Shown: one piece after another, positions 1 to 64,000 of the stretch
How positions within the stretch are numbered: position 1 is the first letter of the stretch
How the letters are laid out: every line of letters starts with the position of its first letter
NCBI GenBank assembly: GCA_051872395.1
Contig: JBJEDU010000029.1
Coordinates: 9,358-73,357, forward strand
Reading direction: 5' to 3'
Length of the DNA: 64,000 nt
Source of the DNA: Bacilli bacterium
GTDB taxonomy: Bacteria > Bacillota_I > Bacilli_A > RFN20 > CAG-826
Notes under the pieces: model-generated
The model's database searches: none
Seen by the model: only the letters and a program-made list of their open reading frames with translations
Told to the model about the DNA's origin: nothing
Program-made: the position numbers and the translations under genes

Positions 1-1365
1 CAAAGAGAATATTTTCTTTCAGGTAAAACCAAAGATATAAAAGAAAGAAAAGAAAACCTTATTAAAATTAAAAATCTAATTATTAAATATCAAAATGAAA
101 TAATAGAAGCTTTTAAACTTGATTTTAATAAATGTGAATTCGATGTTATTTCGACAGAAATCATGATGGCGTTAGAAGAATGTAACTACATGATTAAAAA
201 CATTTATAAATTAACAAGAAGAAAGAGAGTAAAAACATCGATATTATCTTTCCCATCCAAAGGATATCTGTATCAAGAGCCGTATGGAGTAACTTTAATA
301 ATGGCGCCTTGGAATTATCCTTTCCAATTAGCGATTTGTCCTCTTTTTGGTTCTTTGGCTGCTGGAAATACCTCAGTTATTAAACCTGCAAGTTATTCCC
401 ATCACGTCAGTGAAGTCATAAATAAAATATTTGTTGAATTCAACAAACCAGAACTTGTAACCGTGGTCTTGGGTGATCGTTATGTTAATCAAGAATTATT
501 AGACCAAAAATTTGATTATATATTTTTTACTGGTGGAGTAAATGTTGGAAGATTAGTCTTAGAAAAAGCGAGTAAATATGTCACTCCTGTCACTTTAGAA
601 TTAGGAGGGAAATCACCTTGTATCGTCGATAAAAATGTTGATTTAGAAATTGCTGCGAAAAGAATAATTTGGGGAAAATATTTAAACGCTGGACAAACTT
701 GTGTTTCTGTCGATTATGTTTGTGTTCATAAAGATGTGAAAGAACAATTTATTGAACTATGTTTAAAATATATTAATAAATATTATTATAAAGATAATAT
801 TATTAGTGATGATTATCCTTATCTAATTAATGATAAACATTATCAAAAAATTCTTTCCTTAGTTGAAAAAGAAAAAATAATTACTCAAGGAAAATATGAT
901 TCAAGATTATTTGAACCAATGATATTAAATAATATTTCTTTTAGTGATAAGATAATGGAAGAAGAAATATTTGGACCAATTCTACCAATTATCGAATTTA
1001 GTAGCATTGATGAAATAATTGAAAAAATTAATTTAAAAGATAAGCCACTTGCGTTATATTTATTTACTAAAGATAATTCTTTAGTTAAAAAAATAATTAA
1101 TGAGATTTCTTTTGGTGGAGGATGCATTAATGATACAATAATGCATCTAGTCAATCTCAATCTTCCTTTTGGAGGAGTTGGACTTTCTGGAATGGGTTCA
1201 TATCATGGAAAGAAAAGCTTTGAAACATTTTCACACACAAAAGGTGTTTTATTTAAAGGAAAAAGAGAATTAAATATTAAGTATCCACCTTATAATAAGA
1301 AGAAATTAAAATTATTAAAACGGATATCGCATTTGAATAAAAGCGAAAGGAGCAACAACTTATGA
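1..1365 (+). CDS. NAD(P)-dependent aldehyde dehydrogenase (ALDH3-like). The 5' end is partial: frame 1 is open from base 1 with no stop upstream of the track's Met at 163.
   Basis: ALDH motifs are present: ELGGKSP, FTGGVNVGR and the catalytic-Cys context GQTCVS. The frame translates from nt 1 (QREYFLSGKTKDIKERKENL...) and is contiguous with the 163..1365 ORF. Confidence 0.85.
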   Translation, partial: QREYFLSGKTKDIKERKENLIKIKNLIIKYQNEIIEAFKLDFNKCEFDVISTEIMMALEECNYMIKNIYKLTRRKRVKTSILSFPSKGYLYQEPYGVTLIMAPWNYPFQLAICPLFGSLAAGNTSVIKPASYSHHVSEVINKIFVEFNKPELVTVVLGDRYVNQELLDQKFDYIFFTGGVNVGRLVLEKASKYVTPVTLELGGKSPCIVDKNVDLEIAAKRIIWGKYLNAGQTCVSVDYVCVHKDVKEQFIELCLKYINKYYYKDNIISDDYPYLINDKHYQKILSLVEKEKIITQGKYDSRLFEPMILNNISFSDKIMEEEIFGPILPIIEFSSIDEIIEKINLKDKPLALYLFTKDNSLVKKIINEISFGGGCINDTIMHLVNLNLPFGGVGLSGMGSYHGKKSFETFSHTKGVLFKGKRELNIKYPPYNKKKLKLLKRISHLNKSERSNNL

Positions 1366-2117
1366 ATTTTCTAAACATTTTAGCAGATTCAACATCATTC
1401 ACTACCCCTGAAAGTCTCGATTCCATAATTGTAAACTTTTTTAACAATTTAGGTTGGTGGGGAAATTTAATTCTATTATTTATTTCATTATTTTTAGCCA
1501 CATTATTTGGTGGTATATTAGGCTATCAAAGAGAAATCAATGGTCATCCAGCAGGATTTAGAACTCACGTTTTAATTTCCTTAGGAAGCGCACTCATCAT
1601 GATTATCTCCATTTATGGAGTTCCAGGTGGGGCGACAAGAGATCCAATGCGATTAGCCGCGGCTGGCGTTACTGGTATAGGCTTTTTAGGAACTGGCTCC
1701 ATCATCAAAAATGGTGTCACGGTTAAAGGTTTAACCACTGCCGCGACCATTTGGGTCACTATGGCGGTTGGTATGAGTTGTGGTGCTGGTTATTTTGTAA
1801 TTGGAACTTTGACTACCATTATCTCTTTAGTTGCGCTTATCATCTTCAAACACATTGAAAATTGGGCATCAAAAAAGAGCACCAATATCATCATCTTAGT
1901 AAAATCAGATTTCCCAGTCTTTAAAGAATTAATTCCTCTTTTAGAGAAATATGAAATCGCTTATAAAGATTTTGATACAACACTCGTTGATGATTTCAAT
2001 AAACAAGTATTAAGAATACATTTCAAATGTGTTGAAAAGAATAAAGAAGCCATCAATTTATTCATGCAAGAATTTAGGGAGAATTGTCAACCAATCGATA
2101 TTTCTATCATTAAATAA
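1362..2117 (+). CDS. MgtC/SapB-family membrane protein with a C-terminal soluble (ACT-like) domain
   Basis: The signature LGYQREINGHPAGFRTHVLISLGSAL is followed by four or more hydrophobic helices. The start overlaps the upstream stop (ATGA). Confidence 0.7.
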   Translation: MNFLNILADSTSFTTPESLDSIIVNFFNNLGWWGNLILLFISLFLATLFGGILGYQREINGHPAGFRTHVLISLGSALIMIISIYGVPGGATRDPMRLAAAGVTGIGFLGTGSIIKNGVTVKGLTTAATIWVTMAVGMSCGAGYFVIGTLTTIISLVALIIFKHIENWASKKSTNIIILVKSDFPVFKELIPLLEKYEIAYKDFDTTLVDDFNKQVLRIHFKCVEKNKEAINLFMQEFRENCQPIDISIIK

Positions 2118-2144
2118 TGATTAGATAAATTAATAGAAAAAAAT

Positions 2145-2186
2145 AATCGCTATGACAAACATTATTCATAGCGATTTTATTTTTAT
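2145..2186. terminator. Bidirectional Rho-independent terminator between the convergent mgtC-like and capF-like genes
   Basis: Inverted repeat AATCGCTATG (2145-2154) / CATAGCGATT (2167-2176) with a 12-nt loop. It is flanked by an A-run upstream and TTATTTTTATTT downstream. Confidence 0.6.
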
Positions 2187-3298
2187 TTCTTATCAATTTC
2201 TTCTTTATAAGTATCACTTGTAGAAGGATTATATATCTCACTTATCCACATTATTGTATGGCTATTAATTTCACCTACATTTGTAATTTCATGAGTATAA
2301 TTAGGAATGATATCAACTTTCTTTAAATCTTCTCCAGAAACAAGATTTTCTATCATTTCATCAGTTTCGATATTTCTTTGACGAATTAAACATTTGCCCT
2401 TAACTGTGTAAAATATTTCTTTTTTATAAGTGTGATAATGACCACCTTTAGTGATGTTTGGAAAAGAAATATTCTCGCTAATCTGGCCCCATTTTTCTGA
2501 TTTATATAATTCTTGAAATGATCCCCGTTCATCTGAGGCATAATTTAAAGGATAATTTTTGTCCGTTAAATAATCACAAAAAGTAATAAATAATTTACGT
2601 TCAAATTCATCATGAATTAAAGGAAGATGTCTTTCACTTTCAATTTCTTGTTTAAAATAATAAAGCAAAGAACTTAACCTTCCAAGTGAACAATCATAAG
2701 TTGGATTTATATATAATATTTCTTTACTATCATGTTTAATTTTTCGTCTTAAACAATTATGAAATTCATTAACAATATCATCAATATAATTGTAATGGAC
2801 AACATAATTTTCATCACGAATTTGAATAGGTAAATTATTAGCGATGTTATAACAAAATGTCGCAGCAGCAGAATTATATTGAGGGCGACACCATTTACCA
2901 AAAACATTCGCTAAACGATAAATATAGACATTCAAAGATGAGTTGATTAAATAATCTTCCCCCATCTTTTTTGATTTACCATAATCATTATCTAAAGTCG
3001 CTTGAATCGAACTCGACATAATAATTGGTATATCTTTGTTATATTGTTTTACTAAATCCGATAAAAGAATAGTGAAATTAGTATTACCATCATAAAACTC
3101 TTCTACTGTCAATGGACGATTAATACCTGCTAAATGGATAATTGCATCACAATTTTTAATATAAGAGACTAATTGTTCTTTAGTAGAATTAATATCATAT
3201 TCAAAAACTTCATTGTTATGCTTTTTTAAAAGCAAACACATATGTTTTCCAATAAATCCATTACTTCCAGTAACTAATACTTTCATTCTTTTCTCCAA
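2183..3298 (-). CDS. capF: CapF/FnlB-like bifunctional UDP-sugar reductase/epimerase in UDP-L-FucNAc synthesis (N-terminal SDR domain plus C-terminal cupin domain)
   Basis: The N-terminus MKVLVTGSNGFIGKH is a Rossmann GxxGxxG motif. The ~370-aa length with a C-terminal cupin-like region is typical of Cap5F. It is adjacent to CapE and CapG homologues. Confidence 0.65.
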   Translation of the reverse strand: MEKRMKVLVTGSNGFIGKHMCLLLKKHNNEVFEYDINSTKEQLVSYIKNCDAIIHLAGINRPLTVEEFYDGNTNFTILLSDLVKQYNKDIPIIMSSSIQATLDNDYGKSKKMGEDYLINSSLNVYIYRLANVFGKWCRPQYNSAAATFCYNIANNLPIQIRDENYVVHYNYIDDIVNEFHNCLRRKIKHDSKEILYINPTYDCSLGRLSSLLYYFKQEIESERHLPLIHDEFERKLFITFCDYLTDKNYPLNYASDERGSFQELYKSEKWGQISENISFPNITKGGHYHTYKKEIFYTVKGKCLIRQRNIETDEMIENLVSGEDLKKVDIIPNYTHEITNVGEINSHTIMWISEIYNPSTSDTYKEEIDKK

Positions 3299-4431
3299 AC
3301 CATTTTATTAACAACCCCAGTATAAGATTGAATAATCTTGACAACCTTATCACTGACATTAGTGTCTATATAATTATTTACTGGTTTACAACCATCTTTA
3401 TTTAAAATAGCGACTTCCACTGCTTGAAGTAAGTTTTTAGTATCAATACCCGCTAAAACGAAGCATGCTTCATCTAAAGCTTCAGGTCTTTCTGTACTCG
3501 TTCTAATACAAACCGCAGCGATTGGTTTATTAATTGAAGCATAGAAAGAACTTTCTTCTGGTAAAGTACCACTATCGCTAACCACACAATAAGCGTTCAT
3601 TTGTAAATTGTTATAATCATGGAAACCTAAAGGTTCATGCATAATAACTCTTTTATCTAAAACGAAACCAGATTGTTCTAATTTCTTTTTACTACGAGGA
3701 TGGCAACTATATAAAATTGGCATATCATATTTTTTCGCTAATTCATTAATAGCGTTAAATAATGAATAGAAGTTTTTATCAGTATCAATATTTTCTTCTC
3801 GATGAGCGCTCAACAAAATATATTTACCTTTTTCTAATTTTAATCTAGATAAAATATCACTCGATTCAATTTCTTTTAAATTATTTGTTAAAACTTCCGC
3901 CATCGGTGAACCGGTGACATAGGTTCTTTCTTTAGGAAGACCAGTATCTGCTAAATATCTTCTCGCGTGTTCTGAATAAGCTAAATTAACATCAGAGATA
4001 ATATCAACGATTCGTCTATTAGTTTCTTCTGGTAAACATTCATCTTTACATCTATTTCCAGCTTCCATATGGAAAATAGGAATGTGTAATCTTTTCGCAC
4101 CAATAACTGATAAACATGAATTAGTGTCACCTAAAACCAATACCGCATCTGGCATATTTTTTACCATTTCATCGTATGATTTAGCGATGATGTTACCCAT
4201 TGTTTCTCCTAAAGAGTCACCAACAGCTGATAAATAAATATCAGGTTCTTTAATTTTTAAATCTTTAAAAAATACTCCATTTAAGGTGTAATCATAGTTT
4301 TGACCTGTATGCACTAAAAGAGTATCAAAATATAATCGACATTTATTAATGACCGCGGCTAAACGAATAATTTCTGGTCTAGTTCCAACGATGATCATTA
4401 ATTTTAATTTTCCATTATTTAAAAATGGCAT
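3283..4431 (-). CDS. capG: Non-hydrolysing UDP-N-acetylglucosamine 2-epimerase family (CapG/FnlC-like)
   Basis: The protein is 382 aa. The N-terminus KLMIIVGTRPEIIRLAAVI and the HMEAG and SDSGTLPEE motifs are typical of the WecB/CapG 2-epimerase family. Confidence 0.8.
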   Translation of the reverse strand: MPFLNNGKLKLMIIVGTRPEIIRLAAVINKCRLYFDTLLVHTGQNYDYTLNGVFFKDLKIKEPDIYLSAVGDSLGETMGNIIAKSYDEMVKNMPDAVLVLGDTNSCLSVIGAKRLHIPIFHMEAGNRCKDECLPEETNRRIVDIISDVNLAYSEHARRYLADTGLPKERTYVTGSPMAEVLTNNLKEIESSDILSRLKLEKGKYILLSAHREENIDTDKNFYSLFNAINELAKKYDMPILYSCHPRSKKKLEQSGFVLDKRVIMHEPLGFHDYNNLQMNAYCVVSDSGTLPEESSFYASINKPIAAVCIRTSTERPEALDEACFVLAGIDTKNLLQAVEVAILNKDGCKPVNNYIDTNVSDKVVKIIQSYTGVVNKMVWRKE

Positions 4432-4454
4432 AGTAATAAACTCCTTAATATTAT

Positions 4455-5651
4455 TTATTCGTGTTGTTTAACTGGTCCACCAAAAAGTTCCAATTTTTTG
4501 AGGAGTGTTTTCATTCCTTCAACATCAAGTCGGCCAGTATTATGAGATGTATAACTTTCTCCTAAATTAAGTTTTTTATTTCCTTTTGAGAAATATTTAT
4601 CATAATTGAGGTCACGATTATCAGCTTTAATGCAGAAGAAGTTACCCATATCTATCGATTTTAACATTTCTTCTTGAGTGACTAAAGTTTCATAAAGTTT
4701 TTCACCATGACGAGTGCCGATATAAGAAATACCAGTTTTACTATCTGTTAATTCAATGATTGCTTTCGCTAAAGTATCGATAGTGGCAGCAGGAGCTTTT
4801 TGAACAAATAAATCACCTTGTTCACCATGTTCGAATGCATATAATACTAAATCGACTGCATCATCAAGTGTCATCATAAATCTTGTCATATCAGGGTTAG
4901 TGATAGTAATTGGTTTTCCTTCGCTAATTTGATTTAAAAATAAAGGAATGACACTTCCTCTACTAGCCATAACATTACCGTATCTCGTCAAACATAAAAT
5001 TGTGTCACCTTCTAATAATTGACGGCTTCTAGCAATAACGTTTTTCTCCATTAATGCTTTAGAAATTCCCATCGCATTGATTGGATATGCGGCTTTATCT
5101 GTCGATAAGAAAATAGCTTTTTTAACGTGATTTCTCACACATGCAGTAATAACATTATCGCTACCAATAACGTTAGTTCTTACTGCTTCCATTGGATAAA
5201 ATTCACAAGAAGGAACTTGCTTTAACGCCGCAGCAGAGAAGACATAATCAACTCCGATAAAAGCGTCAATGATACTATCAAGATTTCTTACATCACCAAT
5301 ATAAAATTTTAATTTGTCACTATTGTATGCTTTACGCATATCATCTTGTTTCTTTTCATCACGACTGAGAATACGAATTTCTTTAATGTCAGAATTTAAA
5401 AATCGATCGACGACCGCATGACCAAAACTACCAGTTCCACCAGTAATTAATAACACTTTATCTTTTAATATAGAAGTGTCGGTTTTTGCATGTTCTTTAA
5501 GTTTTTCAATGATTCCTTTCAACTTTAATTGGTCGACATTTTTTTCATCATTTTCATAAAGAACATATGTTCTAAGTGGCATGCCAACGATTTCACTCGC
5601 GGCTTTTTGTGTTAATTTGCAATTTTTGCGTATTTTTTTTAATGATTCCAT
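4455..5651 (-). CDS. capE: CapE/FnlA-like UDP-GlcNAc 4,6-dehydratase/5,3-epimerase with an N-terminal XRE-type helix-turn-helix extension of about 55 aa
   Basis: The core (LLITGGTGSFGHAVVDRFL...IGDVR...YVFSAAALKQVPSCEF...STDKAAYPINAMGISKAL...YGNVMASRGSVIPLF) is near-collinear with staphylococcal Cap5E, as I recall that sequence from memory. The N-terminal LKKIRKNCKLTQKAASEIVGMPLRTYVLYEN resembles HTH_XRE. A strong SD (AGGAGA) lies 7 nt before the ATG at 5651. Confidence 0.8.
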   Translation of the reverse strand: MESLKKIRKNCKLTQKAASEIVGMPLRTYVLYENDEKNVDQLKLKGIIEKLKEHAKTDTSILKDKVLLITGGTGSFGHAVVDRFLNSDIKEIRILSRDEKKQDDMRKAYNSDKLKFYIGDVRNLDSIIDAFIGVDYVFSAAALKQVPSCEFYPMEAVRTNVIGSDNVITACVRNHVKKAIFLSTDKAAYPINAMGISKALMEKNVIARSRQLLEGDTILCLTRYGNVMASRGSVIPLFLNQISEGKPITITNPDMTRFMMTLDDAVDLVLYAFEHGEQGDLFVQKAPAATIDTLAKAIIELTDSKTGISYIGTRHGEKLYETLVTQEEMLKSIDMGNFFCIKADNRDLNYDKYFSKGNKKLNLGESYTSHNTGRLDVEGMKTLLKKLELFGGPVKQHE

Positions 5652-5726
5652 AAGAAATCTCCTATCTATATTTAAAATATAATAGTATTAATTATAGTTC
5701 AATAAAAAAGTGCAATTTTTGCATTT

Positions 5727-6455
5727 TTACTTTAATGCTTCTTGCACTTCTTTATAATCAATATTTTCAAATGTTATCGTATCAATTTTGCCCTTAATAG
5801 AATTTAATTCATCTTTATTTCTAATGGTCCAAACATTGACGAAATGATGTTTTTGATATCTTCTAACCGTTTTATCATTTACTAATAATTGGTCGATATC
5901 AATTGAATTAAAAAGTGGTCTAAATAACATTGTCCATTTCTTTTTACTCCACACTAATAAGGAAGTAATGACTTTATGTTTTCTTACTCTCGCTAACACT
6001 CTTGGATCAAAAGAAATGAACATATATTTTGATTTATCTTTTATTTTATTTTTAATAAATTCATTAAATACTTTTGCTAAAGATTTGTAGTTAAGGTCCA
6101 CGACTTTAAGTTCGATAACTAAAGGCACTCTTTCATTAATTAAAGATAAGACTTCTTCTAATAAAGGAACTTTTCCACCATCTAAAAGTTTGTAATTATC
6201 ACAAATTTCTTGATATGTTAATTTCTCGATTTGTCCTTGTTTACCAGTTGTGCGAAGTAAATCATCATCGTGACAAACCACTAATAAGTTATCTTTTGTT
6301 AAATGAATATCGAGCTCAATCGCTAAATCATGTTTAATCGCGTTATTAAAAGCCTTCAATCCATTTTCTGTAAATTTTTCATTGTGTAATCCTCGATGCG
6401 CAATTCCTTTTAAAAAACGAGGATCAATTTTATTAATTAGTTTATCTTTTTTCAT
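5727..6455 (-). CDS. Glycerophosphodiester phosphodiesterase (GDPD family)
   Basis: IAHRGLHNE...ENGLKAFNNAIKHDLAIELDIHLTKDNLLVVCHDDDL is the GP-PDE catalytic signature (HR(G) and E/D/H residues). Confidence 0.75.
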   Translation of the reverse strand: MKKDKLINKIDPRFLKGIAHRGLHNEKFTENGLKAFNNAIKHDLAIELDIHLTKDNLLVVCHDDDLLRTTGKQGQIEKLTYQEICDNYKLLDGGKVPLLEEVLSLINERVPLVIELKVVDLNYKSLAKVFNEFIKNKIKDKSKYMFISFDPRVLARVRKHKVITSLLVWSKKKWTMLFRPLFNSIDIDQLLVNDKTVRRYQKHHFVNVWTIRNKDELNSIKGKIDTITFENIDYKEVQEALK

Positions 6456-6457
6456 AA

Positions 6458-7903
6458 TTAATTATCGACATCTAACGCTTCTAAACCTTTTTTAATCTTA
6501 TTCTTATCAACTTTGATATTTTTAACAAAGAAGAAAACGATAAGAGAAAGGACTAAACAAATAATGGAATAAATTGGAAGGAAAGAAAAATCAAAATTAA
6601 ATTGAGGTAAAAGAAGAACACCTAATAAACATGGTGTAATAGTTTGGGCTGCCATGGAGGAAGCATAATATAAACCAGTGAATTTACCAATCTTTTTACT
6701 TGAACATAATTCAACAACCATTGGGAATGAATTTACATGAACTAAGCTCATGCCAAATCCTTTGATGAACCAAACAATATATAAATATGCAGGGAAAACA
6801 TTAAATCCATTTGAAGAAGCGCTAAGAGGGATAAATGAGGAACACAAAATCCAAATTAATGTACCTAAAATCGCTAAAGAGAGACCAGAAAACACTGTCC
6901 ATTTTCTTCCAATTTTAGAGGATAAAATACCGCCAATTAAAAATCCGATAACACTTCCAACACCACCAACAATCGTGTTTATCATTGAAGAAGAATGTTC
7001 GCATCCTAAATAGAAAATTGTATAGTTGCCAATAAATGTCGATACAGCGTTATCGCTCATAAACCATAAAAACTCTGCCGCTAAAATTAAAATCAACATA
7101 ATTTTATTAGCTTTACTCATTGGTTTCTCTTCATCTTTAGAAACATCATCTTCTACTGCAGCGAGTTTCTCACCGAGTTCCATATCGCCTCTAACTTCTT
7201 CAGCGATTTTATTTTCATTAACATTGAAGAACAAAACTAAAGCACTTACTAAAATTAAAACACTAGCTACTAAGAATGGACCTTCAATAAGCCAAATATT
7301 TGATGTCCCATTTACCCAATATTCGCTAGTGTTTTCACTTGTACCAAGATACTTTGAAAAACTAAAGAAAATTGCTAAAACTGTTGCAAAAGCCCCACCA
7401 ATATATCCCATTATGTTAATAATTCCGTTAGCTTTACTACGAAGTGGTTTAGGTGTCATATCAGGCATTAACGCTACAGCAGGATTACGATACATCATTG
7501 CAAAGAAAACAACAATTGCCATCACAACGAATGTTCCAAATAAATTATGGAAATGGAAAAAGACAGGAATAAATGGGAAAGCGATTGCACATACAAATGT
7601 CCCTACTAAAATAAATGGCATTCTTTTACCAATTTTTGTATGTGTCCTATCACTTAATTTTCCAAATATCGGAAGCATAATTAAGGCTGCAAGATTATCA
7701 AAAGCCATCACAATACCAACCAGATATTGTACTGACCTTTCATCAGTAGTGTGAAATACTTCTTTAAATAGTTCAGTAAGCATTGTTGGACACCAGCTAT
7801 CATAGACTTGCCATAATAACAAAATGCCAAAAAACGCAAACCCAATTAAACAAGTTCTTTTGTAATTGAGTTTCAAAGGTGAAGAATTTGATTTACTATT
7901 CAT
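6458..7903 (-). CDS. MFS transporter of the glycoside-pentoside-hexuronide:cation symporter (GPH) type, with an acidic central loop
   Basis: About 12 TM helices. The GPH-like motif LSDRTHTKIGKRMPFIL matches D-R-T...G-R-R-P. The RBS GAGGAAAA precedes the ATG at 7903. Confidence 0.65.
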   Translation of the reverse strand: MNSKSNSSPLKLNYKRTCLIGFAFFGILLLWQVYDSWCPTMLTELFKEVFHTTDERSVQYLVGIVMAFDNLAALIMLPIFGKLSDRTHTKIGKRMPFILVGTFVCAIAFPFIPVFFHFHNLFGTFVVMAIVVFFAMMYRNPAVALMPDMTPKPLRSKANGIINIMGYIGGAFATVLAIFFSFSKYLGTSENTSEYWVNGTSNIWLIEGPFLVASVLILVSALVLFFNVNENKIAEEVRGDMELGEKLAAVEDDVSKDEEKPMSKANKIMLILILAAEFLWFMSDNAVSTFIGNYTIFYLGCEHSSSMINTIVGGVGSVIGFLIGGILSSKIGRKWTVFSGLSLAILGTLIWILCSSFIPLSASSNGFNVFPAYLYIVWFIKGFGMSLVHVNSFPMVVELCSSKKIGKFTGLYYASSMAAQTITPCLLGVLLLPQFNFDFSFLPIYSIICLVLSLIVFFFVKNIKVDKNKIKKGLEALDVDN

Positions 7904-8060
7904 TTAATTTTTCCTCTTCTTTTTTAAAAAAATTTTATCGGTAGCAGTTTCTTCATAAATCGATATTTTTTATAGAAGAAAAAGTGTTCCATCCAAGTCA
8001 AAATTAGTAACTTGCCTCATATTGATAGTTTATCATTGAATGAATACTAATATAAATAAA

Positions 8061-9731
8061 TTAATCAAAATAACTATTCGCGCCGGTCACTATCTCATCA
8101 TTATGACTAATCGATAGATTATAAACATAGTTACCGATATTTAATAAAGAAGAATTATCAGTTAAATATTCATTATCGATATAAACATTATTAATATTAA
8201 TATCTTTAACAAAATGCTCTTCAGTATTATTAAATCCACTTCTATTATCTAAACATCCACTTATATTGATTAAAGATTTAGAAGCATTAGATAAAACTAA
8301 AACATTATTAATATAAATAGATTCAATAAAGCCCAAAGACGTTGTCGCGTGATTAGTGGACCAAGTTGAAGAATATAAATTTTGAATATCAATTAGATAA
8401 GGAACTCCATCTCCACACCCCATTCTTGCATTTTCAATAGTGATGTTTTCAAAATGGACATTTTTAATGTATGCATTATTTGCATTATGAATTGAGATAA
8501 CTGCTTTATGGTAGTTAAATAATACTGTTATATCTTTAAAATAAATGTCTTCAAATACTAAACCAACGGTCTCATATCCAAGTTCCATTGACTGGGCTAA
8601 ATCAGTCCATATTTGACATTTTTCAAATACGATATTTTTTGTGGTTCCTTGTTCGTTTCTATTAGACCATTTAGGATAATTTTTAACAACTAGAGAATCA
8701 TCCCAAGTTCTAACAAAAGAATTTTTGCAAATGACATTTTGACAAGATTGAACGCTAACGCCATCACCATTGCTTCGCGAAGAAATTATTTTTATATCTT
8801 CTAATAAAACTTGATTAGAAAAATATAAATTATAGCACCAGCCAGCAGGATCGAGAGTGGTTATTCCTTTAAAAATAATATTGCTACAGTAATTAAATTC
8901 AAAAGGAATCAACTTACTTCCAGTTTCACCATTCCTTTCAAAATCCGCACCTAAAACAATTCCATCACCAATAATTTCAATATTTGAGGCGGAATTTGCA
9001 ATAAAACCAGCTTTTAAAACTGCGCCTTTTTCTAAAATTACTGTCGTATTGCTACTTAATGAAATTAGATTATTACTACCAATATAAGAAGAATTATTTT
9101 TATCATGAATACCTTTTTCAAAGACAATCGTTTTATTATTTGAAAAAGATGAAGCATATCCATCTATAGGATTAACAAATAGATGAAAAGAATAGTTTTT
9201 TAAAAAAGAAATAGTATATTGACCTAATTCAGAAATTTTAAAATTGACCACTCTTCGATTATAATCTTTTTCATGTTCGATATGTTTATCGCCGGGCATA
9301 ACTCTCGTAGTCAATTCTTTAAATGCGAAATTGGTTTGTAAAGATAAATTTATTTCACCATCTAAATTAATAATAGCAACTCCGGCTTCAACAAATATTT
9401 GAGGGTTGGCACTCCAAACTCGATTAGGGTTTGTGTTAGTGTGATAAACCGGTATTTCTTTGTCTCCGCAAAAAAGACGAAATGAAGAAGCATAAATGTC
9501 TTCATTTAATTTATTTGAATAATCTAGTTGCCCTTTAATGCTTCCTTTATTAGAAAAATAATCTTCTTCTAATATATAAAATCCATCATCATCTTTTTCA
9601 TATTCTTTTTCTATAATACTTTCATATTCATTAGATGAAGATTGAGAAGAAAAGTCATTATTTACTGTACAGGCAGATAAAAATACTATTAAAAAAGAAA
9701 TCAAAAAAATTCTAAATTTCTTCATTTTCAA
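8061..9731 (-). CDS. Surface lipoprotein with a right-handed beta-helix (pectate-lyase fold, GH28-like) putative glycoside hydrolase domain
   Basis: Lipoprotein signal MKMKKFRIFLISFLIVFLSAC. The motif block SNGDGVSVQSC...VRTWDDSLVVKN...WTDLAQSMELGYET resembles GH28 NTDGI/GDDC boxes. It is paralogous to the 21589..24213 protein. The start overlaps the upstream gene's stop. Confidence 0.6.
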   Translation of the reverse strand: MKMKKFRIFLISFLIVFLSACTVNNDFSSQSSSNEYESIIEKEYEKDDDGFYILEEDYFSNKGSIKGQLDYSNKLNEDIYASSFRLFCGDKEIPVYHTNTNPNRVWSANPQIFVEAGVAIINLDGEINLSLQTNFAFKELTTRVMPGDKHIEHEKDYNRRVVNFKISELGQYTISFLKNYSFHLFVNPIDGYASSFSNNKTIVFEKGIHDKNNSSYIGSNNLISLSSNTTVILEKGAVLKAGFIANSASNIEIIGDGIVLGADFERNGETGSKLIPFEFNYCSNIIFKGITTLDPAGWCYNLYFSNQVLLEDIKIISSRSNGDGVSVQSCQNVICKNSFVRTWDDSLVVKNYPKWSNRNEQGTTKNIVFEKCQIWTDLAQSMELGYETVGLVFEDIYFKDITVLFNYHKAVISIHNANNAYIKNVHFENITIENARMGCGDGVPYLIDIQNLYSSTWSTNHATTSLGFIESIYINNVLVLSNASKSLINISGCLDNRSGFNNTEEHFVKDININNVYIDNEYLTDNSSLLNIGNYVYNLSISHNDEIVTGANSYFD

Positions 9732-11503
9732 AAAAGTGCCTTTTCATCATCCTTAGAAAATAAATATATAGATGATTCATCAAAAGATAATGAGATTTCT
9801 TGATTATCCACTACCTTATTTTTAATTGAAGTTGAAATAATTAATTTTTCTTTCTTATTTATTAACGAACAATAAATCAAGCAATCTTCTCCAAGATGTT
9901 CACATAAATCGACCCTTGATTTAATCGATTGTTCTTTATATAAATAATCATTTTCTAAATATATAGCTTTAGGTCTAATACCTAAATATACTTCTTTATT
10001 TATATATTCATCCTTGATTTTATTTTTTAAATCTTTTGAAGTAACAAATTTTATTTCATCAAATAATAGGTTTTTATCTTCATCGATTTTAGCATCGATA
10101 AAATTCATTGGTGGGGTTCCAATAAAACCAGCGACAAATTTATTAACTGGGTGAAGAAATAATTCATCTGGACTACTAACTTGTTGAATATATCCATCTT
10201 TCATAACAACAATTTTATCCCCCATTGTCATCGCTTCAATTTGATCATGGGTAACATAGATAAAGACAGTATTTAATTTTTTATGTAAATTAGTAATCTC
10301 ACTTCTCATTTGTCCGCGCATTTTAGCGTCAAGATTTGAAAGTGGTTCATCTAAAAGAAATACTTTTGGTTTTCTAACAATCGCTCTTCCTAACGCTACG
10401 CGTTGACGTTGACCACCTGATAAATTTTTAGGGTATGAATCAAGTCTATCTTTTAATCCAATAATTTCAGCGGCAGAATTTACTATCTCGTTGATTTCTT
10501 TTTTACGATTTTTTCGGTATTTTAAACTAAAATAATACTCTAATGGAATTCTTTTATTAGTTAGAGGAAAAGTAATATTTTTCTTAACAGTTAGATGAGG
10601 ATATAAAGCATAATTTTGAAAAACCATTGCAACATTTCTATCTTTTGGGTCGACGTCATTTAATATTTCATCATCGATATAAAGTTCTCCATCAGATATT
10701 TCTTCAAGTCCGGCAATCATTCTTAACATCGTTGATTTTCCACATCCAGAAGGACCGACAAAGACAACAAATTCATTATCTTTAATTTCTAAATTGAAAT
10801 CATGAACTGCTTCAAATCCATTAGGATATATTTTTTTAACATGTTCAATTTTAATATGTGTATTATTTTTTAACACTAAAGGTAATAGTTCTTTAATGCT
10901 TTTTAATTTATAGTTAGCCTTTTCATATAGGTCAGCACCATTAATACCACATGATTTAATCTTTGCGTTTTTCGCAGCGTCTATTCCCGCTTGTGCGTCT
11001 TCCACTACTAAAACTTCATCTCTTTTTAAAAATAGTTTTCTTCTCGCTTTAGTAAAAACTTCTGGGTGAGGTTTAGAATGCTTGATTAAATTTCCATCGA
11101 TAATTACATCAAACATATCTTTAATTTCTAATTGTTCCAATATTTTAATGGTATTTTTACTAGAAGAGCCAATCGCTAATTTAATATTGTTTTCTTTCAA
11201 AGTTTTTAATACTTCAAAAACATTAGGTAATAAATCTTTTTTAGTTAATGTGGATAAAGATTCGACATATATTTTATTTTTCTCGCTTGCGAGTTTATTC
11301 TTTTCATCTTGACTATATTTCTTATTAGCTTTTTCTAAAATAATTTCTAAAGAATCCATTCTAGAAACGCCTCTTAAACGATTATTTATTTCTTCATCAA
11401 AATAAATGTTTTCTTTATCAGCAATTACTTTCCAAGCATTATAGTGAAGTGTATCAGTCGTTACTAATACACCATCAAGATCAAATATAATTCCTTTAAT
11501 CAT
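9728..11503 (-). CDS. Single-ORF fusion of an N-terminal beta-phosphoglucomutase (HAD superfamily, ~215 aa) and a C-terminal sugar ABC-transporter ATP-binding protein (MsmK/MalK-like, ~370 aa)
   Basis: The N-terminus MIKGIIFDLDGVLVTTD is HAD motif I; ...GSSSKN... and ...EDAQAGIDAAKNA complete the beta-PGM pattern. The C-terminal half has Walker A (GPSGCGKST), the LSGGQRQRVALGRA signature and Walker B (VFLLDEPLSNLD), plus a MalK-type regulatory tail. There is no internal stop or frameshift. Confidence 0.8.
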   Translation of the reverse strand: MIKGIIFDLDGVLVTTDTLHYNAWKVIADKENIYFDEEINNRLRGVSRMDSLEIILEKANKKYSQDEKNKLASEKNKIYVESLSTLTKKDLLPNVFEVLKTLKENNIKLAIGSSSKNTIKILEQLEIKDMFDVIIDGNLIKHSKPHPEVFTKARRKLFLKRDEVLVVEDAQAGIDAAKNAKIKSCGINGADLYEKANYKLKSIKELLPLVLKNNTHIKIEHVKKIYPNGFEAVHDFNLEIKDNEFVVFVGPSGCGKSTMLRMIAGLEEISDGELYIDDEILNDVDPKDRNVAMVFQNYALYPHLTVKKNITFPLTNKRIPLEYYFSLKYRKNRKKEINEIVNSAAEIIGLKDRLDSYPKNLSGGQRQRVALGRAIVRKPKVFLLDEPLSNLDAKMRGQMRSEITNLHKKLNTVFIYVTHDQIEAMTMGDKIVVMKDGYIQQVSSPDELFLHPVNKFVAGFIGTPPMNFIDAKIDEDKNLLFDEIKFVTSKDLKNKIKDEYINKEVYLGIRPKAIYLENDYLYKEQSIKSRVDLCEHLGEDCLIYCSLINKKEKLIISTSIKNKVVDNQEISLSFDESSIYLFSKDDEKALF

Positions 11504-13569
11504 CTTATTTCCTCCATCTTAACTTCGTTTTTGTTTATTAAAATTTGATATTTTTTGTTTCTAAAATGAATTTTAAATGATAATTCTTTCCATCGATGAA
11601 TCAATTTTGGCTTAAACGCTAAATTGTTGTTTTCGTCAATATAAATACCGGCATAACCACGAATTACATCTAAATACGCTCCAGCGTTACTAGCAGGATG
11701 AGTGCCGCCTATATAAATTCCTCCAGCGTATATTTTCTGTTTTGTTCCTAAATCAATTGAAGATGATTGACGGAACATTTTATATGATGTTTTGTAATCT
11801 TTTGAATATAAAGCACATAAAGAATACATTGAACTCGATAATGAACTTCCATGTTCCGTATATGGCAAATAGAAATCGTAATTATTTTTAATCAAAGAAG
11901 AAGAAAAATCATTATTAAAAAGGGCTAACGCTGCAATAACATCAGCTTGCTTAATGACTCTAGTTTTACTAGCAACCCCGTTTTTAGCGCCCCAATATTC
12001 ATTTGGGTGGCGAAGTCGACTTCGTACCGTATCAACTTTAACGTCTTCGAGTTTATAGTAACCATCAAATTGTTCAATTACACCATTATGATTCGCTTTA
12101 GGAATATAAATCTTATCAATGAATTGTTTAACTTCATCTTTAAATTCATCGTTATCATCAAGATATTTAACTAATGACTCACTCGCCTTTTTTATCGAAT
12201 AATTTGTAAAGAAATTATCATTAACTCTTTCATGATATTCATCTGGACCAATAACATCATAGAAATGATAATAGCCATCAATTTCTTTTTTATAACTCAT
12301 ATAAAATTTGATGCACTCTTTCATCATTTCTAGCCCACCCAAAGAGAGCAAAGAATAATCATTAGTGTATTCTAAATAAGTCGCTAAAGCGTTGACCATA
12401 TCCGCGGATGTATGAATTTGTTTTTCATTGAAATAAGTTCTGATTGGTTCATTTGTAAAAACATCAGTGACGTTATATTTTGAACACATCTCTTTTCCTT
12501 CTTGTGATTCCCAAGGATAAAACGCTCCATCATAATGATGTTTTTTGGCATTTTCTTTAGCGTCAGACAATGTGTTGATTCGATATAATAAATTATTTCT
12601 CGCAATATTAGGATTAGTAAAAATATAAAATGGGTTTAAAAATATTTCAGTATCCCAAAATATTGCGCCTTTATATGTTTGACCACTAATACCTCTTGCA
12701 GCGATGCTATTTTTATTATCATCGTTTGATAATATCAGTAGTTGATATACGCTATAATCTAGTTCATCTTGAGCCGATTTATCACCTTTTATATGTATTT
12801 TGGCATTTTGAAAATTTTCATAAAATAATTTTGAATGATCATTTTTATATTGAAGATATATTTTTTTATTAATCTTAGATGTTTCTCTATTTATTTTATT
12901 AGGATAAATTTTTACTAAGACATAAATATTTCTAATTTCGCCTTCTTTTAAAAATGAGGACAATTGGTACATTGTTTCATTTTTTATAACATCAAATTTA
13001 TTAAATTTATAATTCGCAACTAAAGAGATGGTTTTATTTTCATTGGTCACCCCACTAAAAGCAATGCGATTATTATAAATTTTATAATTTGACTTTTTAA
13101 AATGGGGACCATTAATATCCCAAATTAAAGGATCTAATCCAATATCTATCACAACATTTTGTTCTTTCTTAGCCCTTATTTTAAAGTGAAGCAATAAAGA
13201 ATCATCGCTATGAATAGATACGAATCTTTCACTACAAATTTCTAAAGTGTTAAATTCTGTTTTTCTTTTAAAAATTGCTTTTTCAATATCTAGTGATACT
13301 TGGTGTTTACTAGCGGTATTAACCAAAAGTGAACAATCTTCAAAATTATTTTTAACATGAATATAAAAAGGGTTTGGAAGATTTATGGTTTCTCTCCATT
13401 TATCTTTGTAACGGTCATAAAAACCAGCAACATTTAAAGCGACAAGATTATCTTTTTTATATTCTTCTAAAGTTCCGCGATATCCATATTTACCATTGCC
13501 AAGTAAAAACATGTTACCAAAAGAGGTAATATTTTCTAATGAATATCCTTTTTTAATTAATGTTTTCAT
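11500..13569 (-). CDS. Glycoside hydrolase family 65 alpha-glucoside phosphorylase (maltose/kojibiose/nigerose-phosphorylase family); specificity unknown
   Basis: The protein is 689 aa. The architecture is the GH65 N-terminal beta-sandwich, central (alpha/alpha)6 and C-terminal domain. It is paralogous to the adjacent 749-aa GH65 ORF and translationally coupled to neighbours (ATGA overlaps). Confidence 0.7.
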   Translation of the reverse strand: MKTLIKKGYSLENITSFGNMFLLGNGKYGYRGTLEEYKKDNLVALNVAGFYDRYKDKWRETINLPNPFYIHVKNNFEDCSLLVNTASKHQVSLDIEKAIFKRKTEFNTLEICSERFVSIHSDDSLLLHFKIRAKKEQNVVIDIGLDPLIWDINGPHFKKSNYKIYNNRIAFSGVTNENKTISLVANYKFNKFDVIKNETMYQLSSFLKEGEIRNIYVLVKIYPNKINRETSKINKKIYLQYKNDHSKLFYENFQNAKIHIKGDKSAQDELDYSVYQLLILSNDDNKNSIAARGISGQTYKGAIFWDTEIFLNPFYIFTNPNIARNNLLYRINTLSDAKENAKKHHYDGAFYPWESQEGKEMCSKYNVTDVFTNEPIRTYFNEKQIHTSADMVNALATYLEYTNDYSLLSLGGLEMMKECIKFYMSYKKEIDGYYHFYDVIGPDEYHERVNDNFFTNYSIKKASESLVKYLDDNDEFKDEVKQFIDKIYIPKANHNGVIEQFDGYYKLEDVKVDTVRSRLRHPNEYWGAKNGVASKTRVIKQADVIAALALFNNDFSSSLIKNNYDFYLPYTEHGSSLSSSMYSLCALYSKDYKTSYKMFRQSSSIDLGTKQKIYAGGIYIGGTHPASNAGAYLDVIRGYAGIYIDENNNLAFKPKLIHRWKELSFKIHFRNKKYQILINKNEVKMEEIR

Positions 13570-15815
13570 CTTTTAATAATTGTCACACCTTCGTTAATAT
13601 TTTTAAGATGATTATAAATTTTCATCTTTATTTTTTTATTACCATTATTTGTAATCTTTAATTCATTTTTATCAATGAAGAAATTAATCAAATTACCTTG
13701 AATATTTAAATTAAATGAATATGACTTCCATTTTTTAGGAAGAGTTGGAGCGATGGATAACACTTTTTTATCGCTTCTAAATCCTCCAAAACCATAGACT
13801 ATATTTAACCACGCTGCAGCAATAGAGGTCATATGAATGCCTTCTTTTGTATTGTTATTATAATCATCCAAATCGAGTCTAGTCGCGTAGCGGAAAAAAT
13901 TATACGCTTCTTTTTCTTTCCCAATTTGATTAGCGATAACGCTATGAACAGATGGGGATAAAGATGATTCATGAATACAAAGCGGTTCGTAATATTCATA
14001 ATTGGCTTTTAATTGATCAAAAGTAAAATCTTGATTATATAAAAGCATAAACATCAAGACGTCAGGTTGCTTAATCATGTCATTTCGATAAATTCGATCG
14101 TATGACCAATTTGAATAAAGTGGAAAATCTTTATCGGGGATTTTATCTACATCGATATGAGGCAATTTAAAAAATCCATCGTGTTGCTCAAAGAGTTTCG
14201 TTTTTTCATCATAGATGATAAGCATATGATCTCGAGCTTTTTTTATTTTTGAATAAAATTTATTATTAATTTCACATTTGTTTTCAATATCTATAAAATT
14301 ATACGATTTATCTTTTTTTATTTTTAACAAATAATCAAATGTCTTTTTCGCCATGTAATTAGTGTACGTATTATGATTGACCATTAACTGAAATTCATCT
14401 GGTCCCATAACCCCATAAAATCCAAAATATTTTTTATCTTTAGAATATTCTCCTCTCGATAATAAAAATTTAGATATTTCAATCAATAATTCAATTCCAT
14501 AATTTTGCATAAAATCATGGTCATTATATACATTCATATAATGTTCAATCGCATAGGAAACCGCAGTGGAAGGTTGGAATTGACAAGAGGCATGTTGCCA
14601 TAAAGTACAAGCTTCTTCCCCAGTTCTAGTCGCAATTGGAAAACACGCGCCTTCACAATCTAAATCTTTTGCTCTTTTCTTTGCTTCCTCTAACGTATTA
14701 TATCTAAACAACAATAAATCTTTGCTTGCCTCTTTATTATTAAATAAATAATAAGGAAGACAATAGGTTTCACTATCCCAAAAAGCATGGCCTGAATAAG
14801 CTTCTCCTGTCAAACCTTTTGCCCCAATATTGTTATCTTTTTCAATTCCATGATATGTTTGTTCTAATTGAAATAAGCAAAATCTAATCCCTTGTTGATT
14901 GACTTTATCGCCATTAATGACAATGTCGTTATGTTTATAGACGTTAAAGAAATATTTTTTATTATTTTGATAAATAGAATCAAATCCTTTTTTAATAAGT
15001 GACTCTAATTCATTTTGAGTTTCTAATTTTAATTTAACTGGGTCAATTTTTACTTTTGAAGCATTATTTATTACTAATCGGTCAATAATTTTCTTCTTTT
15101 CATTAATTTTGATTTTACTTGAAATTATTAATTGATCATCAATGAATTTAATTTCTTTATTATCTAAATTAGTTACATGCATTGAAGTCGCTAAATATTG
15201 TTCAGTTGTTAATGTTTGACACACTAAAGTAGGAATATTTAAATCTTTATCAATGACCTTATAATATCTATTTTTACCCCAGTGCTTTATTGAAGCATCT
15301 AAAATAAAATCGACATCTAAATATAATTCTTTATCGCTTGAAATAGTTAATCTAACCGCACCTTCATGAACGTCAGTCATCGATAATAATCTTTCAAAGC
15401 GAATATTAATTTTATTATCTTTGACTAACCAAACAAATTCTCTAATATATTTACCATCTCTAAAATCAATTTCTCTTCGAAAGTTAGCGAAATTAGATTT
15501 ATTTAAATCTAATATTTCATCATCTAATTTAATTCTAATTTTTACCCAGTTCGTCGAATTAATGGTGAAATGAGTTCTTTTTGCAATGCCTTTATAGGAT
15601 TGATGAATTTCTTCACCATATTCAATAATTCCATTATAATAAGTACCAATTAATTGATTTGAAGAATAATCTTCATCAAAAAATCCACGAATTCCTGAAT
15701 ATTCATTAGCCAAAGAAAATAATGATTCTGAGACCATATCTCTATCTTTATAAAATCCTTTTTCTATCAATTTAAACGGATGAACTTTTAAATATTGTTT
15801 TTTTATTTTAGCCAT
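13566..15815 (-). CDS. Glycoside hydrolase family 65 phosphorylase (second paralogue)
   Basis: The protein is 749 aa. GH65-like conserved blocks (...GAKGLTGEAYSGHAFWDSE..., ...DPLCIHESSLSP...) are shared with the 689-aa paralogue. Confidence 0.7.
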   Translation of the reverse strand: MAKIKKQYLKVHPFKLIEKGFYKDRDMVSESLFSLANEYSGIRGFFDEDYSSNQLIGTYYNGIIEYGEEIHQSYKGIAKRTHFTINSTNWVKIRIKLDDEILDLNKSNFANFRREIDFRDGKYIREFVWLVKDNKINIRFERLLSMTDVHEGAVRLTISSDKELYLDVDFILDASIKHWGKNRYYKVIDKDLNIPTLVCQTLTTEQYLATSMHVTNLDNKEIKFIDDQLIISSKIKINEKKKIIDRLVINNASKVKIDPVKLKLETQNELESLIKKGFDSIYQNNKKYFFNVYKHNDIVINGDKVNQQGIRFCLFQLEQTYHGIEKDNNIGAKGLTGEAYSGHAFWDSETYCLPYYLFNNKEASKDLLLFRYNTLEEAKKRAKDLDCEGACFPIATRTGEEACTLWQHASCQFQPSTAVSYAIEHYMNVYNDHDFMQNYGIELLIEISKFLLSRGEYSKDKKYFGFYGVMGPDEFQLMVNHNTYTNYMAKKTFDYLLKIKKDKSYNFIDIENKCEINNKFYSKIKKARDHMLIIYDEKTKLFEQHDGFFKLPHIDVDKIPDKDFPLYSNWSYDRIYRNDMIKQPDVLMFMLLYNQDFTFDQLKANYEYYEPLCIHESSLSPSVHSVIANQIGKEKEAYNFFRYATRLDLDDYNNNTKEGIHMTSIAAAWLNIVYGFGGFRSDKKVLSIAPTLPKKWKSYSFNLNIQGNLINFFIDKNELKITNNGNKKIKMKIYNHLKNINEGVTIIKR

Positions 15816-15817
15816 AA

Positions 15818-16738
15818 TTATTCTTTAATTCCTCCAGATGTCGCGCCACCTAAAATTTGTTTTTGGAAGATAATAAACAAAATGATTTGAGGGATCATAG
15901 ATATAACTAATAAAAGAAGGAAATCACTCGTATCAAATGTTGGGGTTGTCATCGTTCCTAAATCATAAATGTAAACCATAATGGTCGCTAATGATTCATT
16001 TTGTAATACTAGTTTTGGAAGAAGAAAGTCACAATATGCAGCGGTCATTGTAAAAATTGCAACAACACCAATAATAGACTTATTTAATGGTACAATGACT
16101 TTAAAGAATACTTTAATATCACCAAGACCGTCGATTCGAGCGGCCTCAATAAAACTTTTTGGTGTCTTTTCAAAAGAATTCTTTAAAAGCATGTAATAAT
16201 ATGCATTAGCCCCAAAAGTTAAACAAAGTGGTAAATAGGAATTAATAAGTCCCAATTTAGTAATTTCCATAAATAATGGCACGATTGATAATGCAGAAGG
16301 TATCATATAGCCTAATAAAATTAAAATGTTGATTACCTTATAACCAACAGGTTTTAAAATTCCAACAACGTACGCTAAAAGGCCATTAAAAACAACAGAA
16401 CAAATAATCGCCCCAATAACAACAATCAAAGTGTTACCATAATATTTTAATAAATCCATCTTTTGCCACACTTTAAATATTTTTGTAATATCAAAAACTT
16501 GAGGAAAGAGATGATATTTTGTTGAATTGATTTCTTGAATAGTTTTAAAAGAAGTAATAAATAACCAAATAATTGGCACTAAAGCCACTAAAACAAACAA
16601 AACTAAAATGGTAATAAATATCGCATAAATTATCTTATTATGAAGTTTTCGATAATCAGAAAAATTTAATACACCATTTAATTTATCTTTTAAATGTTTA
16701 TTATTATATTCTAAGGTTTTAGTTTTTCTCTTTTTCAT
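15818..16738 (-). CDS. Carbohydrate ABC transporter permease (MalG/UgpE-like)
   Basis: Six TM helices and an EAA-like loop (FIEAARIDGLGDIKVFFKVIVPL). Confidence 0.8.
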   Translation of the reverse strand: MKKRKTKTLEYNNKHLKDKLNGVLNFSDYRKLHNKIIYAIFITILVLFVLVALVPIIWLFITSFKTIQEINSTKYHLFPQVFDITKIFKVWQKMDLLKYYGNTLIVVIGAIICSVVFNGLLAYVVGILKPVGYKVINILILLGYMIPSALSIVPLFMEITKLGLINSYLPLCLTFGANAYYYMLLKNSFEKTPKSFIEAARIDGLGDIKVFFKVIVPLNKSIIGVVAIFTMTAAYCDFLLPKLVLQNESLATIMVYIYDLGTMTTPTFDTSDFLLLLVISMIPQIILFIIFQKQILGGATSGGIKE

Positions 16739-17637
16739 CTAATTTTCTCCTTAGAATTATTAAATCTATTAGTAAATAAGAAATAAATAACTGTAATTAA
16801 AATAATAATTAAAGCAAGAATAACACTTGTTGCTGCACTTTTTGTATCTTCCATATTTGTGAAATATAAATATGATAATTGCATTAATGACATCGCGTCT
16901 TTTGATTTGTTTCCAGCGATAATCATCGGCTCATAAAATACTTGGAAGACAGATATAATTTGTAAGATTAATAAAGTTAAAATTGTCGGCTTCATTAAAG
17001 GCATCGTAATCTTAAAAAATCTTTGAAGAGGACTGGCCCCATCAATACGACTAGCTTCATATAAATTAGAATCAATATCTTGGAAATTTGACATGTAAAT
17101 TAAAGATGTGCCTCCAAATCCCTTCCAAGTCATCGCGACAACAATAAGAGGAATAACGATATCAGAATTGCTTCTAAAATTCATTCTTTCCAAACCAAAT
17201 ATCGATCTTATAACATTAAGTATCGAATACGCTTCATCTCCATATATATTTTGAAATAAGAAGACAACAGCGATACCGCTCAACATACAAGGAATATATA
17301 AACAAACTCTAAAAAATCCTTTAAGGTGGATAACTTCACTAAGAATAAATCCAACAATCATTGGAATAAAAAATCCAATAACAATCGACCATAAAATGTA
17401 TTTAAAAGTATTGAAAAATGCTGAAACAAAATAATTATCTTTGAATACCGCTTGATAATTAGCGAAACCAACAAATTTATCCATATCATAATTAGAGAAA
17501 AATGAAATGAATATATTTTTAATAAGCGGATACCAAACAAAGAATACGAAAAGAAGAAGCGTTGGAAGCATGATTAGCCATGCGACAACATTTTTCTTAA
17601 TTTTAGAAATTATTTTCTTCTTTTTCTTTATATTCAT
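16735..17637 (-). CDS. Carbohydrate ABC transporter permease (MalF/UgpA-like)
   Basis: Six TM helices and an EAA loop (YEASRIDGASPLQRFFKITMPL). Overlaps the downstream gene by 4 nt. Confidence 0.8.
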   Translation of the reverse strand: MNIKKKKKIISKIKKNVVAWLIMLPTLLLFVFFVWYPLIKNIFISFFSNYDMDKFVGFANYQAVFKDNYFVSAFFNTFKYILWSIVIGFFIPMIVGFILSEVIHLKGFFRVCLYIPCMLSGIAVVFLFQNIYGDEAYSILNVIRSIFGLERMNFRSNSDIVIPLIVVAMTWKGFGGTSLIYMSNFQDIDSNLYEASRIDGASPLQRFFKITMPLMKPTILTLLILQIISVFQVFYEPMIIAGNKSKDAMSLMQLSYLYFTNMEDTKSAATSVILALIIILITVIYFLFTNRFNNSKEKIR

Positions 17638-17640
17638 AAA

Positions 17641-19041
17641 TTATTTATTGTTGTATGCTTCATCTAATTTTTCTTGATATTGGGCATTACAAGTCGTAAG
17701 AATTGACAATGTGTTGCAAGTTGAAGGATTATCAAATACTTGCGCGATTGCGTTATCTAATATTTCATACATTTCTTGTGGTAAATATTCAACCTCAGGA
17801 TGTTTATTTGAATCTATTGAATCGAAAAATTCATTATAATATCTCATATCAACATTGATATATTCTTCTAATAATTCATTTTTAAATTCTACATATTCAT
17901 CATTAATCCACGGTGATATTTCTTTCATGATTGGTTGATTTTTTCTTTTTGCTACTTCATAGCCATATCTCATCGCTTCTTTAGAAATATCATTAATGTT
18001 TGGGGATCTACCAATGTAATCAAAGAATTTCAAAACGCCTTTAACTTGTTCATCAGTCGCATTTTTTGCAAAGACAAATGGAGTTCCACCATATAAAGAA
18101 TATCTTTTATTACCATTGGCGCTTGGCATTGGAACAAAAGCAAAATCATTCATATCTAAGTGCGCTTGCGTGGAAGCAAGTTTAATAACATCGTTTCCCA
18201 CAACCGCCATCGCGACCTGATCACCAATTTTATTATACCAACCTTCATACTCTACCGATTTTTGATTGAGCAATAATTCTTCGTTTTTAAGTTCTTTAAT
18301 CCAATCGAGTGCGGCAACTGCTTCCTCACAGTTTAAGTTAGCTTTGATTTTTCCATTTTCAATCTTCGTTAAAGAAGCACCAAAATTCCAAGCATAATTA
18401 GAGAATTGCCAACCACCATTTTTATTTGTTGAGCAAATATAAATAGCTTTTGTGTCGCTAGATTCAGTTATTTCTCTTCCAGCTTCAATAATTTCATCAA
18501 AGGTTGTTGGATATAAAGGATTATTGTCACTATCATAAAGAATATATTTATTATCAGAATCTTTTTCAATTAATCCATTATCATAAAATGTTTTTAAATT
18601 AATCAATAAACCAAGACCATAGCCATCACGAGGAATGCCATATATTTCATCATTGAAAGTTAAAGCATCTTTCATTTCAGAGTCCATCTTATCAAGCCAG
18701 CCGACTTCTTCTAATTCACTTTGAATAGAACGAATGAAGCCTGAATTAACTAATGATTCTGGTTCAGTAAACCACGTTTGAAAAACAGTAGGAAGGGTGC
18801 CACTTCTGGCTCTTGCAATAATTGTGTCTTTTGAATATTCATAGTGGTCTGCAACAATCTCATATTGAGGAAAATCTCTTTCAAAATTTGCTTTCCAAGC
18901 AGTATACATGCTGACATCTTCTCGATCGGTTGAAAGTGGCCAAAACCCAATCTTTAATTGGATTTTATTATTTTTATTACAACCAACAAGAAGTGGAATA
19001 GAAAGCATTGTTACACAAAACAATAACGATTTATTTTTCAT
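17641..19041 (-). CDS. Extracellular sugar-binding lipoprotein of the ABC transporter (family 1 SBP)
   Basis: Signal and lipobox MKNKSLLFCVTMLSIPLLVGC. The size and composition are typical of MalE-like SBPs. I place the start at the ATG at 19041, which is preceded by GGAGGA; the track ORF begins at a TTG at 19056. Confidence 0.75.
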   Translation of the reverse strand: MKNKSLLFCVTMLSIPLLVGCNKNNKIQLKIGFWPLSTDREDVSMYTAWKANFERDFPQYEIVADHYEYSKDTIIARARSGTLPTVFQTWFTEPESLVNSGFIRSIQSELEEVGWLDKMDSEMKDALTFNDEIYGIPRDGYGLGLLINLKTFYDNGLIEKDSDNKYILYDSDNNPLYPTTFDEIIEAGREITESSDTKAIYICSTNKNGGWQFSNYAWNFGASLTKIENGKIKANLNCEEAVAALDWIKELKNEELLLNQKSVEYEGWYNKIGDQVAMAVVGNDVIKLASTQAHLDMNDFAFVPMPSANGNKRYSLYGGTPFVFAKNATDEQVKGVLKFFDYIGRSPNINDISKEAMRYGYEVAKRKNQPIMKEISPWINDEYVEFKNELLEEYINVDMRYYNEFFDSIDSNKHPEVEYLPQEMYEILDNAIAQVFDNPSTCNTLSILTTCNAQYQEKLDEAYNNK

Positions 19042-19063
19042 TAGATTATCCTCCAATTGTTTA

Positions 19064-19091
19064 ATGTAGGGGGAAAAGTCCCCCTACATTA
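19064..19091 (-). promoter_or_regulatory. Intercistronic GC-rich stem-loop between the 813-aa lipoprotein gene and the SBP gene (mRNA stabiliser or partial terminator)
   Basis: AATGTAGGGGG-aaaagt-CCCCCTACATT is an 11-bp perfect stem, exceptional in this AT-rich DNA. It sits 23 nt upstream of the SBP start. Confidence 0.5.
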
Positions 19092-19107
19092 TTAAATTTT
19101 AAAATTA

Positions 19108-21549
19108 TTAATACGCTGCTAATAAAGCACTATATGTATATGGAACATATGCTTTTGCAGCAAAAGTGATGTTAGCACTATTAGTTACACCATCAGCGAA
19201 ATGAATATGTAAAAATCCAGCAGCATTATAAGATGTTTCACCTTCAAATGTTTTTACAAGATCAATTTTTAACACTGTTGGGTTTTCTGAATCGGTTGAA
19301 ATTTCTTGATTCATATCTAAAGCGTTGCCATCAGTATCGTATACTTGACCAGCATTGACTGCTGGAGTAATTGAGCCTTCAATACGAAGTGAGGCAATAG
19401 TCGCTCCTGCTTCATCAGCAACTAAAGATAATTCAAGAACTTTAGCCATATTATCTTTTTGATTATACGCGCCAATATAAGAATATACTTCTAATTTAGC
19501 GGAATTTGGATTAGCGAGTTCAACATTATCAATTCTTGACCATTCACTGATGTAATATCTTGTATATGACATTTCAGTGATGGTTCCAGTAGAACCTTCA
19601 AATCCACCAGTATGTAAATCTGCATCAATTGTGCCAAAATTAGTGGCACTAATATCGATAGAAATTGTTAATGGATTTTCTTCATCAAAAGTTAATTCTT
19701 TTGAAATTGGATTTCCATCTAATCCAATTACTTTACTGTCTTTAAACCAGAATTCACCATTATCACAAGTAAATCTAAGCGAAGATAAATCTCCAGTACC
19801 TTTAATTGTAATATCAATTCTATAGGCATCTCCAATATAAATATATCCTCCATGAGCATAATTTGATAAATCAGGATTTGCATTTAATGGAATTGTTTCA
19901 GTTTGAACACCGACTGTGTCAGCAAAATAAATGCTATCAATTTCAACAGCGTTATTGAAATACATATCGATGAAATCATCATTTCCAATATCACTATTCA
20001 TTTCTTTTAAATCAATGATGTAATGAACAAATCCATCTTTTTGATATGGATAAGAGTCTAAATCAGTAGGAATGGATGATAAGCCTGGGCCTGCTAACCA
20101 ATCATGTGACCACATAGCGTTGCTGGCCGCACTGGCAAGTCTAAATCCTTCCATATTACCTTTTGCAACGATAACTAAATATCTTAATCCGCTGTGGACC
20201 GCAGTTCCGTTAGCTTCTTTTAAATTGACGTAACCACCTTCAGCAGGTTGAGCGATTTTAAGAGTACCATCACTAACTGAAATTAAATCTGGATTACTAT
20301 AAGATAAGGCAACACTAATACCATCTGGACTATAATCAGCGTTGCTGGCAGTATCCCAATCACCAGTAAATGATAATTGAGTTCTATTGAAGTTATCAAA
20401 GATAACTCTATTTTCAATGTCGATAAGTGGATATTCTTTTAAAGCTTCTTTATCTTTTAAATTAGTTAAGAAGATTTTTGAAATATTCAAATCAGTTGTG
20501 CTGGATAAAACTAATGTTTTTGTTAAAGATGTTTCAACAACAAAATCATAGAAAGCTCCGTTAACAGCGCCTAAATCAGTTGCAACATCGTTAACTTTTA
20601 AACCTTTTGAATCGCCGTTAGCTTCTAATACTAAATATTGATATTCAGCGTATTCATCTGGTAATTCAACTGTGTAACTACCGTTATTGATATTGACACC
20701 TTTGCGAACGATAAATCCGGTTGAATCACACCACCAAGGAGCAAATGTTGGGTTTGAATTAGTATTTGGATGATCAAAAACATCGATTGAAGTTTTTGTT
20801 GTACCTTTAACCATATAGACTTCACTTATTTCAATAACTTGAGATACTTCGGAACTATTTGAAGCATATAAATGGAAGCCTACCATTGTTTCTAATACTT
20901 TGATGCCACTTTTTGAACCATCTGGTAAAAGATATTCAGTAGTGTCATCTTCAATAGAGTTTCCTAAATCAATTTCAATATCTTGCCACTCTGTGGTTAA
21001 TTCCGCTACTTCTTCCATATCTGGATCAAAAGCATCTGCGAGATTGATTTCATATAAATTAACATTATCATCGCCACGTAAGCCAAGAATTAAGTCTTTA
21101 TTAGAAAGAGTGCCATTACCAACTTTTCTCATTCTAAAGCCAATAACATCTGGATGAGAACTTGTGAAAAGAGGGGCCGCAGTTTTATAAATTGATGCGT
21201 CCGCACTACATGGATAAACATCATGATCAGAATCTACCATTACGCGTAGTAAATTTTGATTCTCTGTTCCAATAAGTGTTCCTATTAATGTTTGAGATGA
21301 AAAGTCATCAACCATCAAGTCAAATTGCTCATTATATGTTCTTAAAAGAGCATCTTGGGCAACTTCACTAACGAATGGATCTTGGTGATCAACAACTACT
21401 TCTTGAGAGTCTCCGCCTTCACTAACATTTTCTGAAGTTTGTTCGCCACTATCTACAGTTTCTGAAGAAGAACTTGGTCCAGTTTTGTTACAACCAGTTA
21501 ATCCAAGGCCAACAAGAAGTAAAAGCGCAAGTAATTTTTTGTTTTTCAT
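19108..21549 (-). CDS. Large surface lipoprotein of unknown function (813 aa; Thr/Ser/Asp-rich, predicted beta-rich); possible glycan-binding or glycan-processing protein
   Basis: Lipoprotein signal MKNKKLLALLLLVGLGLTGC. It lies inside the GH65/ABC operon. I recognise no catalytic motif. Confidence 0.5.
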   Translation of the reverse strand: MKNKKLLALLLLVGLGLTGCNKTGPSSSSETVDSGEQTSENVSEGGDSQEVVVDHQDPFVSEVAQDALLRTYNEQFDLMVDDFSSQTLIGTLIGTENQNLLRVMVDSDHDVYPCSADASIYKTAAPLFTSSHPDVIGFRMRKVGNGTLSNKDLILGLRGDDNVNLYEINLADAFDPDMEEVAELTTEWQDIEIDLGNSIEDDTTEYLLPDGSKSGIKVLETMVGFHLYASNSSEVSQVIEISEVYMVKGTTKTSIDVFDHPNTNSNPTFAPWWCDSTGFIVRKGVNINNGSYTVELPDEYAEYQYLVLEANGDSKGLKVNDVATDLGAVNGAFYDFVVETSLTKTLVLSSTTDLNISKIFLTNLKDKEALKEYPLIDIENRVIFDNFNRTQLSFTGDWDTASNADYSPDGISVALSYSNPDLISVSDGTLKIAQPAEGGYVNLKEANGTAVHSGLRYLVIVAKGNMEGFRLASAASNAMWSHDWLAGPGLSSIPTDLDSYPYQKDGFVHYIIDLKEMNSDIGNDDFIDMYFNNAVEIDSIYFADTVGVQTETIPLNANPDLSNYAHGGYIYIGDAYRIDITIKGTGDLSSLRFTCDNGEFWFKDSKVIGLDGNPISKELTFDEENPLTISIDISATNFGTIDADLHTGGFEGSTGTITEMSYTRYYISEWSRIDNVELANPNSAKLEVYSYIGAYNQKDNMAKVLELSLVADEAGATIASLRIEGSITPAVNAGQVYDTDGNALDMNQEISTDSENPTVLKIDLVKTFEGETSYNAAGFLHIHFADGVTNSANITFAAKAYVPYTYSALLAAY

Positions 21550-21588
21550 AAACCAATCCTTTCTTAAAATTATATTAATTGTTTATGT

Positions 21589-24213
21589 TTACTCTGAATA
21601 TGCGGTAAATTCGGCTAATTGGCCACCATAGCCACCTTTATCGCTATTAGAGTAGATAACGACTTTTATATATCGGGCTTGAACGCTTTCATCAAGCCTG
21701 ACAATGTTGTTATTTCCAGTCATAGGATCAAATAAATATAATGTTGATTCTACCGCTGTGACAAATGTTGTATTGTTCTTATCGTAAGATAAATTATATG
21801 TTGATACTAAAATTTCAATCTCTTGACTTCTTGCTGACCACGCTAAAGAAGGAGAGAGGAATAAACCAAATGTTTTTAAATCATATATATCGCCTAAATC
21901 GATAACGAAATAAGCAGGTAAAGACTTACTTTCATAATAAGAAGTGCCAGTTGGATCGCCATCGTTGACACGATTAACTGTATACACATCATTGTGTTCT
22001 GTTGAATCTACAATAGGTTTATTAAATGTTAATGAAGGTTGATAAAATTCAACTTCGCTAATTTGATAATTCTTTGCATTTGTCGCACCATCGATTTTAA
22101 ATAATCGTAGTTGAATTCCATAATATTCCTGGGCAGTAATATTTATATCAATACAATTATTAACAATTGGTGACATTTCATATTCTTTTAATCCAACACT
22201 TCTCACATAGCTCTTTGTTGGATCTTTTAATACCCATACAGAAATTGTGTATTTAGAATAATATTTGTTACTTTCTAAACCAATAATTCTTAAAGTTCCG
22301 ACTGTAATGGAACGATTGAAATTGATTGTTATGGCCGCGAATTCATCTTCTTCATTAAACCATTCGCCATTTTGATAATAGGTTGATGGATCATTATCAT
22401 AAACATAATTTGCTGTATGATTTAATAGTGCAAATTCTCCGCTACCATCATCAGATTCTGATTTATTTGTCGTTCCTTTTCCATGAGTAGATGAATAGGT
22501 AAATCCATCAGTGGAAGCTTTTGAACCAATGAATGAACGTTCTCCTTCTTTCCAAGAGAATGATGGAGTTAATATTCCATCTTGCTCAACACTATTTATA
22601 GTTTTTATTTCAACATCATCACTATTTAGTTGAAGTTTATATGGAAGATAGATTTCTGCACCATGAACTTCTTCAGCTTCAAAATTAACATTTGAAACAT
22701 AATTATTAGTCGTTAATTTCAAATCTTTTGCGTTGCTTATATTTTTTCCTTCAATTTCTATTCCTTTAATAGAAACATTTTTGATCATCGATGTTTCACT
22801 TTCACCAAGCATTCGAGAACAAATTGAAGATTCGCCATTTTCTAATGTCTCCTCTTTATAAACTTTGACATTATGGATGTTAACACCATCAATTGAACCT
22901 CTATCACCACCCGATTCAGTCCATTCGACATTGTAAGCAATCGTAAAATCTACTAAGAAATCGTTTTCACCATCACTTTGATTATCACCAAACATCGCCG
23001 CATCTTCAATCGTGATATTTTCATATGTGACACCCGTGATTTCAGCTTCATCGCAGTTATGCATACTGATGACAGCTTTATGGAAATTGTGAAGAACAGT
23101 AATATTTTTGAAAGTGATATCTCTCATATACGCTCCATGGGTTTCATAGCCAACTTCCATGGATTGTGCTAAATCAGTCCAAACTGTAATTCCATCAAAA
23201 GTAACATTTTCAGTTGTTCCTAAATCATTGTTTTTTACGACTAAAGAATCATCCCAACTTCTTACAAATCCACCTTTGACATATACATCTTTACAACTTT
23301 GAACAGATATTCCATCGCTGTTTTGTCTTGCAGAAATAATTTTAATATTATTAATTGTCACATCTTCACATTTATATAAATTAATAACCCATCCTGCCGG
23401 ATTTAAAAATGTTAAATCTTCCAAAACAATATGTTTAGCGTTTCTTAAAACGACTGGAACAGTATAATCTATATCACTTGTTCTTGTATAGATATCTCCA
23501 GAAATAATACCGTGGCCTCGAATAGTTAGATTTTCAACGACTTCGCCATGAATATCACCATATACAAACGCTCCACCAGCGATATATATCGTCGTATTAT
23601 CTTTTACAGGTATCGTATCGGCTTTATATAAACCTGGACCGATATAAACGATATTATCGTCTTCGTTAGCCATCTCTTCTGTTATCGGATTTTCTTCAAT
23701 CCCATTCGTAAAAATATGAATCGCAGTTTTGTAATCGTTATTGTAAGTTAAAACGTAATTTGTTTGATAAGATAAATCAAAACTTAATTTATTTCCATCA
23801 ATTGAAATTGGAACTTGATATGCAAGAGGAGATAAAGAAGCAGTCGTAATTGTTTCATTAGTATTTATTTCTACATCGATATGAATTTTACCTTCAAAAT
23901 CAAACAAGACTACAGGAGCTTTAGTGTCTTCAGTACTCCAAGTAAATTGACGATTGTAATTAACTAATGTTTCGTAGACGAATAATTCTTGATCCTCAAC
24001 GAAAAAACGACATTTATCACTACTTGTTAATGTCTTTGGACCTTCATATATATTAATCTTAGTTTCATTAACTATTTTTTCACTTTCGATAAAGGTTGCG
24101 TCATAATCAACCGGTTTAGTGGCTATGGTGTTTTCTTTTTTACAGCCTCCTAATAAAAATGGCAGTATAAAAGAACATAAAATAAATAATCTAGTAAGCT
24201 TATTTTTGCTCAT
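21589..24213 (-). CDS. Surface lipoprotein with a beta-helix GH28-like putative glycosidase domain plus two C-terminal F5/8-type-C (CBM32-like) modules
   Basis: Lipobox ILPFLLGGC. The block QNSDGISVQSCKDVYVKGGFVRSWDDSLVVKN...WTDLAQSMEVGYETHG is paralogous to 8061..9731. C-terminal repeats (e.g. VNRVNDGDPTGTSYYESKSLPAYFVIDLGDIYDL) match the discoidin/CBM32 pattern. Confidence 0.6.
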   Translation of the reverse strand: MSKNKLTRLFILCSFILPFLLGGCKKENTIATKPVDYDATFIESEKIVNETKINIYEGPKTLTSSDKCRFFVEDQELFVYETLVNYNRQFTWSTEDTKAPVVLFDFEGKIHIDVEINTNETITTASLSPLAYQVPISIDGNKLSFDLSYQTNYVLTYNNDYKTAIHIFTNGIEENPITEEMANEDDNIVYIGPGLYKADTIPVKDNTTIYIAGGAFVYGDIHGEVVENLTIRGHGIISGDIYTRTSDIDYTVPVVLRNAKHIVLEDLTFLNPAGWVINLYKCEDVTINNIKIISARQNSDGISVQSCKDVYVKGGFVRSWDDSLVVKNNDLGTTENVTFDGITVWTDLAQSMEVGYETHGAYMRDITFKNITVLHNFHKAVISMHNCDEAEITGVTYENITIEDAAMFGDNQSDGENDFLVDFTIAYNVEWTESGGDRGSIDGVNIHNVKVYKEETLENGESSICSRMLGESETSMIKNVSIKGIEIEGKNISNAKDLKLTTNNYVSNVNFEAEEVHGAEIYLPYKLQLNSDDVEIKTINSVEQDGILTPSFSWKEGERSFIGSKASTDGFTYSSTHGKGTTNKSESDDGSGEFALLNHTANYVYDNDPSTYYQNGEWFNEEDEFAAITINFNRSITVGTLRIIGLESNKYYSKYTISVWVLKDPTKSYVRSVGLKEYEMSPIVNNCIDINITAQEYYGIQLRLFKIDGATNAKNYQISEVEFYQPSLTFNKPIVDSTEHNDVYTVNRVNDGDPTGTSYYESKSLPAYFVIDLGDIYDLKTFGLFLSPSLAWSARSQEIEILVSTYNLSYDKNNTTFVTAVESTLYLFDPMTGNNNIVRLDESVQARYIKVVIYSNSDKGGYGGQLAEFTAYSE

Positions 24214-24247
24214 TACTATTCCTCCACATATATTTTTTTACAATTTC

Positions 24248-24309
24248 ATTCTAACAATAAAAAAATCAAATAAAAAGTATAAGTTTATCGGTTAACAAAG
24301 GTTAACAAA
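24248..24309 (-). promoter_or_regulatory. Putative promoter of the ~16-kb glycan-utilisation operon (extended -10 TGTTAGAAT) with a tandem GGTTAACAAA x2 candidate operator
   Basis: On the minus strand, TGnTAGAAT is the reverse complement of 24248-24256. Two tandem 10-mers GGTTAACAAA (24290-24309), each containing the palindrome GTTAAC, lie 35-60 nt upstream of the -10 and 30 nt downstream of the LacI-family gene stop. Confidence 0.4.
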
Positions 24310-24339
24310 TAAAAATATTATTTTTTATAAAATAAAAGA

Positions 24340-25365
24340 TTAATTATATTTTTTTGTGGAATTTCTAATAACTAGCTCTGTTGGAACTTCAATTATTCGA
24401 TGTTCGATATTTTCGTTTTCAATTTCTTGTTTTAAAGTTTCCATTACTATTCTTCCTTTTTCTTCGATGTTTTGTCTTACTGTTGTCAAAGAAGGAAAAA
24501 CATATGTAACTTCTTTTATATCATCAAAACCGATGATGCTTAAATCATCTGGTATTTTCTTTCCTTTTAATTCATATTTATGGGTAATTCCGATAGCGAT
24601 AACATCCGCGCTACACACAATCGCGGTAACCTTATTATCTTCCATTATTTTATCCGCTACCGCTAAACCACCCTCAAAATCAGGATAGGAGATATATAAT
24701 AAATCATCTTCAACCTCAATACCATATTCTTTCAATGCATTTGAATAGCCTTCATATCTTCTTTTATCTAATTCTGATCTTGAAGCCGTTCCAACATAGC
24801 CTATCTTTCGATGGCCAAGTTCTAATAAATATTTTGTAGATTTATACATTCCACCTTTATCATCACTTCTAATATTTGTGTATTTAGAAAATTCTTCTGC
24901 GTAGACATCAATAAATATAAGAGGCATACGAAGTGATTCAACTTTAAAAGCTTCTTCAGTTGGGAATTTTCCAAGCATAATAATCGCATCAAAGTTACGA
25001 CTTAAAGCCCAGGAAATGAATTCATCTTGATTTTTATAGCCAAGCACTAAATCGTAACCAGAATCACGATTATTTTTTTCGATAGATGCAATAAATTCCA
25101 TATAGAAGGGATTTAATAATAAATTTGATGAATTATTATCGTTAGAAATAGGTAAAAATAATCCAATTAATCGACTTCTACCAGATGATAATCCTCTTGC
25201 GTTGACATCTGGCACATATCCTGTCTTTTCAATTTCATCCAAAATCTTTTGTCTAGTCGCTAAAGACATTTTGTTATATCTTCCAGTAACAACATAACTC
25301 ACTGTCGCAGGAGAAACATTCAAAGTTTTGGCAATTGTATAAATACTGACTTTTTTCTTTTCCAT
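24340..25365 (-). CDS. LacI-family transcriptional regulator
   Basis: N-terminal HTH VSIYTIAKTLNVSPATVSYVVTG followed by a periplasmic-binding-protein-like sugar-binding domain; 341 aa. Confidence 0.85.
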   Translation of the reverse strand: MEKKKVSIYTIAKTLNVSPATVSYVVTGRYNKMSLATRQKILDEIEKTGYVPDVNARGLSSGRSRLIGLFLPISNDNNSSNLLLNPFYMEFIASIEKNNRDSGYDLVLGYKNQDEFISWALSRNFDAIIMLGKFPTEEAFKVESLRMPLIFIDVYAEEFSKYTNIRSDDKGGMYKSTKYLLELGHRKIGYVGTASRSELDKRRYEGYSNALKEYGIEVEDDLLYISYPDFEGGLAVADKIMEDNKVTAIVCSADVIAIGITHKYELKGKKIPDDLSIIGFDDIKEVTYVFPSLTTVRQNIEEKGRIVMETLKQEIENENIEHRIIEVPTELVIRNSTKKYN

Positions 25366-25427
25366 TTATTTAATTTTATTAATTTATTGTTCATCAAACA
25401 ACAACAAGAATAATTAAAAACATAACC

Positions 25428-25467
25428 TGACAGTATGATTGCAACAATTATTTTAATAAATATCAAG
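25428..25467. repeat. Left copy of a ~37-40-bp imperfect direct repeat TGACAGTATGATTnnnACAATTATTT(T)AA..TCAAG
   Basis: TGACAGTATGATTGCAACAATTATTTTAATAAATATCAAG. The 13-mer TGACAGTATGATT is identical to that at 27721. It lies 63 nt upstream of the LacI start. Confidence 0.7.
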
Positions 25468-25664
25468 ATAGTTTATTTTAAATGAAAATTAACAAATGAA
25501 ACCAGTTTTGCTGCTGATTCGCTTTTTTGCCAAATCAATTATGGCTCTTTCTTTCTATTTTAGTCCAGACATCTGTCTGCGCTCTCATTTAGGAAAAATT
25601 AGTTTGCCATTAACATTTATTCGAAAAATAACATAATCAGGTTTGTTAGCCGCGCTTTTTTTAT

Positions 25665-26996
25665 TTACTTAAGCCTCATGTTTCTTTTTGAAGAAAGATT
25701 AAAATAAACAACAATCGGAACAGCTATCAAAGAAATAATAGCTGTTTTCCAAACTGAAAAATCGCTAATAAAATTAGAAGAGAAGAGGGTCAATAAAATG
25801 GGAATAATTTGTTCATTTATATTTTTTCTAAAAATAAAAGGGGTGTCACGATCTATTTTTACACATGAGTCAATATTCAGTATTCCAAGTTTTTTCCTTA
25901 AATTAATTGGAATCCCTGCAACAATATCTGCCGACATAGGCAAATTTGTTTTTTTAAATGATTCTTTTTCTTCTAATTCAAGCACTCTGCATTTAACCGT
26001 TTTATTCTTATAAGTTACTCTAACTTGATCCATCGAGGTTATTCCTAAAAGATTCATGTTATTTTCAGATAAACGAATAATATCCTTGCCTTCATCTATT
26101 TCATAAGGTCTTTTACAAGTTAATGAAATGGTACTTTTCCCAACATAAAAGTCGGATAACTTTAAAAGCAAATTTCTTCTTGCACCATTATTGAGGGATT
26201 CAATTACTGGGCAAAGTATTAAATTGCTATCTACAAATTTATTAATTATCTTTTTGACCTCATTTTTTTCATTAAAAGAAATATTATTTTTGACTATGCG
26301 AGACTTTTCATCATATGCACTTGTTATTAATTGCCAATCTTTAGAATCGATTTGTAAGTTATTTTGAAGTTGTGTCCAAACTAAATCAGGAATATAGTCT
26401 CGTAATTCAAACCCAAGAAAGATACGCTGAATTCTGCTAATTCTAATTACGCCTTCCGGCAATGAATCATCAATAACGATATGTTTCTTTTTGATAATTA
26501 TGTTTTCGCCAGTAGAAGTGTTGTGCAAAGAGAATAATCGATATTTACATGTTTGATAGTCAGGAATCATTGAATCGATAGTCTTTTTAGAAACAACTAT
26601 ATTATCTTCTTTTATTTTGTCTATTTTTTGTGTTTTAACTTTGTTAAATAGAGCGAAGCAATATCTTAATAAATAAAAGTCAGACTCTTCAGAACAATTA
26701 AATTTTGAATAAATGGTTGATGTTACTTGTATTTTATTTCCAACAAGAGATTCGGAAGGTAGTAAAAATAGTTCGATTTTTTCTCCAGAAGATTGACAAA
26801 ACAAGTAACAAACACCTCCAATTTGTTTATAAATATTTGGAGAAACATAAGCAAAATTCAATAAACTATTAATTGGATTAATTGTATTTTCACTAATCGA
26901 AACATTAATAGCACCAGAAAAAGCATCGGTATATTGTTTTTTTCCGACCATAATCACAGCATTTTTGTTGTCAATTATTATTTTAGTTTCTTTCAT
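25665..26996 (-). CDS. Hypothetical protein, 443 aa, with one C-terminal transmembrane anchor; no recognisable family
   Basis: The ORF overlaps the upstream gene by 14 nt, which indicates an operon. A C-terminal hydrophobic helix (WKTAIISLIAVPIVVYF) is followed by a basic tail. Confidence 0.5.
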   Translation of the reverse strand: MKETKIIIDNKNAVIMVGKKQYTDAFSGAINVSISENTINPINSLLNFAYVSPNIYKQIGGVCYLFCQSSGEKIELFLLPSESLVGNKIQVTSTIYSKFNCSEESDFYLLRYCFALFNKVKTQKIDKIKEDNIVVSKKTIDSMIPDYQTCKYRLFSLHNTSTGENIIIKKKHIVIDDSLPEGVIRISRIQRIFLGFELRDYIPDLVWTQLQNNLQIDSKDWQLITSAYDEKSRIVKNNISFNEKNEVKKIINKFVDSNLILCPVIESLNNGARRNLLLKLSDFYVGKSTISLTCKRPYEIDEGKDIIRLSENNMNLLGITSMDQVRVTYKNKTVKCRVLELEEKESFKKTNLPMSADIVAGIPINLRKKLGILNIDSCVKIDRDTPFIFRKNINEQIIPILLTLFSSNFISDFSVWKTAIISLIAVPIVVYFNLSSKRNMRLK

Positions 26997-27654
26997 AATG
27001 TACCCTTAATAGATCGATAACTTTTTCAAAAGCATTAATCATATTTTTAATCTTAGTTGTTTTATAAGAATCATCGTTCTCATTAAAAAGAAGGCTAGAA
27101 TTCATTTCAATTTGTAAGCAATCAATGTTTGTGTTTGAATGAATATACGAAGAAACTGTAAACGGATAAAATGCACCATAAGGAACATCAACAGAAATAT
27201 TTAAAAAGCCATTGCTTTTGAAAATATTGATTATTTTATTAACGAGTTCTTTATTGGGAAAGTTATTATAGTTTGCAGTGCCTAAATTAATTTCAACTTC
27301 CCTTGTTGAAGACAACATATGTAAGTCCAAAAGGCATGATATTTTTTTGAAGTTGATGTAGTTAATTAATGAATATTTATAATCCGATTTTTCATCATAA
27401 TTTGCATCGTCATTTTTAAAATAAGTTTTCAAAATAAGAGGTACTTGCTTTTGTTTATTCAAAAACAAGCCAATAATACCAGTTTCTGGTTCAGCATTCT
27501 TTATGTTGCCATCACGAAGTTGTTTAACGGCGTGAGGGCAAGAAACCATAACTTTTCCTATTCCATCAAAAATTACAAAAGAATCCCCATTTTCATTTCT
27601 AATAAATTGGGAGTATGCTTTAATCTCATTATAAAAATCCATATTTTTAATCAT
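26983..27654 (-). CDS. Hypothetical 223-aa protein; tentatively a divergent member of the N-formylglutamate-amidohydrolase (FGase/HutG-like, PF05013) Zn-hydrolase family
   Basis: KVMVSCPHAVKQ is close to the family's h-h-S-x-P-H-x-G box. LDLHMLSS resembles the (W)DAHS box, and CLQIEMNSS resembles AVQLE. All three are in the expected order and spacing. The assignment is by recall only. Confidence 0.4.
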   Translation of the reverse strand: MIKNMDFYNEIKAYSQFIRNENGDSFVIFDGIGKVMVSCPHAVKQLRDGNIKNAEPETGIIGLFLNKQKQVPLILKTYFKNDDANYDEKSDYKYSLINYINFKKISCLLDLHMLSSTREVEINLGTANYNNFPNKELVNKIINIFKSNGFLNISVDVPYGAFYPFTVSSYIHSNTNIDCLQIEMNSSLLFNENDDSYKTTKIKNMINAFEKVIDLLRVHYERN

Positions 27655-27720
27655 GACTATAATTATATATTTTTTTAAGTGAAACCGAAATCAATCTTCA
27701 ATAAATTATGAAATGTTAGT

Positions 27721-27757
27721 TGACAGTATGATTTAGACAATTATTTAAAAAATCAAG
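27721..27757. repeat. Right copy of the direct repeat
   Basis: TGACAGTATGATTTAGACAATTATTTAAAAAATCAAG, 67 nt upstream of the 223-aa gene start. Confidence 0.7.
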
Positions 27758-27883
27758 TCATATAAAGCGAACTTGGTATTTTGTTGTATTTATCTTGTCA
27801 TCTAACAAAACAAATAAAAACACTTCTTTTAAACATATAAGTTACTAAAAATTAACTATATCTTAAAGAAGTGAATAATATTT

Positions 27884-28711
27884 TTATATTTCTTTAATCT
27901 CTCTTTTTGGTTTATGTATTCGAGTTATGTATAAATAAACAAGAGCAAAGATGAATATTAATATACTAATTATTTGAGAGGTTGATAATATTCCAATACC
28001 TCCTCGAATCGAATCGTATCGAAATATTTCGTTAATAAATCTAAAAACAGAATAACCAAATAAATAGATGAGCATCCTTGTCCCTCTTTTAGTTGGCTTT
28101 CTATTAACAATCGCTAAAACAATAAACAAAACTAAACAAAAGAAAGATTCAAATAATTGAACCGGTAGTAATTTTACTCCAACCGGTGTATTAATATCTG
28201 CAGGCGCCGTATAAATAACACCTAAAAAAGAATCAGTAGGTCGTCCATAACAGCAACCAGCACAAAAGCAACCAATTCTACCAAACACTTGACCAAGAGG
28301 AAGTGAACAAACGACATGATCATAAAAATCTATGACATTAATTTTATACACCATCGCATAAATAAAATATCCTAAAGCGCCACCAAGTAAACCACCATAA
28401 AAAACAAATCCTGATTTTAAAACCTCATATAGTGATAATTCGGAAGCAATAATAAGTTCAAGATTAGTCAAAATAAACAAAAGTTTAGCACCAATCATTC
28501 CGCCTACTAAAGCAAATGCACTCGCGTACATCATATCATCTCTATTAAGTTTACTCTTTTTACTGTTAATTAAAGAAACAATAAAAGATGCGACGATACC
28601 GAGTAAAAATAAAACTCCGTAAGTCGGAATATAATGATTTTTATCTAAATATGGAAACATAATATTATTTTTAAAAAAATAGGAGCTGCTATAACCTTCT
28701 GGGGTTTTCAA
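27884..28711 (-). CDS. lgt: Prolipoprotein diacylglyceryl transferase
   Basis: Polytopic membrane protein with the Lgt signature region GRIGCFCAGCCYGRPTD and the Lgt-like N-terminus YGVLFLLGIVASF. Confidence 0.8.
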   Translation of the reverse strand: MKTPEGYSSSYFFKNNIMFPYLDKNHYIPTYGVLFLLGIVASFIVSLINSKKSKLNRDDMMYASAFALVGGMIGAKLLFILTNLELIIASELSLYEVLKSGFVFYGGLLGGALGYFIYAMVYKINVIDFYDHVVCSLPLGQVFGRIGCFCAGCCYGRPTDSFLGVIYTAPADINTPVGVKLLPVQLFESFFCLVLFIVLAIVNRKPTKRGTRMLIYLFGYSVFRFINEIFRYDSIRGGIGILSTSQIISILIFIFALVYLYITRIHKPKREIKEI

Positions 28712-28738
28712 CAGCTCCTTGGAAAGGAATTTGAAAAA

Positions 28739-29032
28739 TTATAAACCAGCAACTTGACCGGCCGCATTAAGAGTGCCGGCGGCAACAATAACACAAATTC
28801 CGCAAGTAAAGAATGTAATCGCGGTAAAAATTACAGCAATTAAACTCACTACAAACGCAGCGGTGCCTAAACCGGTCTTATATTGTTTGTTTCCGACAAT
28901 TGCTAATACAAGGCCAACAATTGAAACGGGTAATCCTACAATATCAAGAACAGGAACTGCGAAACCAATGAAAGCACAAACAACGCCACAAATTCCGAGT
29001 ACAAGACCCGCAATTTTCTTTCCATTTCCCAT
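28739..29032 (-). CDS. Small (97 aa) Gly/Ala/Val-rich membrane protein with 2-3 TM helices; unknown function
   Basis: The ORF is strongly hydrophobic. SD AGGGGG lies 9 nt upstream. A G10 tract lies ~50 nt upstream. Confidence 0.5.
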   Translation of the reverse strand: MGNGKKIAGLVLGICGVVCAFIGFAVPVLDIVGLPVSIVGLVLAIVGNKQYKTGLGTAAFVVSLIAVIFTAITFFTCGICVIVAAGTLNAAGQVAGL

Positions 29033-29079
29033 GGATGTTTTTCCCCCTTATAATTTTTCTAATATAAGAATACCCTCCT

Positions 29080-29089
29080 CCCCCCCCCC
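29080..29089. repeat. Homopolymeric C10 tract (G10 on the coding strand of the downstream gene) in the putative promoter region of the small membrane-protein gene
   Basis: CCCTCCTCCCCCCCCCCG in DNA of under ~30% GC. It is followed on the minus strand by a TATATT -10-like hexamer and the AGGGGG SD. Confidence 0.6.
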
Positions 29090-29295
29090 GTTTATTTTTG
29101 TCAATACTGAATTGAAATTTGTTGTAGCATTATCAAGAAATTATCTATTTGAATTGCCGTTACTAAAGCAACAAAAAACAGACTCATGTACACATATATG
29201 CACAAAAAAATAAAAAAATATTTGTTTTGTAGATGTAGAGTTTTATTTTCGCAAAACAAAAAAAGAATTAATTTTTAGAAAAAATAATATTAAAA

Positions 29296-29340
29296 AATCC
29301 CCTATTGAAACGACAAATTCAACTCGGGGGATATTAATTT
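29296..29340 (-). terminator. Putative terminator downstream of the tRNA gene
   Basis: On the minus strand: ATCCCCCGAG TTGAA tttgtcg TTTCAA TA GGGGA followed by TTTTTT. Confidence 0.45.
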
Positions 29341-29341
29341 A

Positions 29342-29419
29342 TGGTAGAAACGATGAGATTCGAACTCACGATCTCTTGGTCCCGAACCAAGCGCACTAAC
29401 CAAGCTATGCTACGTTTCT
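29342..29419 (-). tRNA. tRNA-Pro, anticodon CGG, with an encoded 3' CCA
   Basis: Manual fold of the reverse complement. Acceptor AGAAACG/CGTTTCT. D-arm GCAT-AGCTTGGTTA-GTGC. Anticodon arm CTTGG-TTCGGGA-CCAAG (anticodon CGG). T-arm GTGAG-TTCGAAT-CTCAT. Discriminator A plus CCA. Confidence 0.7.
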
Positions 29420-29431
29420 ATCTATGCATTA

Positions 29432-32400
29432 TTAGAATAAATCGAATAATGATAATTGGTCATCTTCAGGTAAACCTTTTAAAACTCCTAATTCTTCTAA
29501 ATCTTTAATGTTTGTATTACTGAGTTTCGTTCTCTTTAATAAATCCTTCTTTGAAGAGAATGGTCTTTCTTTTCTGGCATCGACGATGGACTGTGCAGCG
29601 GATTCTCCTAATCCATCAATGGTAATAAAGCTTGGATACAATGCATTATTTTCATGGTCGACGACAAATGTCGTACCATCAGAATGTTCCAAACTAATGT
29701 TATGGAATTTATATCCTCTTTGAACCATTTCAATAGCGATTTGAAGTGTTGTGATTTGGCCTTTTTCTTTAGGTGTACAACCTTCTTTAGAGCGATCTTT
29801 AAGTTTTAATTCATTGAGTCGCTCAATAATTCCTTTTTCGCCTTGTACTTTAGCGTGAACATCATGATAATCACTTCTCACAGAAAAGAATGTTGCATAA
29901 TATTCAAGTGGATAATAAACTTTAAAATATCCTACACGAATACCTTGTGTAACATACGCGGTAGCGTGTCCTTTTGGGAATAGATAAGCAATTAATTTAC
30001 AAGATTCAATATAAAAATCAGGAACATTATGCGCTTTCATAATTTCAATATATTCATCACTTAAACCATATCCTTTTCTAACTTTTTCCATAATTTGGAA
30101 ACTAACAGATGAAGGAAGTCCTTTAGAAATTAAATAAGTCATAATATCATCACGACATCCAATAACTTCTTGAAGTGTCGCTTTTCCTTCTTGTATCCAT
30201 CTTTCAGCGTTGCCGTTCCACACATTTGTACCATGGGAAAGACCAGAAATAATGACTAAATCTGAAAAAGTTTTTGGTTTGGTACTCTCTAAAATTCCAC
30301 GAACGAAGCTAGTGCCAAATTCAGGAATACCTAACGCGCCAGTTTTTTGAGCGAGGAAATTACCATTCATATGAAGAGCGTCAACAGATGAAAATAAAGA
30401 TAATACTTGAGGATCATTCAAAGGAATATCTTCGATTTTAACCTTTGTTAAGGTACACATCATCTTTAACGCGACAGGGTCAACGTGACCTAGTAAATCC
30501 AGTTTTAAAATGGTGTCATGAAGTGAATGGAAATCAAAATGGGTCGTTTTCCAATCGGCTTCAACTTCATCAGCAGGATATTGAATTGGAGTAAAATCAT
30601 AAACATCATATTCTTTAGGAATAACAACAATACCACCTGGATGTTGACCGGTTGTTCTTTTAACGTTAACGCAACCAGAAGCAATATAAGCAATTTTAGC
30701 TTTTGGACAAGTAGATAAATCGACCCCAATTCTTTCTAAATATCCACGAGCGAAACCAAAAGCAGTCTTCTCAGCAACCGTGCCTATTGTTCCAGCGCGG
30801 AAAACATTATCAACACCGAGCAACACTTTAGTGTAATCATGGGCTTTCGCTTGATAATCGCCAGGGAAGTTCAAATCGATATCAGGTGTCTTTTCAGCGG
30901 AAAATCCTAAGAAGGTTTCAAATGGAATATTTTGCCCATCATGCGCCATTTGTTCACCACAAATTGGACATTTTTTATTTGGTAAATCATAGCCTGAACG
31001 ATAAGCCGGCATCGTTTCAGAAGTCCATTCAAGATGTTTACATTTTGGACAGCGATAATGAGGTGGTAAAGGATTAACTTCGGTAATTGAGGCCATCGTC
31101 GCGACGAAAGAAGAACCAACCGAACCACGAGAACCGACAATATAACCATCTTCATTGGCCTTTTTAACTAAACAATGGGCAATCCAATAAATGACTGAAT
31201 ATCCGTTGTTGATAATACCTTGAAGTTCAGTATCGAGACGATTTTGAATAAATTCTGGAAGAGGGTCTCCATATAATTTATGAGCGTTTTGATAACATAA
31301 ATCTTTGAGCATATTTTCACAGTTATCAATTTTTGGAGTGTATAATTTATCGCTTGGAATTGGTTCAATTTCTTCGATTTCATCAGCGATTTTATTAGAA
31401 TTAGTCACGACGATTTCATATGCTTTTTGTTCTCCTAAAAATGAGAAACATTCAAGCATTTCATCAGTGGAACGATAATGTTGATCTGGGTTTTCAAAAG
31501 AAGGAACATCTTTCCTTGAATAAGGGTTTAATGGATGAGATACTCTACCAACAGCAAGAGAATTAATATAAACATCTCTAAATATCTTGTCTTCCTTCTT
31601 GACATAATGGCAATCTCCAGTAGCGACAACTGGAATATTTAATTCATCTGCGAATTTAACACAATCATTGACACATGAATTAACTTCTTCTTGGGTTAAA
31701 TCACCCATATTTACCAAAAATGAATAATTGTCCATCGGTTGAACTTCAATGTAATCATAAAATTTCATTAAGTCTTTAATTTTTTCTTCGTTGTCATAAC
31801 GCAAAGACCTAAAAATTTCTCCATTAAAGCAAGCGGAACCTACAAAAAGATTTTTACGATGTTTTTCTAATTCTTTTCGAGGAACTTTTGGAACATCATA
31901 AAAATAATCGACATGTGAGATAGACACTAATTTGTATAAATCTTTTAACCCTGCTTTATTTTTAACTAAGACGACAACATGTTTTGGCATGATGTGTCTT
32001 AATAATTCTTTAGGTGTAACAAAATTCAATAAATCAGAATGTTTTAAATGAACATCTTTATTTAAAAGCATGGAAAGCATGGACTGCCAAACATCATTTA
32101 ACACTAAAGCGTCGTAATCCGCACGGTGAGCAGCTTCAGAATCATAATTAATATCCATTCTTCGACAAATATCGCCTAATCTAAATTTACGATTTTCTGG
32201 ATATAAATGTCTCGCTAAAGATAAGGTATCAATAACTGGATTAGTTAATATAGGCATGCCGTTTCTTTTCAATTCTTCATTGATAAAATTGATATCGAAT
32301 TCAGCGTTATGAGTAACAAGAATTGCGTCTTCTACATATTCGACAATTTTCGCTAACGCTTCTTTAATTGTTGGCTTATCTTTAACCATTTCATCGGTAA

Positions 32401-33859
32401 TATGCGTGATTTTTGTAATTTTTTCAGGGATTTTTATACCTGGATTAATGAGTGTATCAAAGGAAGATACAACAGTGCCTTTTTCAACTTTAACCGCCCC
32501 AAATTCAATCATGCGATTATATCGACAACTAAGTCCAGTAGTTTCAGTATCTAAGACGACATATTTAGCTTTATTTAATTCAATATCTTTTGGATTAAAA
32601 ATATATGTTTGTTGATCATCAACCATGTAAAGTTCACAACCATAGATAACTTTTAATCCATATTTTTTTCCAGCTTTACAAGCGTCAGGGAAACCTTGAA
32701 CAACACCATGGTCAGTAATAGCGAAAGCTTTATGTCCAAGCGCGGACATATATTTTGCATATTCTTTTAAATCACCCACTCCATCTTGCACTGACATTTG
32801 AGAATGGAGATGAAGTTCAACACGTGGTGTTTGACATTTTTCATGAGGGATTTCATCTGGAGGAAGAATATCGATTAAATGACCTCGAATAGTTAATTGT
32901 TTAGTATATTCATCAATATAAGAAACACCGCGAACTCTTATGTTATCTCCCTTTTGTAATTTAGCGACAAAATCTTTTGTCACTGTCGCGTTTTCAGGAG
33001 TTAAAACATAAATCGCACCGCCAAAAGGATCATGAACCCCAATATTAAATTTTCTTTTACCGTTATATTCACTTGTTTCAATAGAAAAGATTTTTCCATT
33101 GAAATCAATATTTCCAGAATTAGAGTCGATAGAATCAATGTTTTCGATATATTGATAATTTCCTCTTTTATTTAGTCTAATTCTTTCTCTTTCTTTTGCC
33201 ATTATTTGCGCGTTCTTTTTCATTTCTTCGAGTAAAGAATCTTCTAATTTAGAATTGACTTCTTTATGTTCTTCATTAACTTTTAAAATCGCAGCTTTAG
33301 AATCGATGACTTCCGTTTTAATTTCTTTCTCTTTTTCAATTTCATCTAACGCAATAGCCTTCGCTTCTTCTGTCACTTTTTTAATTTTTCTTTTGGAATA
33401 ATTATTATCAACTTCGTTAGAGATGTCGAGTTTAACGACAAATTCATAATTGATAAAATTTAAAAGAGATTCAAAATCTTGAATTATTTGTTTATAACTA
33501 TCTCTTTCTTTTTCATTTTTAAAAACAAATTTAATAACTTCATCTTCATCAATCATTTCAAAAGGAACTTCTAATCGATAAATGGAATGATACCATTCAT
33601 TAAATAAATCAAAAACATCATCGAATGAAGGAAGAGTTAAATAAGAAAATTGAAGAGAATATTCGTAAGTTATATTACTTAGTGAATCGAGAAATTGTCT
33701 TAATAATTTATAATCCCAAGGAGTTTCTTTTAAAATGATCATGTCATATTTTTTAGGATTGAAACGATTTTTACCAATCATTTCAAATTCCAAGTCATAA
33801 TCAAAATAATTTTCAATATTAATACTCTTTAAAAAGCCAACCATCTTTTTGCTAGGCAT
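29432..33859 (-). CDS. polC: DNA polymerase III alpha subunit, PolC type (Gram-positive replicase)
   Basis: The protein is 1475 aa. It has a PHP domain, a DEDDh 3'-5' exonuclease insert (MIEFGAVKVE...HNAEFDINFI...HRADYDALV), a Zn-finger CPKC...CPIC and a pol III core. Confidence 0.9.
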   Translation of the reverse strand: MPSKKMVGFLKSINIENYFDYDLEFEMIGKNRFNPKKYDMIILKETPWDYKLLRQFLDSLSNITYEYSLQFSYLTLPSFDDVFDLFNEWYHSIYRLEVPFEMIDEDEVIKFVFKNEKERDSYKQIIQDFESLLNFINYEFVVKLDISNEVDNNYSKRKIKKVTEEAKAIALDEIEKEKEIKTEVIDSKAAILKVNEEHKEVNSKLEDSLLEEMKKNAQIMAKERERIRLNKRGNYQYIENIDSIDSNSGNIDFNGKIFSIETSEYNGKRKFNIGVHDPFGGAIYVLTPENATVTKDFVAKLQKGDNIRVRGVSYIDEYTKQLTIRGHLIDILPPDEIPHEKCQTPRVELHLHSQMSVQDGVGDLKEYAKYMSALGHKAFAITDHGVVQGFPDACKAGKKYGLKVIYGCELYMVDDQQTYIFNPKDIELNKAKYVVLDTETTGLSCRYNRMIEFGAVKVEKGTVVSSFDTLINPGIKIPEKITKITHITDEMVKDKPTIKEALAKIVEYVEDAILVTHNAEFDINFINEELKRNGMPILTNPVIDTLSLARHLYPENRKFRLGDICRRMDINYDSEAAHRADYDALVLNDVWQSMLSMLLNKDVHLKHSDLLNFVTPKELLRHIMPKHVVVLVKNKAGLKDLYKLVSISHVDYFYDVPKVPRKELEKHRKNLFVGSACFNGEIFRSLRYDNEEKIKDLMKFYDYIEVQPMDNYSFLVNMGDLTQEEVNSCVNDCVKFADELNIPVVATGDCHYVKKEDKIFRDVYINSLAVGRVSHPLNPYSRKDVPSFENPDQHYRSTDEMLECFSFLGEQKAYEIVVTNSNKIADEIEEIEPIPSDKLYTPKIDNCENMLKDLCYQNAHKLYGDPLPEFIQNRLDTELQGIINNGYSVIYWIAHCLVKKANEDGYIVGSRGSVGSSFVATMASITEVNPLPPHYRCPKCKHLEWTSETMPAYRSGYDLPNKKCPICGEQMAHDGQNIPFETFLGFSAEKTPDIDLNFPGDYQAKAHDYTKVLLGVDNVFRAGTIGTVAEKTAFGFARGYLERIGVDLSTCPKAKIAYIASGCVNVKRTTGQHPGGIVVIPKEYDVYDFTPIQYPADEVEADWKTTHFDFHSLHDTILKLDLLGHVDPVALKMMCTLTKVKIEDIPLNDPQVLSLFSSVDALHMNGNFLAQKTGALGIPEFGTSFVRGILESTKPKTFSDLVIISGLSHGTNVWNGNAERWIQEGKATLQEVIGCRDDIMTYLISKGLPSSVSFQIMEKVRKGYGLSDEYIEIMKAHNVPDFYIESCKLIAYLFPKGHATAYVTQGIRVGYFKVYYPLEYYATFFSVRSDYHDVHAKVQGEKGIIERLNELKLKDRSKEGCTPKEKGQITTLQIAIEMVQRGYKFHNISLEHSDGTTFVVDHENNALYPSFITIDGLGESAAQSIVDARKERPFSSKKDLLKRTKLSNTNIKDLEELGVLKGLPEDDQLSLFDLF

Positions 33860-33861
33860 AG

Positions 33862-35151
33862 TTAAAATAACCCCACAATATCTTTAATGACAATTAGCCC
33901 CATTAAAATAAACAAAAGCACCATTCCAATTGTCGCGACAATATTTTTTACCTTTTCTGGCACTTTCTTTCTTGTAATTCCTTCAATGATTATAACAAGT
34001 AAATGCCAACCATCTAATCCAGGGAATGGAAGAAGATTAATAATCGCTAAATTGATAGAAATAATCGCCCACAAGTTAATAAAATAACTGACACCATAAT
34101 TAGATAAAACAGATGTCGTTTGGGTATATATAGCGATTGGACCACCAACATCGCTCCAACCTTTACCAATAAATAAATTACCAACTGAACGAATAATTAA
34201 TGTTGAAGCATTACCAAATTGTTTAAATGTTGCACTAATGGCTTCAGAGAAAGTATTGTAATGACTATATAAATATAATTCAGCGCCTAAAGATTCAAAT
34301 TTATTTACTGGATTATCATTTTTATCTAACTCGCTAATAACATTTAAAGTAATTTCATGTGGATCAGTTTGAATGACATCATCAACTCTAATAACATTAC
34401 CTTCTTCATCAAATCTAATAGTGTTGATATTAAAAACAATTTTTATCAAAGTTTCTTCTTCTAAAACATCATGATACACTCGTCCGTTTACTGTATCAGT
34501 AATGACATAAGCGCGGAAGTGATTATCAATATCAAGGTTTTTAAAAGTTAAATTATCAGTGGATAAACCGGTAGAAATATTAACTGGGTCTTTATCTGAG
34601 AAATACGCTGAACCGGAAGTAGTAAAATAATACAAAGAAATAGTTTCATTTTCTTTGTATTCATCAGATAAAGTTTCATATCTTATAATGTCATTAGAAG
34701 TAATTCCAACATTATACATAATGGAATTTTCTTGAACGGTTAAACAATCGATATAAACATTTTTAACTGGGAAGAACATACTTGAATTAAAAAATAAAAG
34801 AATAGCCAAAACAGCGTTCATAAATATTCCAGCACACATGATGATGGCTCTCTTCCATTTTTTGATGCCGTTTAAACTTCTCTCTTCAGGAATACTGACT
34901 CCTTCTTCAAGTTCAACACCTTCACCATACATTGAAACGAATCCTCCTAAAGGAATCGCACGTAAAGAGAAATATGTTTCCCCTTTCTTACGTTTTTTAT
35001 GTATTAAAGTTGGTCCAAAACCAATAGAAAAATCTAAACAATATACTTTAAATATTTTAGCCGCGGTTAAATGGCCTAATTCATGGACTACAATCAGTGT
35101 CGATAAGCATATGATAAATAATAAAATCGATAATATTGTACCCATTCTCAT
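33862..35151 (-). CDS. rseP: RIP (site-2) zinc metalloprotease
   Basis: HELGH zinc motif within the first TM helix (VVHELGHLTAAKIF), a PDZ-like middle region, and a C-terminal LDG motif. Confidence 0.8.
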   Translation of the reverse strand: MRMGTILSILLFIICLSTLIVVHELGHLTAAKIFKVYCLDFSIGFGPTLIHKKRKKGETYFSLRAIPLGGFVSMYGEGVELEEGVSIPEERSLNGIKKWKRAIIMCAGIFMNAVLAILLFFNSSMFFPVKNVYIDCLTVQENSIMYNVGITSNDIIRYETLSDEYKENETISLYYFTTSGSAYFSDKDPVNISTGLSTDNLTFKNLDIDNHFRAYVITDTVNGRVYHDVLEEETLIKIVFNINTIRFDEEGNVIRVDDVIQTDPHEITLNVISELDKNDNPVNKFESLGAELYLYSHYNTFSEAISATFKQFGNASTLIIRSVGNLFIGKGWSDVGGPIAIYTQTTSVLSNYGVSYFINLWAIISINLAIINLLPFPGLDGWHLLVIIIEGITRKKVPEKVKNIVATIGMVLLFILMGLIVIKDIVGLF

Positions 35152-36299
35152 CCCTCCATTTCTTTGATAATTTTATTCGTTTTTTTACGAATAAATTTAT
35201 CGGCTTTTTCTAATTCAAAGTAATCAATGGTATTTTTAATTTTACTTGTTTTTATCACTTTATCAATAATTTGTTCTATTTGATAAAATTTTATTTTATT
35301 TTCCAAAAAAGCTTTCACTGCGACTTCGTTACAAGCATTGAGAATTGCCCCACTGGTGCCTTTTCTTTTTATAACTAATTTCGCATAATTAATAACAGGA
35401 AATCTTTCTATAGAAAACGGATGAAAAGTTAATCCTTTTAACGAAGAGAAATCTTTAAATGTGTAAGTATTAAAATCAATATTTCCTAAATATAAAGCAT
35501 ATTTAATAGGAATTCTCATATCTGGTTTATCAATATCCGCGCGATATGTATGATTGTTATATTCAACAAGTGAATGACACAATGATTCATCATGAATGAT
35601 AATTCCAATTTTTCTAAAAGGATAATCAAATAAATAATGGGCTTCGATGACTTCAAAGCATTTATTCATCATGGTCGCGGAATCGATAGTAATCTTTTTC
35701 CCCATCGACCATGTTGGATGATTTAAGGCTTGTTCTTTAGTAACTTCTTTTAGTTGTTCTCTTGTAAGGTTTTTAAAAGGTCCACCTGAGGCGGTTAAAA
35801 TAATTCTTTTGACATTTTCTTTAGAAACGCTTAAGCATTTAGTAATCGCTGAATGTTCAGAATCAATTGGAAATAATTGACCTTTTCCTGACTTTAATAA
35901 AGAATTGATTAATTCTCCTCCCACAACGAGAGATTCTTTATTAGCTAATAAAACAACTTTATTTCTTTTAAGGGCTTCAATAGTGGGTTTTAAGCCAACA
36001 AATCCCACTAAAGCGTTGATGAGCATATCATAATCACACTGCTTAACTATTGAAGAAATATCATCTTTTTTAGAAGTAAAAACAATGTTTGGATATTTGC
36101 TTTCATAATATTTTTTACTTCGAGAAGAAATCATATAAATATGTTCAATCGAAGGAAATCTTTTGATTAAAGAAGAAATAATTCTCGTATGTTTACCAAC
36201 AGAAATACCGCTAATAACAAAATCATTACAAGAAGAAATGACATCGATAGATTGTTGACCTATGCTTCCAGAGGCCCCGAGAATTAAAATTTTTTTCAT
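35148..36299 (-). CDS. dxr: 1-deoxy-D-xylulose-5-phosphate reductoisomerase
   Basis: N-terminus KKILILGASGSIGQQSIDVI and conserved Dxr blocks (LANKESLV, PIDSEHSA). Confidence 0.85.
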   Translation of the reverse strand: MKKILILGASGSIGQQSIDVISSCNDFVISGISVGKHTRIISSLIKRFPSIEHIYMISSRSKKYYESKYPNIVFTSKKDDISSIVKQCDYDMLINALVGFVGLKPTIEALKRNKVVLLANKESLVVGGELINSLLKSGKGQLFPIDSEHSAITKCLSVSKENVKRIILTASGGPFKNLTREQLKEVTKEQALNHPTWSMGKKITIDSATMMNKCFEVIEAHYLFDYPFRKIGIIIHDESLCHSLVEYNNHTYRADIDKPDMRIPIKYALYLGNIDFNTYTFKDFSSLKGLTFHPFSIERFPVINYAKLVIKRKGTSGAILNACNEVAVKAFLENKIKFYQIEQIIDKVIKTSKIKNTIDYFELEKADKFIRKKTNKIIKEMEG

Positions 36300-36309
36300 G
36301 ATTATTTAA

Positions 36310-37347
36310 TTAAATTAAACTTGATAAACCTTCACCATTAATGATGAGGTTAGCGATGTTAATAACGACCGCAGAAATAATAAGAGAGAAAACTAAAGAG
36401 TCAATTCTATCCATGATACCTCCGTGTCCTGGAAGAACTGATCCATAATCTTTGATATCATAAAATCTTTTCGCACTGGAAAAGACGAAATCTCCAAGAG
36501 TAGAAAAGAACGGCATAATAAATGAAAGAATTAAAATAAAATACCAACGGTCTACAGTAAATAATTTCGGTAATATTGGATGTCCACATAAAGCGAGGAT
36601 AAAAGCGAAGAAGAATGAACATATTGTGGAAATGATAATTCCACCAATAAATCCTTCCCAAGTTTTCTTTGGCGAAATTCTTTCATTAATTTTATTTCGA
36701 CCAAAAAATATCCCAATAAAGTAAGCGCCTATATCAGTCATGAAAGCACCGATAATAACATAAATTACCAATGTAGAAGATAAAAATGAATCAAACCAGT
36801 TAAAATAACTTGGATTTAATGTATTAGTTTCTAAATAACGATTGTATGAAGGTAAACTTCTTAATAAAATCGCTGATTGCATTCCTAAAGATAAAATCAA
36901 TAAGAATGTAAAGATGTATGTCGCATCTCTAACTGTGAAGTTTTTATCAATGAGAACAGTCCATAAAACAAGACATAATCCAATAAACAAAACGATAATC
37001 GAAAGATATAATTTATCAAAATGAAGAAAAATTCTAAAATTAGTGCCAGGGAAAGAATCAGAAAATGTTCTAATAATTGGCCAACAAGATAATAACAGCA
37101 CTAAAACAATAGAAAGAATATAAAGTACTGGAGAATATTTTCTTTTCGCGCATCGAACAATTTCAATTGTCGCGAATATGCCTGCGCCCATAATTAGCAC
37201 GAAGAAAAACCATTCTCCTAAAAATATTGATGGTAAAACAATAATTAATGCAATAATCGAAGTGATGATGCGAGTCATCATTGATTTTTTTGTATCTTCA
37301 GTTAAGTGATTTCTTTTAATTTCATTCATCTTTTGACAACCCTCCAT
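36310..37347 (-). CDS. cdsA: Phosphatidate cytidylyltransferase with an extended N-terminal membrane region
   Basis: C-terminal CdsA signature region SSAKRFYDIKDYGSVLPGHGGIMDRIDSL. The start may be the Met at 37329. Confidence 0.8.
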   Translation of the reverse strand: MEGCQKMNEIKRNHLTEDTKKSMMTRIITSIIALIIVLPSIFLGEWFFFVLIMGAGIFATIEIVRCAKRKYSPVLYILSIVLVLLLSCWPIIRTFSDSFPGTNFRIFLHFDKLYLSIIVLFIGLCLVLWTVLIDKNFTVRDATYIFTFLLILSLGMQSAILLRSLPSYNRYLETNTLNPSYFNWFDSFLSSTLVIYVIIGAFMTDIGAYFIGIFFGRNKINERISPKKTWEGFIGGIIISTICSFFFAFILALCGHPILPKLFTVDRWYFILILSFIMPFFSTLGDFVFSSAKRFYDIKDYGSVLPGHGGIMDRIDSLVFSLIISAVVINIANLIINGEGLSSLI

Positions 37348-38068
37348 AACGACGATCTCGATTTTTATATTCTTCTAAACATTTATTTAACTCTTCTTTT
37401 GTAAAATCTGGCCAAGCAGTTTTAGTAAATATCAATTCCGAATACGCTAATTGGTAGAGAAGATAATTGCTGAGCCTTTGTTCTCCACTTGTCCTTATCA
37501 TCAAGTCAATTGGAGGCAACTCTTTTGTGTATAAATACGAACTAAATAATTGTTCATTCAAATCTTCAATTTTTTGTTTACCTTTTAATACATCTAAGCA
37601 AAAGTTTTTGCTCGCTCTAATGATGTCATCTCTACCACCATAATTTAGACAAATATTCAAATAAAATTGATCATTGTCTTTAGTTTTTTCTATCGCTTCT
37701 AATATTACTTTTCTCGTTCTTTCTCGAATGATAGAAATATCTCCAGAAACAACAATTTTCGCGCCTTCAGTTAATAAGCGATTCAATTCTCTTTTAAAAA
37801 ATTGTTCCAAATAAGTAAAAAGATGATTTATCTCCGCTTTCGGTCTCGACCAATTCTCTGTGGAAAAGGCATATAAAGACATCGCTCTGATGCCGTTTTC
37901 TCGACATCCTTCGTAAATATCAATAACTCGTAAACAGCCTTCTTTATGGCCAAGATAACGAGGTAAACCTCTTCTTTTAGCCCATCGACCATTACCATCC
38001 ATAATAAAAGCGACATGCTGACAAATATTATTTTTGCTCATATTTTTAGTATACACTAATGAAAGCAA
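37322..38068 (-). CDS. uppS: Isoprenyl transferase (undecaprenyl-diphosphate synthase)
   Basis: HVAFIMDGNGRWA and the C-terminal ...RTSGE.RLSNYLLYQ cis-IPPS motifs. Confidence 0.85.
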   Translation of the reverse strand: MLSLVYTKNMSKNNICQHVAFIMDGNGRWAKRRGLPRYLGHKEGCLRVIDIYEGCRENGIRAMSLYAFSTENWSRPKAEINHLFTYLEQFFKRELNRLLTEGAKIVVSGDISIIRERTRKVILEAIEKTKDNDQFYLNICLNYGGRDDIIRASKNFCLDVLKGKQKIEDLNEQLFSSYLYTKELPPIDLMIRTSGEQRLSNYLLYQLAYSELIFTKTAWPDFTKEELNKCLEEYKNRDRRYGGLSKDE

Positions 38069-38082
38069 ATATAATATTTATA

Positions 38083-38121
38083 TTTGAAATAAAACAAAAA
38101 ATTGGTACTTAAGTACCAATT
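38083..38121 (-). terminator. Rho-independent terminator after frr
   Basis: Perfect palindrome AATTGGTAC-TTAA-GTACCAATT (38100-38121), followed on the minus strand by TTTTTGTTTTATTT. Confidence 0.6.
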
Positions 38122-38152
38122 TAATAAATAATAATTTCTATTAAGCTTTAGC

Positions 38153-38698
38153 TTAAATAGCCATGATTTCTTTTTCTTTTTCACCGACTAAAACGTCAAC
38201 TTTTTTAATGGCTTCATCAGTAACTTTTTGTAAGTCAGTTTCTAATCTTTTTTGATAATCTTCACTGATTTCATCATCATCTTTAATGAAATCCATAAAT
38301 TCACGACGAACGTTTCTAATGGCGACTTTACTATCTTCACCATATTTCTTCGCTTGTTTAACAATATCTCTTCTTCTATCTTCGGTTAAAGCAGGAATGA
38401 TTAAACGAATAACATTACCTTCATTGATAGGATTGAGTCCTAAATCTGAAGCAGAAATCGCACTGACGATGCTTTTAACATCATTTCTATCGTAAGGTTT
38501 AATTAAAAGTTGTCTTGGTTCAGGAATAGAAATTGAAGAGATTTGGTTAATTGGGGTAGGAGAACCATAATAATCCACTAAAACGTTGGAGAGCATATTT
38601 GGACTAGCTCTACCAGTTCTAAGAGTTGATAAAGAAGAGGTTAAAGCATCACAACTTTTACTCATCTTATCTTGAGCTTCTAAAATTAATTCATCCAT
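38153..38698 (-). CDS. frr: Ribosome recycling factor
   Basis: The protein is 181 aa. Typical RRF blocks (LSTLRTGRASP, IPALTEDRRRD). Confidence 0.85.
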   Translation of the reverse strand: MDELILEAQDKMSKSCDALTSSLSTLRTGRASPNMLSNVLVDYYGSPTPINQISSISIPEPRQLLIKPYDRNDVKSIVSAISASDLGLNPINEGNVIRLIIPALTEDRRRDIVKQAKKYGEDSKVAIRNVRREFMDFIKDDDEISEDYQKRLETDLQKVTDEAIKKVDVLVGEKEKEIMAI

Positions 38699-39425
38699 TG
38701 TTTTTACCTTCTTTCATACAAGTTGTTCCAATATCAATTCCATGGACGACATCAAGGAAATTTTGAGGATTGTCCATCGAGAAGATACGAACTTCAATAT
38801 CTTTGTCCTTTATTAATTCTATCGCACTTAAATCCATAATTTGAAGTTTATTTTCTAACATTTCAATAAATGTTAAAGTTTTAATAAATTTGGCATCTTT
38901 ATTTTTGTTAGGGTCGGAAGAATAGACACCATCAACACCATTTTTAGCTACCAAAATAGCGTCCATATTCAACTCAATTGAATACATAGTACAAGCGGTA
39001 TCTGTAGTGAAATATGGCTTTCCAGTCCCACCAGAAAGAAAGACAACATTACCATTATTTAATGAAGCATCCACATCATCTTTATCGTATTTTTTAGTAA
39101 TAGTATCAATCTCAGGAAGAGCGCTAAAAACAACGCTTGGAACATCGATATTTTTTAAAGCACTGGAAACCGCTAAAGCATTGATGATAGTTCCCATCAT
39201 CCCCATATAATCGCCTTGAACTCTATCGATTCCGACTTCTTCAGCTAATTTGCCACGGTAAATATTTCCAGCACCGATAACAATAGCGATTTGTAAACCT
39301 TCTTTGTATAAAGATTTAATGATGTTAGCGACACTTTTTAAATAAGTAGAGTTGATGATTTGTTCACTTTGATCATGTTTTAGAGCTTCACCGCTAAGTT
39401 TAAGTAGTATACGCTTATATTTCAC
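38691..39425 (-). CDS. pyrH: UMP kinase
   Basis: KRILLKLSGEAL, GAGNIYRG, FSMDNP. Confidence 0.85.
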   Translation of the reverse strand: MKYKRILLKLSGEALKHDQSEQIINSTYLKSVANIIKSLYKEGLQIAIVIGAGNIYRGKLAEEVGIDRVQGDYMGMMGTIINALAVSSALKNIDVPSVVFSALPEIDTITKKYDKDDVDASLNNGNVVFLSGGTGKPYFTTDTACTMYSIELNMDAILVAKNGVDGVYSSDPNKNKDAKFIKTLTFIEMLENKLQIMDLSAIELIKDKDIEVRIFSMDNPQNFLDVVHGIDIGTTCMKEGKNNG

Positions 39426-39443
39426 TGTCTCAACCTCCTAAAG

Positions 39444-39473
39444 TTAAAAAAAGAAACACGAAATCGTGTTTCT
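39444..39473 (-). terminator. Rho-independent terminator after tsf
   Basis: AGAAACACG-aaat-CGTGTTTCT, followed on the minus strand by TTTTTTT and then the pyrH AGGAGG SD. Confidence 0.65.
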
Positions 39474-39483
39474 AATTTTGAAA

Positions 39484-40362
39484 TTATTTAATTTCTTTCA
39501 TTACTTCGCTCGCGAAGTCATCTTTTCTCTTTTCAATACCTTCGCCAACTTGGTAACGAACAAAGCTTAAAACTTCATTGCCCTTTTCTTTAAGCAATTG
39601 TCCAACAGTTTTAGAATCATCCATTAAGAATGCTTGAGCTTCTAAAGTAACTTCTTGGAAAGTTTTATTCACTTTGCCTTCAATAATCTTTTCTAAGATA
39701 GCTTGTGGTTTATTCGCTAACTTTTCATCATTCTTTCCAGCTTCTAATTGAACAGAACGTTCATGTTCATAAACATCAGCAGGAATATCAGTAGAATGAA
39801 TATATGTTGGGGAATTAGCTGCAATGTGCATTGCTAATTGTTTTGCTAATTCTTCATCCGCTTTATTTAAGACCACAACAGTGGAAATTTTACCACCCAT
39901 ATGGATGTAAGTTCCAATGCCTTGTCCTTCTTCTTTCTTAACAACTAAGAAACGTCTTAAAGAGAATTTTTCTCCCATTTTAACTGTAGCGTTAGAGAAT
40001 AATTCTTCAACTTGTGATTTTGCTTCTTCGACATCTTTTGGTTCATTTTTCAAAATGCTTGTCGCAATTTCATCGACAAATTCTTTGAAAGCATCACTTT
40101 TTGCCACGAAGTCTGTTTCACAGTTAACTTCTAAAATAACAGTCTTACCACATGATGGGCAAGTTTTGACAATGGATAAACCTTCAGCAGCAATTCTATC
40201 AGCCTTTTTAGCTGCTTTCGCTAAACCTTTTTCTCTCAACCAGTCGCATGCTTTATCAAGGTCTAAATCATTGTTTAATAAGGCGCCTTTACAATCCATT
40301 AATCCAGCACCTGTTCTATCACGAAGAACTTTAATTAAATCAATTAATGTTGGTTCCGCCAT
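39484..40362 (-). CDS. tsf: Elongation factor Ts
   Basis: N-terminal UBA-like LIKVLRDRTGAGLMDCKGAL and the Tsf dimerisation core. Confidence 0.85.
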   Translation of the reverse strand: MAEPTLIDLIKVLRDRTGAGLMDCKGALLNNDLDLDKACDWLREKGLAKAAKKADRIAAEGLSIVKTCPSCGKTVILEVNCETDFVAKSDAFKEFVDEIATSILKNEPKDVEEAKSQVEELFSNATVKMGEKFSLRRFLVVKKEEGQGIGTYIHMGGKISTVVVLNKADEELAKQLAMHIAANSPTYIHSTDIPADVYEHERSVQLEAGKNDEKLANKPQAILEKIIEGKVNKTFQEVTLEAQAFLMDDSKTVGQLLKEKGNEVLSFVRYQVGEGIEKRKDDFASEVMKEIK

Positions 40363-41441
40363 TACTTGGTTTCTCCTTCTTTTGGGGTTTCAGTTTTTGT
40401 AGCAGCAGCTTTTGGTGTACGAGTTGTCTTTTTAGCAGGAGCCTTTTTCATTGTTTTTGCTTCTTCAATGACAGCTTCAGCTTTATCTTGAGATTGGTTG
40501 CGGAGAGCTTGTTCTTTTTCATAAGCTTCTTGACGTGCTTGTCTTTCCGCTCTAATTCTTGCTAATTTTTCAGAATTTTCTTTTTCTGTTTGACGAATGA
40601 CATCTTTCATAGTGACAGATTCGCCTTCATCTTTTAAGTAAGCAACGACAGGAACGCCACCCTTACTTTCAACAACAGCATCCGCCATAACCGCTAAAAT
40701 TAAACTGACTGATCTAATCGCGTCATCGTTAGCAGGAATGACATAATCTAATAAATCTGGATCAGAGTTGGTATCAGCAATACCAAAGACTGGAATATTT
40801 AATTTTTTAGCTTCTGAAATCGCGTTATATTCGATATTTGGATCGACAACAAAGATCGCGTTAGGTAATTTACGCATTTCTTTGATACCATTTAAGTTTT
40901 TGGTTAATTTTTCTTTTTCTCTTCTTAACGCTGCCGCTTCAACTTTTGGTAATAAATCTAATTCGCCTTCTTCTTCTCTTCTATCGAGTTCTTTTAAGAA
41001 ACGAATACGATTTTGAATAGTTTTGAAGTTTGTAAGAGTACCACCTAACCAACGGTTAGTGATATAGAAACTTCCGGAACGTAATGCTTCAGCTTGAACA
41101 GCTTCTTGGCATTGTTTTTTCGTTCCAACAAATAAGACTTTTCCGCCATTATCAACAATTTCTTTCATCGCTTTATAAGCAGTTTCGATGTAAGTAACTG
41201 TTTGGGCTAAGTCAATAATGTAGACACCATTACGGGCACCATAGATGTATTTTTTCATCTTTGGATTCCAACGACGTGTTTGATGTCCAAAATGTGCTCC
41301 AGCTTCTAATAATTTTTTCATGGTGATGACTGGAGCGTCAGGATCACGCATGACCTCTTCCATTGTTTGAGGTTCGTTTGCAACAGTAGTTTCAACTTCA
41401 GGTTTAACTTCTTCGGTTACAACTTTTTCTTCTTCGCTCAT
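40362..41441 (-). CDS. rpsB: 30S ribosomal protein S2 with an unusual acidic N-terminal extension (~40 aa) and a Lys/Ala/Thr-rich C-terminal extension (~65 aa)
   Basis: Core [21 protein letters not shown]... A strong SD (AAGGAGG) lies 8 nt before the ATG at 41441, which supports the extended start. Confidence 0.8.
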
Positions 41442-41539
41442 TTAAGAGTCCTCCTTATGTTTTATCCTCCACTACTTCGAACAATGCAGCCACCTATTTG
41501 ATATAGGACAATGGGCATTGAATCCATAGTGTGTGTAGT

Positions 41540-41590
41540 CTTTGCACCGCAAAGCGTTTAAATAATATCAAAAGACACTAATGATATCAA
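41540..41590 (-). promoter_or_regulatory. rpsB promoter (-35 TTGATA, 17 nt, -10 TATTAT) and a leader hairpin at the start of the transcript
   Basis: -35 is the reverse complement of 41585-41590 and -10 of 41562-41567, with a 17-nt spacer. Stem CTTTGC-acc-GCAAAG at 41540-41554 sits at the start of the ~110-nt leader. Confidence 0.5.
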
Positions 41591-41610
41591 GCATTATTTT
41601 ATAATGAGCA

Positions 41611-42528
41611 CTATTTTTTATCTTTAGAAATATTCTTTTTGCTATGAGGATGATACATTTCAAATGTTTCGTTCATCTTTTTTGTAGAAACATGAGTGTA
41701 TATTTGTGTCGCAGAAATAGAAGCGTGACCAAGTAGTTCTTGAATGACTCTCAAATCCGCGCCTTCATCCAATAATTTTGTAGCGAATGTATGTCTTAAT
41801 AAATGTGGATGAAGGTTGACAAATAATCCTGATTTTTCTTCGATTTTATCAAGAATATATTCTAATCCTCTCGTCGTTAATCTTTCACCTTTATTATTTA
41901 AAAAGAATGCACTATTTTCTTTATCGGATAAAAGGACTTTTCTAAGGGTATTTTTATAATCGAGGAGCGAAGATAAACAATCAGAAGAAAATGGGACAAT
42001 TCTTTCTTTTCTTCCTTTACCAAAAACTCTCACTGTACGATTAGAAAAATTGAAATTGAATAAATCTAAATTCACTAATTCAAAAGCGCGAAGACCTGAA
42101 TAATATAGAAGAGATATTATCGCGATATCTCGACTCTTAAATTTATCATTGCTATTTTTTAAAGCGTTTAATAAATCGATGACTTGCTCTTCATATAAAA
42201 CATCTGGGTATTTCTTTTCCACTTTTGGTGTAGTAATCAATAAAAATGGATTCGAAGAAACGATATTTTCGTTTTTTAAAAATCGATAATAGTTTTTCAA
42301 ACTAGAGATTTTTCTTTTAATGGTTCTTTTAGAAATATTATTTTTTAATAAACTTGTAATGTAATTTCTAATAACAATAGTGTCAACACTTTGAACATCG
42401 AGTCCTTCTTGAGATAAAAATAGATAAAATAATTCGACATCTTTAAGATATGATGCGATGGTAAATTCACTATAATTTCTTTGAAATTTTAAGTAAGATT
42501 GATACTTTTTTAACACTATATCATCCAT
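41611..42528 (-). CDS. xerC: Tyrosine recombinase XerC/XerD family (chromosome dimer resolution)
   Basis: C-terminal catalytic region HPHLLRHTFATKLLDEGADLRVIQELLGHASISATQIYTHV. The conserved position is immediately downstream of topA. Confidence 0.75.
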   Translation of the reverse strand: MDDIVLKKYQSYLKFQRNYSEFTIASYLKDVELFYLFLSQEGLDVQSVDTIVIRNYITSLLKNNISKRTIKRKISSLKNYYRFLKNENIVSSNPFLLITTPKVEKKYPDVLYEEQVIDLLNALKNSNDKFKSRDIAIISLLYYSGLRAFELVNLDLFNFNFSNRTVRVFGKGRKERIVPFSSDCLSSLLDYKNTLRKVLLSDKENSAFFLNNKGERLTTRGLEYILDKIEEKSGLFVNLHPHLLRHTFATKLLDEGADLRVIQELLGHASISATQIYTHVSTKKMNETFEMYHPHSKKNISKDKK

Positions 42529-42552
42529 AGTAAAAGTATAACCTAGTATAAC

Positions 42553-44646
42553 TTATTTTTTATTATATTTTTTGCGATAAATGATTTTTTCTCGATGTTT
42601 ACAATTGCTGTAATTTAAACATTCAAGGAAATATCCATATTTACCTTTCTTTTTGACCATGTGATTACCACATACAGGGCAATCTTTGACAAAATCCTTT
42701 TCGGTGTATTCTTCTTTTTTCTTTTCCTCAGTTTTGATATACAAACATTTTGGATAAGATGAACAACCAATAAATTTCTCACCTTTTTCATTTTTACGAA
42801 CACAAAGAGGGGAACCACATTCTGGGCAAATTTCACCAGTTAGTTGAACTTCTTCTTTTTTAATATATCGACATTTTGGGAAATTGGAACAACCAACAAA
42901 TTGATTACCTTTTTTTGAATAACGATAGACGAGAGGCTCACCACACTGTGGACACATTTCTCCAGTTGGAATTGGGTTATCAATATAGATTTTTTTATAA
43001 GCTTGTTCAACCTCTTCAATGAATGGATAATAAAATTCTTTTAGCATTTCATTTTGATCAATTTTTCCTTCGGAAATAAGGTCCAATTTTTCTTCCATTG
43101 ATGAGGTATATTTAATGTTAATAATATTTGGGAAATATTTTTCCAAAATATGTTCAGTTTTTACACCTTGTTCAGACGCGACAATATTATTTTTGGAATT
43201 AGAAACATATTTACGATTTTTAATTAAATATATCGTTGGAGCGTAAGTACTTGGTCGACCAATACCTGCTTCTTCCATGGCTTTAATTAATCTTGCTTCA
43301 TTAAAGTGATTTGGAGGAGTGGTTTCTTTTTCCACTAATTGTTTGTTAGTAACAATAAATTCATCACCAACTTTATAATCAGGGAGGACATTTTTATTCA
43401 AGTCATCATCTTTATATAATGCTTCATAACCTTGGAATAATGTATTAGCGATTTCAAAATGAAATTTCGCTTTACCAATTTCAAAAGAAACAGTCAACAC
43501 TTCATCGACACGAGGACTCATGATAGAGCTAATCGCTCGTTTATATATTAATGAATAGACTTTATATTGTTCGTTAGTTAAAAATTGTTTGATAGAATCA
43601 GGTGTCAAAGAGGTAGAATGTGGACGAATACATTCATGAGGTGACACTTCTTTTTTAAGTTTTTCTTTTCCTAAAAATTCATTTCCAAATTTAGTTAAAA
43701 CATAATTTTTTGCTTTGATAGTAAAGTTGGTTGATAATTCACGAGAAGGAGTTCTCATATAAGTAATCAAACCTTGATATTCACCATTAATTTTGACCCC
43801 TTCATAAAGAGTTTGAGCGATTTTCATAGTCTTCATCGCATCATAACCATATTTGATGTTACATTCTTGTTGTAAATCAGAAGTTGATAAAGGTAATTTT
43901 GGAGCTTTTTTAACAAGGTTCTTTTTCACTGATGACGCGACAACTTTATTATCGAGTAAAGTTAAAATTTCTTTGGCTTTATTTTCATCTGTCAAATGCT
44001 CTTTAGCGTTATCATATCCATCGAAAGAGAGGGTATATTCTTTACCATCTTTTTCAACTTTTACTTCGTAAGAATAATATTTCTCAGGGACGAATTGTGC
44101 GATTTTTTTATCTAAATCACAAACTAATTTTAATGTCGCAGTTTGCACTCTTCCAGCGCTTTTTGATTTGATTTTTCGATAAATTAAATTTGATAATTTA
44201 AACCCAATAATTCGATCGAGAATTCTTCTTGCTTCTTGGGAATAAACCATATCCATATCGATTGTGCGTGGGTTATTTATCGCTTCAGTGATAGCTTCTT
44301 TAGTTATTTCATGAAACTCTAATCTTTTTGTTTTATTTATATCTAAATCTAAAACTTCGCAAACATGCCAAGCGATGGCCTCTCCTTCTCTATCAGGGTC
44401 GGTCGCGAGTATTACTTCATCGCACTTTTTCATTGCTTCTTGAAGTTCTTTAATAGTGCTCTCTTGTTTTGAAGGAACTTTATATGTTGGTTTAAATCCG
44501 TTTTCGACATCCACGCCTAAACCACCTTTCCCAGAAGTGGCAAGTTCACGAACATGACCTTTCGTAGCTAAAACAGTGTAATTTTCTCCGAGGTAATTTT
44601 TAATCGTATGGCATTTGGTTGGCGATTCGACAATAACTAACTTCAT
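42553..44646 (-). CDS. topA: DNA topoisomerase I with C-terminal Cys4 zinc ribbons
   Basis: TOPRIM N-terminus (KLVIVESPTK), active-site region, and three CxxC...CxxC zinc-ribbon repeats at the C-terminus. Confidence 0.9.
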   Translation of the reverse strand: MKLVIVESPTKCHTIKNYLGENYTVLATKGHVRELATSGKGGLGVDVENGFKPTYKVPSKQESTIKELQEAMKKCDEVILATDPDREGEAIAWHVCEVLDLDINKTKRLEFHEITKEAITEAINNPRTIDMDMVYSQEARRILDRIIGFKLSNLIYRKIKSKSAGRVQTATLKLVCDLDKKIAQFVPEKYYSYEVKVEKDGKEYTLSFDGYDNAKEHLTDENKAKEILTLLDNKVVASSVKKNLVKKAPKLPLSTSDLQQECNIKYGYDAMKTMKIAQTLYEGVKINGEYQGLITYMRTPSRELSTNFTIKAKNYVLTKFGNEFLGKEKLKKEVSPHECIRPHSTSLTPDSIKQFLTNEQYKVYSLIYKRAISSIMSPRVDEVLTVSFEIGKAKFHFEIANTLFQGYEALYKDDDLNKNVLPDYKVGDEFIVTNKQLVEKETTPPNHFNEARLIKAMEEAGIGRPSTYAPTIYLIKNRKYVSNSKNNIVASEQGVKTEHILEKYFPNIINIKYTSSMEEKLDLISEGKIDQNEMLKEFYYPFIEEVEQAYKKIYIDNPIPTGEMCPQCGEPLVYRYSKKGNQFVGCSNFPKCRYIKKEEVQLTGEICPECGSPLCVRKNEKGEKFIGCSSYPKCLYIKTEEKKKEEYTEKDFVKDCPVCGNHMVKKKGKYGYFLECLNYSNCKHREKIIYRKKYNKK

Positions 44647-44752
44647 AGCTCCCTCACTTTCAAAGCAAAATTATATTGAGAAATTTCGTCTTGTCAAATA
44701 AGAAATTCGTTAAAAACTAAGTTAAATAAAATAGCATTTATTTAAGAAAAAT

Positions 44753-45535
44753 TCATCTTTCCATCGCCTCAATAACATCGATAGAGTTTTCGACTAAAAT
44801 CGCTCCCTCTTTTATTAACCGATTACAACTCGAATTACTATTTGCTTGATTTGGAACACATAAAATATCTTTTCCCATGTCAAGTGCGAATCCTACTGTG
44901 GTAAGAGTTCCACTTTTTTCTTTTGCTTCAGTAATGAGCACACTATCACAAATAGAAGCAATTAAACGATTGCGAAAAACAAATTGTTCAGGATGAGGTT
45001 GCCCATTGAATGGAGTTTCTGAAATAATTAAGCCTTCCTTTTTAATTCTTTCATATAACTCTTTGTTTTCTTTTGGATAAATGTAATCGATGCCTCCAGC
45101 AATGACTGCGATAGTTTTTAATTCATTATCTAACGCAGTTTTATGGGCGATTCCATCAATTCCACGAGCGAGTCCACTGACGATGAGAAAATCATCATCT
45201 AATCCTTTGATGATTTCGCTAGTGATATCTTTACCATATTGAGAACATTCTCTTGAACCAATAACCGCTAGCTTTTTATATTTATTATTAATAAGAAGAG
45301 AAATGTCCCCATAATAAAATAGGGCAAAAGGTGGACGATAAGTCCTTCTTAGTGAATCTGGATATTCTTTATCGAGTATTGTTAAAACTGAAAACGAATA
45401 AGAAGAGGCATCATAAAATTTTGTTATATTTCTCTTCGTTTCAATACTTCGATAAATTTCATCCCAATCACCATTGTGTTCAATGGCCAAAGAAATAATT
45501 AATTCTCTTGGCGTTTTTATATTTGAAGTAGTCAT
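44753..45535 (-). CDS. dprA: DNA processing protein DprA/Smf (Rossmann-fold)
   Basis: KLAVIGSRECSQYG...SGLARGIDG...GGIDYIYP; the position upstream of topA is conserved. Confidence 0.75.
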   Translation of the reverse strand: MTTSNIKTPRELIISLAIEHNGDWDEIYRSIETKRNITKFYDASSYSFSVLTILDKEYPDSLRRTYRPPFALFYYGDISLLINNKYKKLAVIGSRECSQYGKDITSEIIKGLDDDFLIVSGLARGIDGIAHKTALDNELKTIAVIAGGIDYIYPKENKELYERIKKEGLIISETPFNGQPHPEQFVFRNRLIASICDSVLITEAKEKSGTLTTVGFALDMGKDILCVPNQANSNSSCNRLIKEGAILVENSIDVIEAMER

Positions 45536-45542
45536 TAAATAA

Positions 45543-45566
45543 CCCCCTTAATATATAAATAGGGGG
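45543..45566 (-). promoter_or_regulatory. Hairpin CCCCC-14 nt-GGGGG whose 3' arm is the dprA Shine-Dalgarno sequence (also the likely rnhB terminator)
   Basis: On the mRNA: CCCCCuauuuauauauuaaGGGGGuuauuuaAUG. AAGGGGG is the only SD-like element before the dprA ATG, and it is base-paired. Confidence 0.4.
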
Positions 45567-45582
45567 AAATTTTGATTTTGAT

Positions 45583-46200
45583 TTAAAAAAGTGAAATTTT
45601 TTCAATAAATAAGTTTTTTATCGGTCCAAATGAATAACGATGAACTCCTTCAATTGGACCATATTTTTTCAAAGCTTCAAGATGAATTTTTGTTCCGTAA
45701 CCTTTGTGCTTTGCGATTTGATAGAGAGGATATTTTTTATCGAGTTCATAACAAATGTGATCTCTTGTCACTTTAGCAATAATGCTCGCGGCAGCGATAC
45801 ATTCCGCTTTCGCGTCCCCTTTAATAATTGGAATAAGAGGGGTGTCAATTTTTAATTTAACTGCATCCGTTAACACTAATTGATAAGGATGATTTATTTG
45901 ACTTAAAGCATCTAACATCGCTAATTTGGTCGCTTCTAAAATATTTATTTCATCAATCTTTTTAGCGTCGACAATACCTATACCAATCGCAATCGCGTTT
46001 TCTTTAATGACAGTGAATAGTTTTTCTCTTTGCTTTTCACTCAACTTTTTCGAATCATTAATTTCTTCAATATAAAAATGAGGAGGAAGGATAACCGCAC
46101 TTGCAACAACTGGTCCTAGAAGTGGTCCTCTTCCTGCTTCATCGATACCGATGATAAACTCTGTCGATTCATCATAAAATTGTTCTTCAAATTTTAACGC
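45583..46200 (-). CDS. rnhB: Ribonuclease HII
   Basis: IGIDEAGRGPLLGPVVASAV...DSKKLS... I take the start as the Met of MALKFEE; the track's longer ORF to 46236 overlaps rbgA. Confidence 0.8.
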   Translation of the reverse strand, partial: ALKFEEQFYDESTEFIIGIDEAGRGPLLGPVVASAVILPPHFYIEEINDSKKLSEKQREKLFTVIKENAIAIGIGIVDAKKIDEINILEATKLAMLDALSQINHPYQLVLTDAVKLKIDTPLIPIIKGDAKAECIAAASIIAKVTRDHICYELDKKYPLYQIAKHKGYGTKIHLEALKKYGPIEGVHRYSFGPIKNLFIEKISLF

Positions 46201-47032
46201 CATCTTTTTCAAATGATAATGAACCAATAAGTCCATCTTTCGTTTCTTTTAAAAGAATATTTTCAACTTTTGAATAATTTTCATCATTGACTAAAATACC
46301 TCTTCTTTTAGCGATATCGTTCATCACTTGATGATAATCAACAATTTCGCTTATTCCAAATCGATTATTTAAAATCGAAGGATAATATTTTTTGAAATAA
46401 TCAATGAGATATATACATAAATCGGTTGAAGGTAAAATATCTTCTTTAATCGAACCAAGTAAAGCTAAAACAGTGGCTTCATGTTTATTTTCATACGACA
46501 TAGGAAGAACACCTGGAGTATCTAATAATATAAAATCATTAACATTGATCCATTTATCACCACGAGTAAAAGCTGGTCTATTAGCGACACCAGCAAGTTT
46601 TTTACCACCAAGTCGATTGATTAATGATGATTTACCAACGTTAGGAATTCCCACAATCATTACACGAATTGGTTGTGGTTTCATTCCTTTAGCTTTCTCT
46701 TTTTGTCTTTTATATTGTCCAACTTTATTAATTGATTGATGAATTAATTTCTTTGATGATGGATCGAGAATATCAATCGATAAAACATCATCAAACTTAT
46801 CTTTAATTTGTTCAATTTGAGTAGAGAAAAAATCCTTATCACAAAGGTCATATTTGCTAAAGAGCGCGATCTTTCTTTTATTGGCAATAATGGAAGATAA
46901 ATTTTTATTGCATGAAGAAAATGGCGCGCGAGCGTCTAATACTACTAAAACTATATCGACGAGTGAGATTTTTTCTTTTATCTCATTCATGGCCTTATTC
47001 ATATGGCCAGGAAACCAATGGATATCTTTCAT
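46187..47032 (-). CDS. rbgA: Ribosome biogenesis GTPase A (YlqF/RbgA)
   Basis: Circularly permuted GTPase: HWFPGHM, DARAP, GIPNVGKSSLINRL. The start is taken at MKDIHWFPGHM by homology with the YlqF N-terminus. Confidence 0.8.
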   Translation of the reverse strand: MKDIHWFPGHMNKAMNEIKEKISLVDIVLVVLDARAPFSSCNKNLSSIIANKRKIALFSKYDLCDKDFFSTQIEQIKDKFDDVLSIDILDPSSKKLIHQSINKVGQYKRQKEKAKGMKPQPIRVMIVGIPNVGKSSLINRLGGKKLAGVANRPAFTRGDKWINVNDFILLDTPGVLPMSYENKHEATVLALLGSIKEDILPSTDLCIYLIDYFKKYYPSILNNRFGISEIVDYHQVMNDIAKRRGILVNDENYSKVENILLKETKDGLIGSLSFEKDGVKI

Positions 47033-47034
47033 AA

Positions 47035-47706
47035 TTAAAAGAAGCAGCGAGGCCAAGAATAACTACGGTGGTTACCATTGGAATCGCATGTTCCCTCTAT
47101 CGCTACTAAAACACCAACGAGATTTTCTTTATAAACTGGAGAATTAGAATCTAAACAATCGAGTGAATTAATCCAATTATCACCCATCACCCAATATTCG
47201 TTTTCATTTAAAACAATCGTCCCATCAGTGCTAAATCTATGGGTATCAACACCATTTCTTTCAAATGGAATATTAATATATTCAAATTCATTGCTTTCAT
47301 TATTTAAAACATACAAATCGTTATTTTCAATCTTGAATGTTTCATTTGGTAAAGCGATGACTCTTTTAATTTTGTATTCAGCGCTATCTTTTACTTTATC
47401 ACCACGATTATATGGCAAATTGTAATCTAAATTATCCCAGGGGTAATATGTTGTGATGATATCGAATCTTTTGATTTTATTAATCGCGCTTTGATGTGGG
47501 TCAACGATTCCAAAATCATAACGCGAACGATCATTGCTATTATTTAAAGTAGGATACATTGAAGAACCATCAACATAAATGCTTAAAAAATAATTGCGAT
47601 GAAAAATTGAACAAGAAAAGCCTAAAATGCACAAAACAAAAACAAATGATAACACACAGTTAACAATTTTATTCGATAGTAAATTTTTAACTTTCTTATT
47701 TTTCAT
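47035..47706 (-). CDS. lepB: Signal peptidase I
   Basis: Box B VDGSSMYPTL, box D KRVIALPNE, box E VMGDNWINSLD. Confidence 0.8.
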   Translation of the reverse strand: MKNKKVKNLLSNKIVNCVLSFVFVLCILGFSCSIFHRNYFLSIYVDGSSMYPTLNNSNDRSRYDFGIVDPHQSAINKIKRFDIITTYYPWDNLDYNLPYNRGDKVKDSAEYKIKRVIALPNETFKIENNDLYVLNNESNEFEYINIPFERNGVDTHRFSTDGTIVLNENEYWVMGDNWINSLDCLDSNSPVYKENLVGVLVAIEGTCDSNGNHRSYSWPRCFF

Positions 47707-47723
47707 AATTATGAGATTTATTC

Positions 47724-47921
47724 CTAATTTTTAACAAAATAAACTATGAGCATTGTGGCAATAATAACGACAAAAAGAACAGCGACATGAACGATAAATC
47801 CATAAAGCGCTCCTCTTTTAGAATCTTTATCTAAAAAGCAAGAAATTATTAGACCAATAATGCCACATATAAGAGTAACCACAAAACCTAAATTGTAATG
47901 TGGCGAACGTTCTTTAAACAT
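47724..47921 (-). CDS. Small (65 aa) two-helix membrane protein, hypothetical
   Basis: Two hydrophobic helices; located between lepB and rplS. Confidence 0.4.
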   Translation of the reverse strand: MFKERSPHYNLGFVVTLICGIIGLIISCFLDKDSKRGALYGFIVHVAVLFVVIIATMLIVYFVKN

Positions 47922-47969
47922 AACTAAATAACCTATATATTCCTTATTATATATTTATCAATAAATATT

Positions 47970-47996
47970 TTAAATTAAAACAAGGCCGAAGCCTTG
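47970..47996 (-). terminator. Rho-independent terminator after rplS
   Basis: CAAGGC-cgaa-GCCTTG (47981-47996), followed on the minus strand by TTTTAATTT. Confidence 0.55.
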
Positions 47997-48007
47997 CTTT
48001 AATTTTG

Positions 48008-48355
48008 TTAAATCTTTGCTTTAATTCTTGCAGATTTGCCAGAGCGTGAACGTAAGTAATGTAATTTATTACGTCTAACTTTACCGCGTCTTACAACTTC
48101 AATTGTTTCAATGGATGGGGAATGTAATGGGAATGTTCTTTCAACTCCAATACCATAACTCATCTTTCTAACGGTAAATGTTTCTGATAATTTAGAACCA
48201 CGAACAGCGATAACAACGCCTTGGAATACTTGGATTCTCTTTTTGTTTCCTTCAACAATCTTAACAGAAACTTTGACTTCATCACCTGATTTGAATTCAG
48301 GGAGGTCAGTACGCATTTGGGACTTTGTGATTTCATCAACTAATTGTAAATTCAT
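48008..48355 (-). CDS. rplS: 50S ribosomal protein L19
   Basis: The protein is 115 aa: ...[33 protein letters not shown]... Confidence 0.9.
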
Positions 48356-48467
48356 TTTTTAGTCCTCCTAAACATCTATCTAATTTCATTAGTTCATGCA
48401 CTCTTTGCAGCGGAACTAAAGGCGACATGCGCTTATTTATATTACCAATAGGTAAAAACTAATTCAA
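48356..48467 (-). promoter_or_regulatory. rplS promoter (-35 TTGAAT, 17 nt, -10 TAATAT) and a ~77-nt structured leader; candidate L19 autoregulatory leader
   Basis: -35 is the reverse complement of 48462-48467 and -10 of 48439-48444. Leader: AAGCGCAUGUCGCCUUUAGUUCCGCUGCAAAGAGUGCAUGAACUAAUG..., followed by SD AGGAGGA. Confidence 0.45.
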
Positions 48468-48479
48468 TAACTTTTTTAT

Positions 48480-49949
48480 TTAAATGAGCATTAATATGGC
48501 ATCTAAAACAAATGAAACAATAAATAAGGCGGCAATAATATATATTGGGATTTTAATTTCTTTCCCTTTTCTAGCAAAAAGTGACATGACAATATAAACG
48601 ATTAAACCCATGCCAATACCTTTCGCGATCGAATAAGAAAGAAGTGTAAAAATAACAGTAATAAAAGCGGTAAAACCAATAATCGAGTCTTTCCATTTGA
48701 TGTCTTTTAAGTTGTTGACAAAAATTTGTGCACCAACAACAACAAGAGCAGCGCAAGTAACTGAACCAGCAGTAAAAACAGAAAAGATTGGATATATGAA
48801 AGCGGATAAAAGGAACATTAGACCGCTGACACAAGCCGCCAAACCAGTTTTAGCGCCCAAATTGACGCCGACACTACTTTCAGCAAAAGAAGTCATTGTT
48901 GAAGTTCCACAAGGACCACAAATCAAAGCTCCAGTCGCATCAGCGATAATAGCCTTTTGATAATTGTTACTCATTTTACCAGACTCATCAAAGATTCCTG
49001 TATCTTTTCCAATCGCTAATAAAGTCGCGGTCGTATCAAATAAATTAACAAATATTAATGAAAAGATTGCCACATAACTTGCAGGAGTGGAAAACACTTT
49101 AGCAAGTGAACTTCCAAAATCAAAACCACCATTAAGTGAACCGAAAAGTACGACATCTTTAACACCGGAAAAATCCATAAATTTTATTCCAGTATGAGTG
49201 GGGAAAAGAGGTAATGTCGTATCGATACCATTTAATGAAGAAGACATATTGTTATAAACAAAACTACCATCAACATTTACTAAATTTGAGTTGAGAAGTA
49301 ATATCTCGCTAGTAATTAAACCAACAATCGCTGCAAACAAAATAGAAATAGGGACCGCTAAAGAACGGACAATTTTATTTTTTGTAAACATCAAGCCAAA
49401 ACAAAGCAAAACACTCACTACTGAGATGATGACTGCAGGATTTGCAAATGTCGACATTTCCACTAAAGTGGAACCACCAACAATTACTCCACTATTTCTC
49501 AATCCAACAAAACAAATAAAAGCTCCTAATGAAGCAGAAATTATTAATTTTAAATCTTTAGGAATTGACTCAATAATTATTTTTCTTATTGGTGTCAAAC
49601 TGATAATGAAAAAGATAATACCAGAGACTGTGAGTAATATTAATGCTTCTTGCCAAGAAAATCCAAGAGCACCGCAAACGGTATACGCTAAAAAAGCATT
49701 TAATCCCATTCCAGCACTTAATACTACTGGATAATTAGCGACAATGCCCATTATCCAAGTTACTAAAAATGAAAGTAAAGCAGTAACGATGAACACTCCA
49801 GTACTATTCATTCCAGCATCAGATAAAATTGATGAATTAACTGGAAGAATATAGCACATAGCGATAAAGGTGACTAAACCACCAATTATTTCATTTTTAA
49901 TGCTTCCACCTTTTTCTTTAACGTGAAAGATTCTTTCGAAAAATTTCAT
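48480..49949 (-). CDS. NCS2-family nucleobase permease (AzgA/PbuG-like guanine/hypoxanthine permease)
   Basis: The protein is 489 aa with ~13 TM helices. The N-terminus FFERIFHVKEKGGSIKNEIIGGLVTFIAMCYILPVN is typical of the AzgA family. Confidence 0.7.
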   Translation of the reverse strand: MKFFERIFHVKEKGGSIKNEIIGGLVTFIAMCYILPVNSSILSDAGMNSTGVFIVTALLSFLVTWIMGIVANYPVVLSAGMGLNAFLAYTVCGALGFSWQEALILLTVSGIIFFIISLTPIRKIIIESIPKDLKLIISASLGAFICFVGLRNSGVIVGGSTLVEMSTFANPAVIISVVSVLLCFGLMFTKNKIVRSLAVPISILFAAIVGLITSEILLLNSNLVNVDGSFVYNNMSSSLNGIDTTLPLFPTHTGIKFMDFSGVKDVVLFGSLNGGFDFGSSLAKVFSTPASYVAIFSLIFVNLFDTTATLLAIGKDTGIFDESGKMSNNYQKAIIADATGALICGPCGTSTMTSFAESSVGVNLGAKTGLAACVSGLMFLLSAFIYPIFSVFTAGSVTCAALVVVGAQIFVNNLKDIKWKDSIIGFTAFITVIFTLLSYSIAKGIGMGLIVYIVMSLFARKGKEIKIPIYIIAALFIVSFVLDAILMLI

Positions 49950-50052
49950 TTACTATGACCTCATTTCTTTTATATTTTAACAAATATAATTTAATAAGTA
50001 AGATATAATTTGAATAAAATAAAATATATTTTAATGTGTAAAGTAAAATTGC

Positions 50053-50100
50053 TTGACACTTATATTAAATAAATATATATTTATAATGTTTCTTAGGAGG
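50053..50100 (+). promoter_or_regulatory. rpsP promoter (-35 TTGACA 50053-58, 17 nt, -10 TATATT 50076-81) and RBS AGGAGG (50095-50100)
   Basis: Consensus-like sigma-A elements at the correct spacing upstream of the S16 start at 50109. Confidence 0.6.
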
Positions 50101-50108
50101 AAAAGAAA

Positions 50109-50372
50109 ATGGCAGTAAAAATTAGATTAACTAGAATTGGCCGTCACGAAGATCCTTTCTATCGTATCGTTGCCGCGGATTCCCGTTATGCAAGAGATGG
50201 CCGTATCATTGAACAAATTGGCTATATCGATCCTAAAAAGGGAATTGAAAGCGCAGTCGTCAATGAAGAAGTTGCATTAAAATGGTTATCTCAAGGTGCT
50301 ATCCCAAGTGATACTGTTCGTGCAATTTTCAAAAGCAAAGGCTTAATGAAAAAACACACTGAAGGTAAATAA
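50109..50372 (+). CDS. rpsP: 30S ribosomal protein S16
   Basis: MAVKIRLTRIGRHEDPFYRIVAADSR... Confidence 0.9.
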   Translation: MAVKIRLTRIGRHEDPFYRIVAADSRYARDGRIIEQIGYIDPKKGIESAVVNEEVALKWLSQGAIPSDTVRAIFKSKGLMKKHTEGK

Positions 50373-50644
50373 TGATGGATTATACAAAAATAATTCATGC
50401 GATTATCAATCCACTTGTTGATGATGTTGACTCATTATTAATTAGAGAGATTCCTTTAGAAAATGAAAAAGATATCAAAATAGTCATTGCTGCGAATAAA
50501 ATTGATACCGCAAGATTAATTGGAAAAAAAGGAATTATTGCTAATTCTATTAGAGAAATTGTTTCTATCGCCGGAAAATGCGATAACAAACATATTCATC
50601 TCCAATTTGAATCGTTTGAAGAAGAAAACGCTGTTAATGACTAA
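50372..50644 (+). CDS. KH-domain RNA-binding protein (YlqC family)
   Basis: The protein is 90 aa and lies between rpsP and rimM, as in Bacillota. GKKG KH-like core (IGKKGIIANSIREI). Confidence 0.7.
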   Translation: MMDYTKIIHAIINPLVDDVDSLLIREIPLENEKDIKIVIAANKIDTARLIGKKGIIANSIREIVSIAGKCDNKHIHLQFESFEEENAVND

Positions 50645-50673
50645 ACAGCGTTTTTTCTTCCACTTATTAATTT

Positions 50674-51177
50674 ATGGAATATTTAAAACTCGGTTCTAAA
50701 ATTACTGCTTTTGGTTTAAAAGGTGGATTTAAAATTTATTCTTCCACTTTCTTTCAATCTATTCGTTACCAACAAGGAAACACTATCTATATCAAAAAGG
50801 ATGAACAATATATTCCTTTGACAGTAAAAGAATATTTTACGAAAGGAAATTTTGATTTTATTCAAGTTGAAGAATTTACCACTATCGAACAACTATCACC
50901 CTATTTATCATTAGATGTCTACTGTGAAAAAGATGATAATCTAACAAAGGAAGGCTATTATTATTTTTCTGATTTAAAAAAATGTTATGTGTATGATGAA
51001 AATAATAATTTGCTTGGTAAGGTCAAAGAAGTTGAAGAATTTCCTGCCCAAATAACACTGAGAATACAAAGAGAAAATAATAAAGATTTCTTTGTTCCAT
51101 TCATTAAACAATTTATTATTTCTATTGATATAAACAAACAACAAATAGTTATTAAAGTTATCGAAGGAATGTTATGA
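50674..51177 (+). CDS. rimM: Ribosome maturation factor RimM
   Basis: The protein is 167 aa. N-terminus LKLGSKITAFGLKGGFKIYSSTF with a PRC-barrel C-terminus; conserved position before trmD. Confidence 0.75.
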   Translation: MEYLKLGSKITAFGLKGGFKIYSSTFFQSIRYQQGNTIYIKKDEQYIPLTVKEYFTKGNFDFIQVEEFTTIEQLSPYLSLDVYCEKDDNLTKEGYYYFSDLKKCYVYDENNNLLGKVKEVEEFPAQITLRIQRENNKDFFVPFIKQFIISIDINKQQIVIKVIEGML

Positions 51178-51950
51178 AAATCACTGTCCTCACTTTATTT
51201 CCAGAAATGTTTGATTCAATATTATCAAACTCCATCATTAAAAGAGCGATAAGTAAAGGTGTCGTAGAATTTTCTTTTGTCAATATTCGCGATTTTTCCT
51301 TAGATAAAACACATCGAGTTGATACCCCTCCAATTGGGGGAGGTGCAGGTCTTATTATGAAGTGTCAACCAATTATTGATGCTTTAAAAACGGTAAAAAC
51401 AGAAAATAGTACGACAATATTATTTTCTCCACGAGGCAAAACATATAATCAACAAGACGCTGAAAGATATAAAAATGAAAATAAGGACCTGATATTAATA
51501 TGTGGTCACTATGAAGGAATCGATGAAAGAGTGAATAAATATGTCGACGAATTAGTGTCCATAGGTGACTATGTCTTAACTGGTGGGGAAGTCGCTGCGA
51601 TTACATTAATTGATTCAATAACTAGATTATTAGATGGAGCGATTTCAAAAGAAAGCACCATCGAAGAATCTTTCACTAATGGACTATTAGAATATCCTCA
51701 ATACACTGAACCATATGATTATAATGGAGATAAAGTTCCTCAAATTTTATATTGTGGTAATCATGAAGCGATAGAAAAATATCGAAGAAAAGAAAGTCTA
51801 AAAATAACAAAAAAATATCGAAATGATTTGTTTATTAAATATACTCCTTCGAAATTAGATAAAAAGTTATTAAAAGAAATCGAAGAAAATAACGAAGAAC
51901 CCGATTGGTATAAAAAAGCCTTAGAAAAAGGAAAGAAATTTTTAAAATAA
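51174..51950 (+). CDS. trmD: tRNA (guanine37-N1)-methyltransferase
   Basis: MKITVLTLFPEMF...SPRG...LICGHYEGIDERV...VSIGDYVLTGGE (SPOUT knot motifs). Confidence 0.9.
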   Translation: MKITVLTLFPEMFDSILSNSIIKRAISKGVVEFSFVNIRDFSLDKTHRVDTPPIGGGAGLIMKCQPIIDALKTVKTENSTTILFSPRGKTYNQQDAERYKNENKDLILICGHYEGIDERVNKYVDELVSIGDYVLTGGEVAAITLIDSITRLLDGAISKESTIEESFTNGLLEYPQYTEPYDYNGDKVPQILYCGNHEAIEKYRRKESLKITKKYRNDLFIKYTPSKLDKKLLKEIEENNEEPDWYKKALEKGKKFLK

Positions 51951-51951
51951 A

Positions 51952-51984
51952 AAGCATATCCCAAGCAAAGATATGCTTTTTTAA
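51952..51984. terminator. Bidirectional terminator between the convergent trmD and ffh genes
   Basis: AAAGCATATC-ccaagcaaa-GATATGCTTT, followed by TTTTAATT. Confidence 0.6.
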
Positions 51985-53325
51985 TTAAAACATGCCAGAC
52001 ATTCCTGGAGGTATTTTTCCACTTTTTCGATATGACTCTAACATTTTGAATTGTTCTTTCATCATATCGTATTTTTTAAGTAAACGATTAATATCAGAAA
52101 CTGGTCGACCAGACCCACGAGATATTCTTTGCTTTTGTGAGAATTTTAATATTTCTGGATTGCTTCTTTCTTTGGGAGTCATTGAATTAATAATAACTTC
52201 CATTATTTTCATTTCTTTTTCACCTTGTTCTAGTTGTTCTTTACTTACCTTATTCATTCCTGGAATAAGTTTAATTAAGCCACCTAAAGAACCCATCTTT
52301 TGAACTTTCTTCATTTGAAGGAGCATATCATCTAAAGTGAATTTACCACTTAAAAGTTTAGAAGCGGTTTTCTTCATTTCTTTTTCATCATATTCTTCTT
52401 GGGCTTTTTCCACTAAAGAGAGAATATCACCCATTCCTAAAATACGTTCCGCCATACGTTCAGGATAGAAAACATTAATATCGCTAATCTTTTCACCTTC
52501 ACCAGCAAATTTAATAGGAACACCACTCATATGTTTGATAGATAAAGCTGCGCCACCACGAGAATCACCATCAAGTTTTGACATGATGATTCCAGTTAAT
52601 TTTAATGATTCATTAAACGCCATAGCGACGTTGACAGCATCTTGTCCACTCATCGCATCAACTAATAATAATATTTCATCTGGCTTCACTTCAGTTTGTA
52701 TATCATTTAATTCTTTCATTAACGCTTCATCGATTTGTAATCGACCAGCAGTATCGATAATTAAAACATCATAATGTTCGTTATATGCTTTTTCTTTGGC
52801 TTTCTTAGCAATTTCAACCGGACTAACATCAACTCCTAAAGAAAAGACATCAACCCCAATTTGTTTTCCTAATTGTTTCAATTGATCAATCGCAGCAGGT
52901 CGATAAACATCTGAAGCCGCTAATAAAACTTTTTTATTTTTCTTTGTCTTAAAAAGATTTGCAAGTTTGGCGGCTGATGTCGTTTTACCAGTACCTTGTA
53001 AACCAACAAGCATAATAATTGTTGGATGAGAAGAAGAAAATTTAATCTCAGTATCTTCACTTCCAAGAAGTTCCACTAATTTGTCTTTAACAATTTTCAC
53101 AACCATTTGTGATGGATTTAATGTTGATAAAACATTTTGTCCAATGGCTTCTTCTTTAATTGAAGCAATAAACTCTTTGACTACTTTATAGTTCACATCT
53201 GCGTCTAAAAGAGCAATACGAATCTCTTTTAGCATTTCATCCATATTGGATTCACTAAGTCGAGATTGCCCTCTTAGTTTTTTAAATATATTTGATAATT
53301 TATCTGTCAGTGTATTGAACGCCAT
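51985..53325 (-). CDS. ffh: Signal recognition particle protein
   Basis: NG domain (GLQGTGKTTSAAKLA, DTAGR) and a Met-rich M domain at the C-terminus. Confidence 0.9.
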   Translation of the reverse strand: MAFNTLTDKLSNIFKKLRGQSRLSESNMDEMLKEIRIALLDADVNYKVVKEFIASIKEEAIGQNVLSTLNPSQMVVKIVKDKLVELLGSEDTEIKFSSSHPTIIMLVGLQGTGKTTSAAKLANLFKTKKNKKVLLAASDVYRPAAIDQLKQLGKQIGVDVFSLGVDVSPVEIAKKAKEKAYNEHYDVLIIDTAGRLQIDEALMKELNDIQTEVKPDEILLLVDAMSGQDAVNVAMAFNESLKLTGIIMSKLDGDSRGGAALSIKHMSGVPIKFAGEGEKISDINVFYPERMAERILGMGDILSLVEKAQEEYDEKEMKKTASKLLSGKFTLDDMLLQMKKVQKMGSLGGLIKLIPGMNKVSKEQLEQGEKEMKIMEVIINSMTPKERSNPEILKFSQKQRISRGSGRPVSDINRLLKKYDMMKEQFKMLESYRKSGKIPPGMSGMF

Positions 53326-53339
53326 TTCATTTCTCTTTT

Positions 53340-53654
53340 CTATTTTGTATGTTTTTTAATTATTTGTTTAACTTCTTCTAAAGTATTCGCATCATTGATC
53401 TTTTTAATTAATAATTGATGTTCATCGTTATTTTTATGAACGTGAAGATTATCTTCTAGTTGTAATAATTTTGTTTTGGCTTTCTTTAAAGCATCTTCCA
53501 CTCCTGAACGAGTAATGTTCAGATTAGTGGCAATTTCTTGTAAAGAAAGGTCTAATAAATAATAATCATGGAACATATTTTTTTGAGTTGAAGAAAGAAG
53601 TGAACTATAAATATCATACAACTCAATAAGATAGATTTTTTCTTCAATTTTCAT
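53340..53654 (-). CDS. ylxM: YlxM/p13-like putative helix-turn-helix protein (UPF0122)
   Basis: About 105 aa, sigma-70 region-4-like. The position between ftsY and ffh is conserved. Confidence 0.7.
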   Translation of the reverse strand: MKIEEKIYLIELYDIYSSLLSSTQKNMFHDYYLLDLSLQEIATNLNITRSGVEDALKKAKTKLLQLEDNLHVHKNNDEHQLLIKKINDANTLEEVKQIIKKHTK

Positions 53655-54624
53655 TGTCTTCACCAACACATAGACCATAGAGATATTGATCTAAATCGAA
53701 TTCTTGTAAATCTTCCATTTTTTCTCCAAGTCCAATAAAACGAACTGGGATATTTAATTCATCTCTAATAGCTAAAATAATTCCACCTTTACTTGTTCCA
53801 TCCATTTTTGTAATGACCACACCAGTAATATCGGTAACGGAATTAAATTCTTTTGCTTGAATAACTCCATTTTGACCAGTCGTTGCATCAATAATCAAAA
53901 ATGTTTCATGAGGGGCATTTTCGATTTCTTTTGATAACACACGTTTAATTTTCGCTAATTCGTTCATCAAATTAGTTTTATTTTGTAATCGCCCAGCAGT
54001 ATCAACAATTAATAAATCAACATTTTGTTTTTTGGCTTCTCTAGCAGCTTCAAAAGCAACGGAAGCTGGATCAGCGTTTAATGCCCCTTTCACTAATGGA
54101 ACATTTAATCTTTCGCTCCAAATTTGAATTTGTTCAACCGCGCCAGCGCGAAATGTATCCGCGGCAGCGAGCATCACTTTTTTATTTTGTTTTAAATAAT
54201 GATAAGCAAGTTTAGCGATTGTAGTCGTTTTACCAACACCATTAACTCCGACCACTAATAACACAGTTGGACCATTTGATACAAAATTAATTTCATTAGT
54301 GATATCGCCTTTTGAAGCATAGCCTAAAAACATTGTATCCACTAAAAGTTCATTGATTTGTTTTGGGTCGGTAATATGTTCTTTTTTACTTTTTTCTAAG
54401 ACTTCTTCAATAATTTTTAAAGAAAGAGAAACACCAACATCTGATTCAATTAATATTTCTTCTAGTTCAGAAAAATATTCTTCATTGACACTTTTATATC
54501 GATTAGATAAATAATCTAAACGCGAAGAAAAATTCTTTCTTGACTTACTAAGTCCAGAAACGTATTTATCATTTTGTTTTTCTTTCTTGGAAAATTTATT
54601 TTTTAAAAATGAAATAAGACCCAT
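53644..54624 (-). CDS. ftsY: Signal recognition particle receptor
   Basis: NG domain GVNGVGKTTTIAKLA, DTAGR, GQNG. Confidence 0.9.
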   Translation of the reverse strand: MGLISFLKNKFSKKEKQNDKYVSGLSKSRKNFSSRLDYLSNRYKSVNEEYFSELEEILIESDVGVSLSLKIIEEVLEKSKKEHITDPKQINELLVDTMFLGYASKGDITNEINFVSNGPTVLLVVGVNGVGKTTTIAKLAYHYLKQNKKVMLAAADTFRAGAVEQIQIWSERLNVPLVKGALNADPASVAFEAAREAKKQNVDLLIVDTAGRLQNKTNLMNELAKIKRVLSKEIENAPHETFLIIDATTGQNGVIQAKEFNSVTDITGVVITKMDGTSKGGIILAIRDELNIPVRFIGLGEKMEDLQEFDLDQYLYGLCVGEDNEN

Positions 54625-55307
54625 TAAACACTCCTTTTAGCTAAAGCGTTTTTCGCAGCATTTTCTTCCGCGGCTTTTTTACTTTTACCTTCTCCTTTAG
54701 CTAAAACTAAATCATTAAATAATACTTCACAGACGAAATGTCTTTCATGAGCCGGACCAGTCATTGACACTAAACGATAATGAACTCCATTTCGATATTC
54801 GGCTTGCATTTCTTCTTGTAATTTAGTTTTGTAGTCAGTTAAAACATCTAAATCGAGGGTAACGATTTGTTCTTTGACAATGCTTGAAATGTATTTATAC
54901 GCTGCATTAATACCTAAATCTAAATAAATCGCACCCACTAAAGATTCAAAAGTATCTTCTAAAATCTTATCACTCGAACGGATTTGATTATGATCGATAG
55001 AGTGACCCGCTAAAATGTATTTATGAAGTTCTAATTTTCTCGCATAATCGGCAAGAGATTTTGATTTGACAATATAACTTCTTAATTTCGACATTTCGCC
55101 TGGTTCCATATTTTCATAATGATGATAAATTAAATCAGCAACGACGAAACCAAGAACCGCATCGCCAATATATTCTAATCTTTCATAATCATGATGCTTT
55201 GTTTTAGCGTCTGCATTATATGAAGAATGCGTCAAAGCCAAATTATATAAAGCGAGATTTTGAGGTTCAATAGATAATGATTTTAATAATTCTTTAATAT
55301 CACTCAT
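54624..55307 (-). CDS. rnc: Ribonuclease III
   Basis: RNase III signature ERLEYIGDAVLG and a C-terminal dsRBD. The start is probably at MSDIKELL. Confidence 0.85.
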   Translation of the reverse strand: MSDIKELLKSLSIEPQNLALYNLALTHSSYNADAKTKHHDYERLEYIGDAVLGFVVADLIYHHYENMEPGEMSKLRSYIVKSKSLADYARKLELHKYILAGHSIDHNQIRSSDKILEDTFESLVGAIYLDLGINAAYKYISSIVKEQIVTLDLDVLTDYKTKLQEEMQAEYRNGVHYRLVSMTGPAHERHFVCEVLFNDLVLAKGEGKSKKAAEENAAKNALAKRSV

Positions 55308-56283
55308 CAGAAGACATTCCTTTTTTAATCGCTTCAACGATATTGCTATTCGCTAATTTTTTAGCGACCTCTAAGGCGCAAGAGAAAGCATATGCATCAC
55401 TATTACCATGGCCTTTAACAACTACACCATTAACGCCAAGAAGCATCGCACCTCCTGCTGATTTATAATTCATTGTTTCGTTAATTTCATCAATTCCCTT
55501 TTTCACATGAAGATAACCTAATTTTGTCCATAAGTTTTTCTTGAATGCTTTTTTAATCATTCCGCCTAAAAATTTGGCGGTTCCTTCTGTTCCTTTTAAG
55601 AAAATATTTCCAGTATAACCATCACTAACAACCACATCAGCATTTCCATCTAAAACGTAACGAGCTTCAATATTTCCTTTAAAATTTGGGAAGTTCATTT
55701 CTTTTAATAATTTATGAGCGCCTTTTACTTCTGGAGCGCCTTTTTCTTCTTCAGCACCATTAGATAATAAATACACTGAAGGTTCTTCAATTCCAAAGAC
55801 TGCTTGTGAATAAAGTCTACCCATCTTCGCAAATTGTACTAATTCTTCGCTGCTATTTTCATTGTTTGCACCAATGTCTAATAATGTTACTTTCTTTCCT
55901 TTGATTTTTGTTGGGAAAGGATTGACTAAAGCAGCGCGCTTAACTCCTGGAATCAATTTTAAAATTAATGTTGAAGCGCTGAGGAATCCACCAGTAGAAC
56001 CACAGCTAACAACCGCATCATAATGTTCATCTTTCATAAGTTTTAAAGCTTTATTCATTGATGAATCTTTCATTCTCATTACTTGAAGCGCGCCAGCGTC
56101 CATTGGAATTACTTCTCTCGCATCAATAATTTCAGCAATACCCTCTAATGATGCCAACTCTTCTTTCTTTCCAACTGCAGCTATAACAATATCAGGATTA
56201 TTTTTCTTAAATGTTTTAATGGCTTCAACAACAATTGGGCTTCCATTGTCTCCACCCATACAATCAACAGCGATTTTAATCAT
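55300..56283 (-). CDS. plsX: Phosphate:acyl-ACP acyltransferase
   Basis: MIKIAVDCMGGDNGSP... is a typical PlsX N-terminus; 327 aa. Confidence 0.85.
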   Translation of the reverse strand: MIKIAVDCMGGDNGSPIVVEAIKTFKKNNPDIVIAAVGKKEELASLEGIAEIIDAREVIPMDAGALQVMRMKDSSMNKALKLMKDEHYDAVVSCGSTGGFLSASTLILKLIPGVKRAALVNPFPTKIKGKKVTLLDIGANNENSSEELVQFAKMGRLYSQAVFGIEEPSVYLLSNGAEEEKGAPEVKGAHKLLKEMNFPNFKGNIEARYVLDGNADVVVSDGYTGNIFLKGTEGTAKFLGGMIKKAFKKNLWTKLGYLHVKKGIDEINETMNYKSAGGAMLLGVNGVVVKGHGNSDAYAFSCALEVAKKLANSNIVEAIKKGMSSDE

Positions 56284-56390
56284 ATTATAATGACCTCCGT
56301 ATCAATTGATATTTTATCATAATAAAATAAAGTGAAAATACATAAAATAGTAATGTATTTAAATAAAAAGATGAATAATAGATTTAAAAA

Positions 56391-56438
56391 GCAAATAAAA
56401 AACAAGAAATCTAATTTGTTTAAGCAAGATTTCTTGTT
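56391..56438 (-). terminator. Rho-independent terminator after the 329-aa membrane-protein gene
   Basis: AACAAGAAATCT-14 nt-AGATTTCTTGTT (12-bp stem), followed on the minus strand by TTTTTTATTTGC. Confidence 0.55.
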
Positions 56439-56468
56439 AATTATTTTAAAAATATAATCTTATTATTT

Positions 56469-57458
56469 TTATAATTGTTTAGCGGTTTTATACATATTAT
56501 ATGTAAGAAACACTCCATAAGTAATAGTAAAAAACGGCCATAGTAATTGATTTGTAGATACTAATCCTACTCCATAATTAATGAAAAATAATGAAGATGT
56601 AAACATATAAGAATTAGTCGCGCAAGAAACATAATTCAAAGTTCCTTTAAGTAAAATAAGAACAATGAATGGAATTAAAGCCAATAAGAAATCCTTCATT
56701 TTGAATAATTCTTTATTTTTTAATAAAACAATTAATTTAAAAACATATAATAATAAAATTATCAAATCAGGTATGATTGTAAAAAATATTAATAATAAAG
56801 GATTACTAACTCTTTCATTCCTCGGATTTAAAAGATAATAAATGACAAATGATGTATCTGAATTCATTAAGATAATCGATAAATAATCAACAATATAAAA
56901 CAAGAACAATTTTAATGATGTTTTTTTATTATTTTTCTTTTCTAAAACATATTCTTCCGTTTTTTCTATAATTATCGAATTTTTCTTTAAATAAATCATT
57001 TCTAAAACAAATAAGACAATCACTGCAATAAGTAAAACCGCGGTTATGATACTCATAACAACAACGCCATATTCAGGTGAAAAAATTAAATGTGGTTCAA
57101 ATATAGTGTGTAATTCATTATTCATATCTAATATTAAAGAGAATAACACAAGAGTATTCCCAAGGCTTATTCCAATAAATGAATATACATTAGTGAGCAT
57201 TAACGCTAAAAAATTGTATTTAATTAATTTCTTCTTTGCGACTTCATTGACACATTTTGATTTTTTAAAAGAATATAAACCAAACAATATAAAAATTGTT
57301 ACGATGATATTAATTACCCATACAAGAGGAAGAAGAAAAATACAACATACAAAAACAATATTCGCTGCTGAAGCAAAAATTATCATGTTAAACAAAGTAT
57401 AAATAAACGTCAAAATTAAAAATGACTTTTCAGATTTAAAAAATGTTGGATTCGACAT
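56469..57458 (-). CDS. Polytopic membrane protein (~9 TM), hypothetical
   Basis: Very hydrophobic 329-aa ORF with no recognisable motif. Tightly linked (12-nt gap) to the upstream secreted-protein gene. Confidence 0.45.
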   Translation of the reverse strand: MSNPTFFKSEKSFLILTFIYTLFNMIIFASAANIVFVCCIFLLPLVWVINIIVTIFILFGLYSFKKSKCVNEVAKKKLIKYNFLALMLTNVYSFIGISLGNTLVLFSLILDMNNELHTIFEPHLIFSPEYGVVVMSIITAVLLIAVIVLFVLEMIYLKKNSIIIEKTEEYVLEKKNNKKTSLKLFLFYIVDYLSIILMNSDTSFVIYYLLNPRNERVSNPLLLIFFTIIPDLIILLLYVFKLIVLLKNKELFKMKDFLLALIPFIVLILLKGTLNYVSCATNSYMFTSSLFFINYGVGLVSTNQLLWPFFTITYGVFLTYNMYKTAKQL

Positions 57459-57470
57459 ATTCTGGGCCTC

Positions 57471-58817
57471 CTAATTCAAAAATATATGATGTAAATTTTT
57501 AGCTACTTCTTTTAAAACATTTTCAGAAGGAGGATCTAATTCTGGGGTTCCAAATAAAATAAAAGAAAGTTTTTCATAAGATGGCATTACATCCAACAAG
57601 CAACATTTAAATCTGTTTTCAATAGTGTTCATTCCAATGTACGTAATATTTGTTTCGCTAACATAATTTAAGGCCATCAGCTCATATACGCATTTTTTAA
57701 AATTTATAGAAGAAAAAGTTTCATTCGGACGATAGTCAGAAACAACATTATGAATAAATTCATCATATATATTAGTTTCGTTTGTTAGCGATGTATTGAT
57801 ATAATTTGAAATTACCTGTGACAAACTATTTGTAGAATTGTTTAAAGAAGTTGCGATGTTATATCCAATAATATCACTATATAAATCAGAAAATTCAAAT
57901 TTTGAAGATCCTTCTTCTGGATCAAAAAACATTTCTTCAATATCAAATGTTGAATCAATTGAATTTCTAAATTCACTAGTTGCAGTTTGAAGATCTCCTC
58001 CCCAGCTCATTATAGCGTTAATAACATATTTATCTGCAACCGGAGTAACTAAATCACTAGTTCCGGTATCATTAAAAACACCATCAATAACAGTTATTAA
58101 ATGAACTAAATCTAAGTCTTTATTTTCGGCATATGGGTTGTCTAATAAAAAATGATTAGAACTATATATGCTTCCAACAGCGCCATGAGAATCAGTGTTA
58201 TATGAAGAAGAAGATAAAAATGAGGCAAAATATTCACAAATTTTTAATCCACCATGATTTGCTTCATCAATATAACTGATAAAGGAACGTACATCATTAT
58301 AATGTCCAGCTATTTTATCAAATGAATCATTTGCATAAGAAGCGTTAGTAGATCTAATATATTCAAATACATGGTTAATAATTGAACTTCTTGTAGTGTA
58401 TCCATAATCTTCGGCTGCTTCTTCAAGATACAGAACTGCATTAACTAAAGAATCAAAATCATTCCTCATCGTACAAGAATATTTATAAATTCCTTGTTCA
58501 GGGGTAGCATAATAATAGTATTTGATTGTAACTGGCTTAATAGATACATACGGAATAATAGGATCACCAATAGTGCCTCCAGTTACTATCTCAGAATAAA
58601 CTGTTCTACCAGTTGATTCAATAAAACTAACATTACTTGACTCAATATAAACTCTAGTTTGTTCAGTTACTCTATCAACAAAATATAATTTGCCAATTTC
58701 AATAATGTCCTCTTCAGCACTCACAAGGGTTAATTGATTATTCTTAAACAAACTACCTCCAAAAGCAAACAAAGAAAACAATATTAGAAATATTGACATA
58801 AATCCTTTTCTTTTCAT
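57471..58817 (-). CDS. Secreted protein of unknown function (448 aa) with an N-terminal signal peptide
   Basis: Signal sequence MKRKGFMSIFLILFSLFAFGGSLF followed by ...VSAEE. Ser/Asn/Tyr-rich with no recognisable catalytic motif. Confidence 0.45.
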   Translation of the reverse strand: MKRKGFMSIFLILFSLFAFGGSLFKNNQLTLVSAEEDIIEIGKLYFVDRVTEQTRVYIESSNVSFIESTGRTVYSEIVTGGTIGDPIIPYVSIKPVTIKYYYYATPEQGIYKYSCTMRNDFDSLVNAVLYLEEAAEDYGYTTRSSIINHVFEYIRSTNASYANDSFDKIAGHYNDVRSFISYIDEANHGGLKICEYFASFLSSSSYNTDSHGAVGSIYSSNHFLLDNPYAENKDLDLVHLITVIDGVFNDTGTSDLVTPVADKYVINAIMSWGGDLQTATSEFRNSIDSTFDIEEMFFDPEEGSSKFEFSDLYSDIIGYNIATSLNNSTNSLSQVISNYINTSLTNETNIYDEFIHNVVSDYRPNETFSSINFKKCVYELMALNYVSETNITYIGMNTIENRFKCCLLDVMPSYEKLSFILFGTPELDPPSENVLKEVAKNLHHIFLN

Positions 58818-58869
58818 AAAATATCTCCAATTTTTTTAATATATCATATTTTATGATTAATAAAAATGA

Positions 58870-60855
58870 CTATTTCTTTATTAAACGATTAATATAATTT
58901 ATAGCAAATTCAAAACTTTTATTAACATTTCTATTATCAAAAATTATTTTCGCATCATCTCTCGCTTTAGTGAAAATATTAATGTCTTTAACGACATTTA
59001 AATATTTAAAGTCAGGAAATCCTGATTGTTTAATTCCAAGCATTTCTCCTGGTCCTCGAATTGAAAGATCTTTTTCAGCGAGAATAAAACCATCATTATT
59101 ATCTTTTAATATTTCTAATCGCTTGATGGAATCTTCGTTATCATCTTTATCGTAAAGAAGATAACAATGAGCGATATTTCCATCTCTTCCAATTCTTCCT
59201 CGTAATTGATGTAAACTCGCTAAACCGAAAGAGGAGGCTTTATAAATAATCATTAATGAAGCTTCTTTAATATCTATTCCTACTTCCACGATTTGTGTGG
59301 ATAACAAAATATGTGATTCTCCTTTAATAAATTTATCTAACGCTCTTTCTTTTTCTTCGCTAGACAGTTCTCCATGAAGCAAAGAAACTTCATTTTTGTA
59401 TTTAGCAAAGTAAGTTGGAAAAATTGATTCAATGGAATATGAATGATTCTCGCTATATTCAATAAGAGGAGTTATGACATATACTTTTTTATTTTTCTTT
59501 ATTTCTTCATCGATGAGAGAAAATATTTTTTGTTCGTTTGTTAATAATAAATCTGTTTCAACTTTTCTTTCTTTCGTAGGAAAAGAATGTAAAAAAGAAA
59601 TTGATAAATCACCATAAATTGTTAACGCTAAAGAGCGAGGTATTGGAGTCGCGGACATCATTAATAAATCAACATCTTTGCCTTTGTCAACTAATGAATT
59701 GCGTTGGTTGACTCCAAATCGGTGTTGTTCATCGATAATTACTAAAGATAATGAATTATAAATGACCCCTTTAGAAAATAATGAATGCGTACCAATAACA
59801 ATATCGATTAAACCATCTTTTAAATCATCTAATATCATTCTTTTTTCTTCGTTACTAGTTGAACCAGTTAACAATTTGATATTGATGTTCGTGTTATAAA
59901 ATAATTGTAAAGCTTTTAAATAATGTTGCTTCGCTAAAGCTTCTGTCGGGGCTAATAATGCGCCTTGTCTATTTCTTAAATAATTCGCATATAAACTAAA
60001 AAACGCTACTAAAGTTTTACCACTTCCAACATCGCCTTCTAATATTCGATACATTGGTTTGTTATCATTTAAATCAGAAACAATTTCTTTAATAGAGGTA
60101 ATTTGATCTTTCGTTAATTTAAATGGTAAAGCTTTCGCTAAATCATTTAATTTTTGAATATCAATTAAATCTAATTTAGATTTTTTTATCGCGTTATTTT
60201 CATTTCTAATTATTAAATTTTTTAAAGAGAAAGATAAGGCTTCTTCATATTTAAAAAATAAGATTCCTTTTTTGAGTTCTTCTTTATTTTTAGGAAAATG
60301 AACATAATTTAATGCTTCTTTGACGTTAACTAAATGATATTTATTTAACATTTCAAAAGGAATGAAAGAATTAAATTTATTTTCTTCATTATTCAATTGT
60401 TTACGAACGAGACGAGAAAATTCAAAATTTTTTAAAGAAGAAGGTAAATGATATAAAGGTTTAATTTTCTCTTCTTCTTTTAATGAACCTTTATTTAAAT
60501 TGATGAGATTAATTTGATTTTTATTTTTATTATATTGACCCACTAAAGTGTAGGTATCTTTAAAATTGATAATGCTCGTTAAATAATCACGATTAAAGGC
60601 GACAACTTTGAAATAGTGTTTATCACTACTCATAAAATCAAATGTCACACCACTAACTTTTTGACTTTTAAAAGCTTTTGGTTCATTTAAAATGATGCCT
60701 TCTAGGACCACTCTTTGTTTATCTTTGATATTTTTAAATTCCGTGATGGAATAATCTTCGTATCGATATGGCAAATAAAATACTAAGTCATAGACACTAT
60801 ATATTCCCATGCCTTTTAATAAATTATTTATTCTTTGAGATTTGGAAAATATCAT
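58870..60855 (-). CDS. recG: ATP-dependent DNA helicase RecG
   Basis: N-terminal wedge/OB domain, Walker A GDVGSGKTLVA, DEQHRFGV box, helicase C domain. Confidence 0.85.
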   Translation of the reverse strand: MIFSKSQRINNLLKGMGIYSVYDLVFYLPYRYEDYSITEFKNIKDKQRVVLEGIILNEPKAFKSQKVSGVTFDFMSSDKHYFKVVAFNRDYLTSIINFKDTYTLVGQYNKNKNQINLINLNKGSLKEEEKIKPLYHLPSSLKNFEFSRLVRKQLNNEENKFNSFIPFEMLNKYHLVNVKEALNYVHFPKNKEELKKGILFFKYEEALSFSLKNLIIRNENNAIKKSKLDLIDIQKLNDLAKALPFKLTKDQITSIKEIVSDLNDNKPMYRILEGDVGSGKTLVAFFSLYANYLRNRQGALLAPTEALAKQHYLKALQLFYNTNINIKLLTGSTSNEEKRMILDDLKDGLIDIVIGTHSLFSKGVIYNSLSLVIIDEQHRFGVNQRNSLVDKGKDVDLLMMSATPIPRSLALTIYGDLSISFLHSFPTKERKVETDLLLTNEQKIFSLIDEEIKKNKKVYVITPLIEYSENHSYSIESIFPTYFAKYKNEVSLLHGELSSEEKERALDKFIKGESHILLSTQIVEVGIDIKEASLMIIYKASSFGLASLHQLRGRIGRDGNIAHCYLLYDKDDNEDSIKRLEILKDNNDGFILAEKDLSIRGPGEMLGIKQSGFPDFKYLNVVKDINIFTKARDDAKIIFDNRNVNKSFEFAINYINRLIKK

Positions 60856-60860
60856 ATTAA

Positions 60861-61931
60861 TTAGATTTTTCTAATTTTTCCTTTTAATGAATGGACTCTG
60901 ATGGAAGCATCTTGAGTTTTCATTAATTGTTTTGTGTATTTTATCGCTTCCGCTTGAGTTTTAAATAATTTTATTGCTCTTTTACCTTTTTCAAATTTCA
61001 CACTCCACATTCCAATATCTTCGCGATATGTGACGTGATATATTTTTCCTCTATTAGAAGAAGTTTTATTGTTTTCTTCGACGATGACTTCTTCGTCTTT
61101 ATTCTCTTCAATAGGAAGATTTTCATCTATTTTTTCTTCAATAATATATGAAGAATCTTCTTTATTATCTACTGGTTTTTCTATTTCATCATCTTTAATA
61201 ATATCGTCTTCTTCTTTAGATTTATCTTCATCGACAATTACTTGTGTTTTACTCAAATTCAAGCGAAGAAGACTTTCTTTATTGTCTTGTCCTTCCCCAT
61301 ATACCATATAGAAAATATGATTTAAAGAATATAACACAATAGCGATTAAAATGGATAAAACAAAATACAACAAACAAATCAAAACATTATTGAACCATGA
61401 TTTCGAAGTAAAATTGATAAATCCATATGGATCAGTGAATACATCAGTGACCACTAAAGGGATAACATAAGCAAAATATACTATTACTAAAATGGGAGAA
61501 AAAGAAACATATTTAAATTTATGTTTACTATCAGTTTCTAAGAAAATGAAACTAAGTGAAAATAATACTGGACAAATATAATGAAGTATTAAATTGATGA
61601 GTAAGAAATTTTGATTATTATATAATTCAAGATTTTGTTGAAGATAACATAATACTGTTAAAAAGAGCACTAAAGCAGAGCTTGAAACATTAAGTTTTAA
61701 AATAAATAAAGTTTTTGTAATAGTTAATTTTCCAGTTAATAAAAATCTAATATTACAAACTAAATCAATAAAAGAAACAATTAATAAGGAAATAGAAATT
61801 GGGAAAGTAAACCACGCTAATAAGGTTTTAAAATTCATTCTTAAAACTAATAAAACCCACAAAAAAGCGAAGCTAATCATTCCGATTAATAATGTATCAA
61901 TGATGAGACTAATAATTTTTCTAATTTTCAT
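60861..61931 (-). CDS. Membrane protein fusion: N-terminal polytopic domain (~6 TM), acidic low-complexity linker, and a C-terminal DUF2188-like small domain
   Basis: C-terminus GKIYHVTYREDIGMWSVKFEKGKRAIKLFKTQAEAIKYTKQLMKTQDASIRVHSLKGKI matches the DUF2188 pattern (H.V....G.W.VK.EG..RA...F.T..EAI..A..LA.......I.H..G.I). The linker is DEDKSKEEDDIIKDDEIEKPVDNKED... Confidence 0.5.
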   Translation of the reverse strand: MKIRKIISLIIDTLLIGMISFAFLWVLLVLRMNFKTLLAWFTFPISISLLIVSFIDLVCNIRFLLTGKLTITKTLFILKLNVSSSALVLFLTVLCYLQQNLELYNNQNFLLINLILHYICPVLFSLSFIFLETDSKHKFKYVSFSPILVIVYFAYVIPLVVTDVFTDPYGFINFTSKSWFNNVLICLLYFVLSILIAIVLYSLNHIFYMVYGEGQDNKESLLRLNLSKTQVIVDEDKSKEEDDIIKDDEIEKPVDNKEDSSYIIEEKIDENLPIEENKDEEVIVEENNKTSSNRGKIYHVTYREDIGMWSVKFEKGKRAIKLFKTQAEAIKYTKQLMKTQDASIRVHSLKGKIRKI

Positions 61932-62007
61932 ATATTTTTGTTCCTTTAATAAAAAATAGAATGATTTTCATCTTTCTATTTTTATTATTTATATTTTAAC
62001 TTATTTT

Positions 62008-63627
62008 CTATTCAACACCAATGAGGAATGGATATACTGGTTGATTACCATCCACTAAATCGATATCCAAATCAGCGAATTTTTCTTCGAGTAAATTTTT
62101 AAGAGTTTTCTTCTCTTCTTCATCAACATCTTGACCAACTAAAACGGTAATGATGGAATTATCATCATCGACCATCATTTCCACTAAAGAAATAGTAGTA
62201 TCTAGTCGAGATTTACCAGTCGCGACGATGTTTTTCTCCATAATAGCGATGTATTCATCTTTTTTCACGCTGATACCATTAATTTCAGTATCACGAATGG
62301 AAGTAGTAATTTCTCCACTTTTAACATTTCGTAAGGCGGATTTCATAATTTTGAAGTTTTCTTCAGCAGTTTCTTCAGGATTGAAATTGATCGCGGAAGT
62401 AATACCTTGAGGAATAGTTTTAGATGGAATGACATAAGCGTGAATTGATTCATCATCTAAAACATCACAAGCTTGGCTCGCTGCCATAACAATATTAGAA
62501 TTATTTGGGAAAATAAATATATTATCAGCGTTCGCTCTTTTAATAGCAGCCAAGAAATCTTCAGCGCTTGGATTCATCGTTTGTCCACCTTTGACAATTT
62601 CACTCACTCCAATTGAAGAGAAATATTCATCGATACCCGAACCACTGCTAACAGCGATTAAAGCGTATTTTTGTCGAGGTTTATTAACAACTTCTTCTTT
62701 CTTTGGAATCGCGTTTAATACTTTATTTTCAATTCTAATAGAGGCAAATTCTCCGAATTGATGAGCATAATTTAAGACATTACCAGGTACTTTTGAATTT
62801 AAGGAAATGTTCACTTCATTTTCCGCTGAATAAATTTTGATATCGCTCGCTCTTGCGCTTAATCCAGTTTGAACACGAGTTTCATCATAATTCTTTTTAT
62901 TGTTTCCTTTATCGAGTAAGATTCTAAGTTCCATCTCATAATTATCGACAGATTCTTTATTTTCATCTTCATCGTCATTATGTTCCATCGCTGTGGCTTG
63001 ACTTCTTTCAATAAATCGACCATTGAGTGCGCTTCTCATTCCTTCAAAGATTTTAATAAGACCAGCACCGCCAGAATCGACGACCCCAACTTCTTTTAAA
63101 ATTGGTAATAAGTCAGGAGTGTGTAAAAGTGATTCATTCGCCTCTTTTAAAAGTAAACTCATCACTTTATCAAAAGTCATACCTTCTTTGACATTGTCAA
63201 TTAAAAATTGACTAGTTTCTCTAATGACAGTCAAAATAGTGCCTTCGACAGGTTTAACAACCGCTTTATAGGCGACTTCAGTGCCTTTTTGTAAAGCCGA
63301 AGCAAATTCAATAACATCAATATTTTCTTTACCATCTAATCCTTGAGCGAAACCTCTAAAAATTTGAGAAGTAATAACTCCTGAATTTCCACGAGCACCC
63401 ATAAGTAAACCACGAGAAAACACTTTAGCGATTACTCCACAAGAATTATCAGGACGATTCATAATTTCTTTCGTTCCACTTGTTAGAGTAAGATTCATAT
63501 TCATACCAGTATCACCATCAGGGACTGGGAAGACATTCAAAGCATCAATTTCTGGATAATGATTATATAGATTATTACTACCTGATATGAGCATCAGTTT
63601 CAACATTTGGCCATTTATAGCTTTCAT
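62008..63627 (-). CDS. fakA: DAK2-domain protein: fatty acid kinase FakA (YloV-like)
   Basis: N-terminal Dak2 domain (DGDTGMNM) and a C-terminal FakA-like domain; 539 aa; conserved neighbour of an Asp23-family gene. Confidence 0.75.
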   Translation of the reverse strand: MKAINGQMLKLMLISGSNNLYNHYPEIDALNVFPVPDGDTGMNMNLTLTSGTKEIMNRPDNSCGVIAKVFSRGLLMGARGNSGVITSQIFRGFAQGLDGKENIDVIEFASALQKGTEVAYKAVVKPVEGTILTVIRETSQFLIDNVKEGMTFDKVMSLLLKEANESLLHTPDLLPILKEVGVVDSGGAGLIKIFEGMRSALNGRFIERSQATAMEHNDDEDENKESVDNYEMELRILLDKGNNKKNYDETRVQTGLSARASDIKIYSAENEVNISLNSKVPGNVLNYAHQFGEFASIRIENKVLNAIPKKEEVVNKPRQKYALIAVSSGSGIDEYFSSIGVSEIVKGGQTMNPSAEDFLAAIKRANADNIFIFPNNSNIVMAASQACDVLDDESIHAYVIPSKTIPQGITSAINFNPEETAEENFKIMKSALRNVKSGEITTSIRDTEINGISVKKDEYIAIMEKNIVATGKSRLDTTISLVEMMVDDDNSIITVLVGQDVDEEEKKTLKNLLEEKFADLDIDLVDGNQPVYPFLIGVE

Positions 63628-63646
63628 AATTATTTTCCTTACCTAA

Positions 63647-64000
63647 TTACGCTAATCGGACGGCGTAAAGATTAACTTCTTTACAGCCAGAAGGAAAAGC
63701 TTTGTTTAATTTATAGAGAACGGTTTTCTGAGCTTCTACTAAAATCTCAGAAATTTTCGCATTAAGAGCAATTACTAAATTTAATGTGACAGAAAAAGCC
63801 CCATCAATGTATCTTTTGATTTCAATCCCATCAATAACTTTCGTGATATTTTGAGTTATTGTAGGAATATTAATTTTTGAAGGAATTTTGCTAATATCAA
63901 CGACTCCATAACAACTCATAACTGCTTCTTTACAGACAACAGCGATTTCTTTATTTTTAATTTTATGTAAGTCTATTTGTTTTTTTGAATTGGAAGAACT
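63647..64000 (-). CDS. Asp23/Gls24-family (alkaline-shock protein-like, YloU) protein. The N-terminus is partial: the frame stays open past the track's Met to the window edge.
   Basis: The open frame extends upstream of the Met at 63919 to the window end (...KEIAVVCKEAVMSCYGVVD...). The size and position upstream of fakA match yloU. Confidence 0.6.
   Translation of the reverse strand, partial: SSSNSKKQIDLHKIKNKEIAVVCKEAVMSCYGVVDISKIPSKINIPTITQNITKVIDGIEIKRYIDGAFSVTLNLVIALNAKISEILVEAQKTVLYKLNKAFPSGCKEVNLYAVRLA

Follow-up and report, generated by a model that had tools for sequence, protein, structure and literature searches.

Can a beta-phosphoglucomutase (beta-PGM) and the ATPase of a sugar importer be made as one natural polypeptide? 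This question is raised by a locus in the present window, the whole 64-kb stretch of DNA that was analysed. The ORF listing places both in a single uninterrupted frame of 591 aa at positions 9728-11503 of the minus strand, and Pfam matches fall on each part of it (HAD_2 at aa 5-186, ABC_tran at aa 234-388 and OB_MalK at aa 462-513). An earlier note on this DNA had claimed that this frame encodes a beta-PGM and an MsmK-type ATPase, both complete, with a junction near 10850-10870; both domain sets were matched, and the junction was located at aa ~209-216, or 10856-10879, close to the predicted place. At its 5' end the ORF shares an ATGA with the upstream GH65 gene; at its 3' end the stop runs into the start region of a downstream lipoprotein gene. 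A code-4 Mollicute origin of the DNA was considered and rejected, since TGA serves as the stop codon of the ORF and table 11 leaves long ORFs uninterrupted. The AlphaFold2 model of the fused protein is confident throughout, without any disordered segment, at a mean pLDDT of 91 and a pTM of 0.74. The parts of the gene, all on the minus strand, are the following.

9728..11503, minus strand: fused ORF (beta-PGM, linker, MsmK-type ABC ATPase), ATG start, 591 aa, TGA stop, aligned at full length to 117 fused homologues
11511..11515, minus strand: Shine-Dalgarno (SD) sequence GGAGG, 7 nt upstream of the ATG of the fused ORF, by sequence inspection
10880..11503, minus strand: beta-phosphoglucomutase half (aa 1-208; HAD core and four-helix cap), from TIGR01990, PDB sequence matches and invariant residues
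10856..10879, minus strand: linker (aa 209-216, LVLKNNTH), including GTG210 (10874-10876), variable in sequence and length
9731..10855, minus strand: MsmK/MsmX/UgpC-type ABC importer ATPase half (aa 217-591; nucleotide-binding domain, NBD, and C-terminal OB/TOBE regulatory domain), from NF008653, PF00005, PF17912 and PDB matches
10520..10558, minus strand: 13-residue insertion in the helical subdomain of the NBD (aa ~316-328, IPLEYYFSLKYRK), seen as a gap in the 7x0q alignment

The N-terminal half passed the NCBIfam equivalog for beta-phosphoglucomutase (TIGR01990, EC 5.4.2.6) at aa 2-187 with 236.5 bits against a cut-off of 189.4, and its best PDB sequence matches are beta-PGMs (4gib, 6.6e-48; Lactococcus lactis 1lvh, 4.8e-38). 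The HAD motifs were found as D8/D10 (DxD, motif I), S113 (II), K144 (III) and E168/D169 (IV), which presumably correspond to D8, D10, S114, K145, E169 and D170 of the L. lactis enzyme; motif IV, given as DD in the earlier note, actually reads E168-D169 (VEDA), the beta-PGM form. D8, D10, T16, S113, S115, N117, K144, E168 and D169 are invariant among the 117 homologues, and so are the cap hinge T16 and the distal-phosphate residues G45-V46-S47-R48, S115 and N117. Four cap helices occupy aa 17-85 of the predicted model. Standalone relatives are mostly 206-225 aa long and end where the linker begins; the enzymes of L. lactis (PgmB, 1lvh/1o08) and Clostridioides difficile (4gib) share the HAD core, cap and catalytic residues, but they exist as separate soluble proteins of about 220 aa, whereas the C-terminal helix of the fusion runs into the ABC NBD.

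The C-terminal half barely passed the UgpC-subfamily model NF008653 (NCBIfam; aa 216-588, 433 bits against a cut-off of 432) and fell below the MalK equivalog NF008233 (376 against 568 bits), because of which it is best classed by sequence as a member of the broad UgpC subfamily and not as MalK proper. PF17912, the OB/TOBE domain, lies at aa 462-513. PDB sequence matches were obtained to 7x0q (4.4e-114), to MsmX (6yir, 2.5e-103) and to MalK, and the predicted model, compared as a whole chain, matched MsmX/MalK folds with target-normalised TM-scores of 0.83-0.93. All NBD motifs are invariant in the 117 homologues, namely Walker A at 250-258 (G250-T258), Q296, LSGGQ at 361-365, D385/E386, the D-loop S389-D392 and H419. 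In standalone MsmK proteins residue 3-4 aligns to residue 216-217 of the query, exactly at the end of the linker; 216 residues thus precede strand beta1, unlike in standalone subunits of about 360-380 aa that start there. While the NBD motifs and OB/TOBE domain are shared with the CUT1 ATPases MsmX of Bacillus subtilis (6yir), Clo1313_2554 (7x0q), MsmK and the MalK type, the fusion differs from these by its 216-aa N-terminal extension and by the 13-aa insertion in the helical subdomain. The insertion is conserved across the fused family (P320, F325, K328, R330, K331, R333), is present in the unfused MsmK of a close uncultured relative (locus L085) and is absent from P0166. The invariance of the catalytic residues of both halves in the 117 homologues indicates that both are under purifying selection.

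The fusion lies in an operon that, as the earlier note had pointed out, also holds the GH65 phosphorylases and the permeases that it should energise. The other genes of the locus are given below.

8061..9731, minus strand: GH28-like beta-helix lipoprotein, found at the end of the locus here and at the equivalent place in L081-L084, L166 and L167
11500..13569, minus strand: GH65 phosphorylase of 689 aa, with Pfam GH65 N, m and C domains, best PDB match 4ktp (4e-101)
13566..15815, minus strand: GH65 phosphorylase of 749 aa, by Pfam, best PDB match 6w0p, 'kojibiose phosphorylase' (874.5 bits)
15818..17637, minus strand: two ABC permease genes of 306 and 300 aa, BPD_transp_1, by Pfam-type domain match
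17641..19056, minus strand: extracellular solute-binding protein (SBP) of 471 aa, SBP_bac_1, by domain match
19108..25365, minus strand: upstream part of the locus, three genes
19108-21549, minus strand: lipoprotein of 813 aa, no family assigned (upstream part)
21589-24213, minus strand: GH28-like protein of 874 aa with an F5/8 type C domain (upstream part)
24340-25365, minus strand: LacI regulator (upstream part)

The 689-aa GH65 enzyme appears translationally coupled to the fusion through the ATGA overlap, and its predicted product is beta-glucose-1-phosphate. Interconversion of beta-glucose-1-phosphate and glucose-6-phosphate by the N-terminal half is consistent with the two GH65 genes immediately upstream, and the N-terminal half would then be an active beta-PGM that converts the beta-glucose-1-phosphate from both GH65 enzymes into glucose-6-phosphate. 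Since no other ABC ATPase for the operon permeases was detectable in the 64-kb window, the two permeases should be the membrane partners of the ABC half, which would serve as nucleotide-binding subunit of a CUT1-type importer (SBP and two permeases), presumably as a homodimer like MalK. MsmX and MsmK each serve several sugar transporters; in two of the fused loci (L083 and L168) additional MsmK-like ATPases are encoded nearby, which suggests that the fusion serves its own operon only.

A search for the same architecture in relatives, as the earlier note had proposed, returned at least 117 full-length fused homologues of 590-603 aa, 54-80% identical and aligned over 100% of the length, drawn from four independent sources (ENA, Logan, JGI and NCBI assemblies). 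A single homologue cluster comprises 99 member sequences, on contigs of up to 1.2 Mb. Lineages in which identity has dropped to about 45-54% still have the fusion, and the same operon also occurs with a second, more divergent subtype. Synteny was inspected in nine distinct operon contexts besides the window, every one with the same core operon: SBP-TMD-TMD-GH65-GH65-fusion was found in L081-L084, L166 and L167, L168 has a single GH65 gene instead of two, and L170 and L171 have the more divergent fused subtypes in this operon as well. A whole-protein scan of a genome collection contributed 80 loci without any fusion, its matches being dominated by generic ABC motifs such as DQIEAMTM. The fusion clade consists of low-GC Bacilli, probably RFN20/CAG-826-like in GTDB terms, from at least human-gut samples; all fused members come from uncultured organisms. 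The earlier note had taken the architecture to be undescribed. This holds insofar as no paper describing a beta-PGM/ABC ATPase fusion was found in the literature searched, coverage of which is incomplete, but the architecture has already been deposited many times, for instance as CDD93930.1 (Coprobacillus sp. CAG:826) and MBR0294482.1, under names that cover one half only.

How the two genes became one is indicated by unfused relatives. In L085, pgmB (211 aa) is followed by TAA TAA AGGAGG ACTGCTTAC and then the ATG of msmK, so that the spacer reads TAA-TAA-AGGAGG-N8-ATG and the SD of the unfused msmK AAGGAGG-N8-ATG. This pair resembles the window in its gene order and frame, in the GH65 gene upstream and the GH28-like lipoprotein gene downstream, and in the 13-aa NBD insertion; it differs by the two stops, the perfect SD and the ATG between the genes, and the C-terminal domain of its MsmK (P0165, 438 aa) carries a further insertion. 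In a tree of the ABC halves the L085 MsmK is sister to the subgroup of the window with 98% bootstrap, and neighbour-joining trees have the form ((55 fused),((6 fused),unfused)), with the unfused L085 nested within the fused clade. By this topology one fusion and one fission, or two fusions, would be equally parsimonious; a His just before strand beta1, found in both fused groups, is slight evidence for a single fusion. The ycj cluster of Escherichia coli K-12 likewise has GH65 (ycjT), beta-PGM (ycjU) and MalK-type ATPase (ycjV) genes in the same order, with YcjU and YcjV 39% and 52% identical to the respective halves of the fusion. There, however, the genes are separate with a 13-nt spacer, the K-12 copy of ycjV is a pseudogene, the GH65 proteins of the window are only about 25% identical to YcjT, and the other enzymes of the cluster differ. 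The E. coli locus also has an SBP and two permeases (YcjNOP), and YcjT is a GH65 kojibiose phosphorylase (PMC11543891).

The gene most likely encodes a genuine bifunctional polypeptide of ~67 kDa, which originated when adjacent genes of an operon were fused. Comparison points to an in-frame fusion of pgmB and then msmK, already neighbours, in which the pgmB stop, the intergenic SD and, in most lineages, the msmK ATG would have been lost and the spacer turned into a short linker. Obligatory 1:1 co-expression would follow, and each transporter would carry two tethered beta-PGM domains on its cytoplasmic side; the N-terminal 24-kDa domain is assumed to be sterically compatible with docking on the permeases. 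Tethering would amount to co-localisation and stoichiometric matching, not to direct channelling or allosteric control.

Three other readings of the frame were weighed against this bifunctional protein. A false fusion, in which faulty sequencing or assembly deleted a stop or caused a frameshift, has nothing in its favour except the prior that MAG contigs contain errors, and its probability is negligible: the at least 117 distinct sequences, from four independent sources, carry differing linkers and are always in frame, and the junction DNA was inspected in ten loci. The artefact named in the earlier note as a possible refutation is thereby ruled out by more than 100 independent assemblies. Separate translation of the ABC ATPase, initiated within the frame at GTG210, is also quite improbable; the fusion would then matter little for function. 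The public annotation of this contig does begin a separate 382-aa ATPase at GTG210 (P0010, MGM9873950.1), and a Met occurs within the linker in 39 of the 117 homologues, sometimes at the ancestral MsmK start. Yet inspection of the DNA of ten fused loci revealed no SD before an in-frame ATG, GTG or TTG where the ABC half begins and no conserved internal start, which does not bear out the internal start with its own RBS that the earlier note had raised, whereas GGAGG or AAGGAGG precedes the first ATG of the fusion in these ten loci and real starts in these genomes use strong SDs. No SD lies ahead of GTG210 in the window, and the codon is not conserved, being GTT in L081 of the same subgroup; L081 and L086 have no start-like codon at all in the 30-codon junction window. 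The one marginal SD match, GGTGA before TTG203 in L168, falls inside the C-terminal helix of beta-PGM. Promoter-like sites at the locus numbered 95 against 113 expected in a promoter/terminator scan, which is uninformative and offers separate translation no enrichment. SD-independent internal initiation or proteolytic processing of the fusion may occur; even given some internal initiation, the full-length protein would still be made because no stop separates the halves.

The earlier note's proposal that the fusion physically couples the energising of import to phosphosugar metabolism is overstated. A functional coupling beyond tethering seems unlikely, though less so than separate translation. 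The beta-PGM domain would then also act as a metabolite sensor, in which cap motion on beta-glucose-1-phosphate, glucose-6-phosphate or beta-glucose-1,6-bisphosphate modulates NBD dimerisation or ATPase activity and brakes import when phosphosugar accumulates, or else it would nucleate a membrane-bound metabolon with the GH65 enzymes. Such coupling is favoured by the retention of the fusion across divergent lineages and in a second subtype, by a short linker that joins strand beta1 directly, beside the adenine-stacking Y226, and by the confidence of the predicted model through the linker. Accessory domains of NBDs are known to regulate transport, as in the MalK regulatory domain, MetN C2, ModC and the CBS domains of OpuA, and by analogy the extra domain of the fusion could link metabolic state to transport; those of MalK, MetN, ModC and OpuAA, however, are C-terminal, non-catalytic and bind ligands or partners, whereas that of the fusion is N-terminal and a complete enzyme. 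Against the coupling, the span between fixed anchors around the linker ranges from 27 to 38 residues among the 117 homologues, and this variation of ~11 residues between lineages is hard to fit to one fixed allosteric geometry and counts weakly against a rigid coupling. With none of its catalytic residues lost, the beta-PGM domain would primarily be an enzyme, and direct channelling from import to beta-PGM is not expected because the GH65 step stands between them. Furthermore, since an unfused relative is nested within the fused clade, the fusion appears dispensable, which is compatible with a near-neutral rather than an adaptive event. Fusion driven by gene adjacency would be the simpler account, because L085 works with separate genes and this gene order exists in E. 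coli without a fusion. A precedent for an N-terminal HAD fusion within a pathway is Acinetobacter MtlD (7ocn), a weak match of the beta-PGM half in the PDB sequence search, in which a HAD phosphatase is joined to mannitol-1-phosphate dehydrogenase; its partner is a soluble dehydrogenase, that of the present fusion a transporter subunit.

The families involved are well understood and the pathway logic is standard, running from alpha-glucoside import through GH65 phosphorolysis to the conversion of beta-glucose-1-phosphate to glucose-6-phosphate. What stands out is that the motor subunit of a type I ABC importer carries, in covalent linkage, a cytosolic enzyme of the pathway, an arrangement preserved over a long evolutionary span. 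Little would be learned from the fusion if operon compaction produced it as a mere neutral by-product; should the sensor or metabolon reading hold, which is doubtful, this would be the first ABC importer with a pathway enzyme as regulatory module of its motor subunit. For annotation it is a warning, since public records name one half or split the protein at the non-conserved GTG, so that either beta-PGM or the transporter ATPase can be overlooked when pathways are reconstructed from these MAGs. Because close relatives offer both fused and unfused states, the locus is a natural 'Rosetta-stone' case that could be used to test whether enzyme-transporter tethering alters flux or regulation.

A single frame encoding a beta-phosphoglucomutase (beta-PGM) followed by an MsmK-type ABC ATPase, as claimed in the earlier note, was recovered on the minus strand, which corrects that note, with the following features:

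9728..11503, minus: fused ORF, 591 aa, ATG start, TGA stop (ORF listing)
aa 2-186: HAD_2/Hydrolase (Pfam)
aa 234-388: ABC_tran (Pfam)
aa 462-513: OB_MalK (Pfam)
aa ~209-216, window 10856-10879, minus: junction
aa ~316-328, window 10520-10558: insertion of 13 residues (IPLEYYFSLKYRK) in the NBD helical subdomain, missing from solved MsmX-type ATPases

Both domains are complete. The beta-PGM half scored 236.5 bits with the NCBIfam beta-phosphoglucomutase equivalog TIGR01990 (aa 2-187, cut-off 189.4) and the ABC half 433 bits with the NCBIfam UgpC-subfamily ABC ATPase model (aa 216-588, cut-off 432); the ABC half did not reach the NCBIfam MalK equivalog cut-off (376 versus 568). The junction lies near the place first proposed (~10850-10870), and HAD motif IV was found to be E168-D169 rather than the DD reported there. 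The start codon of the fused ORF and the stop codon of the upstream GH65 gene share the sequence ATGA, and the fused ORF's own stop overlaps the start region of the downstream lipoprotein gene. The AlphaFold2 model of the fusion was confident over the whole length (mean pLDDT 91.1, pTM 0.74, linker 82-90), and its ABC part superposed on MsmX/MalK-type structures with a TMt of 0.83-0.93; a fold search with this model found no solved chain spanning both halves.

The fusion is real and conserved. A search of 5.8 billion proteins revealed at least 117 fused full-length homologues (590-603 aa, 54-80% identity, 100% coverage), and the Coprobacillus sp. CAG:826 cluster (CDD93930.1) holds 99 member sequences on contigs of up to 1.2 Mb. 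In an alignment of the 117 fused sequences all catalytic residues were invariant, including D8, D10, T16, G45/S47/R48, S113, S115, N117, K144, E168 and D169 in the beta-PGM half and Walker A (250-258), Y226, Q296, LSGGQ (361-365), D385/E386, the D-loop and H419 in the ABC half, while the linker varied in sequence and length (27-38 residues between fixed anchors) and carried a Met within its span in only 39. A sequencing error, which the earlier note had raised as a possible source of an artificial fusion, was rejected on account of these homologues, which come from ENA, Logan, JGI and NCBI assemblies and differ in linker sequence and length. When 1.84 billion representatives at 50% identity were scanned exhaustively with HMMER, the fusion formed three clusters (P0164, P0166 and the partial P0238); the other top matches were standalone MsmK-type proteins, whose residue 3-4 pairs with query residue 216-217, so that the linker ends exactly at the normal MsmK start. 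The best 80 beta-PGM loci of a metagenome scan were mostly standalone (~206-225 aa with a few outliers, ending at the linker start), and only three of these 80 were fused.

Public annotation splits the fusion: on the same contig, MGM9873950.1 (P0010, 382 aa, 'ABC transporter ATP-binding protein') starts the ATPase at GTG210 (window 10874-10876), so that the beta-PGM half has no proper CDS. An internal start with its own RBS, named at the outset as a sign of two products, was not borne out when junction DNA was compared in ten fused loci (the window and the relatives' loci L081-L083, L086, L087, L111 and L166-L168), the L087 junction being identical to that of L083. GGAGG or AAGGAGG(T) is properly spaced upstream of the fused-ORF ATG in all ten, and no SD precedes an in-frame ATG, GTG or TTG at the ABC-half start in any of them; the sole marginal match, GGTGA before TTG203 in L168, falls within the beta-PGM C-terminal helix. 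No start-like codon occurs in the 30-codon junction window of L081 or L086, and GTG210 is not conserved, being GTT in L081 of the same subgroup. A promoter scan of the locus saw no promoter-like enrichment. One full-length product is therefore the best-supported reading.

Joining of adjacent genes most simply explains the fusion. An unfused, ancestral-type arrangement is present in relatives, and in L085, which encodes the closest unfused MsmK (P0165, 64% identity), pgmB (211 aa) and msmK are adjacent (730-830) in the order and reading frame of the fusion, with the spacer TAA TAA AGGAGG ACTGCTTAC ATG, where ACTGCTTAC is N8, and the same flanking GH65 C-terminus and GH28-like lipoprotein. Stop loss would turn such a spacer into a linker close in length to those observed. 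The same gene order is found in E. coli K-12, with ycjT (GH65), ycjU (beta-PGM, 39% identity to the beta-PGM half) and ycjV (ABC ATPase, 52% identity to the ABC half), although ycjU and ycjV are unfused with a 13-nt spacer; adjacency of pgmB and the ATPase gene is therefore far older than the fusion. The three E. coli genes are clustered with ycjNOP (PMC11543891). In an NJ tree of the ABC halves, the unfused L085 protein grouped as sister (98% bootstrap) to the subgroup of six that includes the window's protein, and was nested in the fused clade (99%), with the topology ((55 fused),((6 fused),unfused)). This would fit one fusion then fission and equally two fusions, the L085 pair representing either secondary gene fission or a sign of repeated fusion.

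A second beta-PGM::MsmK subtype (P0166, P0314, P0316; 578-624 aa) was found, in two loci within the same operon of solute-binding protein (SBP), two permeases and two GH65 genes (SBP-TMD-TMD-GH65-GH65):

L170 10001-11857: fusion P0166
L171 8020-9756: fusion P0316

In this subtype the ABC half clusters with unfused MsmK proteins of generic type, has a TOBE_2 C-terminus and is without the 13-residue insertion, which is kept in the first fused family and the unfused L085 MsmK. Enlarged ATPases were also observed: many MsmK-like cluster representatives of 600-850 aa (e.g. P0168, P0171, P0193) carry a normal N-terminal ATPase and a 330-480-aa C-terminal extension with no Pfam match, and L083 and L168 contain MsmK-like ATPases of 465 and 551 aa.

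The fused gene belongs to a conserved operon, kept in the inspected relatives at ~54-74% identity with minor variants, e.g. L168:

8061-25365, minus: ten-gene glycan-utilisation locus, in the order
1: LacI regulator
2: GH28-like beta-helix protein with F5/8 type C domain
3: 813-aa lipoprotein (19108-21549, minus)
4: SBP
5-6: two permeases
7: 749-aa GH65, best PDB match 6w0p 'kojibiose phosphorylase' (874.5 bits)
8: 689-aa GH65, best match 4ktp (4e-101)
9: beta-PGM::ABC ATPase fusion
10: GH28-like beta-helix lipoprotein

The matches to 6w0p and to 4ktp, the B. selenitireducens 2-O-alpha-glucosylglycerol phosphorylase, suggest a substrate of alpha-1,2-glucoside type. No further ABC ATPase was detectable within the 64-kb window, and the ABC half is therefore the sole candidate motor for the operon's importer; the beta-PGM half is predicted to be the only enzyme present able to feed beta-G1P, the product of the GH65 enzymes, into glycolysis. 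The 813-aa protein is predicted to be a lipoprotein, with a signal peptide reading ...LGLTGC; it matched nothing in Pfam, nor any PDB sequence even at E<=1, and may be a protein not described before that binds or degrades glycans. L081-L084 and L166-L168 have a large protein (~800-880 aa) at the corresponding site, ahead of the SBP gene. A GC-rich hairpin with a perfect 13-bp stem (TAATGTAGGGGGAAAAGTCCCCCTACATTA, window 19062-19091) lies in the 51 nt that separate the gene of the 813-aa protein from the SBP gene; it may act as an internal attenuator or govern mRNA stability and thereby subunit stoichiometry. Just downstream of the locus are genes for a glycerophosphodiester phosphodiesterase (GDPD) and an MFS transporter (window 5727-7903, minus), and their membership in the same pathway, e.g. 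in breakdown of a glucosylated glycerol-phosphate polymer, is speculation.

Both activities are probably kept in the fusion, and an NBD-mediated dimer would dock on the permeases and bring two beta-PGM domains to the membrane per transporter, with co-expression and co-localisation as the likely benefit. Turnover of beta-PGM is quicker than ABC importer cycling, and a pair of tethered mutase domains could plausibly match the rate of import. The stronger idea of the earlier note, direct coupling of import energisation to metabolism via the fusion, is the less likely reading; that linkers differ in length and that a relative is viable with the genes unfused both argue weakly against it.

The view that this architecture had not been described holds for the literature searched, where full-text searches found no paper describing a beta-PGM::MsmK fusion, but not for public sequence databases, where it is present many times, intact or annotation-split, as 'beta-phosphoglucomutase', 'carbohydrate ABC transporter ATP-binding protein' or 'multiple sugar transport system ATP-binding protein'. 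The fusion is an MsmK-type NBD bearing an N-terminal pathway enzyme; regulation of transport or organisation of a metabolon by the mutase domain is quite improbable, yet if true the interest of the fusion would grow.

Follow-up and report, generated by a model that had tools for sequence, protein, structure and literature searches.

Gene content and organization of the locus

The stretch of DNA analysed here (the window, 64 kb; all coordinates are positions within it) carried nine minus-strand ORFs at 8061–24213, tightly packed behind a gene for a LacI-family repressor. This operon, which is conserved among uncultured gut Bacilli, encoded two paralogous beta-helix lipoproteins (L and S), a large all-beta lipoprotein, a lipoprotein solute-binding protein (SBP), two permeases, two GH65 enzymes and a fusion of beta-phosphoglucomutase (beta-PGM) with an MsmK-type ATPase. 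Its features, in order of transcription, were:

24340–25365, minus strand: LacI-family repressor gene, 341 aa (Pfam LacI HTH, Peripla_BP_1, Peripla_BP_3)
24276–24305, minus strand: promoter-like TTAACC-18-TATACT (consensus scan, 9/12 matches; a consensus match only)
24283–24296, no strand assigned: operator-like palindrome GTTAACCGATAAAC (consensus GTTAACCGGTTAAC; sequence scan)
21589–24213, minus strand: beta-helix lipoprotein L, 874 aa, putative surface endo-alpha-glucanase (Pfam GH28 and F5_F8_type_C, i.e. F5/8-type-C)
19108–21549, minus strand: all-beta lipoprotein, 813 aa, putative non-catalytic surface glycan-binding protein (AF2 model, lipobox)
19062–19091, no strand assigned: GC-rich hairpin with a 13-bp stem (terminator scan and sequence)
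17641–19041, minus strand: lipoprotein SBP of an ABC importer (Pfam SBP_bac_1, lipobox)
16735–17637, minus strand: ABC permease 1 (Pfam BPD_transp_1; conserved in related loci)
15818–16738, minus strand: ABC permease 2 (Pfam BPD_transp_1; conserved in related loci)
13566–15815, minus strand: GH65-A, 749 aa, putative phosphorylase of alpha-1,3-oligoglucan phosphorylase (ONP) type (GH65 domains, residues, likeness to ChGP)
11500–13569, minus strand: GH65-B, 689 aa, putative phosphorylase of nigerose phosphorylase (NP) type (GH65 domains, residues, likeness to AmNP)
9728–11503, minus strand: fusion of beta-PGM (residues 1–190) and MsmK/MalK-type ABC ATPase (residues 216–588) (HAD/beta-PGM, ABC_tran, OB_MalK)
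8061–9731, minus strand: beta-helix lipoprotein S, 556 aa, putative second surface glycanase (Pfam GH28, 30.4 bits)

Four gene junctions consisted of 4-nt overlaps (9728–9731, 11500–11503, 13566–13569 and 16735–16738) and two others of 2–3 intergenic nt, the widest gaps being 39 nt (21550–21588) and approximately 66 nt (19042–19107). The minus-strand operon with LacI upstream and the tight, coupled packing described in the initial annotation were thus borne out. Its large surface lipoproteins were also real, but they number three in all apart from the SBP (two beta-helix, one all-beta) rather than three and another. Lipoboxes were read from the translations of the 874-aa (LLGGC), 813-aa (LTGC), SBP (LVGC) and 556-aa (LSAC) products, and the SBP probably starts at the ATG at 19041, which follows GGAGG, rather than at the ORF start at 19056. 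The hairpin at 19062–19091 lies inside the larger gap, between the 813-aa and SBP genes, and has no T run after it on the minus strand; it may act as a partial terminator or as an mRNA-stabilising element. An Lgt gene was found at 27884–28711, and genes for an MFS protein and a glycerophosphodiesterase (GDPD) lie directly downstream of the operon (5727–7903) with no clear terminator between.

The 24340–25365 product matched NCBIfam LacI-family models, each below its equivalog cut-off, and 32 related loci had a LacI gene at the equivalent place. The promoter had previously been placed near 24250; promoter-like hexamers were located instead at 24305–24276, with the palindrome in their spacer. 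This palindrome was the sole match at ≤2 mismatches in the window (chance expectation 0.17), and it recurred in the interval separating LacI from the first gene in 30/32 LacI-type loci, compared with 12 matches over 580 kb elsewhere in these loci. Repression of the operon by the LacI protein may be proposed on this basis.

The gene set recurred in 80 genome loci, whose hosts were uncultured Bacilli, Haloplasma and Clostridia, and in five further contigs. Despite permuted gene order, the GH65 pair remained linked to L, S and the 813-aa protein across these hosts; an exception was one Thermotogota MAG locus without adjacent GH65 genes, and in two-component-type loci the 10-kb flanks stop short of the expected GH65 position. 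The GH65 genes came after the permeases in 31 of approximately 32 informative loci, the 813-aa gene invariably adjoined L, the beta-PGM::MsmK fusion recurred in nine other loci, and S was seen in 41/81 loci even with flanks of limited length. No other glycosidase was recurrent in the 80 related loci, where regulators were the only recurring extra genes.

Two GH65 enzymes of putative ONP and NP type

GH65-A and GH65-B each contained the GH65 N, m and C domains. Both retained the acid E483, the phosphate site (K/R330, S631, S632, H675 and Y337) and the -1 subsite (W343, D344, K596 and Q597), residues whose roles have been described for GH65 (PMC11442529). Together with the domains and the beta-PGM encoded in the same operon, these residues suggest that both enzymes are phosphorylases. 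The two paralogous GH65 enzymes noted previously were therefore present, but as distant paralogues of different subfamilies, since they are only 27% identical. According to published reviews, genes for ONP and NP usually lie next to each other (PMC11442529).

The reference sequence of the characterised alpha-1,3-oligoglucan phosphorylase ChGP and most of that of the nigerose phosphorylase AmNP were machine-read from PDFs and contain errors; the 43–45% identity of GH65-A to ChGP is consequently a lower bound (at least 43–45%), in comparison to 32% to the maltose phosphorylase LbMP. GH65-A shared with ChGP F64, I391, A392, T402, Q416, H417 and short loops, and among its orthologues (n=33) F64, I391, A392 and H417 were fixed or nearly so while positions 394 (R/L) and 402 (T/N) varied. 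Residues defining kojibiose and maltose phosphorylases were absent from GH65-A. The GH65s did not group with maltose phosphorylases, a placement that the initial annotation had named, in combination with evidence for adhesins, as contrary to its reading; GH65-A shared with LbMP 1/6 specificity positions. Carrying most of the ChGP signature, GH65-A appears to be of ONP type. Two of its six specificity positions nevertheless deviate from FAITQA, the published ONP consensus (R or L for I394, S for A585), and it could therefore fall in the neighbouring, uncharacterised subgroup 2 or 3 of De Beul et al., with another preferred aglycone.

GH65-B had the specificity motif EEQSYG where characterised AmNP has EEQSHG, and it contained W391, E392 and F417, which form the NP triad (PMC11442529). 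Loops 3, 7 and 11 were of 26, 10 and 10 residues in both proteins, with loop 3 nearly superimposable, and identity was 43% to the clean AmNP fragment versus 35% to CsKP, 35% to BsGGP and 33% to YcjT. This signature was conserved in 14 orthologues and argues for an enzyme of NP type. The earlier analogy with Cphy_3313/3314, alpha-1,3-glucoside phosphorylases, was strengthened by the NP signature of GH65-B and most of the ONP signature of GH65-A.

The same comparisons bear on an alpha-1,2-glucoside system for kojibiose or kojioligosaccharides, which we consider decidedly improbable. The closest PDB relative of GH65-A (874 bits) was 6W0P, named 'kojibiose phosphorylase'; this unpublished entry derives from an uncultured bacterium, and the name therefore reflects annotation, not an assay. 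Kojibiose phosphorylases (KPs) require W391 and E392, and <2.1% activity remained in CsKP when these positions were mutated (PMC11442529); in GH65-A and 6W0P the corresponding residues are I/V391 and A392, and loop 3 is short in both. GH65-B does have the W391 and E392 used by KPs as well, and kojibiose is a side substrate of NPs (0.5–8.4% activity; PMC11442529), but its F417 and long loop 11 are NP-like rather than the T417 and short loop 11 of KPs. The combination of beta-PGM and ABC ATPase resembles that in E. coli, where ycjT (KP) neighbours ycjU (beta-PGM) and ycjV (ABC ATPase), yet YcjT is only 24–26% identical to GH65-A and 6W0P.

The best PDB match of GH65-B was a glucosylglycerol phosphorylase (GGP). 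This match and the MFS and GDPD genes downstream would suit the scavenging of glucosylated envelope polymers of other bacteria (kojibiosyl- or glucosyl-glycerol of teichoic acids, glycolipids), as would the presence among the host lineages of Anaeroplasma bactoclasticum, which is bacteriolytic. However, homologues of the MFS and GDPD genes occurred in 0/80 related loci, GH65-B has E, N and V in place of the BsGGP glycerol-pocket residues I382, F395 and F396, and it is nearer to NP than to GGP; of all the readings weighed here we give this one the least credence.

Surface lipoproteins and importer

The AF2 model of L (pLDDT 88.7) comprised an N-terminal beta-sandwich, a right-handed beta-helix and two discoidin/CBM32-like domains. 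L matched Pfam GH28 at 41.8 bits (cut-off 22.9), and the gathering cut-off was passed, weakly, by 10/10 diverse members of the beta-helix family. The NxD...DD aspartate triad is retained in these proteins, and N298, D300, G301, W320, D321 and D322 of L were invariant across 58 homologues. S, a paralogue of L (34% identity over 484 aa, E 2e-69), lacks the discoidin domains and keeps the NGD...WDD motifs. The earlier description of GH28-like putative endo-glycosidases accordingly held, and the outcome by which it was to be judged, beta-helix proteins belonging to no GH family, did not occur.

The best sequence matches of the beta-helix proteins were galacturonan-cleaving enzymes, and at the sequence level the only matches were to GH28 polygalacturonase and galacturonidase models. 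Ordinary pectinases or galacturonidases, or adhesins, lying beside the GH65 genes by chance are nonetheless very improbable: equivalog scores were far under cut-off (e.g. 57 bits versus 600), L, S and the 813-aa protein stay together with the GH65 pair in Bacilli, Haloplasma and Clostridia alike, and no uronate-metabolism gene recurs in related loci. The GHG and RIK motifs of GH28 were not recognisable when the beta-helix translations were read by eye, and a protein serving purely as an adhesin would not be expected to keep an invariant catalytic triad. No GH28 enzyme is known to act on glucans.

In Foldseek searches the top matches of L were GH49 isopullulanase and dextranase, followed by GH28, and GH49 alpha-glucanases share with L a beta-sandwich plus beta-helix architecture. 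By predicted fold, pectinases are thus less similar to the beta-helix enzymes than GH49 alpha-glucanases are. The bonds cleaved by these leading structural matches are alpha-1,6 or alpha-1,4. A possible, though unlikely, target would be an alpha-glucan exopolysaccharide with mixed linkages or branches, for instance alternan, dextran with alpha-1,3 branches, nigeran or isolichenan; the GH49-like enzymes would then cut alpha-1,6 or alpha-1,4 bonds, and the GH65s would only trim alpha-1,3-glucose from the fragments taken up. The departures of GH65-A from the ONP consensus at 394 and 585 are in keeping with this, and ChGP acceptors include maltose, kojibiose, turanose and, weakly, isomaltose (Table S1 of PMC8537180), so that enzymes of ONP type are able to release alpha-1,3-glucose from oligosaccharides of mixed linkage. 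Against it, the beta-helix proteins were unmatched by Pfam GH49 models, and the 80 loci had no recurrent gene for a maltose phosphorylase or for a glucosidase of GH13, GH31 or GH15 type, one of which would be required to degrade the leftover alpha-1,6 or alpha-1,4 cores.

The 813-aa lipoprotein matched nothing at the sequence level in Pfam, NCBIfam or the PDB; its AF2 model (pLDDT 88.8) was all beta with approximately five beta-sandwich domains and gave weak Foldseek matches only, to jelly-roll and CBM-like domains. The SBP gave weak, uninformative matches in a PDB sequence search. The fusion protein matched TIGR01990 bPGM at 236.5 bits (cut-off 189.4) as well as UgpC/MalK-type models.

A candidate alpha-1,3-glucan pathway and its precedents

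We propose, with moderate confidence, that this is a LacI-repressed operon for an alpha-1,3-linked glucan, which would be cut at the surface, imported and degraded by two-step phosphorolysis. L and S, lipid-anchored, would cut the polymer outside the cell as inverting hydrolases of clan GH-N type with the triad D300/D321/D322, and the insoluble glycan would be kept at the surface by the 813-aa beta-sandwich lipoprotein together with the discoidin pair of L. Nigero-oligosaccharides may then be imported by the SBP, the two permeases and the MsmK-type ATPase. GH65-A would convert the non-reducing glucose of chains of DP ≥3 to beta-glucose 1-phosphate, down to nigerose, from which GH65-B would yield beta-glucose 1-phosphate and glucose, and the ATPase-fused beta-PGM domain would supply glucose 6-phosphate. 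Without inducer, the LacI protein would occupy the GTTAAC-CG-GTTAAC-like palindrome inside the promoter. The logic of extracellular depolymerisation, import and phosphorolysis in the initial annotation held up at each step, as far as the predicted functions go. Its view that specificity cannot be read from sequence was too pessimistic for the GH65s. For the beta-helix enzymes, activity, linkage specificity and substrate are proposed here from context.

Candidate substrates include alpha-1,3-glucan of fungal walls, streptococcal or lactobacillar mutan, and nigero-oligosaccharides derived from them, and the cutting enzymes would be of a type hitherto not known to act on alpha-1,3-glucans. Neither sequence nor profile comparison detected similarity of the beta-helix proteins to GH87, which was absent from the best 50 fold matches. 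The GH87 alpha-1,3-glucanase has the same kind of three-Asp site as the beta-helix proteins and, like L, discoidin domains, which in GH87 bind alpha-1,3-glucan (PMC6814745). A precedent is the NP cluster of L. phytofermentans, which includes genes for LacI, for an ABC transporter and for a putative endo-alpha-1,3-glucanase (PMC9061262).

Organisation of the operon and of related loci

Open reading frame analysis of the window placed nine genes on the minus strand between 8061 and 24213, arranged almost without spacing, with four junctions that are 4-nt overlaps, two that are gaps of 2–3 nt, and gaps of 39 nt and approximately 66 nt at the others.

Genes of the locus in order of transcription
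Gene 1; 21589-24213, minus strand; 874-aa lipoprotein (beta-helix L), weak GH28 match and an F5/8-type-C domain
Gene 2; minus strand; 813-aa lipoprotein, no family match
Gene 3; minus strand; family-1 solute-binding protein (SBP)
Genes 4 and 5; minus strand; BPD_transp_1 permeases
Gene 6; 13566-15815, minus strand; GH65-A, 749 aa, overlapping the start of gene 7
Gene 7; 11500-13569, minus strand; GH65-B, 689 aa
Gene 8; 9728-11503, minus strand; 591-aa fusion of a beta-phosphoglucomutase (beta-PGM) and a MalK/UgpC-type ABC ATPase
Gene 9; 8061-9731, minus strand; 556-aa lipoprotein (beta-helix S), weak GH28 match

Regulator domains in Pfam identified a LacI-family gene immediately upstream of this nine-gene operon. 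Signal peptides with terminal lipoboxes were read from the translations of the 874-aa (LLGGC), 813-aa (LTGC) and 556-aa (LSAC) proteins and of the SBP (LVGC), and an Lgt gene is present in the window. The beta-PGM part of the fusion scored 236 bits against TIGR01990 (cut-off 189). Database names of the locus proteins were merely generic ('glycoside hydrolase family 65 protein', 'discoidin domain-containing protein', 'hypothetical protein'), and a search of PDB sequences with the SBP gave weak and uninformative matches.

Over 1500 homologues of beta-helix L are present in the protein collection, and a genome scan using one genome per species recovered 477 stretches encoding a relative, both paralogues counted. 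Open reading frames were called in the best 80 of these loci and matched to the window proteins. All 80 came from uncultured genomes, where Bacilli labels included Coprobacillus CAG:826, Ca. Enteromonas, Ca. Coproplasma, Ca. Scatosoma, Mollicutes and Acholeplasmatales (some host genomes being labelled Anaeroplasma), and the other hosts were Haloplasma/Haloplasmataceae, Clostridia (among them Oscillospiraceae, Christensenellaceae and Acutalibacteraceae) and one Thermotogota MAG. The recurring set comprised L, the 813-aa protein, the SBP, two permeases, GH65-A, GH65-B, beta-PGM and/or MsmK, and S, with gene order permuted in several lineages. A GH65 gene followed the second permease in 31 of approximately 32 informative loci, meaning those with at least 2.6 kb visible past that permease. 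The exception was the Thermotogota MAG (locus L063), in which LacI, L, the 813-aa homologue, the SBP and two permeases are followed by an OmpR-type two-component system with no adjacent GH65 gene. Recurrent clusters of open reading frames foreign to the window were regulatory only, and no further recurrent glycosidase was found among the unmatched frames of the best 80 loci.

The in-frame fusion of beta-PGM to an MsmK/MalK-type ATPase was found again in nine related loci (L008, L009, L033, L037, L038, L040, L075, L085 and L086), as against three loci with a separate beta-PGM. Clostridia-type loci L043 (5893-8214), L045, L047, L050 and L051 carry, upstream of S, an MsmK homologue of 620–790 aa that extends approximately 300 residues past the MalK OB domain. 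The extension has no Pfam match, and the homologue has no beta-PGM domain.

With up to two mismatches allowed, the consensus GTTAACCGGTTAAC occurs only once in the window, as the palindrome GTTAACCGATAAAC at 24283-24296, which sits in the spacer of a promoter-like TTAACC-18-TATACT. In 30 of 32 LacI-type loci the same palindrome separates LacI from the first gene, compared to 12 matches in 580 kb elsewhere. A LacI regulator together with a predicted palindromic operator in the promoter region suggests a LacI-repressed sugar operon. Loci of the Clostridia/Haloplasma type have three genes in place of LacI, coding for an AraC-type response regulator, a sensor of the His_kinase type and a conserved, approximately 325-aa protein that matches no Pfam family; in L043, L056, L059, L061, L062, L083 and about 25 other loci this set is placed between the gene of the 813-aa homologue and that of the SBP.

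The remaining window, at a G+C content of approximately 30%, encodes housekeeping functions (PolC, RseP, Dxr, CdsA, UppS, Frr, PyrH, Tsf, RpsB, TopA, Ffh, FtsY and others). The ribosomal protein S2 frame (40362-41441, minus strand) is 359 aa long with an unusually long C-terminal tail, as the Pfam S2 domain covers residues 44-258 only. Two frames of 443 aa and 223 aa between LacI and Lgt (25665-27654, minus strand) gave no confident Pfam family, the sole match being a sub-threshold one to CDC48_N. A perfect 13-bp GC-rich hairpin (19062-19091) is located between the gene of the 813-aa lipoprotein and that of the SBP. No T run follows it on the transcribed strand, so instead of a terminator it may be an element for mRNA processing or stabilisation.

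Directly downstream of the operon are genes for an MFS transporter and a glycerophosphodiester phosphodiesterase (GDPD) (5727-7903, minus strand), possibly with their own promoter (TTGACT-17-TATAAA near 8000-7970). Homologues of both were absent from all 80 related loci, so these genes probably lie outside the system. This absence contradicts a role in teichoic-acid or glucosylglycerol scavenging, in which GDPD and MFS would act with the operon and GH65-B would be a glucosylglycerol phosphorylase, a specificity considered below. Further along is a gene for a CapE/FnlA-type Polysacc_synt_2 dehydratase (4455-5651, minus strand), which matches HTH_3 at its N-terminus over residues 4-52 (E 2.8e-6). 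After it come a UDP-GlcNAc 2-epimerase gene and one whose product has Epimerase and Polysacc_synt_C domains; as a guess, this group might encode a UDP-L-FucNAc-type pathway.

Class and specificity markers of the GH65 pair

GH65-A and GH65-B are only 27% identical to each other, and both exceed the cut-offs of the N-terminal, catalytic and C-terminal domain models (PF03636, PF03632 and PF03633). In CsKP numbering, used for the GH65 proteins below unless stated otherwise, both possess the acid E483, the phosphate-binding K/R330, S631, S632 and H675, and Y337, and retain W343, D344, K596 and Q597 of the -1 subsite. The acid, the phosphate-site residues and Y337 are also present in 33 GH65-A and 14 GH65-B orthologues. 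These residues distinguish phosphorylases from GH65 hydrolases, whose catalytic base is replaced by the phosphate site (PMC11442529). Their retention therefore identifies both proteins, at the level of sequence, as glycoside phosphorylases predicted to release beta-glucose 1-phosphate, in agreement with the beta-PGM encoded in the operon.

Specificity within GH65 has been assigned to six co-evolving positions, 64, 392, 394, 402, 416 and 585 (PMC8537180, PMC11442529), which read FAITQA in alpha-1,3-oligoglucan phosphorylases (ONP) (PMC8537180). The +1-subsite triad 391/392/417 is WET in kojibiose (KP), MVI in maltose (MP), WRA in trehalose (TP) and WEF in nigerose phosphorylases (NP), and long loops 3, 7 and 11 mark NP and glucosylglycerol phosphorylases (GGP), as opposed to the short ones of MP, TP and ONP (PMC11442529). 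For comparison, sequences of the maltose phosphorylase LbMP, CsKP, BsGGP and the structure 6W0P were rebuilt from PDB alignments, and that of YcjT, a KP, was taken from the E. coli genome. Sequences of the characterised ONP and NP, ChGP and AmNP, came from machine-read supplementary PDFs and were aligned by a frameshift-tolerant dynamic-programming script.

GH65-B resembles AmNP closely. Its six positions read E-E-Q-S-Y-G against E-E-Q-S-H-G, a match at five of six with Y416 in place of H416, and the W391/E392/F417 triad is common to GH65-B, AmNP and all 14 orthologues, in which the GH65-B signature is kept. Loops 3, 7 and 11 contain 26, 10 and 10 residues in both proteins, and loop 3 (WESQE-GKEMCSKYNVTDVFTNEPIRTYFNEKQIH) is nearly the same as that of AmNP (WESQEGGYDACSDYNVTDVFTKRPMRTHFKDKQIH); loop 11 has 5 residues in KPs and MPs, while loop 7 was non-discriminating in the alignment made. 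Over a clean 311-residue AmNP fragment identity was 43%, compared to 35% for CsKP, 35% for BsGGP and 33% for YcjT. GH65-B is approximately 60 residues shorter than typical GH65 phosphorylases. The glycerol pocket of BsGGP is formed, in the numbering of that enzyme, by I382, F395, F396, F409 and W381 (PMC11442529). A GGP function was rejected for GH65-B, which keeps W381 and F409 and has E, N and V for I382, F395 and F396, losing three of the five pocket residues.

The closest characterised relative of GH65-A is an ONP. Identity to ChGP was at least 43–45%, a lower bound because of OCR errors in the reference sequence, in comparison to 32% for LbMP. Like ChGP, GH65-A has F64, I391, A392, T402, Q416, H417 and short loops (13, 10 and 5 residues for loops 3, 7 and 11). 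Its six positions read F-A-R-T-Q-S, matching four of the six in the ONP consensus and departing at R394 (for I394) and S585 (for A585); in the orthologues position 394 is R or L, and position 402 is T or N. ONP genes usually adjoin NP genes, the ONP trimming chains to nigerose and the NP taking nigerose (PMC11442529), and the GH65-A gene likewise adjoins the NP-type gene. An MP assignment was rejected because the KV[MF]NES motif, the M391/V392/I417 triad and HNE are missing and only S585 matches, in addition to the low identity to LbMP.

A kojibiose system was suggested by an 874-bit match of GH65-A to its closest solved structure, 6W0P, an unpublished structure from an uncultured bacterium that is labelled 'kojibiose phosphorylase'. 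This label is no evidence for KP activity, since 6W0P has V391 and A392 at positions that must be W and E in KPs, and also a short loop 3. Its sequence looks ONP-like and the KP label is probably a misannotation, which may extend to similarly named homologues. GH65-A itself lacks W391/E392/T417, EEAPxx and a long loop 3, having I391, A392, H417, FARTQS and a loop 3 of 13 residues, and YcjT is only 24–26% identical to either GH65. These residues, together with the NP-like features of GH65-B, contradict the kojibiose reading. An alpha-1,3-glucan or nigerose-type substrate, which the initial annotation had offered as one hypothesis, is moderately supported by the GH65 signatures.

Beta-helix and all-beta surface lipoproteins

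Beta-helix S is paralogous to L across the first 520 residues of the latter (34% identity, E 2e-69). Ten diverse members representing the family alignment were scanned against Pfam, and all ten passed the GH28 gathering score, albeit with marginal values (29.6–46.3 bits, cut-off 22.9). GH28 was the only HMM family matched above threshold; the NCBIfam polygalacturonase equivalog models scored far below their cut-offs, and the GH49 models PF03718 and PF17433 gave zero matches in the ten members even at E up to 1. When the family profile was compared to PDB sequences, GH28 3JUR was matched at 2e-8 and GH49 1OGM at 1e-3 over 49 residues, and neither phmmer nor hmmsearch of PDB sequences with L and S returned a GH87 chain.

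Residues N298, D300, G301, W320, D321 and D322 are invariant in 58 homologues, and the NxD...DD aspartate triad is also kept in S. A three-Asp site of this kind is common to GH28, GH49 and GH87 (PMC6814745). The D...DD spacing in L is 21 residues, like that of GH28, compared to 19 in GH49. The GHG and RIK motifs of GH28 bind galacturonate carboxylates. These motifs were unrecognisable by eye in L and S, and an invariant H378-K379 could be a remnant. A reading of L and S as pectinases or adhesins has the GH28 scores on its side, and it ignores both the invariant catalytic triad and the conserved linkage of these proteins to the phosphorolytic locus.

The AlphaFold2 model of L (pLDDT 88.7) has a beta-sandwich at the N-terminus, together with a right-handed beta-helix and a pair of discoidin/CBM32-like domains. 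The best Foldseek matches of this model were the GH49 isopullulanase/dextranase structures 3WWG, 1WMR, 6NZS and 1OGM (E 5e-12 to 1e-9), followed by GH28 exo-polygalacturonases, with GH87 absent from the top 50 fold matches. Based on these results L and S are placed as remote hydrolases of clan GH-N, with a weak HMM score for GH28 and a predicted fold like that of GH49. Their activity is inferred from context, as substrate cannot be read from their sequence. Discoidin domains of the GH87 enzyme Agl-KA bind alpha-1,3-glucan (PMC6814745), which provides a precedent for those of L.

The GH49-like fold of L also agrees with a mixed or branched alpha-glucan as the target (alternan, branched dextran or nigeran). 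This less likely alternative would need an alpha-1,6 or alpha-1,4 glucosidase, none of which recurs in the loci.

The 813-aa lipoprotein evolves fast and has just 50 detectable homologues, all from the same locus type; no PDB sequence was found to match it. In its model (pLDDT 88.8) a disordered linker is followed by beta-sandwich domains arranged in a row; these resemble jelly-roll and CBM-like folds only weakly, and no catalytic domain appeared among the fold matches. From this predicted architecture it may be a surface glycan-binding protein.

Proposed pathway and comparison with known systems

The general scheme, in which an alpha-glucoside polymer is imported and then phosphorolysed, is well supported. 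In the pathway proposed for alpha-1,3-glucan, L and S would cut the polymer outside the cell, the discoidin domains would capture the glycan together with the 813-aa protein, and the ABC system would import the resulting nigero-oligosaccharides. GH65-A would then shorten these by phosphorolysis and GH65-B would split nigerose, beta-PGM would form glucose 6-phosphate, and the operon would be repressed by LacI. A tentative extension, to which we give a little short of an even chance, is that L and S found a new GH family, or a GH28/GH49-related subfamily, of mutanases (endo-alpha-1,3-glucanases) with no relation to GH71 or GH87, and that the 813-aa protein is a new alpha-1,3-glucan-binding array.

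Alpha-1,3-glucan is a principal constituent of the fungal cell wall as well as of the dental-plaque matrix, and to our knowledge only GH71 and GH87 depolymerise it. If the proposal is true, alpha-1,3-glucan of fungal or bacterial origin sustains many gut Bacilli and Clostridia that are uncultured and have small genomes, and a third, structurally distinct surface alpha-1,3-glucanase would serve anti-biofilm and antifungal enzymology as well as CAZy classification. The locus is one of few complete polysaccharide-use systems recognisable in these bacteria and therefore provides a concrete and testable growth substrate for organisms that resist cultivation. No literature description was found of this locus, of RF39/Anaeroplasma GH65 systems or of a new beta-helix alpha-1,3-glucanase family.

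Among characterised enzymes, GH49 dextranase/isopullulanase (1OGM, 6NZS, 1WMR and 3WWG) shares with L an N-terminal beta-sandwich as well as a right-handed beta-helix, acting on alpha-glucans through an inverting three-carboxylate site (PMC6814745), whereas L has two extra discoidin domains, a lipid anchor and no Pfam GH49 or GH49N match. Agl-KA from Bacillus circulans resembles L and S in its beta-helix catalytic unit with three essential Asp (PMC6814745), and its discoidin domains bind the very substrate predicted for this locus. Those domains are N-terminal in Agl-KA and C-terminal in L, however, and no sequence or profile similarity was detectable. GH28 polygalacturonases and galacturonidases (3JUR, 5OLP and 2UVE) share the NxDG...DD motifs and their spacing with L and S, but the locus has no uronate pathway and its context is alpha-glucoside phosphorolysis.

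The ycj cluster of E. coli is similar in having a GH65 phosphorylase followed by beta-PGM (ycjU) and an ABC ATPase (ycjV), with the LacI-type ycjW. In E. coli ycjU and ycjV are adjacent but separate, while their counterparts are fused in the locus, and the ycj cluster has no surface glycanases and a different sugar specificity.

The closest known system is the alpha-1,3-glucoside set of Lachnoclostridium phytofermentans, compared here by published description of the Cphy clusters. There Cphy_3313/Cphy_3314 form an NP and ONP pair (PMC11442529), and the Cphy_1874 NP cluster includes a putative GH87 endo-alpha-1,3-glucanase, an ABC transporter and LacI (PMC9061262). Adjacent NP- and ONP-type GH65 genes, an ABC importer, LacI and a beta-helix endo-glycanase candidate are common to that set and to the locus, and both follow the same logic of cutting outside the cell, import and phosphorolysis to beta-glucose 1-phosphate (PMC11442529, PMC9061262, PMC13435556). 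In comparison to L. phytofermentans, the locus lacks a GH31 alpha-1,3-glucosidase and its endo-glycanase candidates, a pair of paralogous lipoproteins, fall outside GH87 both in sequence and in profile. Additionally, it possesses the extra conserved 813-aa all-beta lipoprotein and a beta-PGM fused to the transport ATPase, and it is spread through uncultured gut lineages.
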